Assembly: GCA_051530055.1 (NCBI GenBank)
Contig: CM121341.1
Location: 3,693,761 to 3,757,760, forward strand
Reading direction: 5' to 3'
DNA length: 64,000 bases
Source: Neoechinorhynchus agilis
Taxonomy: Eukaryota; Animalia; Acanthocephala
Part shown: positions 1-64,000 of the stretch, in pieces
Layout: every line of letters begins with the position of its first letter
How positions within the stretch are numbered: the stretch's first letter is position 1
The notes under the pieces: generated by a model
What the model was told of the DNA's origin: nothing
What the model saw: only the letters and a program-made list of their open reading frames with translations
Databases searched by the model: none
Translations under genes and position numbers: made by a program

Positions 1-3000
1 TTATCCCTAAAAAGATCGTTTATCGCGAAAATCGGATTCAGCGCCTAGGGAAAGTTTAAGCGGTCTTGAACATTCTCTAAATCATTTGAACTTTAGTTTC
101 GAAGAACTTTTATCCCTAAAAAGATCGTTTATCGCGAAAATCGGATTCAGCGCCTAGGGAAAGTTTAAGCGGATATCCGTTTCAAAGTCTGTTTTTTATT
201 TCGATTTAACCTTTCTTGAACATTCTCTAAATAATCTGAACTCGAGTTTCGAAGAACTTTTATCCCTAAAAAGATCGTTTATCGCGAAAATCGGATTCAG
301 CGCCTTGGGAAAGTTTAAGCGGTCTTGAACATTCTCTAAATCATTTGAACTTTAGTTTCGAAGAACTTTTATCCCTAAAAAGATCGTTTATCGCGAAAAT
401 CGGATTCAGCGCCTAGGGAAAGTTTAAGCGGTCTTGAACATTCTCTAAATCATTTGAACTTTAGTTTCAAGAACTTTTATCCCTAAAAAGATCGTTTATC
501 GCGAAAATCGGATTCAGCGCCTAGGGAAAGTTTAAGCGGTTTTGAACATTCTCTAAATCATTTGAACTCTAGTTTCGAAGAACTTTTATCCCTAAAAAGA
601 TCGTTTATCGCGAAAATCGGATTCAGCGCCTAGGGAAAGTTTAAGCGGATATCCGTTTCAAAGTCTGTTTTTTATTTCGATTTAACCTTTTTTGAACATT
701 CTCTAAATCATTTGAACTCGAGTTTCGAAGAACTTTTATCCCTAAAAAGATCGTTTATCGCGAAAATCGGATTCAGCGCCTAGGGAAAGTTTAAGCGGAT
801 ATCCGTTTCAAAGTCTGTTTTTTATTTCGATTTAACCTTTTTTGAACATTCTCTAAATCATTTGAACTCGAGTTTCGAAGAACTTTTATCCCTAAAAAGA
901 TCGTTTATCGCGAAAATCGGATTCAGCGCCTGGGGAAAGTTTAAGCGGATATCCGTTTCAAAGTCTGTTTTTTATTTCGATTTAACCTTTCTTGAACATT
1001 CTCTAAATCATTTGAACTTTAGTTTCGAAGAACTTTTATCCCTAAAAAGATCGTTTATCGCGAAAATCGGATTCAGCGCCTAGGGAAAGTTTAAGCGGAT
1101 ATCCGTTTCAAAGTCTGTTTTTTATTTCGATTTAACCTTTTTTGAACATTCTCTAAATCATTTGAACTCGAGTTTCGAAGAACTTTTATCCCTAAAAAGA
1201 TCGTTTATCGCGAAAACCGGATTCAGCGCCTAGGGAAAGTTTAAGCGGATATCCGTTTCAAAGTCTGTTTTTTATTTCGATTTAACCTTTTTTGAACATT
1301 CTCTAAATCATTTGAACTCGAGTTTCGAAGAACTTTTATCCCTAAAAAGATCGTTTATCGCGAAAATCGGATTCAGCGCCTAGGGAAAGTTTAAGCGGAT
1401 ATCCGTTTCAAAGTCTGTTTTTTATTTCGATTTAACCTTTCTTGAACATTCTCTAAATCATTTGAACTCGAGTTTCGAAGAACTTTTATCCCTAAAAAGA
1501 TCGTTTATCGCGAAAATCGGATTCAGCGCCTGGGGAAAGTTTAAGCGGTCTTGAACATTCTCTAAATAATTTGAACTTTAGTTTCGAAGAACTTTTATCC
1601 CTAAAAAGATCGTTTATCGCGAAAATCGGATTCAGCGCCTAGGGAAAGTTTAAGCGGATATCCGTTTCAAAGTCTGTTTTTTATTTCGATTTAACCTTTT
1701 TTGAACATTCTCTAAATCATTTGAACTCGAGTTTCGAAGAACTTTTATCCCTAAAAAGATCGTTTATCGCGAAAACCGGATTCAGCGCCTGGGGAAAGTT
1801 TAAGCGGTCTTGAACATTCTCTAAATCATTTGAACTTTAGTTTCGAAGAACTTTTATCCCTAAAAAGATCGTTTATCGCGAAAATCGGATTCAGCGCCTA
1901 GGGAAAGTTTAAGCGGATATCCGTTTCAAAGTCTGTTTTTTATTTCGATTTAACCTTTTTTGAACATTCTCTAAATCATTTGAACTCGAGTTTCGAAGAA
2001 CTTTTATCCCTAAAAAGATCGTTTATCGCGAAAATCGGATTCAGCGCTAGGGAAAGTTTAAGCGGATATCCGTTTCAAAGTCTGTTTTTTATTTCGATTT
2101 AACCTTTTTTGAACATTCTCTAAATCATTTGAACTCGAGTTTCGAAGAACTTTTATCCCTAAAAAGATCGTTTATCGCGAAAACGATTCAGCGCCTGGGG
2201 AAAGTTTAAGCGGTCTTGAACATTCTCTAAATCATTTGAACTTTCAAACACCAAAACGCGAAAACCGGATTCAGCGCCTGGGAAAGTTTAAGCGGATATC
2301 CGTTTAAAGTCTGTTTTTTATTTCGATTTAACCTTTTTTGAACATTCTCTAAATCATTTGAACTCGAGTTTCGAAGAACTTTTATCCCTAAAAAGATCGT
2401 TTATCGCGAAAATCGGATTCAGCGCCTAGGGAAAGTTTAAGCGGATATCCGTTTCAAAGTCTGTTTTTTATTTCGATTTAACCTTTTTTGAACATTCTCT
2501 AAATCATTTGAACTCGAGTTTCGAAGAACTTTTATCCCTAAAAAGATCGTTTATCGCGAAAATCGGATTCAGCGCCTAGGGAAAGTTTAAGCGGATATCC
2601 GTTTCAAAGTCTGTTTTTTATTTCGATTTAACCTTTCTTGAACATTCTCTAAATCATTTGAACTCGAGTTTCGAAGAACTTTTATCCCTAAAAAGATCGT
2701 TTATCGCGAAAACCGGATTCAGCGCCTGGGGAAAGTTTAAGCGGTCTTGAACATTCTCTAAATCATTTGAACTTTAGTTTCGAAGAACTTTTATCCCTAA
2801 AAAGATCGTTTATCGCGAAAATCGGATTCAGCGCCTAGGGAAAGTTTAAGCGGATATCCGTTTCAAGTCTGTTTTTTATTTCGATTTAACCTTTTTTGAA
2901 CATTCTCTAAATCATTTGAACTCGAGTTTCGAAGAACTTTTATCCCTAAAAAGATCGTTTATCGCGAAACCGGATTCAGCGCCTGGGGAAAGTTTAAGCG

Positions 3001-6000
3001 GTCTTGAACATTCTCTAAATCATTTGAACTTTAGTTTCGAAGAACTTTTATCCCTAAAAGATCGTTTATCGCGAAAACCGGATTCAGCGCCTGGGGAAAG
3101 TTTAAGCGGATATCCGTTTCAAAGTCTGTTTTTTATTTCGATTTAACCTTTCTTGAACATTCTCTAAATCATTTGAACTTTAGTTTCGAAGAACTTTATC
3201 CCTAAAAAGATCGTTTATCGCGAAAATCGGATTCAGCGCCTAGGGAAAGTTTAAGCGGATATCCGTTTCAAAGTCTGTTTTTTATTTCGATTTAACCTTT
3301 TTTGAACATTCTCTAAATCATTTGAACTCGAGTTTCGAAGAACTTTTATCCCTAAAAAGATCGTTTATCGCGAAAATCGGATTCAGCGCCTAGGGAAAGT
3401 TTAAGCGGATATCCGTTTCAAAGTCTGTTTTTTATTTCGATTTAACCTTTTTTGAACATTCTCTAAATCATTTGAACTCGAGTTTCGAAGAACTTTTATC
3501 CCTAAAAAGATCGTTTATCGCGAAAACCGGATTCAGCGCCTGGGGAAAGTTTAAGCGGTCTTGAACATTCTCTAAATATTTGAACTTTAGTTTCGAAGAA
3601 CTTTTATCCCTAAAAAGATCGTTTATCGCGAAAATCGGATTCAGCGCCTAGGGAAAGTTTAAGCGGATATCCGTTTCAAAGTCTGTTTTTTATTTCGATT
3701 TAACCTTTCTTGAACATTCTCTAAATAATCTGAACTCGAGTTTCGAAGAACTTTTATCCCTAAAAAGATCGTTTATCGCGAAAACCGGATTCAGCGCCTG
3801 GGGAAAGTTTAAGCGGTCTTGAACATTCTCTAAATCATTTGAACTTTAGTTTCGAAGAACTTTTATCCCTAAAAAGATCGTTTATCGCGAAAACCGGATT
3901 CAGCGCCTGGGGAAAGTTTAAGCGGATATCCGTTTTAAAGTCTGTTTTTTATTTCGATTTAACCTTTCTTGAACATTCTCTAAATCATTTGAACTTTAGT
4001 TTCGAAGAACTTTTATCCCTAAAAAGATCGTTTATCGCGAAAATCGGATTCAGCGCCTAGGGAAAGTTTAAGCGGATATCCGTTTCAAAGTCTGTTTTTT
4101 ATTTCGATTTAACCTTTTTTGAACATTCTCTAAATCATTTGAACTCGAGTTTCGAAGAACTTTTATCCCTAAAAAGATCGTTTATCGCGAAAATCGGATT
4201 CAGCGCCTAGGGAAAGTTTAAGCGGATATCCGTTTCAAAGTCTGTTTTTTATTTCGATTTAACCTTTCTTGAACATTCTCTAAATAATCTGAACTCGAGT
4301 TTCGAAGAACTTTTATCCCTAAAAAGATCGTTTATCGCGAAAACGGATTCAGCGCCTGGGAAAGTTTAAGCGGTCTTGAACATTCTCTAAATCATTTGAA
4401 CTTTAGTTTCGAAGAACTTTTATCCCTAAAAAGATCGTTTATCGCGAAAATCGGATTCAGCGCCTAGGGAAAGTTTAAGCGGATATCCGTTTCAAAGTCT
4501 GTTTTTTATTTCGATTTAACCTTTTTTGAACATTCTCTAAATCATTTGAACTCGAGTTTCGAAGAACTTTTATCCCTAAAAAGATCGTTTATCGCGAAAA
4601 CCGGATTCAGCGCCTGGGAAAGTTTAAGCGGTCTTGAACATTCTCTAAATCATTTGAACTTTAGTTTCGAAGAACTTTTATCCCTAAAAAGATCGTTTAT
4701 CGCGAAAATCGGATTCAGCGCCTAGGGAAAGTTTAAGCGGATATCCGTTTCAAAGTCTGTTTTTTATTTCGATTTAACCTTTTTTGAACATTCTCTAAAT
4801 CATTTGAACTCGAGTTTCGAAGAACTTTTATCCTAAAAGATCGTTTATCGCGAAAACCGGATTCAGCGCCTGGGAAAGTTTAAGCGGTCTTGAACATTCT
4901 CTAAATCATTTGAACTTTAGTTTCGAAGAACTTTTATCCCTAAAAAGATCGTTTATCGCGAAAATCGGATTCAGCGCCTAGGGAAAGTTTAAGCGGATAT
5001 CCGTTTCAAAGTCTGTTTTTTATTTCGATTTAACCTTTCTTGAACATTCTCTAAATCATTTGAACTCGAGTTTCGAAGAACTTTTATCCCTAAAAAGATC
5101 GTTTATCGCGAAAATCGGATTCAGCGCCTAGGGAAAGTTTAAGCGGATATCCGTTTCAAAGTCTGTTTTTTATTTCGATTTAACCTTTTTTGAACATTCT
5201 CTAAATCATTTGAACTCGAGTTTCGAAGAACTTTTATCCCTAAAAAGATCGTTTATCGCGAAAATCGGATTCAGCGCCTAGGGAAAGTTTAAGCGGATAT
5301 CCGTTTCAAAGTCTGTTTTTTATTTCGATTTAACCTTTCTTGAACATTCTCTAAATATTTTTGAACATTCTCTAAATCATTTGAACTCGAGTTTCGAAGA
5401 ACTTTTATCCCTAAAAAGATCGTTTATCGCGAAAACCGGATTCAGCGCCTGGGGAAAGTTTAAGCGGTCTTGAACATTCTCTAAATCATTTGAACTTTAG
5501 TTTCGAAGAACTTTTATCCCTAAAAAGATCGTTTATCGCGAAAATCGGATTCAGGGATTGCGGATATCCGTTTCAAAGTCTTTTTTTATTTCGATTTAAC
5601 CTTTTTGAACATTCTCTAAATCATTTGAACTCGAGTTTCGAAGAACTTTTATCCCTAAAAAGATCGTTTATCGCGAAAATCGGATTCAGCGCCTGGGGAA
5701 AGTTTAAGCGGATATCCGTTTCAAAGTCTGTTTTTTATTTCGATTTAACCTTTCTTGAACATTCTCTAAATCATTTGAACTTTAGTTTCGAAGAACTTTT
5801 ATCCCTAAAAAGATCGTTTATCGCGAAAATCGGATTCAGCGCCTAGGGAAAGTTTAAGCGGATATCCGTTTCAAAGTCTGTTTTTTATTTCGATTTAACC
5901 TTTTTTGAACATTCTCTAAATCATTTGAACTCGAGTTTCGAAGAACTTTTATCCCTAAAAAGATCGTTTATCGCGAAAATCGGATTCAGCGCCTAGGGAA

Positions 6001-9000
6001 AGTTTAAGCGGATATCCGTTTCAAAGTCTGTTTTTTATTTCGATTTAACCTTTCTTGAACATTCTCTAAATCATTTGAACTTTAGTTTCGAAGAACTTTT
6101 ATCCCTAAAAAGATCGTTTATCGCGAAAATCGGATTCAGCGCCTAGGGAAAGTTTAAGCGGATATCCGTTTCAAAGTCTGTTTTTTATTTCGATTTAACC
6201 TTTCTTGAACATTCTCTAAATCATTTGAACTCGAGTTTCGAAGAACTTTTATCCCTAAAAAGATCGTTTATCGCGAAAATCGGATTCAGCGCCTAGGGAA
6301 AGTTTAAGCGGATATCCGTTTCAAAGTCTGTTTTTTATTTCGATTTAACCTTTCTTGAACATTCTCTAAATCATTTGAACTCGAGTTTCGAAGAACTTTT
6401 ATCCCTAAAAAGATCGTTTATCGCGAAAATCGGATTCAGCGCCTAGGGAAAGTTTAAGCGGAATTTTAAGTCTGTTTTTATTTCGATTTAACCTTTCTTG
6501 AACATTCTCTAAATCATTTGAACTCGAGTTTCGAAGAACTTTTATCCCTAAAAAGATCGTTTATCGCGAAAATCGGATTCAGCGCCTAGGGAAAGTTTAA
6601 GCGGATATCCGTTTCAAAGTCTGTTTTTTATTTCGATTTAACCTTTCTTGAACATTCTCTAAATCATTTGAACTTTAGTTTCGAAGAACTTTTATCCCTA
6701 AAAAGATCGTTTATCGCGAAAATCGGATTCAGCGCCTAGGGAAAGTTTAAGCGGATATCCGTTTCAAAGTCTGTTTTTTATTTCGATTTAACCTTTTTTG
6801 AACATTCTCTAAATCATTTGAACTCGAGTTTCGAAGAACTTTTATCCCTAAAAAGATCGTTTATCGCGAAAATCGGATTCAGCGCCTTGGGAAAGTTTAA
6901 GCGGTCTTGAACATTCTCTAAATCATTTGAACTTTAGTTTCGAAGAACTTTTATCCCTAAAAAGATCGTTTATCGCGAAAATCGGATTCAGCGCCTAGGG
7001 AAAGTTTAAGCGGATATCCGTTTCAAAGTCTGTTTTTTATTTCGATTTAACCTTTTTTGAACATTCTCTAAATCATTTGAACTCGAGTTTCGAAGAACTT
7101 TTATCCCTAAAAAGATCGTTTATCGCGAAAATCGGATTCAGCGCCTGGGGAAAGTTTAAGCGGATATCCGTTTCAAAGTCTGTTTTTTATTTCGATTTAA
7201 CCTTTCTTGAACATTCTCTAAATCATTTGAACTTTAGTTTCGAAGAACTTTTATCCCTAAAAAGATCGTTTATCGCGAAAATCGGATTCAGCGCCTGGGG
7301 AAAGTTTAAGCGGATATCCGTTTCAAAGTCTGTTTTTTATTTCGATTTAACCTTTCTTGAACATTCTCTAAATCATTTGAACTCGAGTTTCGAAGAACTT
7401 TTATCCCTAAAAAGATCGTTTATCGCGAAAATCGGATTCAGCGCCTGGGGAAAGTTTAAGCGGATATCCGTTTCAAAGTCTGTTTTTTATTTCGATTTAA
7501 CCTTTCTTGAACATTCTCTAAATCATTTGAACTTTAGTTTCGAAGAACTTTTATCCCTAAAAAGATCGTTTATCGCGAAAATCGGATTCAGCGCCTAGGG
7601 AAAGTTTAAGCGGATATCCGTTTCAAAGTCTGTTTTTTATTTCGATTTAACCTTTTTTGAACATTCTCTAAATCATTTGAACTCGGTTTCGAAGAACTTT
7701 TATCCCTAAAAAGATCGTTTATCGCGAAAATCGGATTCAGCGCCTAGGGAAAGTTTAAGCGGATATCCGTTTCAAAGTCTGTTTTTTATTTCGATTTAAC
7801 CTTTTTTGAACATTCTCTAAATCATTTGAACTCGAGTTTCGAAGAACTTTTATCCCTAAAAAGATCGTTTATCGCGAAAATCGGATTCAGCGCCTAGGGA
7901 AAGTTTAAGCGGATATCCGTTTCAAAGTCTGTTTTTTATTTCGATTTAACCTTTTTTGAACATTCTCTAAATAATCTGAACTCGAGTTTCGAAGAACTTT
8001 TATCCCTAAAAAGATCGTTTATCGCGAAAACCGGATTCAGCGCCTAGGGAAAGTTTAAGCGGATATCCGTTTCAAAGTCTGTTTTTTATTTCGATTTAAC
8101 CTTTTTTGAACATTCTCTAAATCATTTGAACTCGAGTTTCGAAGAACTTTTATCCCTAAAAAGATCGTTTATCGCGAAAATCGGATTCAGCGCCTGGGGA
8201 AAGTTTAAGCGGATATCCGTTTCAAAGTCTGTTTTTTATTTCGATTTAACCTTTCTTGAACATTCTCTAAATCATTTGAACTTTAGTTTCGAAGAACTTT
8301 TATCCCTAAAAAGATCGTTTCTCGCGAAAATCGGATTCAGCGCCTAGGGAAAGTTTAAGCGGATATCCGTTTCAAAGTCTGTTTTTTATTTCGATTTAAC
8401 CTTTCTTGAACATTCTCTAAATAATCTGAACTCGAGTTTCGAAGAACTTTTATCCCTAAAAAGATCGTTTATCGCGAAAACCGGATTCAGCGCCTGGGGA
8501 AAGTTTAAGCGGTCTTGAACATTCTCTAAATCATTTGAACTTTAGTTTCGAAGAACTTTTATCCCTAAAAAGATCGTTTATCGCGAAAATCGGATTCAGC
8601 GCCTAGGGAAAGTTTAAGCGGATATCCGTTTCAAAGTCTGTTTTTTATTTCGATTTAACCTTTTTTGAACATTCTCTAAATCATTTGAACTCGAGTTTCG
8701 AAGAACTTTTATCCCTAAAAAGATCGTTTATCGCGAAAATCGGATTCAGCGCCTAGGGAAAGTTTAAGCGGATATCCGTTTCAAAGTCTGTTTTTTATTT
8801 CGATTTAACCTTTTTTGAACATTCTCTAAATCATTTGAACTCGAGTTTCGAAGAACTTTTATCCCTAAAAAGATCGTTTATCGCGAAAACGGATTCAGCG
8901 CCTGGGAAAGTTTAAGCGGTTTGAACATTCTCTAAATATTTGAACTAGTTTCGAAGAACTTTTATCCCTAAAAAGATCGTTTATCGCGAAAATCGGATTC

Positions 9001-9772
9001 AGCGCCTAGGGAAAGTTTAAGCGGATATCCGTTTCAAAGTCTGTTTTTTATTTCGATTTAACCTTTTTTGAACATTCTCTAAATCATTTGAACTCGAGTT
9101 TCGAAGAACTTTTATCCCTAAAAAGATCGTTTATCGCGAAAACCGGATTCAGCGCCTAGGGAAAGTTTAAGCGGATATCCGTTTCAAAGTCTGTTTTTTA
9201 TTTCGATTTAACCTTTTTTGAACATTCTCTAAATCATTTGAACTCGAGTTTCGAAGAACTTTTATCCCTAAAAAGATCGTTTATCGCGAAAACCGGATTC
9301 AGCGCCTGGGAAAGTTTAAGCGGTTTGAACATTCTCTAAATATTGAACTAGTTTCGAAGAACTTTTATCCCTAAAAAGATCGTTTTCGCGAAAACGGATT
9401 CAGCGCCTAGGGAAAGTTTAAGCGGATATCCGTTTCAAAGTCTGTTTTTTATTTCGATTTAACCTTTCTTGAACATTCTCTAAATAATCTGAACTCGAGT
9501 TTCGAAGAACTTTTATCCCTAAAAAGATCCCAAAACACCTTTAAGCGGATATCCGTTTAAAAGTCTGTTTTTTATTTCGATTTAACCTTTTTTGAACATT
9601 CTCTAAATCATTTGAACTCGAGTTTCGAAGAACTTTTATCCCTAAAAAGATCGATTATCGCGAAAACCGGATTCAGCGCCTAGGGAAAGTTTAAGCGGAT
9701 ATCCGTTTCAAAGTCTGTTTTTTATTTCGATTTAACCTTTCTTGGACATTCTCTAAATCATGTGAGCTCGAG
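1..9772. repeat. Tandem satellite array 1, 150-bp unit with 109-bp deletion variant (roughly 70 copies; open at window start)
   Basis: TTGAACATTCTCTAAATC recurs at 66, 216 and 325 (spacings 150 and 109). The short unit lacks ATATCCGTTTCAAAGTCTGTTTTTTATTTCGATTTAACCTT. The last, diverged copy ends ~9772, 18 nt before the POLA2 ATG. Confidence 0.98.
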
Positions 9773-9790
9773 GGCAAATCGTGCATTCAG

Positions 9791-12520
9791 ATGGACCTTG
9801 ATAGCGATCTTTCGTTGTACGGAATCGAGTTTGATGGGGATTCGAGTGTTCAAAAGTATAAGGAGATTGTAGACGAATTTGGAAATGAACGATCGATTAA
9901 TGTGTTTGTCTCGTTATGCATAGGTCCAACAAAGACCGTTATTAATGATGAGGTCATTGCAAAGGCACTTAGAAAGGTTTCAAAAATGTTTTTGCAAATC
10001 GAATCATATTTGTATTTAGTTGAGAACGTCCAAAATTCGCAATGAACAGGTTATCGAAGCTCTACCAAGGCATAAACGGTATTCAAAGCCTAAACTCTTT
10101 GATGTAAACCTCAATGTTCTTGGCAATAATGGAGATTCAAAGGCGTTTGAAGTCGGGCTCATTGAAGAGTTCAATGTGAATTATGACGAGGAATCGTTCG
10201 AACGTTGTGGTATTGAAGATTTTACGATCGACGATGAACATCAATGGTCAAAATTTAAGTGAGATAGACAGTTTCATTGAGTTTGGTAGTGTTTCTTAGA
10301 TCAATATCTTAGCATAATTAATGCTTTCAAATTAAAATCGTGGTTTTCAGACGTAGAGCGTTCATTTGATTTAAGTCGACGCTAAAATTAAATTGTATTT
10401 ATGAAAAATTTTACTAAGGGAGTAATACAAATTCCGAACCCTAGCCATTACGACAATTGATGTCCTCAATCCAAGCTCCGCAGAATTTTTAATTAAAAAA
10501 GATTTCGATTACTATCTTCGTCGGAAACAATACTTTCTTTTGGTATTTAAGTTCACTAATTTATTACCGATATTTCACGTCGGATAATTCCGACATTTTC
10601 TCAAGGTTTGTTATTCTAAAATTGTTTCGAGATCAAATTTAAAGTTATAAAGCTGTTTTTCGCAGTGAGAGATCGTTAGCAAAAAGATAATTGTGCTATT
10701 GAAGACTTTTACGATCGACGATGAACATCAATGGTCAAAATTATCCGGGGTTGGAAAACTACCAAAAGAAAGTTACGAGGGCAGCGAACTAAAAAAGTTA
10801 TCATCGAGAATTGTCGTCGGAGTGAATTTGATTCGAGTTTGGCGACGTTTTCCCCCAGATTGTTGTTGATGTTGATCCTCCTATGTTTTTTGCTTACCTC
10901 TTTGGTTATATCTACAAATTAAGCTAAAGTCAAAATTGGACTATAGGCTTGGATCCGCGGGTTCGCCAAGCGATTCAGAAAGGGAATACTCGCTGCATCC
11001 TCGGGTTTTTTTTATGGAAAAGGACTTTTCACCGTTTCCATCGGAACTTTCAGCGCTTGGATATTTTCAAAAATTTCTAAAGTGTTAGATCAAAACTTAA
11101 TTTACTTATTGACGCATCCTTTGCCATGAACATGTCTTCTCATAAAGATGGAATCCTGTTTATGCCACAAGACGAAGCCCGCCATCGGGCCTATGGTAAG
11201 CTTTCCATTTTTTAATCAACATCGTACATCTCTATGAACACGATTAGTTTTGAACCAACTGATAGATGAAGCTGAGTCAGATTTCAAGTTAAATTTCGGT
11301 GAATTAACTGAAGATATTGCTTTGTGTGGTCGTATCGTGAGCATGGACGAAACATCAACCGATCGAATGTCATTTGAATCAGTTGGATTACAGTGCTCAT
11401 TGAGACGAGGTGACGGAGCTTGCGTTCTCTTAGATTTTTCAGTGTTCAAAGGAAGCTTAAGTTTGTTTCCTGGACAGGTTAGAAAAGTTTAATACGTTCG
11501 AGAGAAAAACCCGTCAAATAGTTAATAGCATGCATTGGACATGCATCCGATGGGTGTATTAAAGTTAAAAAAATTATAGAGGTTCACCTTTTTTCTCGAT
11601 ACAAAAAGCTAAAATAACGTACATTTTAAGAGGTCATTACCTGTAAAAGAAGCCAGTTCCTTACCTTCTGGTCTACGAATTGGAGTGGCTTGTGGGCCCT
11701 TTCTTAAGCGATCAGTTAATGGCGTTAAAACGATCAATTTTGACAACATTGGTCGTCTAATTTTAACTATGATATCCTCAACAGTTGATGTTGTATTCCT
11801 GGTAAGATTGTTTTTATCGCCTCAAAACTCTTTCCACTTTTAAAAAGATTGGTCCATTTGTACAAGAAAGATCAACGAGCCTTCAAGTAACGTACGACGA
11901 GTGTTTTGCAGCTCTCATGGAGATCATCCAAGCTCACATGCTGCCTAAAACTCACGTATTCATTGTTCCTTCAATTGAAGACGCTGCACATCAATTGCCA
12001 GTGTTTCCACAACCACCGTTCCCGCAATTTTCTCATTTAAACAACATTCATATGCTTCCAAATCCGTGCGTTTTGACTTTAAAGACCAAGGATAAGAATC
12101 TTTTGCGTGTTGGAGTGACCAGTGTTGATGTCATAAAGAATATCTCAGCTGAGGAAATCAATCGGTAAGCTCTAAATTATGGAGGAAATTTTTGTGAAAC
12201 AAAATACAAATAGAAACATGTCGTCCACTCACAGTGATCGAATCAGTCGTCTTATTGAACATCTCAATAAACAACGCTGCTTTTATCCAATATACCCACC
12301 ACAAATATCCGTGGACTATAATTATTGGACAAACACGATTCTCACGCAATCGGACATTCTACTTCTTCCTTCCGATCTTAAACACTTTTGCAGAAACATC
12401 AACGGATGCACCACGTTCAATCCAGGAAGGTTTTTGAGGAGAGACAAACCAGAAATATTTTCCATAATCACGGTGAATAAAGCAGGGATTTCGGCGAAAG
12501 TTCTTAAAGTTGAAGATTAA
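9791..12520 (+). CDS. POLA2: DNA polymerase alpha subunit B (p68/p70). Exons 9791-9976, 10020-10209, 11148-11195, 11248-11477, 11522-11581, 11631-11801, 11848-12164, 12214-12520 (1509 nt, 502 aa)
   Basis: Hand-spliced GT-AG model stays in frame. Motifs match POLA2/Pol12: IALCGRI, LDFS..LSLFPGQ, GVACGPF, VFL-IGPFV, IVPSIEDAAHQLPVFPQPPF, HLNKQRCFYPIYPP, LLLPSDLKHF, TFNPGRF. The intron 2 donor (10210) is the least certain boundary. Confidence 0.9.
10735..10900 (+). mobile_element. Possible degenerate LINE ORF2 3' remnant inside POLA2 intron 2
   Basis: Broken frames give LENYQKKVTRAA and LKKLSSRIVVGVNLIRVW, loosely like the CR1/L2 C-terminal LE.VQRRATR...L..L..RR..DLI.V.K. Confidence 0.3.
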
Positions 12521-12724
12521 ATCTTATAAAGTTGTCACCAGTATCCGGGTCTACACGATGAACTTTTAGATTTTTGCAATCATCTCGATCCGTTTACATT
12601 TTTATTAATCTGGGCTCAATAATACTTTTTCAATTCCAACCTTGATAGTTGTTAAATCGTGAATGTAGGTCAGTTCTTGTAACAATTAACGGTTTATTTA
12701 TTTATTATCAAGGCCTCATGATCT

Positions 12725-15700
12725 TGTTTTTCTTTCATATTGAGTTGATTGGTCTTGCGACATCTTCTTTTTGGCCTCTCGCCTATATTCCTTTTTGGGA
12801 GCCTTTCGGCTGACTTGCACACATCGGAGGCGCTCAGCTGCACTCCAAGGGACAGGGCCAACCCCCTTTGGGGCCGATGGGCGACCTCAAACGTGACCCC
12901 AATACTTTCAGCAGCCTCGAACACCCGCGGAACCCAGCGTCCGGTGGCGTTGAACCATCGACATATCGAGCGCATTATGAACCCGCAAGCGGCCACTTGG
13001 TCCTATGGGCGGTTTATTTATTTGATCACACACGAATACTGTTAGCTTATGAGTTGTTTTCTTCAGATTGAGTTGATTGGTCTTGCGACATCTTCTTTTG
13101 GGCCTCTCGGCTATATAAATTTTTGGGAGCCTTTCGGCTGACTTGCACACATCGGAGGCGCTTAGCTGCACTCGAAGGGACAGGGCCAACCCCGTTTGGG
13201 GCCGATGGGCGACCTCAAACGTGACCCCAATCCCTTCAGCAGCCTCGAACACCCGCGGAATTCCGCGACCGATGGCGTTGAACTATCGACATAACGAGCG
13301 CATTATGGACGCGCACGCCGCCACTTGGCCCTATGTGTGGTTTATTTATTTGATCACACACGAATACTGTTAGCGTATGAGTTGTTTTCTTCAGATTGAG
13401 TTGATTGGTCTTGCGACATCTTCTTTTCGGCCTCTCGGCTATATAAATTTTTGGGAGCCTTTTGACTGACTTGCAAACATCGGAGGCGCTTAGCTGCACT
13501 CGAAGGGAAAGGGCCAACCCCCTTTGGGGCCGATGAGCGATCTCAAACCTTAATCTCACCCTTTTCAGCAGCCTCGAACACCAGCGGAACCCAGCGACCG
13601 GTGGCGTTGAACCATCGACATATCGAGCGCATTATGAACGCGCAAGCGGCCACTTGGTCCTATGTGTGGTTTATTTATTTGATCACACACGAATACTGTT
13701 AGTTTATGAGTTGTTTTCTTCAGATTGAGTTGATTGGTCTTGCGACATCTTCTTTTTTGCCTCTCGCCTGTATTCATTTTTGGGAGCCTTTCGGCTGACT
13801 TGCACACATCGGAGGCGCTTAGCTGCACTCGAAGGGACAGGGCCAACCCCCTTTGGGGCCGATGGGCGACCTCAAACCTTATTCTCACCCTTTTCAGCAG
13901 CCTCGAACACCGGCGGAACCCAGCGACCGGTGGCGTTGAACCATCGAGATATCGAGCGCATTATGAACGCGCAAGCGGCCACTTGGTCCTATGTGCGGTT
14001 TATTTATTTGATCACACACGAATACTGTTAGTTTATGAGTTGTTTTCTTCAGATTGAGTTGATTGGTCTTGCGACATCTTCTTTTGGGCCTCTCGGCTAT
14101 ATTCATTTTTGGGAGCCTTTCGGCTGACTTGCACACATCGGAGGCGCTAAGCCGCACTCGAAGGGACAGGGCCAACCCCCTTTGGGGCCGATGGGTTACC
14201 TCAAACCTGACCCACACTTTTTTCAGCAGCCTCGAACACCCGCGGAACCAAGCGACCGGTGGCCATATCGAGCGCATTATGAACGCGCACGCCGCCACTT
14301 GGTCCTATGTGTGGTTTATTTATTTGATCACACACGAATACTGTTAACTTATGAGTTGTTTTCTTCAGATTGAGTTGATTAGTCTTGCGACATCTTCTTT
14401 TGAGCCTCTCGGCTATATTCATTTTTGGGAGCCTTTCGGCTGACTTGCACACATCGGAGGACCTCAGCCGCACACGAAAGGACAGGGCCAACCCCCTTTG
14501 GGGCCGATGGGTTACCTCAAACCTGACCCACACTTTTTTCAGCAGCCTCGAACACCCGCGGAACCAAGCGACCGGTGGCCATATCGAGCGCATTATGAAC
14601 GCGCACGCCGCCACTTGGTCCTATGTGTGGTTTATTTATTTGATCACACACGAATACTGTTAGCTTATTACTTTTCTTCATATTGAGTTGATTAGTCTTG
14701 CGACATCATCTTTTGGGCTTCTCGCCTATATTCCTTTTTGGGAGCCTTTCGGCTGACTGGCACACATCGGAGGCGCTCAGCCGCACTCGAAAGGACAGGG
14801 CCAACCCCCTTTGGGGCCGATGGGCGACCTCAAACGTGACCCCAATCCTTTCAGCAGCCTCGAACACCCGCGGAATTCAGCGACCGATGGCGTTGAACTA
14901 TCGACATAACGAGCGCATTATGAACGCGCAAGCGGCCACTTGGTCCTATGTGTGGTTTATTTATTTGACCACACAACAATACTGTTAGCTTATGAGTTGT
15001 TTTCTTCAGATTGAGTTGATTGGTCTTGCGACATCTTCTTTTGGGCCTCTCGGCTATATAAATTTTTGGGAGCCTTTCGGCTGACTTGCACACATCGGAG
15101 GCGCTTAGCTGCACTCCTAAGGACAGGGCCAACCCCCTTTGGGGCCGATGGGCGACCTCAAACCTGAATCTCATTCTTTTCAGCAGCCTCGAACACCGGC
15201 GGAACCCAGCGACCGGTGGCGTTGAACCATCGACATATCGAGCGCATTATGAACGCGCACGCCGCAACTTGGTCCTATGTGTGGTTTATTTATTTGATCA
15301 CACACGAATACTGTTAGTTTATGAGTTGTTTTCTTCAGATTGAGTTGATTGGTCTTGCGACATCTTCTTTTTTGCCTCTCGCCTATATTCATTTTTGGGA
15401 GCCTTTCGGCTGACTTGCACACATCGGAGGCGCTTAGCTGCACTCGAAAGGACAGGGCCAACCCCCTTTGGGGCCGATGGGCGACCTCAAACCTTAATCT
15501 CACCCTTTTCAGCAGCCTCGAACACCAGCGGAACCCAGCGACCGGTGGCGTTGAACCATCGACATATCGAGCGCATTATGAACGCGCACGCGGCCACTGG
15601 GTCCTATGTGTTGTTTATTTATTTGACCACACACGAATACTGTTAGCTTATGAGTTGTTTTCTTCAGATTGAGTTGATTGGTCTTGCGACATCTTCTTTT

Positions 15701-17182
15701 TTGCCTCTCGCCTATATTCCTTTTTGGGAGCCTTTCGGCTGACTTGCACACATCGGAGGCGCTTAGCTGCACTCGAAGGGACAGGGCCAACCCCCTTTGG
15801 GGCCGATGGGCGACCTCAAACCTGAATCTCACCCTTTTCAGCAGCCTCGAACACCGGCGGAACCCAGCGACCGGTGGCGTTGAACCATCGACATATCGAG
15901 CGCATTATGAACGCGCAAGCGGCCACTTGGTCCTATGTGTGGTTTATTTATTTGATCACACACGAATACTGTTAGCTTATGAGTTGTTTTCTTCAGATTG
16001 AGTTGATTGGTCTTGCGACATCTTCTTTTTTGCCTCTCGCCTATATTCATTTTTGGGAGCCTTTCGGCTGACTTGCACACATCGGAGGCGCTAAGCCGCA
16101 CTCGAAGGGACAGGGCCAACCCCCTTTGGGGCCGATGGGTTACCTCAAACCTGACCCACACTTTTTTCAGCAGCCTCGAACACCCGCGGAACCAAGCGAC
16201 CGGTGGCCATATCGAGCGCATTATGAACGCGCACGCCGCCACTTGGTCCTATGTGTGGTTTATTTATTTGATCACACACGAATACTGTTAGCTTATGAGT
16301 TGTTTTCTTCATATCGAGTTGATTAGTCTTGCGACATCATCTTTTGGGCTTCTCGCCTATATTCCTTTTTGGGAGCCTTTCGACTGACTTGCACACATCC
16401 GAGGCGCTTAGTTGCACTCGAAGGGAAAGGGCCAACCCCCTTTGGGGCCGATGAGCGACCTCAAACCTTAATCTCACCCTTTTCAGCAGCCTCGAACACC
16501 CGCGGAACCAAGCGAGCGGTGGCGTTGAACCATCGATATATCGAGCGCATTATGAACGCGCACGCGGCCACTGGGTCCTATGTGTTGTTTATTTATTTGA
16601 CCACACACGAATACTGTTAGCTTATGAGTTGTTTTCTTCAGATTGAGTTGATTGGTCTTGCGACATCTTCTTTTGGGCCTCTCGGCTATATTCATTTATG
16701 GGAGCCTTTCGGATGACTTGCACACATCGGAGGCGCTCAGCCGCACTCGAAAGGACAGGGCCAACCCCCTTTGGGGCCGATGGGCGACCTCAAACGTGAC
16801 CCCAATCCTTTCAGCAGCCTCGAACACCCGCGGAATTCAGCGACCGATGGCGTTGAACTATCGACATAACGAGCGCATTATGAACGCGCAAGCGGCCACT
16901 TGGTCCTATGTGTGGTTTATTTATTTGACCACACAACAATACTGTTAGCTTATGAGTTGTTTTCTTCAGATTGAGTTGATTGGTCTTGCGACATGTTCTT
17001 TTGGGCCTCTCGGCTATATTCATTTTTGGGAGCCTTTCATCTGACTATCACACATCGGAGGCGCTTAGCTGCACTCGAAGATACAAAGCCGACCCTCTTT
17101 GGGGCCGATGGGTTATCTAAAACGTGACCCCTACCCTTTCAGCAGCCTCGAACACCCGTGGAACCCAGCGACCGGTGGCGTT
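12725..17182 (-). repeat. Tandem array 2, 329-bp unit (316-bp variant), ~13.5 copies, each with a tRNA-headed SINE-like core on the minus strand
   Basis: GAGTTGATTGGTCTTGCGAC recurs every 329 bp (identical ORF starts at 15349, 15678, 16007). The 316-bp variants lack GTTGAACCATCGA. The rightmost copy is cut at ~17182 by a Penelope-like fragment. Confidence 0.96.
15351..15604 (-). ncRNA. Representative tRNA-derived SINE-like / putative Pol III element (75-nt tRNA-like head at 15604-15530 plus hairpin-rich body)
   Basis: Minus strand reads GGACCCAG-TGGCCGCGT-GCGCG[TTCATAA]TGCGC-TCGATATGTC-GATGG[TTCAACG]CCACC-GGTCG-CTGGGTTCC. This gives an acceptor-like stem, an anticodon-like arm (CAT) and a T-loop/B-box, but no D-arm. 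Downstream hairpins are AGCC-GAAA-GGCT and GCC-GAGA-GGC. Confidence 0.55.
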
Positions 17183-17189
17183 TATGCTT

Positions 17190-17480
17190 CTCAGCATCGA
17201 TCCCCTGTTTCATCACCCAAGGATGATGACAGTGTCTCGATGCATGACTATTCTTTTTCGGCACGGTTTGCGAATACGATATGTCGTCAAGGATCCGGTG
17301 GAACTGTCTATCGCCGAGGTACTATGCATGGTGTTTTGACAGATAGTCCTGGAGCTCAAGAACTACTGAACGCTACAAACGTACTAACCATGGTGCTCTA
17401 ATGACGTCCACTTCAATCTACCCCACAGATCCCTGAAGAAGCCGTAATACGGCGAAATCTAGGAATAAAAATAAAGAGTT
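17190..17480 (+). mobile_element. Penelope-like element 3' fragment (GIY-YIG C-terminal remnant plus pseudo-LTR)
   Basis: VVKDPVELSIAEVLCMVF*QIVLELK resembles the PLE endonuclease tail (L.I.E...I....P.LN). It is followed by a minimal hammerhead and tandem AATAAA at 17464-17476. Confidence 0.55.
17430..17464 (+). ncRNA. Minimal type I hammerhead ribozyme (Penelope pLTR type)
   Basis: TCC-CTGAAGA-A-GCCG[TAATA]CGGC-GAA-ATCT-A-GGA. Core CUGANGA/GAAA is intact, stem I is TCC/GGA, stem II is 4 bp, stem III is near-palindromic ATCT, and the cleavage triplet is CUA. Confidence 0.75.
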
Positions 17481-17789
17481 GTCTTGAATCCAGTTCGCTT
17501 AGGTGTCTATTTAAATAATTTCTTTTATCTAGTCTGTAACGCCATTTTCATCGATTCGCCACATACAAAAAAAAGCAGCCAAGATAACGCGTCCTCGATG
17601 CCGGCAATTTTAAGAGAATAATTTAAAAAAACTAAAAGAAAATTAGCTTCTTTAAAATCCCTTTTGATTTTTCAGCATAATCATCCCACATTTGCCGAAC
17701 GCCTATTTAATAGAAGTAAAAATTACTTGGTTTCTTGTCCGGCAACACAATGTCGTATTTGCTTGGTAAAGGTCGTCTCGGATTTCTCG

Positions 17790-20700
17790 GCGTTTTTTCC
17801 AGTCCGCAAACGTAAATCCGAACAAATGAATCAATTTTCGAGTTTTTTTCTTTGTTCTCATTAGGCAGAATTTTAACACGGAAGAATGCATAAAATCAAT
17901 TTTTAATTACGGCGATCGAGTAGAAATATTAAAATTTCTAGCGATATGCGAATACGGCAAATGGACGCGTTTTTCCCAATTCGTTGACGTAAATCCGAAT
18001 GAATCAATTTTCGTGTATTTTCTTTGTTCTCCTGGACACGAATGACGTCACCTCAACTCCGACGCGAAAATACGGTTGACTTTGTTGAAGGCAGAATTTT
18101 AACACGGAAGAATGCATAAAATCAATTTTTAATGACGACGATCGAGTAGAAATATTAAAATTTCTAGCGAAATGCGAATACGGCACATGGACGCGTTTTT
18201 CCCAATTCGTTGACGTAAATCCGAATGAATCAATTTTGGTGTACTTTCTTTGCTCTCCTGGGCACGAATTACGTCACCTCAACTCCGACGCGAAAATTCG
18301 GTTGACTTTGTTGAAGGCAGAATTTTAACACGGAAGAATGCATAAAATCAATTTTTAATGACGACGATCGAGTAGAAATATTAAAATTTCTAGCGAAATG
18401 CGAATACGGCACGTGGACGCGATTTTTCCCATTCGTTGACGTAAATCCGAATGAATCAATTTTCGTGTACTTTCTTTGCTCTCCTGTGCACGAAAATACG
18501 GTTGACTTTGTTGAAGGCAGAATTTTAGCACGGAAGAATGCATAAAATCAATTTTTAATTACGACGATCGAGTAGAAATATTAAAATTTCTAGCGATATG
18601 CGAATACGGCACATGGACGCGATTTCCCAATTCGTTGCGTAAATCCGATGAATCAATTTTCGTGTACTTTCTTTGCTCTCCTGGGCACGAATTACGTCAC
18701 CTCAACTCCGACGCGAAAATTCGGTTGACTTTGTTGAAGGCAGAATTTTAACACGGAAGAATGCATAAAATCAATTTTTAATGACGACGATCGAGTAGAA
18801 ATATTAAAATTTCTAGCGAAATGCGAATACGGCACGTGGACGCGATTTTTCCCATTCGTTGACGTAAATCCGAATGAATCAATTTTCGTGTACTTTCTTT
18901 GCTCTCCTGTGCGAAAATACGGTTGACTTTGTTGAAGGCAGAATTTTAACACGGAAGAATGCATAAAATCAATTTTAATTACGACGATCGAGTAGAAATA
19001 TTAAAATTTCTAGCGATATGCGAATACGGCACATGGACGCGATTTTCCCAATTCGTTGGCGTAAATCCGAATGAATCAATTTTCGTGTACTTTCTTTGTT
19101 CTCCTTGGCCGAATACGTCACCTCAACTCCGACGCGAAAATACGGTTGACTTTGTTGAAGGCAGAATTTTAACACGGAAGAATGCATAAAATCAATTTTT
19201 AATTACGGCGATCGAGTAGAAATATTAAAATTTCTAGCGATATGCGAATACGGCACATGGACGCGTTTTTCCCAATTCGTTGGCGTAAATCCGAATGAAT
19301 CAATTTTCGTGTACTTTCTTTGCTCTCCTGGGCACGAATTACGTCACCTCAACTCCGACGCGAAAATACGGTTGACTTTGTTGAAGGCAGAATTTTAACA
19401 CGGAAGAATGCATAAAATCAATTTTTAATGACGACGATCGAGTAGAAATATTAAAATTTCTAGCGAAATGCGAATACGGCACATGGACGCGTTTTTCCCA
19501 ATTCGTTGACGTAAATCCGAATGAATCAATTTTCGTGTACTTTCTTTGCTCTCCTGGGCACGAATTACGTCACCTCAACTCCGACGCGAAAATTCGGTTG
19601 ACTTTGTTGAAGGCAGAATTTTAACACGGAAGAATGCATAAAATCAATTTTTAATGACGACGATCGAGTAGAAATATTAAAATTTCTAGCGAAATGCGAA
19701 TACGGCACATGGACGCGATTTTTCCCATTCGTTGACGTAAATCCGAATGAATCAATTTTCGTGTACTTTCTTTGCTCTCCTGTGCACGAAAATACGGTTG
19801 ACTTTGTTGAAGGCAGAATTTTAACACGGAAGAATGCATAAAATCAATTTTTAATTACGACGATCGAGTAGAAATATTAAAATTTCTAGCGATATGCGAA
19901 TACGGCATGGACGCGTTTCCCAATTCGTTGACGTAAATCCGAATGAATCAATTTTCGTGTACTTTCTTTGCTCTCCTGGGCACGAATTACCACCCACCCA
20001 CGAAAATCGGTTGACTTTGTTGAAGGCAGAATTTTAACACGGAAGAATGCATAAATCAATTTTTAATACAAACAAACTCCTCCTGCCGAAAATACGGTTG
20101 ACTTTGTTGAAGGCAGAATTTTAACACGGAAGAATGCATAAAATCAATTTTTAATTACGACGATCGAGTAGAAATATTAAAATTTCTAGCGAAATGCGAA
20201 TACGGCACATGGACGCGTTTTTCCCAATTCGTTGGCGTAAATCCGAATGAATCAATTTTCGTGTACTTTCTTTGCTCTCCTGGGCACGAATTACGTCACC
20301 TCAACTCCGACGCGAAAATTCGGTTGACTTTGTTGAAGGCAGAATTTTAACACGGAAGAATGCATAAAATCAATTTTTAATGACGACGATCGAGTAGAAA
20401 TATTAAAATTTCTAGCGAAATGCGAATACGGCACGTGGACGCGATTTTTCCCATTCGTTGACGTAAATCCGAATGAATCAATTTTCGTGTACTTTCTTTG
20501 CTCTCCTGTGCACGAAAATACGGTTGACTTTGTTGAAGGCAGAATTTTAACACGGAAGAATGCATAAAATCAATTTTTAATTACGACGATCGAGTAGAAA
20601 TATTAAAATTTCTAGCGATATGCGAATACGGCACATGGACGCGATTTTCCCAATTCGTTGACGTAAATCCGAATGAATCAATTTTCGTGTACTTTCTTTG

Positions 20701-22042
20701 CTCTCCTGGGCACGAATTACGTCACCTCAACTCCGACGCGAAAATTCGGTTGACTTTGTTGAAGGCAGAATTTTAACACGGAAGAATGCATAAAATCAAT
20801 TTTTAATGACGACGATCGAGTAGAAATATTAAAATTTCTAGCGAAATGCGAATACGGCACGTGGACGCGATTTTTCCCATTCGTTGACGTAAATCCGAAT
20901 GAATCAATTTTCGTGTACTTTCTTTGCTCTCCTGTGCACGAAAATACGGTTGACTTTGTTGAAGGCAGAATTTTAACACGGAAGAATGCATAAAATCAAT
21001 TTTTAATGACGACGATCGAGTAGAAATATTAAAATTTCTAGCGAAATGCGAATACGGCACATGGACGCGATTTTCCCAATTCGTTGGCGTAAATCCGAAT
21101 GAATCAATTTTCGTGTACTTTCTTTGCTCTCCTGTGCACGAATGACGTCACCTCAACTCCGACGCGAAAATACGGTTGACTTTGTTGAAGGCAGAATTTT
21201 AACACGGAAGAATGCATAAAATCAATTTTTAATTACGACGATCGAGTAGAAATATTAAAATTTCTAGCGATATGCGAATACGGCACATGGACGCGTTTTT
21301 CCCAATTCGTTGACGTAAATCCGAATGAATCAATTTTCGTGTACTTTCTTTGCTCTCCTGTGCACGAATTACGTCACCTCAACTCCGACGCGAAAATACG
21401 GTTGACTTTGTTGAAGGCAGAATTTTAACACGGAAGAATGCATAAAATCAATTTTTAATGACGACGATCGAGTAGAAATATTAAAATTTCTAGCGAAATG
21501 CGAATACGGCACATGGACGCGATTTTCCCAATTCGTTGGCGTAAATCCGAGTGAATCAATTTTCGTGTACTTTCTTTGCTCTCCTGTGCACGAATTACGT
21601 CACCTCAACTCCGACGCGAAAATACGGTTGACTTTGTTGAAGGCAGAATTTTAACACGGAAGAATGCATAAAATCAATTTTTAATGACGACGATCGAGTA
21701 GAAATATTAAAATTTCTAGCGAAATGCGAATACGGCACATGGACGCGATTTTCCCAATTCGTTGGCGTAAATCCGAGTGAATCAATTTTCGTGTACTTTC
21801 TTTGCTCTCCTGTGCACGAATTACGTCACCTCAACTCCGACGCGAAAATACGGTTGACTTTGTTGAAGGCAGAATTTTAACACGGAAGAATGCATAAAAT
21901 CAATTTTTAATGACGACGATCGAGTAGAAATATTAAATTTTCTAGCGAAATGCGAATACGGCACATGGACGCGATTTTACCAATTCGTTGGCGTAAATCC
22001 GAATGAATCAATTTTCGTGTATTTTCTTTGTTCTCCTTGGCC
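17790..22042. repeat. Tandem array 3, 226-bp and 200-bp units (~19-20 copies)
   Basis: GGCAGAATTTTAACACGG occurs at 18090, 18316 and 18516. The 200-bp unit lacks 26 bp between two CGAA words. The first copy (~17790-17863) is degenerate, and the last ends 20 nt before the RAD51 ATG. Confidence 0.97.
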
Positions 22043-22062
22043 AGGTTTATCGATATTTTTAG

Positions 22063-23157
22063 ATGGCGACAAAGCGTGCAGAACGTAAAGCGGCAGCTTT
22101 GGCACAACAAGAAGCAGCAACGCCTGTGCTTGAGACGAGTGCTCCATTGTCAGAGCAGCGACTTGATCAGGACATTTCGGTATGTGGTCCGATTCCAATT
22201 AGTCGTCTATCATCGATTCCACAATCGGGCATAAGCAGTGCAGACGTTCGTAAATTAGAGGATGCCGGATTCCATACGATAGAGTCTGTAGCGTTTACGC
22301 CTAAGAAATGTCTGATACAAATAAAAGGAATAAGCGAAGTGAAGGCAGACAAGATCTTGTCAGAAGCTCAAAAACTGATTCCGATGGGTTTTACTACAGC
22401 TAGCGAGATTCATAAAAAGCGTGCTGATATGATTCAGTTGACGACTGGTTGTAAGGATTTGGATAAACTTTTAGGCGGTGGGATAGAGACTGGATCTCTT
22501 ACTGAGATATTCGGAGAGTTTCGTACTGGGAAGACTCAATTGTGCCATATGTTGGCAGTGACTTGTCAATTACCGATCGATATGGGCGGTGGAGAAGGAA
22601 AGGCGATTTATATTGATACCGAGAACACGTTTCGTCCTGAGAGATTACTTGCTATTGCAGATAAGTTTAATCTATGTGGTCCGGATGTATTAGATAATGT
22701 GGCTGTTGCTAGAGCTTATAATACAGATCATCAACAACAACTCCTTCTTCAGGCTTCAGCGATGATGTGCGAATCGAGATACGCTTTATTAGTCGTCGAT
22801 AGCTCTACTGCTCTATATAGAACTGATTTCTCAGGTCGAGGAGAATTGAGTGCAAGGCAAATGCATTTGGCTCGGTTTCTTCGGGCTCTGATGAGACTTG
22901 CGGACGAATTCGGAGTTGCTGTCGTTATAACGAATCAAGTTGTTAGTCAAGTGGACGGTGCGGCCAGTATGTTCTGTGGAGATTCCAAGAAACCGATCGG
23001 TGGAAATATCATGGCTCATGCTTCAACTACGAGACTTTACTTGAGAAAAGGAAGAGGAGAAAATAGAATTTGTAAGATCTATGACAGTCCATGTTTGCCT
23101 GAAGCAGAAGCAATGTTTGCTATTGGTTCAGACGGAATACAAGACGTCAGCGATTGA
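22063..23157 (+). CDS. RAD51: DNA repair recombinase RAD51, intronless, 364 aa
   Basis: N-terminal HhH region ([20 protein letters not shown]), Walker A GEFRTGKT, Walker [30 protein letters not shown] and [16 protein letters not shown] are diagnostic of RAD51 rather than DMC1. C-terminal [15 protein letters not shown]. Confidence 0.98.
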
Positions 23158-23799
23158 AAATCGAACTTTTCACATCGAGAATGTTTTAGGTTATGTTTCT
23201 TTTATTCGAACGTTACGTTTTTCAATAATACACATTAAAATAACATTTTTGATCGCGTTTTAAAAAAATCCGTCATTAAAATGAAGATTGAATTCATTGA
23301 CGATAAAAAGTCAGGAAAGGGAAGAGAATCGCCGAATCAAAAACCTGCAAAGTTTATTACACGTTTATTTGTTAATTAACAGAGAAAAGGACTCATGTAA
23401 CTCCAATTCGCTGCAGGGGTCCTCATGAACACTCGCATTTGCAGGATATTGATTTCGGACTTGGTTGGTGAAATTGTTTTTAGTCTGTTAGTTTATTTTG
23501 ATTTATTTGATTTTGGTTGGTTAATTTGTAGTTGTTGTTTTCCGCTCTTTCCCCCAAATCAATTCGCATTTGAACGATTGAGCGGCTGAACAGAAAAAGC
23601 GAAGGTAGAGATTTTTGCGAGGAACTGGAGGATGGAAAATGTCGGGGCGACGCGAGTGTTGTAAGTGTGAGTAAAAGGAGAAATCAGAGGTTGAAATTGA
23701 ATCGGAAGAGAATGAAGGCACTTTGAGTGCTTTTAAAAGATTAGAAAAAGGTGTTTTTCTGGGAGCAGATTAGAACGCACCTCTTGTGAAATGTATTAA

Positions 23800-24200
23800 G
23801 TTTTTTGAATAGTTTACAAGAAAGATTGCAGAATGTTGGATATGCGCGTAGGCGAGCGTTGGTTGGATGGCGATGTTATAAAAGTACTTGAGGTCTTTGG
23901 ATGATAATCCAAGGAATCGGGACGTTTAAGAAGATAGAATTTAATAGACCCTTCGAGCAACAAGTTGATGTGTGTTTGTCCTACTTTAGATTTTCCTGAA
24001 AATGAAGACCAAGGATACGAACAGGGGAGCCATGGTTGGTAGGAAAAGGAAAAAGTGCTTGATCGAAAGGGTGATTTGAGCTCGAGGGTAAGATTTCGAA
24101 GCATTTGGTTAAGGGTAAGACATTTAGAGGAGCAAAATGCTTGAACGTGAAAAATCTCGTTAGAAGTAAGTGCATGCGTAATGATTGTGAGATCTTCAGC
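23800..24200 (-). mobile_element. Degenerate Penelope-like RT N-terminal remnant (tentative)
   Basis: KFYLL...RSPTRISNILQSF resembles the PLE RT motif FY.LPKIHK...RPIVS...SPT..IS..L. It lies just downstream (minus strand) of hammerhead-bearing inverted repeats. Confidence 0.35.
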
Positions 24201-24296
24201 ATAAAAAGAAGTATTTAGAACGCTTTCGTCGGCGATACTTTTTAAATCACTAATTTGAATTCCCTGTGTTAGAATGTAAAACCTGCATGTATTTGA

Positions 24297-24488
24297 TTCA
24301 ATTTCAATTAGCGATATACACCCAGAAATAGATTTATATTGGAAATTTTCGGCCTTTTCGTTGGCTTTCTTCAGTCAACGCTGAAGTGACAAACTTGCGA
24401 AACAATCTGACTGAAGAAGGCCAAAGAAAAGACCGAAAATTTTCAATATAAATCTATTTCTGAGTGAATATCGCTAATTGAAATTGAA
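24297..24488. repeat. 192-bp imperfect palindrome (~80-bp arms); each arm carries a minimal hammerhead-like motif
   Basis: Left arm TTCAATTTCAATTAGCGATAT...CTTTCTTCAGTCA is the reverse complement of right arm TGACTGAAGAAGG...ATATCGCTAATTGAAATTGAA. Motifs are at 24408-24445 (+) and 24378-24339 (-). Confidence 0.9.
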
Positions 24489-24594
24489 ACAATAATGATC
24501 AATTTCTTTACAATGTATTTGATTCTCGCGTCTAAATTTTTTTTTCATTTTTAAAAACTTCATGAATCAATCTTCATCTCTCGACAATTAACAC

Positions 24595-26100
24595 ACTCAC
24601 CACCTCCCGCCGAATTCCAGCTTTTGTCCTTCCTCGACCGTCGCCATCACGCTGGCAGCATTGCCCCGTTGTACTGCCAGCGAGATATTTTGTCGAAGGA
24701 ATACACCTGCTCTTTAGTCTCCGGTTGCCTCTCTCAATTTCTTCGAGAGATCCTGGAGCAGAGAGAGTGCCGAGCTGCCGAGCGCTCCATACGTCTCTAC
24801 CCCAAAGGGGACAAAATAGTGAGCCATGTTGCTGTGCGAACCTTGTACAATAATTTGGGGATGAAGAGCGCGTTCTTTATGAGAAACAAGGCTTCATGAG
24901 CTGAGAGAGCGCTCACCCTATCGCACAGCAACGAAAGTTTCGGTACGATATGACGGATCTCATCTTCCACATTTGAATCGAAGACGCAACTGCCCAGGAG
25001 GCTGAGTTGTTCCCGAGTCACGAGTTTCAGGCCTGGAGCTACGGCCTCGAACCCAGCCATTAGTTCTTTGACTTTGGTGGCGTCTCCAATATTCAGTACA
25101 AGGAGCTCACATTTTCCAGCATTGAGATCAATGCCCATCTTCGAGGTCTCCCTAATCAGCGTCTCCAAATCGCGCAGTACAACGGAGGGATCACCTCCGA
25201 GCGTAGCGTCATCCAAGTACCAAGCATTGAAGCTGGAATGGAGAGAATGCGCTATTGGATTTACTGTTAGGGAGAATGCGATTGGACCGAGGGGATCTCC
25301 TTGCTGCACTCCTCCTTTGGACCAAATGAGGTGGTCTTCGAAAAGCAAAGGAATCGCCGTCCCGTAGGCATTGAGAAAATACTGGAAGGCTTCTGGTGCG
25401 TGATCCATAACTGCGCAAAACATGCTTTCTCTATTAAGAGAGTTAAAAGCGTTCCGAAAATCACACTTAAGAATCACGCAGGGCTCTGAGCTTCTCGTAG
25501 CAAAGTTTCGGAGCGAGTGGACAATAGCTTCCGCCCCGCAGGATGTGCAGCAGCCCAGTTAGACTGGGTGAAGTTGTTGCCCGGTTTTCTCTGTGATATG
25601 TTTACAGGGAATTTTTCCTGCGAGTCGGCGTATCGTCGAAGATACGGCGATTGGACGGATCCCACCTTCTTTTTTTGTGAGCGCACACAATGAGGCTGCG
25701 AAAAATAGGTCCTTTGCAACGGGGTTCAGGTCCACTCCAGTCAGGCGGTCGACTATTCGAGAAAGCGCACTTCCTTGAGCGAGAGCTGCTTCACCAGCTG
25801 TAAAGGACATCATGTCCTTTGGGTGATGAGGCCTTAGTCCGTCAAGCCCGTGACCCGAACCATTTGCAAAAGATGAGATGGCCTTTTGTAACTCTGAAAT
25901 TTGAGTGGGCGTCCTGTCTTGTATGGGAGGAGATGAAATTTCAAAACTTTCGCTACTACGTGGGTGCTTCGACCGGAGTATTTGTAGCGTCTCGCTGTCT
26001 CCTTTTGTGAAACTGTCGGAGGATGACAATAACCTGGCATCGTTGACGGCGGTGAGCGATTTCAATAAAATAACCCATCCGCAAGTTTCAACATGATGTC
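24595..26100 (-). mobile_element. CRE-like non-LTR retrotransposon (RT + RLE type), 5'-truncated and internally deleted
   Basis: ORFs 25559-26065 and 24797-25477 contain LRSKHP, GLDGLRPHH, GGIRPIAV, KCDFRNAFNS, GVQQGDPLGP and AWYLDD. At ~24600-24735 the sequence jumps directly to the element 3' end also seen at 40745-40880. Confidence 0.9.
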
Positions 26101-26329
26101 GTTAGCGTAAGATTTCCGTCAAGTTCCTGTTTTATCTGTAGAGAGAAAAGGTGGTTTTTGACAGCATAAAGCGTGACTAGTGAATTTATCTTCATTGCTG
26201 GTTTACTGGCAATGTAGGTCTATCGAGAAGTTTCAAGATGAATATTTTTTGACCATACACGGCGCTGAATTATGGGCACACAGCCAATTGATTTCGATCA
26301 GGAAAGCGCTGGTCTTCGCTCAGTGCGCA

Positions 26330-27830
26330 TGACGATGCATCCAAGGAAACTCACTGATGAGTCCCGCATCCTCGAGAGGTATTTGAGAATCCTGAGAATG
26401 TACAAACTCATAACTGTACGTTCATGGGCATTGAGCGAAGACCAGCGCTTCCGTTAAAATTAAGCTCGAATTTACCAAGAAGATTACCCAGAGATCAAAG
26501 AAGAGCATCAATATAAATCTCGACCGATTGGAAGACTGGTTTCAGCCAAATTGAGCGTTGGGGATATTCGTGGAGCGGTGCGCATTCCGTCGTCTGAAGA
26601 ATCTTTCTGTCATGACATCCCTGAAACTCTAATTTTATTACAAGAGAGACATCCGCGCTCGGAAGGAAATATCGCCTTGCCTTTTAACTCAACAACTCCG
26701 CCGGATACGAATACTTTGTCCTCTATTGATGAGATGAAACGGAGCGTTTCCTCCTTTTCTAACGGATCCGGGCATGATTTAGATGGTCTGCGTCCTCAAC
26801 ACCTAAAGGACTTGATGTCCTTTACAGCCAGAACTGGAGCTATCTCTCTCGAAAATTCACTTATCAAACTTATCGATCGATTCACAATGGGCGGTCACAG
26901 TAAAGTTTGTCAGCAGCTCTTTTTCTCAGCTTCCTTGCTTTATCAAAAAATGATGGAGGTGTTCGACCCATTGCAATAGGCTGTGCACTTCGTAGACTTG
27001 CCGCTAAAGTTCTATGTAAACGAATCACAGACAAGGTAGGCGCACAACTTCGACTTGTACAACTTGGTTGCTGTACCTCGTGTGGTGCCGAGGCGATCGT
27101 TCATGCTCTTCGTAATTATATTGAAAATTCGACCTCGCCAAGTGTTGTGCTTAAACTCGACTTCAAAAACGCGTTCAACTCATTGAATCGACGTGCCCTC
27201 CTAAATAGGGTGATCGAAAACGTACCGGAAATTTTCCCGTACTTTCAAACAGCTTACGGCTCAAAGACGCCTCTAATATATGAGAATAATATAATATGGT
27301 CGGAGTCCGGAGTTCAACAAAGAGACCCCCTGGGCCCTATCGGTTTCTCAGTCGCAGTTAGTCACGTTGCTAAATCTTTAAAGTCTAAATTCAATGCTTG
27401 GTATCTTGACGACGCAACTTTAGGAGACTTTCCAGCAATAGTTCTGGACGATTTTAAAATACTCGTAGAAAAAACCAAAAACTGGGGTTGCAACTAAATT
27501 ACGTAAAGTGCCAAATTCTGCTGCAAAACATGAAGGGAAAAACGAGTCAATTATATTGGATGAGTTTTCATCGGTTGCACCAGGAATCCGCCAGACCTTA
27601 ATTATCTCATTGGCAGAATGATCCACTCTACGGCGTTGGATGGGCAAGAATTCTGGATGTACTGGTGTGTTCGAAGAGAAAACAGAATGTTCCCTGCATA
27701 ACTCCGACACCACTTTGGAGAGTCCAGCATCTTTAATCCAGGCGCCAGCCGCCTCTTCCAAGGGACGAAACTTTTCTTGGCTGCAATTCGCCACCATTGG
27801 GAGCAGTAGGGAGCCAAGGTACTAATCCAA
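26330..27830 (+). mobile_element. CRE-like non-LTR retrotransposon RT fragment, second subfamily, frameshifted and 3'-truncated
   Basis: Contains LSVGDIRGAVRI, QERHP, DGLRPQHLKD, GGVRPIAIG, KLDFKNAFNS, GVQQRDPLGP and AWYLDD. It lies head-to-head with the element at 24595-26100. Confidence 0.88.
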
Positions 27831-29210
27831 CGGAAATCACAAGCCAGCTGAAATCGAGTCCGGCATGGCCAATAAAGAGAAGACCAAAACTGAGCTGCCG
27901 TCTCATTACCCTCGGAACGAGCCACGAAAAGTTGTTTCCCATATAATTTCAGAAGACAGGGTTTAGTCGTTGCGAAATTGGACTTAGAGACGATTGTCAG
28001 GAACGCGTAACTTGCTTCCGCCAGGTGATCGTTTATTTCGTAATGAAATAATGATTGCCCGCTTTTTAGAAATATCATAGTAGCCAAATTAAAGAATTGA
28101 ATATAATGCGCATCTAATTTGAATTTCCTGCTCAGTAGGGTGTTTTTAGATAGGTTCCATAGAATCGCATCATTCCCACAAATCTTGAAAAAAGAGCTTT
28201 GTGAGGAAACTACTGGCCTCAGATGCAAGCCTTTCTTTGCAATGCATAAATCTAAGTATGAACTATCGCTGGCATGAGAGAAAGTTGGAAAAGGAGGGCA
28301 AATAACCTCGTAGTGATCTGTGGCACGCGAGACCGCTCGAATCCACTTCCCAGAGGGGTTATTAAAATCCCCGAATAAAAGATCAGCCCCCGAGAGCAAT
28401 AGCCCTTTCAGTACTTCTTTGTTATCTCTAAGGTGGATTTTCTTAGGTCGAACATATACATTTGCTACTAATATTTTTACACCATCGTGTACTAATGATA
28501 ACAGGGCGTAAGATAGATCCGAACTAATGAAGTTACTGATAATAACCGGAAAGAGATTGGTTCTGAAGATTGACAAAAGGCCCTGGGAAAGCAGCTTGGA
28601 TGGAGGAGTAATGGATGTGGGGAAATTCGAGCCGAGCTGAGCGATAGATTCGGGCAAATCGAACGAGCGATAGACGCATTTGGCTTATTGAATGAAGATT
28701 ATCTCGGCATTATGGGCTACGGGGGCTATATTGAGCAAACCAGCGCGACCGCCTGCGTTCCACTGCACCAACCTTAGTTCTGTCATAAGACAGCTCTCCA
28801 CCTTTTGATTAAGTCCGAGATACCCTCGGCGCAAATTTTTCCCTGATCATCGATTATTTGTCGCACGAAGATATCGTCATCGTTCATGTCGACTACTTCG
28901 ATTAAAACAACAGATTCGGACGATTGATCCAGAGGTCTTTTGGCAACTGAAGGTGTACCTTCGATCGATGCTTGATTCATTCGATTAAAGCTCTGTTGAA
29001 TGGTTGAGCTGAGGAGACTCAAATGCTTTTCAATGCGTGTTTCCAAATTGCGGATGGCAGTTGCAATTCTCCGATCAACCATCTTTAGTAGATTCACCGA
29101 GAAATCATTCGGAATCCGGTCGAGGTTTGGAGAACTATGGCCGATCGTTGTGTCTGAGTGATTGGTCGGAGGATGAAGGACAAAACTTGTAGGTGACCTC
29201 AATGGCCAAT
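27800..29210 (-). mobile_element. APE-endonuclease LINE fragment (ORF1-like remnant 28783-29202 plus ORF2 endonuclease)
   Basis: ILVANVYVRP, LLFGDFNN and FPTFSH..SSYLDL are APE endonuclease motifs. No RT is retained. Confidence 0.75.
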
Positions 29211-30101
29211 TAGTGGATATGGATTTCTAGAAGAGCTTTTAAACTTGGACTCTGCTCTCATGATACCAAAAGCATTTGGAACTCTTGGGCAATCTCGGGC
29301 CTAGTTTTTTACTCTATAAGGGGACCCCGAATAACGATTAAAGTACATTATCACTTTCCTAGAGGCTCTGGGCAAACTCCCTTACTCCTGGAAACAAGCG
29401 CTTAAATGGACAGCGATGATATAACTTTATTACTATCGAATTATAATTATTCCTACACAAATTATGTCGGTTAATCATCCAATGTCTTCCTTCGAATAAA
29501 TCTTGAGCCTCGTGTTAGGATAATTCATCAATTCGTTCACACAGCACCGAAACTTGCAGTTGAAGATTGGCAATCTCTTTTTCCACATTTGAGTCAAAAA
29601 TAGAGCTTCCTAGAAGATGTAACAGGCGTAGAGTGATCTCGCAGAATTCAGTTCAATGTCAATTTTCGTAACTAAGTATTCAAGCTATTGCAATTATAAA
29701 TTTTATTAGCAACGTTAGACGTCTAAAATCCAATTCGTTAGGACGCAACGTAGTGACCAAAGTTTAAGTTTTGATAAAATCCGATTTAAATCGGTTATAG
29801 AATTTGCTAGTTAGAAATCTCGTAGACTACTGGGATTTGGAATTAACTTTATTTCTCGTGAAAAATACTGAAGCCAATCCCCTGCACATATCTTTTGCTT
29901 TTTTAATTAAAACAGCGCTTTAGAAAGGCCAACTAATTCTTTGGGTTCACTCGAATACGGACGTTTGCTGATAAATACCGTGATTTGCCGGAAAGCAAAT
30001 CGAGTTGTTTACAAAACATTTCAATGTTACGCTCTAATTATTTGTTTATGTTCCGCCAATTTTCCCGATTGATGGGTTCTTAGACTCACAATCTCTCGCC
30101 G

Positions 30102-30732
30102 ATGCATTTTTGTAATCCTTATTTGGTGCTATATCCGCCTTCAATGACAAACGTTACGATGCTGGAGGTCCTTACTCATCCGAGATCATACTTCCATCCT
30201 TGTGATCAACAATATTCATTTCAAGCGATGCCACAATTTAATTACAAAATCCAAGCGAATCAGCAAAACAATTTTGAGCCAAGAGTCTTCAATGGGTTCG
30301 TGAATTCCAGTCTCATTGGACTTTGTTTGCAGTTTTATAAGGGTGTATTCGTCGATCTTTTGAAAAAGGAGGAACTTTGCATGCATTATCTCCTTGAAGT
30401 TGCTCACAATTCTCGAATACTCGGTACGGCGGAAGGTAATAAAAATGCCGATATTATTACAAAATACATTAATGACTACTGCGATCGGATCGCAAATCGC
30501 TTTAACGAAAATAATGACGAGAATCCAAGATGAAAAAAGCACCACAGTAGAAGACGCAATAGACAAGGACGGTCGACCGAGAGTGGAAATTGAACGTAAT
30601 ACAGTAATCGATAGGCGTGATAGTTTCATAATTTTTTCTAAAATAAAGCATAGTCGCAATTTGAGTTTGTATGGCGGTACCATGTTAAAACATTTAATTC
30701 GCAGACGACTCTCGGATCCTCGAATCAAGTAA
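30102..30732 (+). other. Unknown ~210-codon reading frame split by one frameshift near an A-run (ORFs 30102-30533 and distal part of 30394-30732)
   Basis: Long open frames in TE-rich context with no motif recognised. Confidence 0.25.
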
Positions 30733-31234
30733 GCATTGCACATGAGTATCTCGGTTCATCAAGTAAGATAAAAATTGAAATCGGTAAACGTTAACTAGGA
30801 AAAATGACACATACAAAAATCAAAGGTTAATATATCATCCGCCAATTTCCTGTTCATGACTGTTGTGCCGATGACTAGGCGAATCGTGCTCGCTACTTTA
30901 TCGTCGTCAAAGTTAAAAAGTGCAACCCTTTTCGTTGTTTTTAAGAGAATTGTATCGACTTTAATGACACTTACGACTAATCGATCACTTTTTGTCTCGT
31001 TTATGATGTCGGATCTTTTTTGATTTCCTTATTGTTCCAAACAGTTTAGGCTTTCGCTTTAAAACTCGTTTGTCGTTTTTACTCAGTGCATCAATTGCTC
31101 TCAATGCATCCTTCGTACTTCTCATTTGAACAATTCTTCTAATATGTTTAAACAACACAACTTCCCGATGGCTCGGTGCGTTTTCGTTTGCTTTACATGT
31201 AACCATATCACGACTACTAAGAATAACTGTCACC

Positions 31235-32303
31235 GACAGATTGCACAGCGGGCATCCTGGACGGGAGGCGATGATAGCACTTGGACGATATTATGCATAT
31301 TGGCCGAAAATGGAGGATGCTATCAAAAGCAAGATAGGAACTTGTTCGATGTGTCAAGCGAATCGACCGAATAAGGTCGAAACGCTACTATTAAGTCGGG
31401 ATTGGCCAACGAATCCATGGAAGCGTGTACACGTGGACCTCGCTGGCCCCGTCAACGGTATAGTATGCCTTGTACTAATAGACGCTTGCACCAAATGGCC
31501 GGAGGTATCGAATGTCTACGGAGTTGTTTTAGCAGATTCGGAGTGCCTCGGTCCATAGTGTCGAACAATGGACCCCAATTCAGAAGATTTCAGAAAGTTT
31601 TGTCAAGAGCGTCAGATAAGACACATTCGTGCGAGCCCCTACCATCCTAGAACTTACGACCTTGTCGAGCGACATTGAAACGACGGACGCGCAAATTGGG
31701 GGAAGGAATGTCGAAGGAGAGTATAGATGCTTTCCTGATGGCTTACCGGAATACGCCTCATGCTACAACCGGAATAGCAAATGCCACAATGATGCTTGGT
31801 CGAAGATTGAACACTATCTTCGATAACATCAAGCCCAACACCGAATGCGAGTGATCGGAAGAGATCAGAAAAGAAGATGAGCACGTTCGACGACCAACCG
31901 ATTCAGTTCAAAGAGGATAAAGCAAGCCCGTGAGGGTCGGGAAAATTAGTCGCGATAAACGTGGGACGATAATGGCCGGGAGCGACGGTGCAATACGGAT
32001 TTCATAAGAGAAAAATAATCCAGTTCGGCAGAGGAGAACGAAAAAGTGACACACAAAGACCTGGATTCGAATCAGAAGTCACACTACCAGACAGCCCAAT
32101 GGAACACATCGAAGATGAATCGGTCCCACCACGACGAAGTACACGGACCAGGCGTCGACCTGTTCTACCATACGATTCGTACTTGAGAAAGGGAGAAATG
32201 TGATGGTAGTAATCGATCGGTGACGTGCGTGTGAGTGTCCATTGGTGTGCGTGATACGCGTAGCCGAGTTGGTTTTTGGTTTTCGGCAATAAAAACATTA
32301 TCA
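31235..32303 (+). mobile_element. Ty3/gypsy LTR retrotransposon 3' part: integrase, PPT and short 3' LTR (32199-32303)
   Basis: Integrase motifs LHSGHPG..YWP..C..C (HHCC), PWKRVHVDLAGP, IDACTKWPEV and RFGVPRSIVSNNGPQF. Polypurine tract GAAAGGGAGAAA is followed by a TG...CA segment containing AATAAA. Confidence 0.88.
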
Positions 32304-32639
32304 GTTAATGGAGACTCCGATATCATCCGAGACCCCGGTAGCAGTGGCAAAAACTGAAAAGGAGATCGAGTCTCACTTCTCTGATCCAGGGCACGAAACA
32401 CTGTCGGTGTTGCACTACTCACGCAATAGCTGTCGTTTTTGTGGCGAGAAGATTCACCCGCAATGCAGACCATTAATCGGAAAACGACGTTTCCAATGAT
32501 TTCAAAATATTTCTTTTTACATTGATTATTAGAATCAACTCAATATAAAGAAAATAACTCATAAACTAACAGTATGCCTGTATTAATAATAATAATAAAA
32601 TATTACTCACGTGCATTGCGACGCTTCCGTTCGTATTCG

Positions 32640-35600
32640 GTACGATGGTAAATCGAATCAACCATCAGCCTCATATATTTCGCGTAATTTTTTTGTCAAA
32701 AAGTTGTGCTCCGAACAATGATCAAAATGATCAAGATTCGATTGATCCATGGGCTCCGGATGACTATGGAGGGGGAAAGATGGATGTGGATTATAAGGTT
32801 AGCGATGGGGAAGGTAATTTGGAGGTTATGTTGAAGGATAGCGTCATGAAGGAGGTTGTTTTGGAGAGTAGTGGGCTGTCGGCCCCCATCACGGTGAATG
32901 TTCTGATTCAGTGTTTAGAGGTGTTTTTCGGTTGCCGAGAAGGAGAGATGATTTTGTGTTAAAAATTAATAAAGAGGATTTAGGAGATTTAAGGGCAAGT
33001 GATTTAACGAAGATATATTTTTCGGAAGGTTTAAAACCTAATAACTTTAGTGGTGACAGAAGATATCCGATTAAAAAATGTTTTAGGTCCAAGTGGGCGG
33101 TGCTAATGATTTTCTTGGAAGTTGAAGGAATGAAACTATTTGAGGAGCTTCTTCGTAGTAAAAATATTAGGTATAAAAATATATCAAGGAAAGTGTCAGT
33201 TTTGGTGCTAAACCCTCTGCCAAACATGTCGAAAGATGAGTTTACATTATTCCAAAACACTTTTGGTATTGTGCCAATTAAATATTTGAAAAGGAGTCCT
33301 TCTTCGGAGCCTTATGCTTTACTTGTATCGGGCTCGCAGGATGAGGTAGACAAGGTCCAGGAAAGATATTTTGGGTCTATGGCATATTGGATTAATTTCG
33401 TATCCCGCCAGTCGGAGTCGATTTATGATAACGTTTTAACTCAATGCACAAATTGCTGCAGATGGGGGCATACAAGTTTCCAATGTGCCAGTCAGGCTAA
33501 ATGTATGAGATGTGGTGGCCCTCACAACACAATTAATTGCAGTACTTTGGGTTCAGTTAAATGTGCAAGTTGTTTAGGAAATCATGAGGCATATAGGCGT
33601 ACATGTACGGCAACGGTTAGTTACTGGAAAATGGCGAAGCCAGGTGATTATAATAGTTGGTTTAAACGGAAGGTGGAAAAGGTGGATGGTAGTAATATGG
33701 GGGAAAATGGTCCTCAAGGAGAGGATAAGGTTAGGAGAAATAGTTTTCAGGTAGAAGATGAGGTTAAGGAGGAGTTAGAAATACTTAAAGAGATGGTGGA
33801 TAATTTAAATAAAAAACTCGAGGAGAAGGATAAAATAATTTGTGATTTATTAAATATGGTTGCTTTGGTCAAGAAGACGGAAAATAGTAAGGAGGTGGAT
33901 GAGAGAAATTGATGATGGGTAAGAGGTGTGCATCAGGTGAAAAAGAGGATGAACCTGATAATAAGGAGGATGGGTTGTCATCGCATGGCCCGATTAGAAA
34001 GATGGGCAGGCATATTAATGGTCCGCATAAAGGCCGTTTTCGCTAAATATTTTAAAATGTTTAATGTTAATTTACTTACTTTTATGACGAATAATTTTAT
34101 ATTAATTTCTTATAATGTATCTATAGCCTTGGTTTTGTCAGAGAATATTTGTTTAGCGGGTCGACTAGATGATGCGGACGTTATTTACTTTCAAGAAACG
34201 GGAAATATGAATCTTGTTAATAGAGGTGGTATGATATCATTTACATTAATGCCCAGTGGAGGTGGAGTAATCCATAATAATATTGGTTTCTCAGTTGGAC
34301 TACAGTCTTATGTTCATAAGAGATTTAGTCCCGAGCTATTATTTCAGGTAAAGCACGTGTATTTTGCGGTCCAATTAATAGAGATTGAGGGGATGGGTGA
34401 TTCATATCGTTTGAGTGGTAGATGGATTATGGCTAATTTGTATATTGCGCCAAGAAGACTTACATGGTTTAAGAATACCAGAGAAGAGTGGTTCAAGACA
34501 TGGGATTCCGACATTATTGTTGGTGACTTAAACTCCAACGGGTTGAGTGCCTTCTCACATTGGGAAGAAGAGTACATTTTTCACCTCACTCCTTTCCCAT
34601 CATTTCATAATTTTACAAAATCTGTACATTCTTTTTTGGACGTTTTTATATGTAAACAAAGAGTTAAATATTCATGTGAGAGTGTTAGGGCAGTTTCTTG
34701 AACAACTTAGGATAGGATACGATTTGATTATATTTCAGTTGGGAATTATGGATCTTAAATCAAGAGTCGTTTGGAATGTTTCGATCAGGTTAGTTAATTT
34801 TAACAATTGCTAGCGGGCTGATATTTGCAAATTTTCGACTGTAAAATTGGAAAATTTAAATAAGATGATATCTGTAGCATGTTCAAGAAATTTAGTGATT
34901 TTTTCACATATAAGGCGGCATAGACCGTCGAAAACGGCGCGGTCATTTTATCGTAGTGCAAGAATTTGAAGGTTTGCGGGGCCGGTGGATGATTCGATTT
35001 TACAAAGAAATATTTATTGAAAGTACTAGGAGAAGTAGACTAAGAATAAGTGAGACTAGAGACTTTTCTAAGAATTTCTGGAGTGTTATTCTGAATAGAA
35101 AGCGAACGGACTAAAAGCCTCAGATTGGATTGGGTCAGTCTCGTATCCAATAGTTGTGGAGCAAATTCTATTGAATCATATATTTGATATATCCTTAAAA
35201 CCTACTTTTATTCCTTCGGATAATTTCTCTCCCAGATGGAATTGTGAAATTAAGAAGTTTTTAGTTTTTTGGAAGGCGTCTTCGAAAGCATCAAACGAGT
35301 TGTCGGTATCACCGAAGATTTTCGATTTAGTTTGTCAAGATGTAAAGATTGAGATATTGAAGCGTATTTCAAATCGTGTAACTTTTGAGGACTTATGCAA
35401 GATTAATATAGTGAGGAAGGCCATCATACCTAAAGTTAAAGGAAAGATTAAATCTCCGAGTGACATTAGGTTTATATCGATTCAAAACCACATCATTTTT
35501 CTTATGGAGAAAGTAATAAACGATGAATTAATGGGGATTCTCAGTAGAAGGGATCTTATTCCGAAATGTTTTCATGGTTTTGTACCGGGAAAGGGAGTGG

Positions 35601-36260
35601 GAACACTAATTAATGAGTTATGTATTTTACAGAAATCGGTGGCTAAGGTTAATAAGGTTTTATTACAGGTTGATGTTAATAAGGCGTTCGACACTATTAG
35701 CAGGAATTTTATATATAAGACTTTTTTAGGCTTGAAGCTCCCCAAGAAGCTTCTTGGTCGTATTCAGTTTTTAATGGAATCAAAGGCATATTTTTTAGAG
35801 GTTGATCCGTTGAAAAGTCTTTTTTATTCTAAGTTAGGGGTTCCGCAGGGTTCACCGTCGTCCCCGACATTATTTTTAATTGGCATGATTGGTATTATTA
35901 GGAAATTGAAGAAGTTATCCAAAGTAAGCATTTTATTCTACGCCGATGATATTTTATTTTTTATTTTTCATAAGAAGAAGGAAGTTTTATGCTGCATAGT
36001 GGATTCGGTACTATATAAACTTGACAAGTGCTTAGAGGATGCGAATTTAAGCACCAATAGAAGGAAAACAACGCTTGTCCCTTTGACTGATTCCAATGTG
36101 GCTCATAAGCAGTTATATGCTAATTTTTTAGAGGATCCGCGCACTCAAATGATGAAGGTTTCAAGATGTTCTAGAGTGCTTGGGATAAACTTTCCTTCTA
36201 CTAGAAGAAGAGTTGTCTTGAACTCGGAGAAAGACAACCGGATGAGCCACTCATAAAGAT
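32640..36260 (+). mobile_element. Near-full-length divergent LINE (I/Jockey/Tad1/R1-type architecture): ORF1 32911-33912, APE ~34080-34701, RT 35156-36256; ORF2 disrupted
   Basis: ORF1 has three knuckles: CX2CX4HX4C, CX2CX3HX4C and CX2CX3HX6C. APE motifs are DVIYFQET, ANLY, VGDLNS and SFLDV. RT motifs are IRFISI, GFVPG, DVNKAFD, GVPQGSPSSPTLF and YADD. Confidence 0.9.
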
Positions 36261-36339
36261 CTTAAAATCTAAGAGCTTATAGTGCTGAGGTGGTCAAGTG
36301 GACTAATGCTCCTGATCCCAGTTTGGGTAAAAGGATTCA

Positions 36340-36480
36340 TAATCCACGACCGCTGATGACACTCACAACGAAAGGGGACGCGCCTCCTCGAGAGCTATTT
36401 GAGAATCCTGAGAGATGCGTTCCCGGACCAAAATCAATTTTCTATGTGCCCATAATTCAGCGCCGTGTATGGTCAAAAAA
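36340..36480 (+). mobile_element. Short CRE-like N-terminal remnant
   Basis: Shares CCTCGAGAG.TATTTGAGAATCCTGAGA with 26370-26397 (LLESYLRILR vs ILERYLRILR). Confidence 0.45.
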
Positions 36481-37739
36481 ATATTCATATTAAAACTCTT
36501 CGAGCCTCAGGCGATAATTTTGACACTACCATTTGCCAAATTTATTCGAAGGCTACTAGATAAAATTCAATAAAAAATCAGAAAGTCAAAAATTTCAAAA
36601 GAACGGAGAAAAAGAAAATAGATCCAATGGAGATTTATGTGTTCTGTCAATAATATGGATCTCGCGACTGGAGTCTGAATAAATTTCGAAATGGTTTCAT
36701 GCAGAACATGGCTTGTCTTCCTAAAAGAAACAATTTCCTCGCTCAACGAATCGCAATTGCGATACAGCGATGGCAACGTCAAGCAGTTCACAGGAATAAA
36801 TTGTAATCGTTGTAAATATAATATATTCTGAATGCCGATTGCATCTTTGTCATCAAATACCTTCCAGGAACACTCAATCGGGCTAGGTCGAATGGGTCGT
36901 CTCCTCTTTTAATTTGAGGTAAAAAGTTCTCGTTTTTTAAGTTTCGTTGTTTCCTGTCGCATGGTGAATTTCAAGAAGTCATGAAACATTGGATGAGATA
37001 GACGATGTCGGCGGACATCAAATCTAGAGGATATCCTATTTGGATATCGAACTAAAACTGCTAATTTCGAACCAAATGACCGTGCTGAGATTCAAAACTT
37101 CCTAACGAGATGTCGACGTAAACAAATAAAGTAAACAGAAACAAATTTGGCAGTCAATCGGTTAGACGGAGATATGAAAATTTGTCACTGAAACTGTACA
37201 CAAACTACCGGGGCTTAGATCTCCCAAAAAGAAAATATTGAACACTTGAACAACTACCAATACTTCCCTGATCAAAAATATTGAGCCTTAAACGAAAAAG
37301 CAGAGTAAAAGAATAAATCAATCGAGGTATTCTGTACACTTTCTGCTGAAGAACACGAGCGGTTCATTGATTTGAAATGCAGATATCCTGCAGTCAGTTT
37401 AAAAGCAATCAAAATAATTCTTCTTCAATTTGCATCTTCATGGGTTTGTGAGTTTGCTGACTGAAATCAAGTCTAGGAAAAAAGAGGGACTTCTTTAGAG
37501 CCTCAATTATTTCGCATTTGTTCTAGAAAACAACTGAATGTCAAAATTAAAAGAAAGTAAAATAATTTTCCATTTTGTTGTAAAAAACAAATGTTCTTCT
37601 TCTCGGTGGATTATTTTCAGTTTTTTACAATGTCAGCAGAAAAAAAAGGATGAGAAAAACTAAACTAAATCAATCATCAGGGTGGAGAAGATCTCAAAAA
37701 AATCCTAAAATATGACTGCATCAAACACTTGCTTTTTTG

Positions 37740-38098
37740 TTATTTAGAAATTAAAAAATCCAGAAAATTATAAGGAATTTTTTGATCAAAAGAAATCAAG
37801 CAAACTACAATTCGACTTAAATCGCATTCACGAGACCAGCAATTTACTTACCAACTTCACCCTTTAGTTCAGGATTTTGCAGAATATCTTGTAAATCCAT
37901 ATTTTTAACAAATTCTTCCAAAATCAAACGCTGCTCAGTATAAGCGCTCTTTAGGGCTTTAGCACTTTTCTCAAACATTTGAAGCGAACTTTGAAGCTTA
38001 TTTTCCATATTTGTCATGGTCATCGTCACACGTTTAAAGGTATCATCAAGCAAAGAATCGAGCCGAACCAATGAATCCTTCATTATTTCTTCTGACAT
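37740..38098 (-). CDS. Small two-exon coiled-coil protein (~104 aa); exons 38098-37852 and 37804-37740
   Basis: Heptad-like helical ORF. A GTAAGT donor and TTGTAG acceptor define a 47-nt intron typical of this genome, and the frame continues as VCLISFDQKIPYNFLDFLISK*. Confidence 0.55.
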
Positions 38099-38547
38099 TT
38101 TTGTTGAAGCTTAAACCGATCGGAAAACCCGGCAAATGACCTTAAACTTAATTCGTTTTCTTTCGAACCTTAGAGTTTGTGATTGAACGCTTTGGTAGTT
38201 TGGATTTTGAACTTTTGTAAAGATGTTCATCATTTTAACTTTTTGATAGCGAATAATCAAATGATTGATTTTATAATTTTCAGCCTTCAGTCTATTGCTC
38301 TTGTTAGTAATTTTAATTTAACTTACAAACAAAAGACTGAAAAGGATTTTGAACATTTACAAAATATCCAATAAAAAACCAAGTTCGTCATTTCTATGTT
38401 GATCCAATACTTTTTAAACAAATATTTTTCTCTAGTTACAAACAAACAAATTTGTTTTCCTTGGGGTCGAAGAGGCATCGCCATTTTTGTGTACCCAGTC
38501 GATTTGGTTCGTATATCTTAGAATACGCAACGCACACGATCAGATCA

Positions 38548-38817
38548 ATGGGACGAAAGCAATCAAAACCAAAAAAACGAAACTACCTTTCACGAGTAAG
38601 GGAAATACTTCTAGAAGCAGCGATGCCCATCAATGATCCGGCGGATATAATTTGGTACGGAATGGCAGTGTCAGTCGATTCACTCCCGCTTCCAACTCAT
38701 TACAAATCCAATCAACATTCCAAAACTGTAGTAAAGTTGGCCGAGGAGAGAAAGCAACAACAAGAAGAAGATCTGATCGATTTTAGAGATGAAAGTTACA
38801 TCATCGACTTTAATTAA
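38548..38817 (+). CDS. Hypothetical 89-aa protein starting MGRKQS
   Basis: The ATG is 4 nt after CAG. The N-terminus has the MGxxxS pattern plus basic residues, and the C-terminal part is duplicated at 41068-41158. Confidence 0.35.
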   Translation: MGRKQSKPKKRNYLSRVREILLEAAMPINDPADIIWYGMAVSVDSLPLPTHYKSNQHSKTVVKLAEERKQQQEEDLIDFRDESYIIDFN

Positions 38818-39044
38818 TTTTGAAAAAACTAGATATCGGGTCCAACATTAGCAAAACTATTTCAAAATATCGATCCGTCATTTAACCAAATAAATAAACA
38901 ATTTACCCCTTTTTTGTCCAATAAACCGATGTGTCGTTTTTAGGCGACTTTACGAATTTATCAGGGGACCATTCAATCTACGGAAAATGAATGCATTAAT
39001 CAATATATGCAAAAAAATATTTTACCAATTAACAGTAGCGCCCT

Positions 39045-40885
39045 CTTGCAGGAAAAATTCTCCGCAAATGTATTACAGAGAAAACCGGACAGCAACATCG
39101 TCCAGTCCAACTGCACATCCTGCGGGGCGGAAGCTATTGTCCACTCGCTCCGAAACTTTGCTACGAGAAGCTCAGAGCCCTGCGTGATTCTTAAGTGTGA
39201 TTTTCGGAACGCTATTAACTCTCTCGATAGAGAAATCATGTTTTGCGCAGTTATGGATCACGCACCAGAAGCCTTCCAGTATTTTCTCAATGCCTACGGG
39301 ACGGCGACTCCTTTGCTTTTCGAAGACAACCTCATTTGGCCCGAAAGAGGAGTGCAGCAAGGAGATCCCCTCGGTCCAATCGAATTCTCTCTAACAGTAA
39401 ATCCAATAGCGCACTCTCTCCATTCCAGCTTCAATGCTTGGTACTTGGATGACGCTACGCTCGGAGGTGACCCCACCGTTGTACTGCGCGATTTGGAGAC
39501 GCTGATTAGGGAGACCTCGAAGATGGGCATTGAGCTCAATGCTGGAAAATGTGAGCTCCTTGTACTGAATATTGGAGACGCCGCGAAAGTCAAAGAACTA
39601 ATGGCTGGGTTCGAGGCCGCAGCTCCAAGTCTGAAACTCGTGACTCGGGAACAACTCAGCCTCCTGGGCAGTTGCGTCTTCGATTCAAATGTGGAAGATG
39701 AGATCGGCCGTATCGTACCGAAACTTTCGTTGCTGTGCGATAGGGTGAGCGCTCTCTCAGCTCATGAAGCCTTGTTTCTCATAAAGAAAGCACTCTTTAC
39801 CCTAAAAGCCTTATATAAGGTCCGCACAGCAACATTCTTCAAACATAAGGAAGGATTGGCTAAGCTGGACGATAAGGTGAGGGCATGCCTCGAGCGTATT
39901 TTAAATGTCCAGCTCTCAGATGAGGCGTGGCGACAAGCTTCTTTGCCTGTGTCATCTGGGGGATTGGGCATTCGGGCGCTAGTAAACCTTGCCTTGCCAG
40001 CCTTTCTTGGATTGTATGAGAAGAGTCAACCGATAGCAGAGACCAAGACTGCGATGGCGGTTGAGGAATGGTACCAGCAGACAGGCGCTAACCATGTTCC
40101 CGTGAATGGCCCCAGACAGTCGATCTGGGACGGACCTCTCGTCGTGAGAGCTCACAGCTCTCTACTTTCCAATTCTCGCGATGGGGTCGTCCGAGCTAGA
40201 CTGTTGGCAGTTTCAACACGGGAATCTGGGCCGTGGTTGGAGGCTGTTCCTCTGGCATCAGTGGGAACTCTTCTCACTGATGAAGTAACGAGGATCGCAG
40301 TGTCTTTAAGACTTGATCTCCCGATATGCACGCCCCATCGCTGTCGATGTGGGTCTTTGGTTGATGCTTTCGGGCGACACTCTCGTTTGCCGAAAGTCAG
40401 AAGGAAGGTTCTCACGTCATTCTGAGATCAATCGCGTAATCTCTCGGGCGTTGAGAACGGCGAACTTCCCCAACGTCTTGAAACCCGCCCATCATTGTCG
40501 ACTATACGGTCTTCGACCTGACGGAATTTCGGTCTTTCGGTGGCGGGAGGGCAAATGCCTTCCCTGGAACGCCACGCGTGTGGACACCCTCGCAGTAAGC
40601 AACATTCCCTACCACTCTCTCGAAATCGCTGGAGGTGCCGCCAATGCTAGCGAGGACCCACTATTTTGTCCCCTTTGGGGTAGAGACGTATGGAGCGCTC
40701 GGCAGCTCGGCACTCTCTCTGCTCCAGGATGTCTCGAAGAAATTGATAGAAGCAACCGGAGACTCAAGAGCAGGTGTATTCCTTCGACAAAATATCGCGC
40801 TAACAGTACAACGGGGCAATGCTGCCAGCGTGATGGCGACGGTCGAGGAAGGACAAAAGCTGGAATTCGGCGGGAAGTGGTGATT
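39045..40885 (+). mobile_element. CRE-like non-LTR retrotransposon, 5'-truncated, RT + CCHC + restriction-like endonuclease, frameshifted
   Basis: Contains QQGDPLGP, WYLDD, LPVSSGGLGIR, CRCG..D.FGRH, LRPDG..W..G..LPWNAT..DT and IALTVQRGNA. Highly similar to the inverted copy at 24595-26100. Confidence 0.93.
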
Positions 40886-41269
40886 GCACGTTTTGTGCTC
40901 TATTATGTTATGAAAAACAAAAAAGTTAAAAGAAAGAAAAAATATATTTTCATTCTCGATTTTCTAAAAACACATAAACACCTACAAAAAATAATAGAAA
41001 ACCGGGATCGCGATATCCGGATAAGAAAGGGCCATAACGACGTTATTTCCTTTAAGCATAAAATTTAACAAATCCAACCAACGGTCCAAAGTTGCCGTAA
41101 AGTTGGCCGAGGAGAGAAAGCAACCCGAAGAATATCTGATTGATTTTAGAGATGAAAGCACCCTAAATAACCATTGTTTATATTTCCATAAGTTCCTTAA
41201 TTTGATTAATTATGTGTTTTTTTGAAGACGTAGAACGTTTATTTGCTAGTTCTGCTACAATCACCACCG

Positions 41270-41390
41270 TCCGCAAAATCGGAGCTTCTCGCCTTCCCCG
41301 GTTGTCGCTATCACGCTAGCAGCATTGCCTCGTTGTATTTTGTCTCAGGAATACAGCTGCTCGTGCGTCGAAGGTCGTTTCTCGGAACTA
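41270..41390 (-). mobile_element. Inverted, diverged fragment of the CRE-like 3' end
   Basis: ATCACGCTAGCAGCATTGCCTCGTTGTA and GGAATACAGCTGCTC are reverse-complement matches to ~40765-40880. Confidence 0.65.
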
Positions 41391-41701
41391 AATAAATATC
41401 CCAATGTCCATGATTTCTCTTAATAACCATTAAGGCGAAAATTTCAACCTATTTGATGTATCCTCAACGTTCACGAATTAATGATGATGGATACACGGAG
41501 ATGGGGACGTCTAGAAAAACTTTCTCAAAAATCTGTACTTTTCTGTCAGGTACTGACTTCAAATATAATCGGCAATAATAAAAGAGTGTATTCCAATATT
41601 ATTGATTGAAGATTTAAACGGCGAATAGAAACAAAAATTTTCTAGTTAACCATTTTTGCAAATAAAACCGTATATCCTATCGAGAGAAAATCCATATCGG
41701 G

Positions 41702-42034
41702 ATGGCAAATGTTGACTTGTATGGTCATTTTATTATTAGGAAATATTTCGAAAGTGAGAAAACCTCTCCTTATCAAACGTGGACACTGGCTTTTTCGTCG
41801 GACCGCGTGATGTATATAAGACGGATTCAGCCAAAGACGACGTTCAACAAAGCTTATAATACACGTTTATTGTTAAAAAATACAAAGAATAGGAGGATCC
41901 ATGTACCTTTGGGTCCTTCCGAGACTTTCAAGTACATTCATTTGTTATTCTGCGACGAAAATGTTCTGTCGTTGGACCATTTCGTTTTTAATACACAAGA
42001 GCATCCACTCTCAATCGATGGGATTTCGAAGTAA
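41702..42034 (+). CDS. Hypothetical 110-aa ORF
   Basis: ATG-initiated ORF in unique sequence with no motif recognised. Confidence 0.2.
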   Translation: MANVDLYGHFIIRKYFESEKTSPYQTWTLAFSSDRVMYIRRIQPKTTFNKAYNTRLLLKNTKNRRIHVPLGPSETFKYIHLLFCDENVLSLDHFVFNTQEHPLSIDGISK

Positions 42035-42879
42035 ATAATAAATCATGCAATTTTTGCCGTGCGATTGATGAAGTGAGGTTTCCTCTTTCGCAATATATCG
42101 TTACAATATAATGATTTCTCCGTTTTCCATGTAATTTTAATAGGATCTTTTTAAATTTAAAAACGCAGCTGCATACCTCACCTAAAAGGTTCTTAAAATG
42201 TGACAATTTTTTATCGGTAAGTTTAAGTATTCTAAAACCGTAACAACGAGCTGCATTAACGAGTTTTATAATTGTGAAAATATATTTAATCTCGATTTTC
42301 TTTAAAAATAAACAGCCACGCACAAAAAATCATAGAAAATCGAATCAACGGCGTTATTTCCTCTAAGCATCGGATTCTCGCTTGTCTCGGATAAACAGAT
42401 GAAGGATTTTCGAAAAATTACTTTGCCAAATGAATATGGAGTATAAAGGAAATTTTATTAAAGGATCTTGCTTGAGAAATATTTTATTCTGATTAAGCCG
42501 TGAATTGAGTCTTAAACTTGCGTCGAGCAATAAAAAAATTAGAATCCGTCATTTTTGTTATACGTTCAAGGATCGATCTGTGCCCTTAGAACTTTAAACA
42601 CTTAAATTATTAAAATCTTAAATTTACTAATAGAAATCTCAAAACAACTCATTTGTCTGCTTGTAGCATTCATAAGAACTTTTTGTTTTATATAAAAGCA
42701 ACATAGCTGTCGATAAAAAAAGGAGCGGAAAATCTTATAGGAAAATGCCTAAAGTTTCAATATTATTCACTGTAACTTATCCCTGGTAGCGAGAATTCAT
42801 AATTCTTTTACTTCAGATTCTCGTAATCTGATGAACCGGAAGGGCGGCAATCTCGACTGGAGAATCGCTGTTTTTCTCT

Positions 42880-43520
42880 CCAACGAGACAGTAAGGATTG
42901 CAGTGTCCCTGTAACTTCAGGTACCGATGTGCACATTCCATCGCTGCCGTTGCGGAGCGACCTTGGATCCATTGGGACGAAATGGTCTCGTCTGTCGGCA
43001 ATCAGACGGAAGGTACTGACGATACGCCGAAATGAACGCAATTCTCTTAGTCGTGCCCTGAATACTGTGAATGCGGTCAACATCCGAGAGCCGATCAATC
43101 TTTGCCGACTCGATGGCCTTAGACCGGACGGTGTCACAGTAGTCCCGTGGCGAGAAGGCAAATGCCTTCTCCGGGACGCCACGTTCGTGGACACGCTCGA
43201 AGCCAGCAATAAACGGAGGAGCAGCAACCGCCGCTGACTAACGCAAAAGGACAAAATACAGGGACCTGAGTCGAAATCATTATTTCGTTCTCTTTGGCGT
43301 CGAGACAGTGGGGTCGTTTGGTACAGCGGCCAAGAACCTGGTCAAACAATTGTCCAAGCGATTGAGACGAATTACTAACGTTCCGAGATCAGGAGCATTC
43401 CTCCTGCAAAACATAAGTCTAACTTCGCAACGGAAGGGAATCGATGCATCTTTGAGTTCGACCATTACACCAGGACGGCAGCTGAGTGATTCAGAGCGAT
43501 GGTGTGAATGTTTCTCGAAC
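42880..43520 (+). mobile_element. CRE-like RLE endonuclease 3' fragment
   Basis: Contains EPINLCRLDGLRPDGVTVVPWREGKCLLRDATFVDT and GSFG..A..LVKQL..RL...SGAFLLQNISL. Confidence 0.85.
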
Positions 43521-44016
43521 TCTTACTTTTAATTTTATGCAGATTAACAAACAATTGAGACGAATCTCGGAATAGATTAAAATTCTGAATTAAGCGCTTT
43601 TCGTTAGCTAAAATACTGGAATTTTGTATCATAGATTTGAGCTAATTTTTTATGTCCAAAGTATATAATAAGGAAATTTCGTAAAGGAAAAACAGAACAT
43701 TTTATTTCTCGATTTGACCGATAAACAATTTAGGCAACTGATTTTTCATCGGTTCCACAAATTGTTATTCAACTATTTTATGTGAAGATTTAAAAAAAAG
43801 AGAACGGAAAAGCGTTGAAAGGTAAAAAAATCAAATTCGTCGACCTGAATTAAAATTGAATTTCGCAATTTAAATCCCTTTAAAAACTTTAACGCAATCC
43901 ATTTTCGACTGTTAATATTCAAAAAAATCAATATGGCGCAATCGGTCAACGGTACCAGTATTTAAATGTAACATTTTGAACCATTTAGCCAACAACAATT
44001 TTAGTGTTTTCGACAA

Positions 44017-44310
44017 ATGCCACCTCAAATAACCGCTCGAAAAATGATATCAATGTTCAGGAAGTATGGAAAGCGGATAGATATTCGTGATGCAGAGTTC
44101 ATCATCAACTACATTTCAGACTTTTCAGGCAGCACGAATCTCGACGGGTTGGATTATGTGGATTTCGCGTATTTTTTAAGACATCTCAACGTTGATAAAG
44201 CAACAAGACAGATACCATGTGGAGCGGCTCTAGTTAAGATGAAAATGGATTTGGAAAATGATGGACTTGATTTGGTTGAAAAAGATCCAAGTCAAATGTT
44301 ATCCCCTTAA
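44017..44310 (+). CDS. Small protein with a degenerate EF-hand-pair-like pattern (possibly a last exon)
   Basis: ITARKMISMFRKYGKRIDIRDAEFII...DGLDYVDFAYFL parallels the calmodulin-lobe spacing (IS..EL...LG......E...MI...G.V.YEEF). A TTTTTAG acceptor lies 12 nt upstream and AATAAA is at ~44444. Confidence 0.4.
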   Translation: MPPQITARKMISMFRKYGKRIDIRDAEFIINYISDFSGSTNLDGLDYVDFAYFLRHLNVDKATRQIPCGAALVKMKMDLENDGLDLVEKDPSQMLSP

Positions 44311-44504
44311 AATCTGACTAAGTGAGGATTATTTGTTCAGTTTATTTTAGAAGAACCGTTTTTGACATTTTTTTGTATTTGCACAATTGGAAAATTGGTG
44401 GTTGGGTACTCAGTAAACTTAAAAAGTGCAAAAAAAGCTTACAATAAAGGGTAATGTTACTTGAACGCGATGAAGAATACATATATTAATAATATTTCTT
44501 TGAT

Positions 44505-46722
44505 TTCCAATTACATGTAATAATCGACTTTTGACCTTGATTAAAATAAATAGAACTCAAAATACGTTTAAAATCCATACTTTTTAAATGGTTTTGAATA
44601 CACAACTTTAAATCGGGGCCCAGTGGTGTGTGCGTTCAAAATGAGCTCGATTGGTCGCTGGTTCAAGTCCACTGAATTCCACGGGGGTTGCGGGGGGTCA
44701 GGTTTGAGGTCGCCCATCGGCCCCAAAAGTGGGTTGGCCCTGTCCCTTCGAGGGCTGAGCGCCTCCGAAGTGTGTGAGTTGGCAAAGAGGCTCAAAAGAA
44801 GATGTCGCAAGACCCTGAGTGTATGCGATTTCAGATAAACATTAAATTTATAATAAATTTCCAATTACATGTAATAATCGACTTTTGACCTTGATTAAAA
44901 TAAATGGAACTCAAAATACGTTTAAAATCCATACTTTTTAAATGGTTTTGAATACACAACTTTAAATCGGGGCCCAGTGGTGTGTGCGTTCAAAATGAGC
45001 TCGATTGGTCGCTGGTTCAAGTCCACTGAATTCCACGGGGGTTGCGGGGGGTCAGGTTTGAGGTCGCCCATCGGCCCCAAAAGTGGGTTGGCCCTGTCCC
45101 TTCGAGGGCGGCTGAGCGCCTCCGAAGTGTGTGAGTTGGCAAAGAGGCTCAAAAGAAGATGTCGTAAGACCCTGAGTGTATGCGATTTCAGATAAACATT
45201 AAATTTATAATAAATTTCCAATTACATGTAATAATCGACTTTTGACCTTGATTAAAATAAATGGAACTCAAAATACGTTTAAAATCCATACTTTTTAAAT
45301 GGTTTTGAATACACAACTTTAAATCGGGGCCCAGTGGTGTGTGCGTTCAAAATGAGCTCGATTGGTCGCTGGTTCAAGTCCACTGAATTCCACGGGGGTT
45401 GCGGGGGGTCAGGTTTGAGATCGCCCATCGGCCCCAAAAGTGGGTTGGCCCTGTCCCTTCGAGGGCGGCTGAGCGCCTCCGAAGTGTGGAGTTGGCAAAG
45501 AGGCTCAAAAGAAGATGTCGTAAGACCCTGAGTGTATGCGATTTAAGATAAACATTAAATTTATAATAAATTTCCAATTACATGTAATAATCGACTTTTG
45601 ACCTTGATTAAAATAAATGGAACTCAAAATACGTTTAAAATCCATACTTTTTAAATGGTTTTGAATACACAACTTTAAATCGGGGCCCAGTGGTGTGTGC
45701 GTTCAAAATGAGCTCGATTGGTCGCTGGTTCAAGTCCACTGAATTCCACGGGGGTTGCGGGGGGTCAGGTTTGAGATCGCCCATCGGCCCAAAAGTGGGT
45801 TGGCCCTGTCCCTTCGAGGGCGGCTGAGCGCCTCCGAAGTGTGTGAGTTGGCAAAGAGGCTCAAAAGAAGATGTCTGACCCTGAGTGTATGCGATTTAAG
45901 ATAAACATTAAATTTATAATAAATTTCCAATTACATGTAATAATCGACTTTTGACCTTGATTAAAATAAATGGAACTCAAAATACGTTTAAAATCCATAC
46001 TTTTTAAATGGTTTTGAATACACAACTTTAAATCGGGGCCCAGTGGTGTGTGCGTTCAAAATGAGCTCGATTGGTCGCTGGTTCAAGTCCACTGAATTCC
46101 ACGGGGGTTGCGGGGGGTCAGGTTTGAGGTCGCCCATCGGCCCCAAAAGTGGGTTGGCCCTGTCCCTTCGAGGGCGGCTGAGCGCCTCCGAAGTGTGTGA
46201 GTTGGCAAAGAGGCTCAAAAGAAGATGTCGCAAGACCCTGAGTGTATGCGATTTAAGATAAACATTAAATTTATAATAAATTTCCAATTACATGTAATAA
46301 TCGACTTTTGACCTTGATTAAAATAAATGGAACTCAAAATACGTTTAAAATCCATACTTTTTAAATGGTTTTGAATACACAACTTTAAATCGGGGCCCAG
46401 TGGTGTGTGCGTTCAAAATGAGCTCGATTGGTCGCTGGTTCAAGTCCACTGAATTCCACGGGGGTTGCGGGGGGTCAGGTTTGAGATCGCCCAAAAGTGG
46501 GTTGGCCCTGTCCCTTCGAGGGCGGCTGAGCGCCTCCGAAGTGTGTGAGTTGGCAAAGAGGCTCAAAAGAAGATGTCGCAAGACCCTGAGTGTATGCGAT
46601 TTAAGATAAACATTAAATTTATAATAAATTTCCAATTACATGTAATAATCGACATTTGACCTTGATTAAAATAAATAGAACTCAAAATACGTTTAAAATC
46701 CATGCTTTTTAAATGGTTTTGA
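44505..46722 (+). repeat. Tandem array 4, ~357-bp unit, ~6 copies; ~200-nt core homologous (inverted) to the array 2 core
   Basis: Repeated ORF starts at 45988 and 46345. Core 44615-44814 has a canonical B-box GGTTCAAGTCC (44660-44670) and shares TCAGGTTTGAGGTCGCCCATCGGCCCCAAA...GGTTGGCCCTGTCCCTTCGAG...AAAAGAAGATGTCGCAAGACC with array 2. Confidence 0.96.
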
Positions 46723-46816
46723 ATGCATATTTCTAAACTCTTATTGAAATTAAAGAAATCATTCTTCCAGGAAACTTTCTCAAACGTGTTTCCCAAGTAT
46801 TTCTTAACTTAGGACG

Positions 46817-47260
46817 ATGGGAATTCTTCAGTTCATTGGTCCAAGTTGCGGTCTTCACAGTGTCCTGAACATGATGATATTCTCGGGTTCAATCATCCCA
46901 ATAATAATCATCCTTCAGCCGCCGGAGACCTTTACCGATCAACGCATTCAATCGCTCTTTTTCTCGTTTACATTCGGAATGGCATACGTTTCATTGTTCA
47001 ACTCTCTAAGACTACCACCTAAAGGTAAACTCTTCTATGCTGTAATGTTCAAAGCGATTTGCATTGCAATCTATTCCGCGGCTTCCGTTTACGTGTCTAT
47101 TCTTTTAATAGTCAAGAGAACAAAAGCCCTCGTTTTTCTCACTGTTGTGTACAGTGGATGTACGTTCATTTCAATAATCAATATCATTAATCTATGGGCA
47201 AGAAGATCAAAATCAAAAACGGATATTGAACGATGCCGAGAAATGCTATTCATAAATTAA
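46817..47260 (+). CDS. Hypothetical 147-aa membrane protein, ~4 hydrophobic segments
   Basis: Intact ATG-to-TAA ORF with four hydrophobic stretches and a basic C-terminal tail. TTCTTAACTTAG lies 4 nt upstream of the ATG. Confidence 0.55.
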   Translation: MGILQFIGPSCGLHSVLNMMIFSGSIIPIIIILQPPETFTDQRIQSLFFSFTFGMAYVSLFNSLRLPPKGKLFYAVMFKAICIAIYSAASVYVSILLIVKRTKALVFLTVVYSGCTFISIINIINLWARRSKSKTDIERCREMLFIN

Positions 47261-47399
47261 ACCCTTTTGATCGTTCATTCCGGCTAATAAACATCGCAAT
47301 GATTCTTTTACTTTTTAAGCTTTGAGACATAACCGCATTCTTTTTTTTGAACTCAAAGCTCAATCTGAACTTAAATGCTAAATCAGTGCTACGACCAGT

Positions 47400-48990
47400 C
47401 CAGCATGCTGCTGTTCGGCAAGTTCCAGGTCAAATCAGCAGAGACCGGTTAACAAGGTAATCCTCTTGGTCCTCTGCTGTTCACATTGACGATCAATCAT
47501 CTTGCCCACAACTCTTCGTCAGTGTTATCGATCTGGTGGTACCTTGACGACTGTTGCATGGGAAGAGAGGTCGACCAGCTCATCCGCGACATTAAAAACA
47601 TCTCCGAAATGGGTGCCGATGTCGGACTATTCCTGAGAACGGACAAATGCGAAATAATTTCGGACGACCAAGAGGATGCATCGAGACTGCTCACCGTACT
47701 ACCCGGAGCAAAGGCAACTGCAACCGACTCAGCTGACATTCTCGGGTCTCCAATCGGTAACCTGTCTAACCTGGAAACGTTCCTTTCAAAAGCCATCGAT
47801 CAATTGCGGCTCATTGCCTCCAGGCTCTTGCACATCGCGCGACACGGCGCTCTGTTCATATTATCACGATGTCTGTCGCTACCGAAGATTGCGTACCTTC
47901 TGAGGACTTCTCCATGCTTCAAGTCAGTGCCCACCAAGGATTTCGACAACTGCGTTCTATCAACCCTGTCAGAAGTCCTTAAACTACGACTGTCCGACAC
48001 AGCATGGAAACGGGCGACCCTTCCCATTCGATTCAGCGGTCTTGGCATCCAGAGTGCCACCGAAGTAGCAATTCCTGCCTTTTCGTCGTCGATTTCGGTC
48101 TCTTCAGACCTGGTGATCATCCCACCACACATTCGACACGAGTCGCATCCACCATCTGAACTGATCGAAGCACACGCTCAATGGACATCAGTGTTCGGGC
48201 AGGTCGTTCCAACGGAAACAAACTCCCAAAAACGTTAAACTGCCTCGCTCCACACTGCGTCCTATCAGTAGCTTCTCAACTCATGCTCATCTCCCACCGA
48301 TAGAGCTCGTCTCCCGGCAGTCCCAGCTACACACTCCAGCGACTTCTTGAAGGCTTTCCCGATCACGGCTCTTGGCACGAGGCTGAATGACCAAGCCATC
48401 ACCGTCGCTGTGGGACTTCGGTTGGGCATCCAATTCTCAGACTCATGTATATGTCGGTGCGGTGGAATAGTGAATAGGTCGAAAACTCACGGCCTTGACT
48501 GCAAGCGTTCAAATGCTCGCCACGCACGGCACTCAGCAGTCAACCGCATAATCAAGGAAGCCATCTCAACGATCGGTTCTCCCGCTCGACTCGAACCAGT
48601 CCGACTCTCCCGGAACGACGGTAAACGCCCGGATGGAGCCTTCCCATGGTGCTCCGGGAAAATACTGGTTTTGGATTTTACGTGCCCGTCAGATTCAGCG
48701 AAGAAAGGGAGCGCCATAAGTATTCCTCTCTCGATGGGCATCAATATATATTCATCATCCGGTTGCGGTGGAAACACTGGGATACCTCGGAAAAGAAGCC
48801 GATTATTTCCTTTCCCGGCTGGGAAAGATGCTAAAACATGCCACCGGCGATATGCGATCCAGCAGCTTCCTGCTGCAGCGAATCAGCGCTTCGATCCAAC
48901 GAGGCAATGCCGCGGACGTCAAGGAAGCTGCCGAACAAACATGACGACAGCTGCAGAATCGGACGAAAGGAGTAATTTGGGAACGAAAAT
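47400..48990 (+). mobile_element. CRE-like non-LTR retrotransposon, third subfamily, 5'-truncated and degenerate
   Basis: Contains QQGNPLGPLLF, WWYLDD, ATLPIRFSGLGI, CRCGG..HGLDCK and RNDGKRPDG..W..G..LVLDFTC. Confidence 0.9.
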
Positions 48991-49169
48991 AATTGTCTTG
49001 ATTTTTTATATTCAATATAATTCGCTATATAAAAGTAAATGATGAACATCTTTACAATTAGTCTAATTGTAAAAGAGAACCAATAAACGGACTTATTATT
49101 CAATCATCATTTTCGCATGAGGATTAAAACACCCAAGCACAAAAGAAGAATAACATGAACCAAAAACAA

Positions 49170-50450
49170 AAGATTCATTCCTCTTAAAGATATGAATTAA
49201 CGTTTAATTTCCGGAAATTCATTGATTCGATTTTTACTTCTGTTATTCTTTTCCAGCAATCTAAGGGCATTTTTGACGATCTAAAATTTTAAAGAGCGTT
49301 TACAGTAATTTTTGTCGCTAATAAAATTGCGAAATAAGCAAAGTGGCAACTAAAAACAAAAGGTTTATTCTTGTAAAAGATATGAATTAATGTTTAATTT
49401 CCCGAAATGCATTGATTCGATTTCTTGCTTCTGTAATCTTTTTTTATGGCAACCAAAGGTTCGTATTTTAGACGATTTAAATTTGACCTTAATAAAATGG
49501 AGAAATAGGCAAGGTGGCAACTAAAATAAAAGATTCATTCTTGTTAAAGATATAAATTAACATTTAATTTCCGTAAATTCATTGTTTCGATTTCTTGCTT
49601 CTTTTATCCTTTTTCTAGCAATCTAAGGTTCGTATTTTAGACGATTTAAGATTTTAAAGAGCGTTTACAGTACTCTTTTGTCCTTAATAAAATTGAGAAA
49701 TAAGCAAAGTGGCAACTAAAAATAAAAGATTCATTCTTGCTAAAGATATGAATTAACATTTAATTTCCGGAAATTCATTGATTCGATTTTTTGCTTCTTT
49801 TATCCTTTTTCTAGCAATCTAAGGTTCGTATTTTAGACGATTTAAGATTTTAAAGAGCGTTTACAGTACTCTTTGGTCCTTAATAAAATGGAGAAATAGG
49901 CAAAGTGGCAACTAAAATAAAAGATTCATTCTTGTTAAAGATATGAATTAACATTTAATTTCCGAAAATTCATTGTTTCGATTTCTTGCTTCTTTTATCC
50001 TTTTTCTAGCAATCTAAGGTTCGTATTTTAGACGATTTAAGATTTTAAAGAGCGTTTACAGTACTCTTTTGTCCTTAATAAAATGGAGAAATAGGCAAAG
50101 TGGCAACTAAAAATAAAAGAATCATTCTTGCTAAAGATATGAATTAACATTTAATTTCCGAAAATTCATTGTTTCGATTTCTTGCTTCTTTTATCTTTTT
50201 TTCTAGCAATCTAAGGTTCGTATTTTAGACGATTTAAGATTTTAGAGGACGTTTACAGTACTTTTTGACCTTAATAAAATTGCGAAATAAGCAAAGTGGC
50301 AACTAAAAATAAAAGATTCATTCTTGCTAAAGATATAAATTAACATTTAATTTCCGAAAATTCATTGATTCGATTTTTTGCTTCTGTTATCTTTTTTTCT
50401 AGCAATCTAAGGTTCGCATTTTAGACGATTTAAGATTTTAGAGGACGTTT
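49170..50450. repeat. Tandem array 5, ~196-bp AT-rich unit, ~6.5 copies, more diverged at the left end
   Basis: GCAAAGTGGCAACTAAAA occurs at 49338, 49509, 49704, 49900, 50095 and 50291. Confidence 0.93.
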
Positions 50451-51091
50451 CCAATCCTTCTAAGCTTCAATTTTACTAATGATTCGCTGTTCTTATAATT
50501 TAGATTTTGACGCGAACCTTTAATTGTTTATAGGACGCAAAATTTCTGATAGCCTACATTCGACACAATACCTTTTATTTAATAACACCTTTTCGAAATG
50601 GTATCCTTACATCACATTTCCCATTGTGTGAAAGTCAGCTTCCAGCTATTTGACTAGACGTTTAAAGTTCAAACTTTGAACCCCTGGAGAGCTCCCAGGA
50701 CTCATAATAACCGCGTGCGCGCGACGTTAACCGTTCGTTTTCGTGTACATTTTAACTAGTCGACAAAAAAATTCATTTTTGTTCAACAAAAAAAATCGAA
50801 TTCATCGTCAATGTGTGCATTTTTCGTTTTAGTTTTCGATTGTAACAAACCTCCTCCCCGATTGTTCGTGTGTTCCAAGCGAGTGGCGACGGACCAGTGC
50901 ATTTCACCTAAAAACTAAACTTCGGTGGCCACTGCTCTCGTATCCTCACTGCTCCGTGTTTGACATCTAACCTCTGCACATTTTGAATAGGCTGTCCGCC
51001 GAGTCGCTCTATGAAACAAAACATCACATCTTGGTCCCCCCACCCAAAAACCCTAGTTCTTCTCTTCTCAACTTCGACCTCTTTCTAGAGA

Positions 51092-51448
51092 ATGGGCAAA
51101 TCAGCATCGAAGCAGAACCGTAATACACAACCACCAATGGCCGGACCAATGGGAGCCATGCAAATGAACCCGTTTGGTCAACCTCAACAACCAGTTGGAC
51201 CGATGCCGTTCGGTCAGATGCCCATGGCACCACCTCAGTACGGAGGACCAATGCCGATTATGCAACAACAACAACCGTGCTTCGTTGTACCGCCTCAGAA
51301 TTTCCCTCCACAAGCCCCGGCTCAATTCTTCGCCCCATTCGTGCCACCAATGCCACCTCATCAGTTCCAAGGATATAGAGAAATGCAACCTGCACAAGGA
51401 TATTCATCTGTATCGTCTCAGGGATCTTCGAGACAGCGACGGCATTGA
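51092..51448 (+). CDS. Pro/Gln/Met/Gly-rich low-complexity 118-aa protein with an N-myristoylation-like start (MGKSAS)
   Basis: Coherent compositional bias. A polypyrimidine tract plus TAG lies 3 nt before the ATG, and AATAAA follows at ~51485. Confidence 0.6.
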   Translation: MGKSASKQNRNTQPPMAGPMGAMQMNPFGQPQQPVGPMPFGQMPMAPPQYGGPMPIMQQQQPCFVVPPQNFPPQAPAQFFAPFVPPMPPHQFQGYREMQPAQGYSSVSSQGSSRQRRH

Positions 51449-51699
51449 AACATTTTGATCCATATAGTAATATTCTTTTAAGAGAATAAATAATTAGATA
51501 GAATCTTGAACTTTAAACACATCTTTAAATCATACACAAAGTTTTTCAAATAACTAACAATTTCGTTCATTGCAATACACAATCTTTTTTAGGCTTGCGC
51601 TCGGCTACGATTAAAGATTTCGACCGTTAAAGTTATTGAAACATACAAATCTTACCGAAAAAAATTAAGCCGAAAGCGAATTCAAGTTTATTGTTTAAT

Positions 51700-52190
51700 G
51701 CAACAGAAAATAGAAGCCAATGGAGAGGTGTTGATCGTCATTTCGGATCGAAAATATTTTATTAAAATATTTCAAGAGGAAGCTTTCAATTGGTTAAAAA
51801 ATGAGATTAAGGGTATGAAGGTTAAACAATGCATCAAATTCCTCCCGTAAGTGATCAATAGTAAGATCAAGGACTTTAAAGGTTCTTTTCCAAGAAGTCA
51901 TTAGCGGGATTCACGATATGAGGAATTGTATCGACATACTTAAATGACTATTAAACACAGAGCTTTTAGAATCTCCACTTTTAGACGACGATTGATGAAG
52001 CAAGGCTACGTTGCGAAATATCTGAATCACATTAAAAGCGAATTTCGAACGAAGACCGAATGCAACCCAATGAAGTCCCAACGTTTCGGGAGCTTTTACG
52101 CTGCAGTTGACATCTCATGGCTTGATTTTCGAAAGACTAAAGGAACTATCGTGACGTCTGTCGATGTCTTTAATATCAATATAGAAAAAT
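51700..52190 (+). mobile_element. Degenerate Penelope-like RT C-terminal remnant (tentative)
   Basis: IKFLP*VIN and KHRAFRIS..RRRLMKQGY resemble PLE RT motifs (FLD..I; RA..IS...L..NGY). Confidence 0.4.
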
Positions 52191-54313
52191 TTCGACCTGA
52201 ACTTTTTGAACCGTTTTCTCCTCGTTATCCATAAAAGTGCATTTCTTCATCAACATTTCATTTATTGAGGACTAATAAATGTAAAAAACGTTAATTTTAA
52301 CGCTATCTTCTCGCTTGATTCGATTTATTGACCCTTTTAGTGATTGAACGTTCTCCAATAATAACGTCAATGTTCAAAATAATCACCCTTGGAAAGGTAG
52401 ATTGTACAAATGACTGTTTGTTGTCATTCTCGGGATCTCAAATTACGTTTAGTTAAAATCATAAGTCCCAAAGAAGAAGCTTGTAATCTCCAGTTTCTTG
52501 CCACCGTCTCGTATTCTAACATTTTTCCAAGTAGATATACGAAATTTCGGTCTAAAACAAGCGAAATGCTTTTTGCGCAATATCGTTTTTTTAACAAAAA
52601 TATTTTGATTATTTTTAAGCGAATTTCGACCTGAACTTTTTGCCACGTTTTCTCCTCGTTATCCAAAAAAGTGCATTTCTTCATCAACATTTCATTTATT
52701 GAAGACTCTAATAAACGTAAAAAACGTTAATTTTAACGCTATCTTCTCGCTTGATTCGATTTATTGACCCTTTTAGTGATTGAACGTTCTCCAATAATAA
52801 CGTCAATGTTCAAAATAATCACCCTTGGAAAGGTAGATTATACATATGACTATTTGTTGTCATTCTCGGGATCTCAAATTACGTTTAGTTAAAATCATAA
52901 GTCCCAAAGAAGAAGCTTGTAATCTCCAGTTTCTTGCCACCGTCTCGTATTCTAACATTTTTCCAAGTAGATATACGAAATTTCGGTCTAAAACAAGCGA
53001 AATGCTTTTTGCGCAATATCGTTTTTTTAACAAAAATATTTTGATTATTTTTAAGCGAATTTCGACCTGAACTTTTTGCCACGTTTTCTCCTCGTTATCC
53101 AAAAAGTGCATTTCTTCATCAACATTTCATTTATTGAAGACTCTAATAAATGTAAAAAACGTTAATTTTAACGCTATCTTCTCGCTTGATTCGATTTATT
53201 GACCCTTTAGTGATTGAACGTTCTCCAATAATAACGTCAATGTTCAAAATAATCACCCTTGAAAGGTAGATTATACATATGACTATTTGTTGTCATTCTC
53301 GGGATCTCAAATACGTTTAGTTAAAATCATAAGTCCCAAAGAAGAAGCTTGTAATTCCAGTTTCTTGCCACCGTCTCGTATTCTAACATTTTTCCAAGTA
53401 GATATACGAAATTTCGGTCTAAAACAAGCGAAATGCTTTTTGCGCAATATCGTTTTTTTAACAAAAATATTTTGATTATTTTTAAGCGAATTTCGACCTG
53501 AACTTTTTGCCACGTTTTCTCCTCGTTATCCAAAAAAGTGCATTTCTTCATCAACATTTCATTTATTGAAGACTCTAATAAACGTAAAAAACGTTAATTT
53601 TAACGCTATCTTCTCGCTTGATTCGATTTATTGACCCTTTTAGTGATTGAACGTTCTCCAATAATAACGTCAATGTTCAAAATAATCACCCTTGGAAAGG
53701 TAGATTATACATATGACTATTTGTTGTCATTCTCGGGATCTCAAATTACGTTTAGTTAAAATCATAAGTCCCAAAGAAGAAGCTTGTAATCTCCAGTTTC
53801 TTGCCACCGTCTCGTATTCTAACATTTTTCCAAGTAGATATACGAAATTTCGGTCTAAAACAAGCGAAATGCTTTTTGCGCAATATCGTTTTTTTAACAA
53901 AAATATTTTGATTATTTTTAAGCGAATTTCGACCTGAACTTTTTGCCACGTTTTCTCCTCGTTATCCAAAAAAGTGCATTTCTTCATCAACATTTCATTT
54001 ATTGAAGACTCTAATAAACGTAAAAAACGTTAATTTTAACGCTATCTTCTCGCTTGATTCGATTTATTGACCCTTTTAGTGATTGAACGTTCTCCAATAA
54101 TAACGTCAATGTTCAAAATAATCACCCTTGGAAAGGTAGATTATACATATGACTATTTGTTGTCATTCTCGGGATCTCAAATTACGTTTAGTTAAAATCA
54201 TAAGTCCCAAAGAAGAAGCTTGTAATCTCCAGTTTCTTGCCACCGTCTCGTATTCTAACATTTTTCCAAGTAGATATACGAAATTTCGGTCTAAAACAAG
54301 CGAAATGCTTTTT
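52185..54313. repeat. Tandem array 6, 436-bp unit, ~4.9 copies
   Basis: Near-identical ORFs start at 52410, 52846 and 53713. The array ends 202 nt from the FCP1 stop codon. Confidence 0.96.
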
Positions 54314-54514
54314 CCACAAAATTGAATTGAACAAAAGAACTCAGAAATCTGTTAGCTAACCGAAATAGATGATCCGTTTGGAATAAAAAGCGATTGAAAA
54401 CAGCGTATAATTGTGTTTTTTTTCGGGATTTCTTCCAAAATGCGAGCCACGTCCAAATACCGAATAAAAAAAAGAGTCGAAAAAGTGTATAGGTCGTATT
54501 TACAATCGTCCAAC

Positions 54515-56224
54515 TCACTCATGTACGCACTCTGCATTCCTCTCAAGTTTTTCCTTAACTTCAAAGGAACTCGTAGCGTCTTCGTTATAGTTGTTGTGTT
54601 CTCCATGAACTTCAAATCGTCTCTTTACTGCTCCTTGCGCTATTTGGTGGTCAATACATTCATTATCAGATTCTATGCTACTGAGATCCATGTCGTCAAG
54701 TTCGGAAGCTCGAATGTCATATAAATAAGGACAAGATTTTTTAAAATTATACGATATACGAGGTCGATATCTGTCTTCAGGCATCCGTTTCCAATAAACA
54801 AAACAATCCCATAACCAACTTGGAGTGACCAATTCGTATGTTCTGGTACGTTTCGCGATTTTAGCTTTTCGAGTGTTTCGGCGACCAACAATGCAATGAG
54901 TAATGAGTGGATCTTCGAAATCGGAAGTGATTGTTGCACCAAGTTTTCGAGTATAGTAGCTAATTGAACATTGTTCAAGAGCGTCCAAATCGCCTGATTT
55001 GACTACACCCGTTAAGAATATCCGAACATTTTGAAGAATTTTCGATCTTTCCATGTCCATGACTTCATGTACGGTGGTACGTGGTTCCGTTGAGAAATAA
55101 CGTGCATGGATCCGGATAAGAATCCTTTCTAAATCCTTTAAATAATCACTATCGTCTTGGTCAATTAAAGTCTCAATACTTTCGACCAAATCGTTGACGA
55201 CTGCTTGTTCAACCGTTACATTAGGACGTGGTCTATAACCGATGAGTCTCATGTAAGTGTCAAACACTTGTCTTAATGGTGAGTTTCTGAAATAAGAGAA
55301 CGCTTTCACAACTACTTGATTATCAGCGTGATTCCAAACATCGAATCGATCGTCAATTATAACGACCATATGATCACCTGATGGATATATCGATTTAAGA
55401 TTCAAAGTTTTGTCGCTTAGATCAACACATTCGTCACGAGTAACGATTCGTCCACTGAATAAAGTCTCGTTTGGATCAATAAACCTCACAATCTCCCGGG
55501 CGTACGATCGTTGACCAAGAGTAAACACATCCATTCGATATAGATGTCTAATGTTTTCAAAGAACTCATGAACGCCATTTCTAAACCTTGAACAGTACGT
55601 ATTGTGATCTCCATCGATTCTGAACAAATGAGTTAAACGGTCATTTGTAAAACGATTGAAACGCCCTCGGCGACAAGTGGAATCCACGATTGTCTGATCG
55701 AGATCTACGACCAGAATAAGCCGTTTTTCATTCTCAAGACGAACCATCTCACTTTCGGATATTCTTAAACCTTCTTCTCTCGTTATTTGTATCGAAGGCA
55801 TCTCATGAACCATCGACAATCGACAAGTACTCTCCGAATCATTGACAATCTCGCCACAATCACTGCACGTGGTGTGCAATATAATCCGGTGAAGGCAGGA
55901 TTTCAAAACTAAAATAGGCGTCCGGTGCCGGATATCTTCACCTCTTCGTACGTACAACTCATGGACTAATCCTTTGCCCGGGGAACGAAGCTGTCGGCGG
56001 GTATCCATTGGACTACCGTCCGGATTTAATTGCCGAAATGTGAGAACAATGTCATTCTGACGAACAAATGAGTTCTTTTGAACAAACAAACCAACCACAC
56101 GAGCTTCAATCTTGAACGGAAAACAAATCCGCCGTGATAGACCAATCCTTGGATCATTCTTACTTGTCATTCTCTTTTCTTCAACCGAAATAACAAAACT
56201 TCTCCAAAAAACTACACTCGTCAT
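54515..56224 (-). CDS. FCP1: RNA polymerase II CTD phosphatase FCP1/CTDP1-like, intronless; start at ATG 56224 or 56170
   Basis: N-terminal LRSP..G.VHEL and C.H..I...TCSDCG region, catalytic LVVDLDQTIV (DxDxT), VVIIDDR.DVW, and a BRCT domain (ILQNVRIFLTG...LGA...THCIV...VTPSWLWDC..YW). Confidence 0.92.
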   Translation of the reverse strand: MTSVVFWRSFVISVEEKRMTSKNDPRIGLSRRICFPFKIEARVVGLFVQKNSFVRQNDIVLTFRQLNPDGSPMDTRRQLRSPGKGLVHELYVRRGEDIRHRTPILVLKSCLHRIILHTTCSDCGEIVNDSESTCRLSMVHEMPSIQITREEGLRISESEMVRLENEKRLILVVDLDQTIVDSTCRRGRFNRFTNDRLTHLFRIDGDHNTYCSRFRNGVHEFFENIRHLYRMDVFTLGQRSYAREIVRFIDPNETLFSGRIVTRDECVDLSDKTLNLKSIYPSGDHMVVIIDDRFDVWNHADNQVVVKAFSYFRNSPLRQVFDTYMRLIGYRPRPNVTVEQAVVNDLVESIETLIDQDDSDYLKDLERILIRIHARYFSTEPRTTVHEVMDMERSKILQNVRIFLTGVVKSGDLDALEQCSISYYTRKLGATITSDFEDPLITHCIVGRRNTRKAKIAKRTRTYELVTPSWLWDCFVYWKRMPEDRYRPRISYNFKKSCPYLYDIRASELDDMDLSSIESDNECIDHQIAQGAVKRRFEVHGEHNNYNEDATSSFEVKEKLERNAECVHE

Positions 56225-56346
56225 CTCTAATACCCAGAGCGCTTCCAAGTAACTGTCTATCGTGTATCGAGCGGAAATTCGGTTGTTTTTCTCGCCTAAA
56301 AGACGCAAAAAATTGGTGTTGTCGGAAACATCTCCTTTTAGGGGTG

Positions 56347-59300
56347 GATTCGTTCTAAGGAGATCCTCATTTAAGTTGTGCTTAGAATATTTTGAATTCA
56401 ATGTATCTATTTCACTCGAATTTCTTCTTTTCTCTCATGCCAAAAAGGAAAAAAGTCCGAATTTTAAAACCAAAGCAAAGAAAAAGATCTTAATTCTAAA
56501 TTCAGGAAATTCATTTAATAGATTAATGGATTCGTTCTAAGGAGATCCTCATTTAAGTTGTGCTTAGAACATTTTGAATTCAATGTATCTATTTCACTCG
56601 AATTTCTTCTTTTTTCTCATGCCAAAAAGGAAAAAAGTCCTAATTTTAAAACCAAAGCAAAGAAAAAGACCTTAATTCTAAATTCAGGAAATTCATTTAA
56701 TAGATTAATGGATTCGTTATAAGGAGATCCTCATTTAAGTTGTCCTTAGAACATTTTGAATTCAATGTATCTATTTCACTCGAATTTCTTCTTTTCTCTC
56801 ATGCCAAAAAGGAAAAAAGTCCTAATTTTAAAACCAAAGCAAAGAAAAAGACCTTAATTCTAAATTCAGGAAATTCATTTAATAGATTAATGGATTCGTT
56901 ATAAGGAGATCCTCATTTAAGTTGTCCTTAGAACATTTTGAATTCAATGTATCTATTTCACTCGAATTTCTTCTTTTTCTCATGCCAAAAAAAAAAAGTC
57001 CTAATTTTAAAACCAAAGCAAAGAAAAAGACCTTAATTCTAAATTCAGGAAATTCATTTAATAGATTAATGGATTCGTTATAAGGAGATCCTCATTTAAG
57101 TTGTGCTTAGAACATTTTGAATTCAATGTATCTATTTCACTCGAATTTCTTCTTTTTTCTCATGCCAAAAAGGGAAAAAGTCCGAATTTTAAAACCAAAG
57201 CAAAGAAAAAGACCTTAATTCTAAATTCAGGAAATTCATTTAATAGATTAATGGATTCGTTATAAGGAGATCCTCATTTAAGTTGTGCTTAGAACATTTT
57301 GAATTCAATGTATCTATTTCACTCGAATTTCTTCTTTTTTCTCATGCCAAAAAGGAAAAAAGTCCGAATTTTAAAACCAAAGCAAAGAAAAAGACCTTAA
57401 TTCTAAATTCAGGAAATTCATTTAATAGATTAATGGATTCGTTATAAGGAGATCCTCATTTAAGTTGTGCTTAGAACATTTTGAATTCAATGTATCTATT
57501 TCACTCGAATTTCTTCTTTTTTCTCATGCCAAAAAGGAAAAAAGTCCTAATTTTAAAACCAAAGCAAAGAAAAAGACCTTAATTCTAAATTCAGGAAATT
57601 CATTTAATAGATTAATGGATTCGTTATAAGGAGATCCTCATTTAAGTTGTGCTTAGAACATTTTGAATTCAATGTATCTATTTCACTGAATTTCTTCTTT
57701 TTCTCATGCCAAAAAGGAAAAAAGTCCTAATTTTAAAACCAAAGCAAAGAAAAAGACCTTAATTCTAAATTCAGGAAATTCATTTAATAGATTAATGGAT
57801 TCGTTCTAAGGAGATCCTCATTTGTTGCTTAGAACATTTTGAATTCAATGTATCTATTTCACTCGAATTTCTTCTTTTTTCTCATGCCAAAAAGGAAAAA
57901 AGTCCTAATTTTAAAACCAAAGCAAAGAAAAAGACCTTAATTCTAAATTCAGGAAATTCATTTAATAGATTAATGGATTCGTTATAAGGAGATCCTCATT
58001 TAAGTTGTCCTTAGAACATTTTGAATTCAATGTATCTATTTCACTCGAATTTCTTCTTTTTTCTCATGCCAAAAAGGAAAAAAGTCCTAATTTTAAAACC
58101 AAAGCAAAGAAAAAGACCTTAATTCTAAATTCAGGAAATTCATTTAATAGATTAATGGATTCGTTATAAGGAGATCCTCATTTAAGTTGTCCTTAGAACA
58201 TTTTGAATTCAATGTATCTATTTCACTCGAATTTCTTCTTTTTTCTCATGCCAAAAAGGAAAAAAGTCCTAATTTTAAAACCAAAGCAAAGAAAAAGACC
58301 TTAATTCTAAATTCAGGAAATTCATTTAATAGATTAATGGATTCGTTATAAGGAGATCCTCATTTAAGTTGTCCTTAGAACATTTTGAATTCAATGTATC
58401 TATTTCACTCGAATTTCTTCTTTTTTCTCATGCCAAAAAGGAAAAAAGTCCTAATTTTAAAACCAAAGCAAAGAAAAAGACCTTAATTCTAAATTCAGGA
58501 AATTCATTTAATAGATTAATGGATTCGTTATAAGGAGATCCTCATTTAAGTTGTCCTTAGAACATTTTGAATTCAATGTATCTATTTCACTCGAATTTCT
58601 TCTTTTCTCATGCCAAAAAGGAAAAAAGTCCTAATTTTAAAACCAAAGCAAAGAAAAAGACCTTAATTCTAAATTCAGGAAATTCATTTAATAGATTAAT
58701 GGATTCGTTATAAGGAGATCCTCATTTAAGTTGTCCTTAGAACATTTTGAATTCAATGTATCTATTTCACTCGAATTTCTTCTTTTTTTCATGCCAAAAA
58801 GGAAAAAAGTCCTAATTTTAAAACCAAAGCAAAGAAAAAGACCTTAATTCTAAATTCAGGAAATTCATTTAATAGATTAATGGATTCGTTATAAGGAGAT
58901 CCTCATTTAAGTTGTCCTTAGAACATTTTGAATTCAATGTATCTATTTCACTCGAATTTCTTCTTTTTTCTCATGCCAAAAAGGAAAAAAGTCCTAATTT
59001 TAAAACCAAAGCAAAGAAAAAGACCTTAATTCTAAATTCAGGAAATTCATTTAATAGATTAATGGATTCGTTATAAGGAGATCCTCATTTAAGTTGTCCT
59101 TAGAACATTTTGAATTCAATGTATCTATTTCACTCGAATTTCTTCTTTTTTCTCATGCCAAAAAGGAAAAAAGTCCTAATTTTAAAACCAAAGCAAAGAA
59201 AAAGACCTTAATTCTAAATTCAGGAAATTCATTTAATAGATTAATGGATTCGTTATAAGGAGATCCTCATTTAAGTTGTCCTTAGAACATTTTGAATTCA

Positions 59301-61365
59301 ATGTATCTATTTCACTCGAATTTCTTCTTTTTTCTCATGCCAAAAAGGAAAAAAGTCCTAATTTTAAAACCAAAGCAAAGAAAAAGACCTTAATTCTAAA
59401 TTCAGGAAATTCATTTAATAGATTAATGGATTCGTTATAAGGAGATCCTCATTTAAGTTGTCCTTAGAACATTTTGAATTCAATGTATCTATTTCACTCG
59501 AATTTCTTCTTTTTTCTCATGCCAAAAAGGAAAAAAGTCCTAATTTTAAAACCAAAGCAAAGAAAAAGACCTTAATTCTAAATTCAGGAAATTCATTTAA
59601 TAGATTAATGGATTCGTTATAAGGAGATCCTCATTTAAGTTGTCCTTAGAACATTTTGAATTCAATGTATCTATTTCACTCGAATTTCTTCTTTTTTCTC
59701 ATGCCAAAAAGGAAAAAAGTCCTAATTTTAAAACCAAAGCAAAGAAAAAGATCTTAATTCTAAATTCAGGAAATTCATTTAATAGATTAATGGATTCGTT
59801 ATAAGGAGATCCTCATTTAAGTTGTCCTTAGAACATTTTGAATTCAATGTATCTATTTCACTCGAATTTCTTCTTTTTCTCATGCCAAAGGAAAAAAGTC
59901 TAATTTTAAAACCAAAGCAAAGAAAAAGACCTTAATTCTAAATTCAGGAAATTCATTTAATAGATTAATGGATTCGTTATAAGGAGATCCTCATTTAAGT
60001 TGTCCTTAGAACATTTTGAATTCAATGTATCTATTTCACTCGAATTTCTTCTTTTTTCTCATGCCAAAAAGGAAAAAAGTCCTAATTTTAAAACCAAAGC
60101 AAAGAAAAAGACCTTAATTCTAAATTCAGGAAATTCATTTAATAGATTAATGGATTCGTTATAAGGAGATCCTCATTTAAGTTGTCCTTAGAACATTTTG
60201 AATTCAATGTATCTATTTCACTCGAATTTCTTCTTTTTTCTCATGCCAAAAAGGGAAAAAGTCCTAATTTTAAAACCAAAGCAAAGAAAAAGACCTTAAT
60301 TCTAAATTCAGGAAATTCATTTAATAGATTAATGGATTCGTTATAAGGAGATCCTCATTTAGTTGTGCTTAGAACATTTTGAATTCAATGTATCTTTTCA
60401 CTCAATTCTTCTTTTTTCTCATGCCAAAAAGGAAAAAAGTCCTAATTTTAAAACCAAAGCAAAGAAAAAGATCTTAATTCTAAATTCAGGAAATTCATTT
60501 AATAGATTAATGGATTCGTTATAAGGAGATCCTCATTTAAGTTGTCCTTAGAACATTTTGAATTCAATGTATCTATTTCACTCGAATTTCTTCTTTTTTC
60601 TCATGCCAAAAAGGAAAAAAGTCCTAATTTTAAAACCAAAGCAAAGAAAAAGACCTTAATTCTAAATTCAGGAAATTCATTTAATAGATTAATGGATTCG
60701 TTATAAGGAGTCCTCATTAAGTTGTCCTTGAACATTTTGAATTCAATGTATCTATTTCACTCAATTTCTTTTTCTCATGCCAAAAAGGAAAAAAGTCCTA
60801 ATTTTAAAACCAAAGCAAAGAAAAAGACCTTAATTCTAAATTCAGGAAATTCATTTAATAGATTAATGGATTCGTTATAAGGAGATCCTCATTTAAGTTG
60901 TGCTTAGAACATTTTGAATTCAATGTATCTATTTCACTCGAATTTCTTCTTTTTTCTCATGCCAAAAAGGAAAAAAGTCCTAATTTTAAAACCAAAGCAA
61001 AGAAAAAGACCTTAATTCTAAATTCAGGAAATTCATTTAATAGATTAATGGATTCGTTATAAGGAGATCCTCATTTAAGTTGTCCTTAGAACATTTTGAA
61101 TTCAATGTATCTATTTCACTCGAATTTCTTCTTTTTTCTCATGCCAAAAAGGAAAAAAGTCCTAATTTTAAAACCAAAGCAAAGAAAAAGATCTTAATTC
61201 TAAATTCAGGAAATTCATTTAATAGATTAATGGATTCGTTATAAGGAGATCCTCATTTAAGTTGCCCTTAGAACATTTTGAATTCAATGTATCTATTTCA
61301 CTCGAATTTCTTCTTTTTTCTCATGCCAAAAAGGAAAAAAGTCCTAATTTTAAAACCAAAGCAAA
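56347..61365. repeat. Tandem array 7, 180-bp unit, ~28 highly homogeneous copies, directly upstream of FCP1
   Basis: GGATTCGTTATAAGGAGATCCTCATTTAAG recurs every ~180 bp. Variant copies (TTCTAAGG, GTGCTTAG, GTCCGAAT) cluster at the gene-proximal end. Confidence 0.98.
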
Positions 61366-61685
61366 ATAGATTAATGGACTTATGGATTCGTTCTGATCGC
61401 AATTCAACGGAAGGAAGTCGAGACCGACTAAATTCTGCCTACAAACCGAGCCGTGTCCAATTTTAAACAAGCAAAATAGATTAATGGACTTATGGATTCG
61501 TTCTGATCGCAATTCAACGTGGAAGGAAGTCGAGACCGACTAAATTCTGCCTACAAACCGAAGGTCCGTGTCCTAATTTTAAAACCAAAGCAAAATAGAT
61601 TAATGGACTTATGGATTCGTTCTGATCGCAATTCAACGTGGAAGGAAGTCGAGACCGACTAAATTCTGCCTACAAACCGAAGGTC
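61363..61685. repeat. Short tandem array 8, ~120-bp unit x ~2.7, sharing modules with array 7
   Basis: AAATAGATTAATGGACTTATGGATTCGTT occurs at ~61363, 61473 and 61592. The unit contains TCCTAATTTTAAAACCAAAGCAAA from array 7. Confidence 0.88.
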
Positions 61686-62039
61686 TACAGAGCTCAAGAT
61701 AGGACCGAGATTAATTTTTGTCAATTTTGTGGAGTATTCGTCAATTATAGTGTTTAGAAATTAAAACCAATCGCTCTTCCTATGCACCAACCTGAATCTT
61801 GATCTAAAAAATTTCAAAAGAGAAAATAATTCGCGATGCAAGAGTCGGAAAAACGGAAAAACATCAGAGTTTGTGTTTATTTGCGCAAAACTCAACAATT
61901 AAGACGAATAATTCGAAACTTTTCATCGGCGGAGCAACCATCAGTGCCTCTAAAAAGAATAACTCTATAGTCGTTCCCTTTTCACATGAGCAAAACAGTC
62001 GTAATCCCAATTCATTTCATCCTCTCCCGACCTCTCCCC

Positions 62040-62900
62040 CCTGCAGGTCTCGAAAGCGCTAATGAAGCTGGAGAAACAGCTGAACGCGATAAACCCGTCG
62101 ATAATGTGGACAATCACCCCCAAAAGACAAAAATGGTCGGATCAGCTTCTTGGACGTCTACTTACAACGAAACGGAGCGTCGATTACCACCTCGTTATTC
62201 CACGAACCTGGTATAGAGTGGAGTCCCCAACTCACTGGAAAAGTCATGGTCCCAACAGATATAAGTTTAACGCTGCTTGCAATCTATTCTCGAGAGCGCT
62301 AGAAATAGGGAGCAACAAGTATGCGACAAAAAGGAGCAAAGGCATCATCGATCGGAAACTAAGAAACTTTTAGTACTCAACCTACGTCATTAAGAAGGCA
62401 CTGACAGATGCAGAAGGACAAAAAAAGACAAGTTGAGCGAGAAGAAAACGAGATTCATCCGAGTTCATTACATTTCTTCAATAATGAGAAACCTTATCTC
62501 TCGCATTGCGAAGAAATCGAGCTCGGTGAATCTCATACCGTACCACTAGGCAGGAGTGAATTTGAACAGCGTTTTCAAGTCGGAGCAACTCAAGGACAAC
62601 GATTGCGTGGTCTACTCTGCAGCCTGCAAAAACTGTGGCAATGTCTTTATATTGGACAAACGAAGCAGGGTATTTGGAAAAGAAAGCATGAATACGCACT
62701 CAAACGGAGTGATGTGTCATCGGTCATTTTCAACTTCGCCATGCAAAACGACCACACAATCGACTTCGGAGGAACGAAGGTGAAAATGGTGGAAAACGAG
62801 GTCCAAAGAAGGCTCTGATCAAGGAAACTCTTCTCATCAACGCGGAGAGGACAATGGAAGGCAACAAGAGCAACTTCGCTCTTGTCCTTCCGACAAATAA
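62040..62900 (+). mobile_element. Penelope-like element 3' half: RT C-terminus plus GIY-YIG endonuclease, frameshifted
   Basis: RT part: QLNAINPSIMWT, WKSHGPNRYK..NLFSRALEI. GIY-YIG part: VVYSAACKNCG + YIGQTKQGIWKRKHE, FAMQNDHTIDF, ETLLINAE. Confidence 0.85.
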
Positions 62901-63579
62901 CCTCCGTGGAGCAGCAGGGTGAAGAGTCACCTTGGAAATTGATGGTCCCGCGTCCAGGGATCAAATGAACTCAAGTTCTATATGTGATTTTAGATGCTTG
63001 ATAAGGAGGTTGAGGCCTCGAAAATCTGGATGTAAATCTCGAGGAGGGAAAAACACGCCGTTCCGTGTTCCTCCTGTTTCCAAACTGCGATCGATCATCC
63101 CATTTTATTTATAATATTTGTTAGCTGTACTTCTTGGGCTGAACCTTTTTTGTAAAAAAATTCTTTTTTTAAACGGGTGAGTACGAAAATCAAGATTGCG
63201 ATTTTCGTATAAATCAAGTCTCCTAAAAAATTTTTAACCAGGCGAAACATCATTAACCAGTATCGATTCACTATCATTTCGATTTGATTCCAAGTATGGA
63301 TGGCAAATATTTTAGTCATAAACGTTTCCTACTTAATCTCAGCAACTATCGAGTCTTTGTTTTATCAAACATCCATTCAGATAAATATTTGTCAATTTGA
63401 TGCAAACTTTTCGCGCTCCAAATGGACTGAGATGCTTAGCTTAAATTTATCGGTAGTCCACATAGCTTTCATATTTCAAAACTTACAAGCAACCTGAAGA
63501 AGTCCGACGAGACAGGTGATATATTGAGATCATTAAAACAATATCTATTCTTCTCAATCACCAAAGGACACACTTATAT

Positions 63580-63900
63580 AAATGAACAACTTCTTTACAA
63601 CATATAATGTTCTATATTCCTTTTCCACAATCGAGACCTTCCACAAGAGACTCGAAACCTTCCACAAGAGAGCAGCGAGAATATGCGGGACTTTACTCCC
63701 TCCCCTCGACGCCCACCTCCACTCCATTTTCTCCAAAAACGCCCTCCGTCTTCTTCAACCCCCTCCACAATTTTCTTCTTTCATCTCTAAATACTCGTTC
63801 CTAGTAAATACCCGGAACCCAAACCTTTTTCATCCCCCCTCGCTCGTCCCAATCTTTCCATAATAATCGGAGAACAAGGAAAGACTCCTAATCAGCCATC
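63580..63900 (+). mobile_element. Possible LINE ORF2 C-terminal remnant
   Basis: RLETFHKRAARIC resembles LE..QRRA.R.I. C/T-rich strand with a ~21-bp tandem duplication. Confidence 0.35.
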
Positions 63901-64000
63901 TCCTTTACAAAGCCTCCGATCGCACATTAACACCCCTTCAAAGACAAATCCCACCTCCCTTGCCTTCAACATCCGTCATCCAGACACCGTTCAGCAAAGA

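Follow-up and report, generated by a model that had tools for sequence, protein, structure and literature searches.

Putatively locus-specific satellite arrays end about 18 nt upstream of two start codons at the POLA2 and RAD51 loci of Neoechinorhynchus agilis

Where does a gene keep its promoter when a satellite array several kilobases long ends about 18 nt before its start codon? Two such arrays lie on one chromosome (19.4 Mb) of the acanthocephalan Neoechinorhynchus agilis, whose genome comprises 46.2 Mb and 13,655 genes (PMC12690905). A first-pass annotation had proposed that the proximal promoters of POLA2 and RAD51 were tandemly amplified into gene-specific satellites, and that a word found in both, CGCGAAAA, provides each unit with a cell-cycle factor site. 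We analysed the whole 64-kb stretch of DNA around these genes (the window) and favour, with moderate confidence, the reading that the arrays, numbered 1 and 3, represent intergenic satellites specific to their loci, which grew until they reached a splice acceptor (Table 1).

Table 1. Coordinates of arrays, genes and intervening sequences in the window
Feature	Position	Strand	Remarks
Array 1 satellite	1..9772	+	150-bp units and a 109-bp deletion variant, ~72 units
Last CGCGAAAA of array 1	9659..9666	+	125 nt 5' of ATG 9791; context TATCGCGAAAACCGG
18 unique bases between array 1 and ATG 9791	9773..9790	+	3' end is acceptor-like cattcag
142-aa gene P0121	9791..10262	+	exons 9791-9978 and 10022-10262; putative POLA2 N-terminal domain and linker
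POLA2 part, 384 aa	11126..12520	+	OB and phosphoesterase domains, 6 exons; source annotation
Array 2	12728..17182	+	329-bp units, GC 51%, without CGCGAAAA
Unique spacer between arrays 2 and 3	17183..17789	+	~600 bp, sole unique DNA between arrays 2 and 3
Array 3 satellite	~17790..22045	+	226-bp units and a 200-bp deletion variant, 20 units
Last CGCGAAAA of array 3	21841..21848	+	215 nt 5' of RAD51 ATG
Unique bases before RAD51	22046..22062	+	3' end is acceptor-like tttttag
RAD51	22063..23157	+	intact intronless 364-aa ORF; Pfam Rad51, E = 1e-131

The window is repeat-rich and gene-poor, and tandem arrays, each apparently specific to its locus, make up nearly all of its intergenic DNA. Eight arrays occupy ~46% of it and 91% of the 9.5 kb separating POLA2 and RAD51. 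Arrays 1 and 3 are satellites with units longer than 100 bp, lengths of kilobases, 95-98% matches in TRF and higher-order variants. Array 1 was at least 9.98 kb long, as it runs at least 210 bp past the window start, with higher-order periods of 259 and 409 bp (TRF), a GC content of 35% and a CpG observed/expected ratio of 2.07. The corresponding values for array 3 were ~4.2-4.3 kb, 426 bp (TRF), 38.5% and 2.18. The deletion variants and higher-order periods point to unequal exchange, and since the units are near-identical, the expansion was recent or the arrays have been homogenised. A blastn search with word size 7 found no second copy of either array in the 64-kb window and no similarity between their units, in agreement with the earlier description of them as unrelated.

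Array 1 homology stopped at 9772, 18 nt upstream of the ATG at 9791. The distance was thus as first described, but this ATG, taken in the first pass for that of POLA2, belongs to a separate annotated gene, because the source annotation has P0121 (start 9791) and the POLA2 model (start 11126) as two genes. The 384-aa POLA2 model matched Pfam PF22062 and PF04042 and shared ~30% identity with POLA2 proteins from other eukaryotes. Searches of Pfam, the PDB and the library gave no homologue for the 142-aa product. A weak collinear hhalign match to a profile of POLA2 N-terminal domains (E = 0.0045, probability 7.7%) lends weak support to the view that P0121 encodes the putative N-terminal domain (PF08418) of POLA2. 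Array 3 homology stopped at 22041-22045, that is ~18-22 nt upstream of the RAD51 ATG at 22063, which bears out the earlier estimate of 20 nt. The RAD51 N-terminus, MATK, is the same in the orthologue of Pomphorhynchus laevis. The unique bases before RAD51 hold the sole TATCGATA palindrome of the window (22048-22055).

Both ATGs directly follow a pyrimidine-rich AG, cattcag at 9791 and tttttag at 22063, and the RAD51 ATG of P. laevis is preceded by ttattag. These signals suggest that the mRNA 5' ends of RAD51 and of the gene at 9791 may be made by splicing. The claim that the arrays leave no room for a promoter may thus be of little consequence: ~18 unique nt remain, and with an acceptor-like AG abutting each ATG the transcription start could lie at any upstream position, within the array or past it. 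The splicing event could be spliced-leader trans-splicing, as in bdelloid rotifers where it involves more than 50% of transcripts (PMC1925144), or removal of a 5'-UTR intron. Such splicing would discard all upstream sequence from the transcript, leaving that DNA free to be repetitive. Splicing as the source of acanthocephalan mRNA 5' ends is not reported in the literature searched, in which spliced-leader trans-splicing in acanthocephalans is likewise not mentioned, and trans-splicing, if true, would be its first sign in Acanthocephala.

In the reading that we favour, each array would have formed at its present site, where tandem duplication and unequal exchange acted on DNA just 5' of the gene, and would have spread until it reached sequence indispensable to the gene; the limit lies only ~18 nt from the ATG. 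Transcription would start upstream of the acceptor, most simply within the last repeat unit or units, because the units replace the whole proximal upstream region. If the arrays arose in place, the amplified segment is gene-proximal upstream DNA, so promoter DNA was probably amplified, in a geometric sense only. What is supported of the amplified-promoter proposal is its geometry, with two unrelated satellites co-oriented with the genes and adjoining their ATGs, and not the E2F role of the common word.

A different use of the same splice signals would make the arrays passengers in a long outron or 5'-UTR intron, with units devoid of promoter activity, and we regard this as unlikely. The acceptor-like AG next to both ATGs and to the P. 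laevis RAD51 ATG fits such an arrangement, as does the 96-98% unit identity, since an intron or outron that had grown only recently would be tolerated. Any first exon, and the promoter itself, would have to lie 5' of the array, which is similarly doubtful: for RAD51 this means 17183-17789, where a unique spacer is indeed present and offers a candidate site for a first exon or upstream promoter, should array 3 lie within an outron or intron, and for POLA2 it means a site beyond the window. However, the genome is very compact and the POLA2 introns are short (~45-150 nt), so that an outron or intron of ~4.3 kb or of more than 10 kb would be exceptional. No upstream exon is annotated, and array 1 extends over more than 9.98 kb without unique DNA in view. 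The arrangement resembles the outrons of nematodes and of bdelloid rotifers (PMC1925144 for rotifers) in that a pyrimidine-rich AG abuts the ATG, the genomic 5' UTR is near zero and the mature mRNA could do without the upstream sequence. Known outrons usually measure hundreds of bases, whereas the putative ones here would measure kilobases.

The junctions between arrays and genes could also be unreal, with arrays misplaced or mis-sized during assembly, and this we consider very improbable. MaSuRCA produced a hybrid assembly, for the most part from ONT reads with Illumina reads added, which was then Hi-C scaffolded and gap-closed (PMC12690905), and array 1 exceeds the 5-kb minimum read length used. 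Against an artefact, the arrays are irregular mixtures of unit variants with partial units and divergent edge copies, not collapsed identical copies, and their terminal partial units grade into unique sequence, with no Ns at the junctions. Furthermore, an independent species has a repeat abutting the RAD51 ATG, as P. laevis carries a perfect duplication (46 bp x 2) that ends 3 nt before it.

The word CGCGAAAA had 83 matches in the window compared to 7.4 expected; array 1 holds 70 of them and array 3 holds 12, with a single further copy at 63408, and all copies in the two arrays have the same direction relative to the genes. It had been ascribed to every unit of array 1 and was found in 70 of 72 pieces, one of the others having CGCGAAA only and one having lost the site. 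In array 3, ACGCGAAAAT was present in 12 of 20 units, and the remaining eight units are without CGCGAAAA. Dissection of the units confirmed that the 200-bp variant keeps CACGAAAA, which results from a 26-bp deletion. All array 3 units contain ACGCG(A/T)TTTTCC and most contain (T/G)ACGTCA; ACGCGT, also reported in the first pass, occurs seven times. There were zero matches to CGCGAAAA in arrays 2 and 4-8, as originally noted, and the word is thus not equally common in the other arrays of the window, all six of which are without it.

The longest word common to the units of arrays 1 and 3 was the 9-mer CGCGAAAAT. A common word of at least 9 nt was found in 53% of dinucleotide-shuffled unit pairs (P = 0.53) and in 13 of 26 unrelated array pairs in the window, some of which have 10-11-mers in common, so the common word is no more than expected by chance. 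Only a word specified beforehand would stand out, with P = 0.003 for CGCGAAAA and P = 0.016 for CGCGAAA to occur in both shuffled units. The proposed signal was chosen after the fact and is statistically ordinary. Against mere chance, CGCGAAAA contains two CpGs and is rare outside the arrays, the 34.7 kb of non-array sequence having it once and the 7-mer CGCGAAA five times. In array 1, 48 of 143 8-column windows were as invariant as the motif columns. Coincidence remains the best reading of the presence of CGCGAAAA in both arrays, the units of which are CpG-rich.

In other animals, POLA2 and RAD51 count among the classical targets of E2F. The first-pass model, in which the CGCG box of each amplified promoter unit (TTTTCGCG) is an E2F-type G1/S site and copy number therefore tunes S-phase expression, draws on this background, but appears doubtful. 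Each array adjoins its ATG, runs in the orientation of the gene and is unique within the window, and the word is frequent in both and absent from the other arrays, all of which the model would explain. Array 1 and 3 units are also CpG-rich (~2.1) with CGCG boxes, and the array adjoining the FCP1-like gene is CpG-poor (0.59) without CGCG boxes, a comparison of n = 2 with n = 1. The best match to the E2F consensus TTTSSCGC in arrays 1 and 3 was, however, 7 of 8 positions (TTTCGCGA and TTTCGCGT), with the terminal C/G missing. No exact TTTSSCGC was found in either array, and the sole exact site of the window was at 63409; the equation of the word with an E2F core is not supported. The post hoc choice of the word and its conservation, which in array 1 does not exceed that of its surroundings, argue against the model, as do the eight array 3 units that lost the motif and persist nevertheless. 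The FCP1-like gene likewise has arrays on both sides and does not belong to the G1/S class. The yeast SCB and MCB elements, to which the motifs had been likened, are sites of fungal factors. These factors are not known to have an animal counterpart, and the analogy is inapplicable here. CGCGAAA, TTTCGCG and TTTSSCGC were all absent from the 6 kb 5' of P. laevis RAD51, a weak test given the great divergence between the species. The N. agilis genome paper and its supplement make no mention of E2F (PMC12690905). The sequence in arrays 1 and 3 is similar to E2F/DP sites in having a T-run followed by a CGCG core 5' of the two genes; it differs in its incomplete match and its lack of conservation in P. 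laevis, and is a candidate site.

Gene-proximal euchromatic satellites have been described as TCAST1 in Tribolium castaneum, with ~170-bp families in gene-rich arms (PMC4537270, PMC4675708, PMC11610590), and as 1.688 in Drosophila (PMC7642928). Arrays 1 and 3 resemble these in their head-to-tail units of 100-400 bp, kilobase lengths, higher-order periods and location in or beside genes, and an influence on neighbouring genes has been proposed for satellites of this type. In contrast to TCAST1 and 1.688, which are dispersed over many loci, arrays 1 and 3 are each confined to one place in the window, and they come to within ~18 nt of a start codon. Even if neutral, they indicate that satellite expansion can intrude to 18 nt from an ATG.

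The intergenic-spacer arrays of rDNA in Drosophila and Xenopus carry duplicated promoters and enhancers, with a promoter copy per unit. Promoter VNTRs of Pol II genes usually have units of 1-60 bp in few copies, and rDNA is multicopy and transcribed by Pol I. Like both, arrays 1 and 3 are tandem copies directly 5' of a gene and could multiply factor-binding sites; unlike in the rDNA spacers, promoter activity of their units is putative. If the units are promoter-active, they would be a rare Pol II counterpart of rDNA spacer-promoter arrays and a natural system for the effect of copy number on expression of a single-copy essential gene. The most far-reaching version, in which essential S-phase genes of this highly reduced parasite genome are driven by kilobase-scale, gene-specific CGCG-box promoter satellites through an E2F-like factor, their mRNAs are trans-spliced and copy number acts as a heritable, fast-evolving dosage dial, we consider quite unlikely.

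In the rest of the window, an Rfam search gave no matches, and the FCP1-like gene was the only other ordinary gene and the only one called between 44.5 and 64 kb. Its annotated ATG is 175 nt from array 7, and 200 nt separate its stop codon from array 6. Array 2 begins 208 nt 3' of the POLA2 stop codon and has a ~230-bp core in common with array 4 (44503-46724), which carries it in inverted orientation.

Arrays 1 and 3, two of the eight tandem-repeat arrays in the window, were delimited by TRF and by unit dissection, which agreed with each other and with the first-pass annotation that both arrays end next to start codons. The homology of array 1, which extends at least 210 bp further upstream of the window start, stops at ...CTCGAG; 18 unique bases, ggcaaatcgtgcattcag, separate it from the start codon of a 142-aa gene model (P0121, here POLA2-N). 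The 200-bp units of array 3 differ by a 26-bp deletion that changes CGCGAAAA to CACGAAAA. In line with the annotation, blastn detected no further similarity between the units of arrays 1 and 3; it also detected none between them and the rest of the window. Rfam returned no matches for the whole window, one array-4 unit or the RAD51 locus of Pomphorhynchus laevis, and ARAGORN found no tRNAs in the window; known RNA genes and spliced-leader RNA arrays were therefore ruled out.

Coordinates of arrays, genes and other features (window positions unless marked P. laevis)
Feature	Position	Description	Basis
Array 1	1-9772	~72 pieces; 150-bp units and a 109-bp deletion variant; higher-order periods 259 and 409 bp	TRF and unit dissection
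POLA2-N (P0121)	ATG at 9791	142 aa	
Last-exon-end copies, 142-aa gene	~10212-10255; ~10698-10742	1-nt indel apart	
POLA2 part	from 11126	384 aa	
Array 2	12728-17182	329-bp units	
Unique spacer	17183-17789	600 bp	
Array 3	~17790-22045	20 units; 226 bp and a 200-bp variant	TRF and unit dissection
TATCGATA	22048-22055	single copy	
RAD51	ATG at 22063	364 aa	
Non-LTR retrotransposon cluster	24600-43300; 47480-49050	both strands	
Near-duplicate RT ORFs	24797-25477 (-); 39007-40425 (+)		
GH47 C-terminal fragment	41702-42034	short	
Array 4	44503-46724	357-bp units	
Arrays 7 and 8	56345-61685	182-bp units (27.7 copies, GC 28%) merging into 119-bp units	
CGCGAAAA outside arrays	63408	one copy	
Exact E2F consensus	63409	one copy	
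P. laevis duplication	L002 5906-6001	46 bp x 2, perfect	
P. laevis satellite	L002 11103-12158	304-bp unit, 3.5 copies	

The annotation had interpreted the two arrays as the promoters of POLA2 and RAD51, amplified together with E2F-type cell-cycle sites, on the strength of the word CGCGAAAA, which contains CGCGAAA. The distribution of the word was as described: array 1 holds 70 of its 83 occurrences and array 3 holds 12, and arrays 2 and 4-8 have none. However, a meaningful common element was not borne out. The longest word common to the units of arrays 1 and 3 is the 9-mer CGCGAAAAT, and a common word of at least 9 nt was found in 53% of 2000 dinucleotide-preserving shuffled pairs of these units and in 13 of 26 pairs of unrelated units drawn from the eight arrays; words of 10 nt and 11 nt link array 3 to arrays 6 and 8, respectively. 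If named beforehand, the probability that both shuffled units contain the word would be 0.016 for the 7-mer CGCGAAA and 0.003 for the 8-mer CGCGAAA(A). Because the word was picked for being shared and was matched to factor sites afterwards, its significance as a sequence match lies between 0.53 and these pre-specified values and is weak, and the sharing of CGCGAAAA is probably coincidental. The eight motif columns of array 1 are invariant, but the same is true of 48 of 143 other windows of eight columns, so that there is no sign of special constraint on the motif, and 8 of the 20 units in array 3 lack the word; both counts argue against the E2F-promoter model. In its favour, arrays 1 and 3 have the two highest CpG observed/expected ratios among the arrays (2.07 and 2.18, compared to 1.16 in non-array DNA and 0.59 in the array beside FCP1) and are the only arrays with an exact CGCGAAA, although CGCG tetramers occur in array 2 too. 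With so few arrays, these points cannot be given weight. CpG was not depleted in non-array DNA (1.16) or over the whole window (1.33), as would be expected if the N. agilis genome had little or no CpG methylation.

An exact TTTSSCGC was found in neither array, and the nearest words, TTTCGCGA and TTTCGCGT, each match the E2F consensus at 7 of 8 positions. Judged by its bases, the shared word is not a canonical E2F site, contrary to the earlier proposal. SCB and MCB are the sites of fungal SBF/MBF, which are not known to have an animal counterpart. The sole exact E2F consensus in the window adjoins no recognisable gene. Upstream of RAD51 in the very divergent P. laevis, CGCGAAA, TTTCGCG and TTTSSCGC were all missing from 6 kb, which also speaks, though weakly, against the E2F model, and we regard amplified E2F-type promoters as an unlikely origin of the arrays. 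The units of array 3 (e.g. at 17990-18050 and 21010-21030) have other words that could possibly bind factors other than E2F: two units contain TGACGTCA, a perfect CRE palindrome, most other 226-bp units contain TTACGTCA, and each unit has a 7-bp inverted repeat, TAGAAAT...ATTTCTA. The unique stretch that separates array 3 from the RAD51 acceptor holds the palindrome TATCGATA, which is identical to the Drosophila DRE/DREF replication-gene element; the match may be due to chance.

Adjacency of arrays to genes, which also argues against the E2F model, is the rule in the window and is not peculiar to S-phase genes. Array 2 begins 208 nt past the POLA2 stop codon, and arrays 2 and 3 occupy 91% of the POLA2-RAD51 spacer. 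At the minus-strand FCP1-like gene, array 6 lies 200 nt away on the stop side and array 7 stops 175 nt upstream of the annotated ATG; measured from an in-frame ATG further upstream, this distance is 120 nt. Two ORFs, at 46817 and 51092, resembled array-adjoining genes and were left out of the count, as they are not annotated genes. Peculiar to POLA2-N and RAD51 is the closeness of the arrays to the ATGs. The bases before these ATGs, cattcag-ATG at POLA2-N and tttttag-ATG at RAD51, are pyrimidine-rich, resemble a 3' splice site and end exactly at the start codon, and such acceptor-like sequence likely explains how close the arrays come. The 5' ends of both mRNAs would be created through splicing at the AG before the ATG, either by spliced-leader trans-splicing or by removal of a 5'-UTR intron. 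In bdelloid rotifers, more than half of the transcripts undergo spliced-leader trans-splicing (PMC1925144); the literature searched holds no report of it in acanthocephalans. Under either option, sequence upstream of the acceptor would be absent from the mRNA and could be repetitive, and the absence of room for a unique promoter, a key point of the annotation, would therefore not be a paradox.

The promoter would then reside either in the last repeat units or beyond the arrays on their upstream side, in the latter case in the 600-bp unique spacer for RAD51 and more than 9.98 kb away for POLA2. Since introns in the window measure only ~45-150 nt and the genome is compact, we lean towards transcription initiating within the last units. 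The same features make it doubtful that the promoter lies upstream and that the arrays are carried purely as passengers within an outron or intron. If initiation does occur in the last units, the amplified DNA would geometrically include the proximal promoter. To this extent the amplified-promoter proposal would hold, whereas its cell-cycle factor sites are not supported, the word being at chance level. The original observation is real and its interpretation only partly supported. We give about an even chance to the reading that the arrays are locus-specific intergenic satellites that were amplified in place and expanded up to the splice acceptor, with the shared word probably a coincidence. 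Arrays 1 and 3 also resemble promoter VNTRs and the spacer-promoter arrays of rDNA. The closest known systems are gene-proximal euchromatic satellites such as those of Tribolium (PMC4537270, PMC4675708, PMC11610590).

The best RAD51 matches have at most 81% protein identity (P. laevis) and no close relatives were available for aligning upstream regions; DNA-level promoter comparison was therefore impossible, and P. laevis, the only other acanthocephalan genome, served for motif presence and gene-start architecture only. The ATG of its RAD51 directly follows ttattag, and a perfect tandem duplication stops 3 nt before this ATG. A repeat abutting an acceptor plus ATG thus recurs in a second acanthocephalan. 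A satellite at the same locus has a unit with CTGATGAG...GACGAAAC, the conserved words of the hammerhead ribozyme, without an Rfam match at the gathering threshold.

The assignment of RAD51 is secure, with an intact ORF (Pfam Rad51, E = 1e-131) and the N-terminus MATK, as in the P. laevis protein. The start of POLA2 is less clear. Its confirmed domains (OB and phosphoesterase) sit in the 384-aa model, recorded as 'hypothetical protein ACOME3_000757 [Neoechinorhynchus agilis]', which is without ~200 N-terminal residues found in other POLA2 proteins. The ATG taken as the POLA2 start opens a separate annotated gene, whose 142-aa product had no homologues other than itself in Pfam (E <= 10), PDB (phmmer) or exhaustive HMMER (1.8 billion representatives). 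With hhalign, residues 3-65 gave a collinear but weak match to positions 8-73 of a profile built from eight POLA2 N-terminal domains (E = 0.0045, probability 7.7%), and the ORF is plausibly a putative N-terminal part of POLA2. POLA2 seems to be split over these two annotated genes within 9791-12520. The 860-nt gap between them repeats the last-exon end of the 142-aa gene in slightly altered form. This second copy runs on for ~45 further codons with the frame open, and it may represent a disrupted gene or an exon that is alternative or mis-annotated.

N. agilis is an eoacanthocephalan parasite of fish. The window lies on a 19.4-Mb chromosome (CM121341.1, assembly GCA_051530055.1), the only contig for which its RAD51 ORF is on record. 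The genome is 46.2 Mb with 13,655 genes; it is a MaSuRCA hybrid assembly of Illumina and ONT data plus a small number of HiFi reads, with Hi-C scaffolding and BRAKER annotation on the repeat-masked genome, and RNA-seq of 74 worms has been published (PMC12690905). A misassembly is very improbable. Satellites, spliced leaders, E2F, RAD51 and POLA2 are not mentioned in the genome paper (PMC12690905), its supplement or a related paper. Compared to ~3.4 kb per gene genome-wide, the window is very gene-poor, with five annotations: the 142-aa gene, the 384-aa POLA2 part, RAD51, a 143-aa ORF and the FCP1-like phosphatase.

By TRF, the eight arrays make up ~46% of the window. Arrays 2 and 4 have in common a ~230-bp GC-rich core with ~80% identity in opposite orientations and, by this similarity, are a single repeat family arrayed at two loci. 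Rfam and ARAGORN found nothing in this family; a Pol III B-box-like GGTTCAAGTCC in the array-4 copy suggests a SINE or tRNA-derived origin. Arrays 7 and 8, with more than 20 10-mers in common, are on that basis variants of a single family. The non-array remainder consists in large part of non-LTR retrotransposon fragments, which form a cluster with reverse transcriptase (RVT_1) and endonuclease and include two near-duplicate RT ORFs; a GH47 fragment was also found.

Follow-up and report, generated by a model that had tools for sequence, protein, structure and literature searches.

Two tandem arrays of Neoechinorhynchus agilis share a short SINE-like core with Pol III promoter-like boxes

Introduction

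tRNA-derived SINEs are laid out as a head, a body, a LINE-derived region, and a simple-repeat tail, are transcribed by Pol III, and occur as dispersed copies with target-site duplications. Reptiles, amphibians, and bivalves have already provided examples of satellites derived from SINEs and of tRNA-related Pol III tandem repeats. In bivalves, tandem arrays of 4 to 15 SINE units have the structure TSD1-(SINE-TSD1)n or TSD1-(SINE)n-TSD1, for which unequal recombination between target-site duplications has been suggested as one possible origin, and the SINEs concerned have conserved central domains and identified LINE partners (PMC11481361). The Pol III tandem families of amphibians comprise newt PolIII/TAN (~360 nt), Rana/polIII (~250 nt), Hy/polIII (~200 nt), and Xenopus OAX/satellite I, which have not been shown to have a dispersed SINE counterpart (PMC10702118). 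In squamates, SINE-derived satellites (sSats) have been described (Vassetzky et al. 2023, PMC10702118). The squamate parent elements, Squam1 to Squam3, are known and abundant, and a satellite monomer there usually corresponds to part of a SINE.

The fish parasite Neoechinorhynchus agilis belongs to the Acanthocephala, or thorny-headed worms. Here we analyze a stretch of its genome in which, according to an original prediction, a tRNA-headed element had been amplified independently into two tandem arrays, referred to below as arrays 2 and 4.

Materials and methods

The window analyzed is the 64-kb stretch of contig CM121341.1 (N. agilis assembly GCA_051530055.1) from position 3,693,761 to position 3,757,760 of the forward strand; all positions below are those of the window. 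Arrays were delimited by TRF and copies of the core by BLASTN, MAFFT, and nhmmer. The genome sample searched for the core amounted to ~85 kb, consisting of the window and 21 kb from the same 19.4-Mb chromosome, the latter reached via look-ups with RAD51, a LINE protein (P0210), and one annotated ORF. The reference tRNAs used for the head alignments (yeast tRNA-Phe and tRNA-Lys3) were entered by hand.

About 45% of the window consists of tandem arrays, which fall into eight unrelated monomer families.

Results

Two arrays built on one core

Arrays 2 and 4 (Table 1) have in common a core that is 254 nt long in array 2 and 200 nt long in array 4, with 13 full copies and one 5'-truncated copy in the former and six copies in the latter. 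The GC content of the cores is 57 to 59% versus 24 to 29% for the spacers, and the spacers of the two arrays are unrelated, their local alignment being no better than that of shuffles (p ~ 0.98). The predicted GC-rich core of 200 to 254 nt between unrelated AT-rich spacers was thus borne out by TRF, BLASTN, MAFFT, nhmmer, and the spacer shuffles. In both arrays, SINE-like units run head to tail (13.7 × 329 bp and 6.3 × 357 bp), and the difference in unit length, together with the unrelated non-core DNA, supports the view that one discrete element was amplified separately into the two arrays.

Between the core consensuses of the two arrays, identity is 81.7% in the 202 columns that align, and a further 53 columns are gaps. 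By segment, it is 71% in the head, 87% in the body, and 100% in the last 21 nt. At its sharp 3' edge, the core stops at an exact nucleotide, with unrelated DNA directly after the 21 identical positions. As the divergence between the cores of the two arrays (K2P, 0.21) contrasts with within-array identities of 92% (array 2) and 98% (array 4), the cores must have diverged well before each array was homogenized.

Read in the sense direction, the representative array 2 core begins with a head of ~75 nt (positions 15933 to 15859), continues through a linker into the conserved body, and closes with the conserved 21-nt end AAAAGAAGATGTCGCAAGACC. Satellite-like traits of array 2 are its diverged or truncated end monomers and an identity matrix that peaks at lag 6, reflecting a higher-order duplication of ~6 monomers (~1.96 kb). 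The DNA upstream of the truncated first monomer is unrelated; at its other end, the array stops after AAATAAACCG, ~200 bp from the 3' end of a POLA2-like gene (annotated end, ~12520). Array 4 begins 110 nt ahead of a core and stops 17 nt short of the next expected core start.

Table 1. Positions of the two arrays and their component parts in the window
Feature	Position	Strand	Description
Array 2	12728-17182	minus	TRF: period 329 bp, 13.7 copies, 91% matches
Array 2 monomers		minus	316-329 bp; core 254 nt + tail module 66 nt + linker 9 nt
Array 2, first monomer (sense)	16982-17185	minus	5'-truncated inside B box; nhmmer profile positions 62-273
Array 2, representative core	15680-15933	minus	254 nt, 57% GC
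Array 2, A-box-like motif	15923-15933	minus	GGACCAAGTGG; 7/9 specified positions of TRGCNNAGTGG
Array 2, B box	15876-15886	minus	GGTTCAACGCC; fits GGTTCRANNCC; starts 47 nt after A-box-like start
Array 2, tail module	15614-15679	minus	AATCAACTCAATCTGAAGAAAACAACTCATAAACTAACAGTAT... to A/T-rich simple repeat AAATAAATAAA; starts at exact 3' core boundary
Array 2, linker from tail to next core	15605-15613	minus	9 nt, CCACACATA; from alignments
Array 2, terminal diverged tail	12683-12750	minus	CAATAT kept, as in solo copy
Solo tail-module copy	32533-32600	plus	90-93% identity to array 2; followed by (TAA)n-like run
Array 4	44503-46724	plus	TRF: period 357 bp, 6.3 copies, 98% matches
Array 4 monomers	44503-46724	plus	200-nt core + 154-155 nt of AT-rich spacer; no relation to the array 2 spacer
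Array 4, representative core	44969-45171	plus	59% GC
Array 4, A-box-like motif	44970-44980	plus	GGGCCCAGTGG; 8/9 specified positions of TRGCNNAGTGG
Array 4, B box	45014-45024	plus	GGTTCAAGTCC, consensus; starts 44 nt after A-box-like start

A tail module in array 2

Most of the 75-nt "spacer" of array 2 (66 nt) is a separate repeat module, a solo copy of which lies elsewhere in the window. The two match with a local alignment score of 83, versus 24 ± 4 for shuffles (BLAST E = 1.6e-12), and the homology of the solo copy begins at the same nucleotide as the core/tail boundary of array 2; nhmmer found no core upstream of the solo copy. As the tail module also occurs solo, the array 2 monomer looks like a nearly complete SINE with head, body, and tail rather than like an element plus local flank, and the (TAA)n ending of the solo copy matches the SINE order of head, body, tail, and simple repeat (PMC10702118). 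Seeding of satellites together with local flanks, as had been proposed, therefore does not simply describe array 2, 66 of whose 75 spacer nucleotides belong to this module. The non-core remainder of the array 4 unit is unrelated AT-rich DNA. In array 4, no tail module is recognizable, and the core itself, which ends in ...GCAAGACC, has no simple-repeat tail. The 9-nt linker between an array 2 tail and the next core could be the remnant of a flank or target site or a diverged 5' terminus of the element.

Promoter-like boxes and tRNA likeness of the head

At the 5' end of the shared unit, the start of the B box follows that of the A-box-like motif by 44 to 47 nt, a tRNA-like spacing. The B-box pattern GGTTCRANNCC, which has 15 matches in the window versus 0.67 expected, is exact in 7 of 13 array 2 copies and in all six array 4 copies (13/19 overall), and the combination AGTGG-N25-45-B box has 12 matches, all within arrays 2 and 4, versus 0.02 expected per window. 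These pattern counts and the tRNA-like spacing support the presence of Pol III type 2 promoter-like A and B boxes at the 5' end of the element, as predicted. Within array 2, the promoter-like head is decaying: the B box is deleted or mutated in 6 of the 13 full copies, and the head is the most variable part of the array (nucleotide diversity π, 0.139 in the head, 0.059 in the body, and 0.048 in the tail).

The claim of a tRNA-sized head held in part, as the head has these boxes and a likeness to tRNA 3' halves but is not a recognizable tRNA for ARAGORN or Rfam. In the T-arm/variable-loop region, the array 4 head aligned to yeast tRNA-Phe with a score of 33 (shuffles, 15 ± 2.8; p ~ 0.001), and its alignment to tRNA-Lys3 had a p of ~0.005 against shuffles. 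ARAGORN called no tRNA at its default and 90% thresholds; its calls at 80% and 70% had inconsistent anticodons and were no commoner than in dinucleotide shuffles, of which 4 to 8% and 20 to 36%, respectively, match. Rfam returned no tRNA, SRP, 5S, vault, hammerhead, or other family, either at E ≤ 10 on the heads alone (88 to 91 nt) and on 801-nt stretches or in a gathering-threshold scan of the whole window. The idea of a hammerhead or retrozyme was rejected on the basis of these scans.

The anticodon-like loop was found as described (TTCATAA in 12 of 13 array 2 copies and TTCAAAA in 6 of 6 array 4 copies), and a D arm is indeed absent. Other details of the proposed tRNA fold did not hold up. 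The tRNA-like 5' start GACCCAGTGGCC is present in only 2 of 13 array 2 copies, most of which have GACCAAGTGGCC or GACCAAGTGGCG instead, and the two sides of the acceptor pairing, GACCCAG and CTGGGTT, occur together in a single copy (at 15604) among the 19. As CTGAATT is common to array 4 and two variant copies of array 2, it is probably the older state, which weakens the proposed pairing. With array 4 as the outgroup, the older form of the T-stem is the imperfect GATGG/CCACC, and the perfect GATGG/CCATC ancestor is not implied. Given the ARAGORN, Rfam, acceptor-pairing, and D-arm results, we rejected a tRNA gene or tRNA-gene array.

A structured Pol III ncRNA gene family found no support either. 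The covariation that was to support the stems among diverged copies did not appear: the RNAalifold covariation term was -0.28 kcal/mol, and the one seemingly compensatory pair out of 41 lies in a misaligned column. No excess folding stability was found in the array 2 core at 15680 to 15933 (MFE z-score, -0.30) or in the array 4 sister copy at 44615 to 44814 (+1.06), and no TTTT terminator occurs in the 19 cores or in the representative array 2 spacer. Coding potential was dismissed, as the ORFs merely mirror a repeat whose 329-bp period is not divisible by 3; a translated core ORF had no match in the protein collection, not even to itself.

Search for copies elsewhere and for partner LINEs

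The prediction had made dispersed core copies a point of decision, and nhmmer found no solitary copy in the ~85 kb of N. agilis. Further, no core was found in the 23-kb RAD51 locus of Pomphorhynchus laevis, and exact scans with two conserved core blocks in metagenome contigs and with one block in prokaryotic-genome and viral contigs gave 0 matches, these collections being ill-suited to an acanthocephalan. Target-site duplications were not identifiable. The window contains remnants of LINE reverse transcriptase and endonuclease, indicating that retroposition machinery existed in the N. agilis genome. Among these remnants, there was no partner LINE sharing its 3' end with the core or tail, and, the solo tail copy excepted, the core and both spacers showed no similarity to LINE 3' ends, LTR sequences, or other repeats in the window.

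Discussion

On balance, we think that the two arrays are probably SINE-derived satellites, each from a different subfamily of one short SINE-like N. agilis retroposon. In such an element, the 5' region would have been tRNA-related but degenerate and would have carried the Pol III-type A-box-like motif and B box, from which the source element may have been transcribed, ahead of a GC-rich, conserved body closing with the invariant 21-nt stretch; the array 2 subfamily would additionally have had the 66-nt tail module leading into an A/T-rich simple repeat. Following presumed retroposition, one copy per locus may have been duplicated, with unequal crossing-over or replication slippage then expanding the array; the region is generally prone to tandem amplification, with ~45% of the window in arrays. 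The array 2 unit would then represent nearly all of the element with no more than 9 nt added, and the array 4 unit would represent the core plus ~155 nt of unrelated AT-rich DNA. In length, the core (200 to 254 nt, or ~320 nt with the array 2 tail) is within the SINE range of ~80 to 600 bp, and the boxes fall within the ~30 to 60 nt that separate the A and B boxes near the 5' end of SINEs. Counting against a SINE origin of these satellites are the reported scarcity of SINEs in the Rotifera-Acanthocephala clade (PMC7310846), the lack of a solitary core in the ~85 kb, the failure of the tRNA detectors on the head, the lack of a matching partner LINE among the remnants in the window, and the absence of a recognizable tail module from array 4.

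Alternatively, the core may belong to a tandem family of tRNA-related Pol III repeats without a past as a dispersed SINE, the arrays being local variants of an old satellite whose AT-rich parts were replaced by rearrangement. Every core copy seen is tandem, with none solitary in ~85 kb, the region forms arrays readily, and in monomer size (329 and 357 bp) and tRNA-like A and B boxes the arrays agree with the amphibian families, for which there is no known matching SINE (PMC10702118). We nevertheless consider this unlikely, because only the core is common to the two arrays, with 21 identical nucleotides and then unrelated DNA at a nucleotide-exact 3' boundary, and because the rest of the array 2 monomer is a separate module that is also present elsewhere; the exact boundary and the separate tail argue that a discrete unit moved and was assembled in modular fashion, not that a single monomer drifted. 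It is distinctly unlikely, in our judgment, that the core is a piece of another kind of repeat (a LINE UTR, a MITE or Helitron end, or an unclassified repeat) that was captured twice, with boxes that arose by chance or are tRNA debris lacking promoter meaning. An imperfect A box, better conservation of the body than of the head between the arrays (87% versus 71%), and the lack of a tRNA fold, covariation, or excess stability would fit such a fragment, but not boxes that sit tRNA-spaced exactly at the 5' end of the unit, where 0.02 are expected per window, nor the extended likeness to the tRNA 3' half, nor a core unlike any LINE or LTR remnant in the window.

Intact B boxes in 7/13 and 6/6 copies, and the intergenic position of the arrays next to housekeeping genes, could also point to clustered Pol III ncRNA genes or to TFIIIC-binding B-box boundaries beside the POLA2-like and RAD51 genes. 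A function of this kind is very improbable: variability in array 2 peaks in the head (π, 0.139), with the B box lost or mutated in 6/13 copies, there are no compensatory changes, folding is no better than that of shuffles, and neither a TTTT terminator (sense strand of the array 2 cores and representative spacer) nor an Rfam match was found. Further, six other unrelated arrays in the region imply that arrays here need no special function. The suggested TFIIIC-boundary role gained no support, with the head and B box being the least conserved part of array 2. We give hardly any credence to the bolder version in which the core would be the first characterized (recently) active Pol III SINE or ncRNA family of Acanthocephala and the arrays would be TFIIIC-bound boundaries between dense housekeeping genes (POLA2-like and RAD51) and satellite/LINE DNA. 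Most likely, the arrays are neutral, and nothing suggests a function.

In view of the published precedents (PMC10702118, PMC11481361), calling the family undescribed was too strong as far as its kind is concerned. Like the squamate sSats, the N. agilis arrays consist of tandem, tRNA-related SINE-like monomers in the 150- to 360-bp range and are distinct arrays of independent origin with only moderate homogenization. Unlike the squamate parent SINEs, the N. agilis core was seen only in arrays in the ~85 kb searched, and the array 2 monomer is close to the whole element rather than to a portion of it. Array 2 resembles the bivalve arrays in its direct head-to-tail arrangement of nearly complete units a few nucleotides apart (core, tail, and 9 nt, ~14 times), whereas array 4 differs from them by ~155 nt of non-element DNA per unit. 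The amphibian families, likened here by description, are tandem repeats of ~200 to 360 nt (OAX is longer) with a tRNA-like segment and, mostly, Pol III boxes; they do not share the two different non-core contexts of the N. agilis element, and in vitro Pol III transcription has been reported for newt PolIII/TAN, whereas the N. agilis element is known from its sequence. With tRNA-derived SINEs, the element shares its size, 5' A and B boxes, conserved body, tail module ending in an A/T-rich simple repeat, and subfamilies differing by indels and internal duplications, although its head, unlike that of a typical member, is too degenerate for tRNA detectors.

Conclusions

The core and the tail module belong in the repeat library used for masking and annotating the N. 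agilis genome. If dispersed copies exist, the element would give thorny-headed worms a first described SINE family. The arrays would then also add an invertebrate example to the conversion of SINEs into satellites, which is so far known mainly from squamates, with tandem arrays also in bivalves, and would provide a simple case of it, a single element having been taken up into arrays on two occasions within 30 kb. If the copies are tandem only, the element would instead join the small and poorly understood group of amphibian-type tRNA-like Pol III tandem repeats.

Two arrays built on one core

Array 2 contains 13 full minus-strand copies of a 254-nt GC-rich core plus one 5'-truncated copy, and array 4 contains six plus-strand copies of a 200-nt version of it (BLASTN, MAFFT, and nhmmer profile); neither BLASTN nor the nhmmer profile matched the core elsewhere in the window. 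Aligned over 202 columns, the consensus of one core matches that of the other at 81.7% of positions (K2P, 0.21); by segment, identity is 71% in the head (the ~75-nt 5' part), 87% in the GC-rich body that follows, and 100% in the last 21 nt (AAAAGAAGATGTCGCAAGACC). The 53 gap columns are grouped in a few indels. Array-2 cores carry a 27-nt insertion (columns 208 to 234 of the alignment of cores from both arrays) that is absent from array 4 and whose sequence suggests that the neighboring GCCGAAAGGCTCCCAAAAA segment was duplicated in tandem, together with further extra segments of 2, 7, and 16 nt. GC content is 57 to 59% in the cores and 24 to 29% in the spacers, and the spacers of the two arrays are unrelated to each other. 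As identity within arrays (92% in array 2 and 98% in array 4) greatly exceeds that between them, each array expanded long after the core lineages split, and the difference in repeat unit is most simply read as the result of separate amplification. The original prediction of a shared GC-rich core, unrelated AT-rich spacers, and independent amplification into two arrays is thus supported.

Coordinates of tandem arrays and neighboring features in the window
Feature	Position	Strand	Description	Method
Array	214-9698		periods 109/150/259/409 bp	TRF
Array 2	12728-17182	-	13.7 x 329 bp, 91% matches	TRF
Array 3	17863-22041		periods 200/226/426 bp	TRF
RAD51	22063-23157	+	single intronless ORF, 364 aa
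LINE copy	24594-25630	-	member of inverted pair
Integrase remnant	31241-32203	+	LTR-type retroelement, frameshifted, zinc-binding H2C2 domain
Solo copy of array-2 tail module	32533-32600	+		self-comparison of window
LINE	32.9-36.3 kb		ORF1 and ORF2
LINE copy	39039-40886	+	member of inverted pair
Array 4	44503-46724	+	6.3 x 357 bp, 98% matches	TRF
Array	49319-50440		periods 196/391 bp	TRF
Array	52188-54313		period 436 bp	TRF
Array	56345-61365		period 182 bp	TRF
Array	61341-61685		period 119 bp	TRF

Pol III boxes and tRNA likeness of the head

The shared unit opens with an A-box-like motif (GGGCCCAGTGG or GGACCAAGTGG), and 44 to 47 nt past the start of that motif begins a B box that fits the consensus (GGTTCAAGTCC in array 4 and GGTTCAACGCC in array 2). 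In the window, the B-box pattern has 15 matches versus 0.67 expected and the combined A-box-core and B-box pattern has 12 versus 0.02, these 12 all within the arrays; the copies are nonindependent, so these counts stand for one or two events, and the test was made post hoc. The part of the head that spans the variable loop and T arm outscores shuffles in alignments to tRNA 3' halves (array-4 head versus yeast tRNA-Phe, score of 33 against 15 +/- 2.8 for shuffles; array-4 head versus tRNA-Lys3, p~0.005; array-2 variant head versus initiator tRNA-Met, p~0.005), which serves as a lead only. ARAGORN reported no tRNA, and Rfam reported none at E<=10, even when the 88- to 91-nt heads were searched alone. 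Relaxed-threshold ARAGORN calls were rejected, as their anticodons were inconsistent and their rate was not above that of dinucleotide shuffles. The tRNA-sized head that had been proposed therefore holds in part: it has an A-box-like motif, a B box, and a T-arm region resembling tRNA 3' halves, but is not a tRNA detectable by ARAGORN or Rfam.

The finer tRNA features fared less well. The tRNA-like start GACCCAGTGGCC is present in just 2 of the 13 array-2 copies, and its proposed acceptor pairing with CTGGGTT(C) is complete in one copy; CTGAATT, which array 4 has in common with two variant copies of array 2 and which is therefore probably the older state, disrupts two of the proposed pairs. Rooting on array 4 gives GATGG/CCACC as the older T stem rather than the perfect GATGG/CCATC that had been taken as ancestral. 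RNAalifold found essentially no covariation among diverged copies (term, -0.28 kcal/mol), and the 1 of 41 pairs that looks compensatory sits in a misaligned column. Neither core showed folding stability in excess of that of shuffles (z = +1.06 and -0.30).

Layout of the repeat units

Of the 75 nt of the array-2 spacer, 66 align to a solo copy elsewhere in the window (score of 83 versus 24 +/- 4 for shuffles). Identity between this 66-nt tail module, which lies 3' of the core, and the solo copy is 90 to 93% across the first 43 to 49 nt, and an A/T-rich simple repeat ends both (AAATAAATAAA in array 2 and a (TAA)n-like run in the solo copy). The homology begins at the exact nucleotide where the likeness between array-2 and array-4 cores stops. 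The original prediction had regarded this spacer as local flank; the module shows that it is not simply that. The array-2 monomer thus consists of the 254-nt core, the 66-nt tail module, and 9 nt. Almost without flank, it follows the layout described for SINEs (PMC10702118), running from the head and body to a 3' region and a terminal simple repeat. The array-4 unit includes ~155 nt of AT-rich DNA with T-runs, of which no relative was found in the window, and array 4 both starts and ends inside this spacer.

No core was found upstream of the solo copy, whose neighbors are the LTR-element integrase remnant upstream and a LINE downstream. Its (TAA)n-like run lies just upstream of the LINE with ORF1 and ORF2. 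The solo copy may be what is left of a LINE end or a SINE after truncation, or a short separate element.

A repeat-rich setting

The RAD51 ORF maps to chromosome CM121341.1 of assembly GCA_051530055.1, which places the window at about 3,693,761-3,757,760; the chromosome is 19.4 Mb long and also encodes a LINE-related protein. With the six other arrays, whose monomers are unrelated, TRF delimits eight tandem-array families that make up ~45% of the window; arrays 2 and 4 are the only pair found to have sequence in common. A POLA2-like annotated gene ends at ~12520, ~200 bp from array 2. The closest named relative of RAD51 is that of the acanthocephalan Pomphorhynchus laevis (81% identity). RAD51 follows the 4-kb satellite array 3, and as its start codon is 22 bp past the array end (22037-22041), its promoter and 5' UTR must sit in or at the edge of that array. 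The P. laevis ortholog has introns, since its 350 aa are spread over 2754 bp. RAD51 in the window may be a retrogene; no poly(A) remnant is visible 3' of it.

The stretch from 24 to 41 kb is filled by LINE reverse-transcriptase and endonuclease remnants plus the integrase remnant, near which no LTR pair was detected. Two inverted copies of one LINE family, 93 to 96% identical and ~13 kb apart, flank further LINE and LTR remnants. Plus-strand GC skew is strongly positive (0.23 to 0.27) at 22001-24000 and 32001-36000, coinciding with RAD51 and the plus-strand LINE.

Origin and constraint of the arrays

We lean toward the reading that the arrays are neutral, SINE-derived satellites. One degenerate tRNA-related retroposon would have had two subfamilies, each the source of one array; unequal exchange would have enlarged the arrays in a region where many sequences are amplified, and the products would be neutral. 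Within array 2, identity by monomer lag peaks at 92.7% at six, versus 88.5 to 89.5% at lags of 2 to 4, which points to a ~1.96-kb multimonomer duplication, and the last monomer has a diverged tail that retains states of the solo copy. The array-2 monomer series resembles the bivalve (SINE-TSD)n arrays (PMC11481361). The main rival, to which we give a distinctly smaller chance, is a tRNA-related Pol III tandem family that never had a dispersed parent, of the kind represented by amphibian PolIII/TAN, Rana/polIII, and OAX (PMC10702118). Dispersed copies are what would chiefly mark a SINE. The sample searched for them, made up of the 64-kb window, a 21-kb stretch of the same chromosome (at 1.12 Mb), and 23 kb from P. 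laevis, contained no solitary core, which is consistent with a tandem family of this kind; the SINE layout of the array-2 monomer speaks for a retroposon. A protein search with the translated core gave no match, and exact core patterns gave 0 matches in metagenome, prokaryotic-genome, and viral collections, all of these collections being ill suited to an acanthocephalan.

Two further readings rank as less likely. The shared unit may be a fragment of some other repeat in which the boxes are incidental; the negative ARAGORN and Rfam searches would fit this, and the spacing of the boxes and the resemblance to tRNA 3' halves make us consider it unlikely. A functional Pol III or TFIIIC role, which the boxes themselves would suggest, appears highly improbable. 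The truncation of the first array-2 monomer falls within the B box; nucleotide diversity in array 2 drops from its highest values, 0.145 in the linker and 0.139 in the head, to 0.059 in the body and 0.048 in the tail, its lowest; the B box is lost by a 13-nt deletion in three copies and reads AGTTCAACGCC in three others; and, read in sense orientation, none of the 13 array-2 cores contains TTTT, nor does the representative spacer. Together, these observations argue against selection for a Pol III promoter, structured RNA, or TFIIIC site within the arrays. The suggestion that arrays of B boxes act as TFIIIC boundaries sits poorly with a head that is among the most diverse parts and a B box altered in six array-2 copies.

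The element had also been proposed to be an undescribed SINE or Pol III ncRNA family; its kind is not new, since SINEs amplified in tandem are already on record, as are tandem repeats that resemble tRNAs (PMC10702118, PMC11481361). We found no acanthocephalan SINE or SINE-derived satellite in the literature searched, and the genome paper on N. agilis makes no mention of SINEs or satellites. The interest of these arrays is local and lies in their clade, Rotifera-Acanthocephala, in which SINEs are reported to be rare: RepeatMasker put their share of the genome at 0.38% in P. laevis, and in two rotifers it was 0.00 to 0.08% (PMC7310846).
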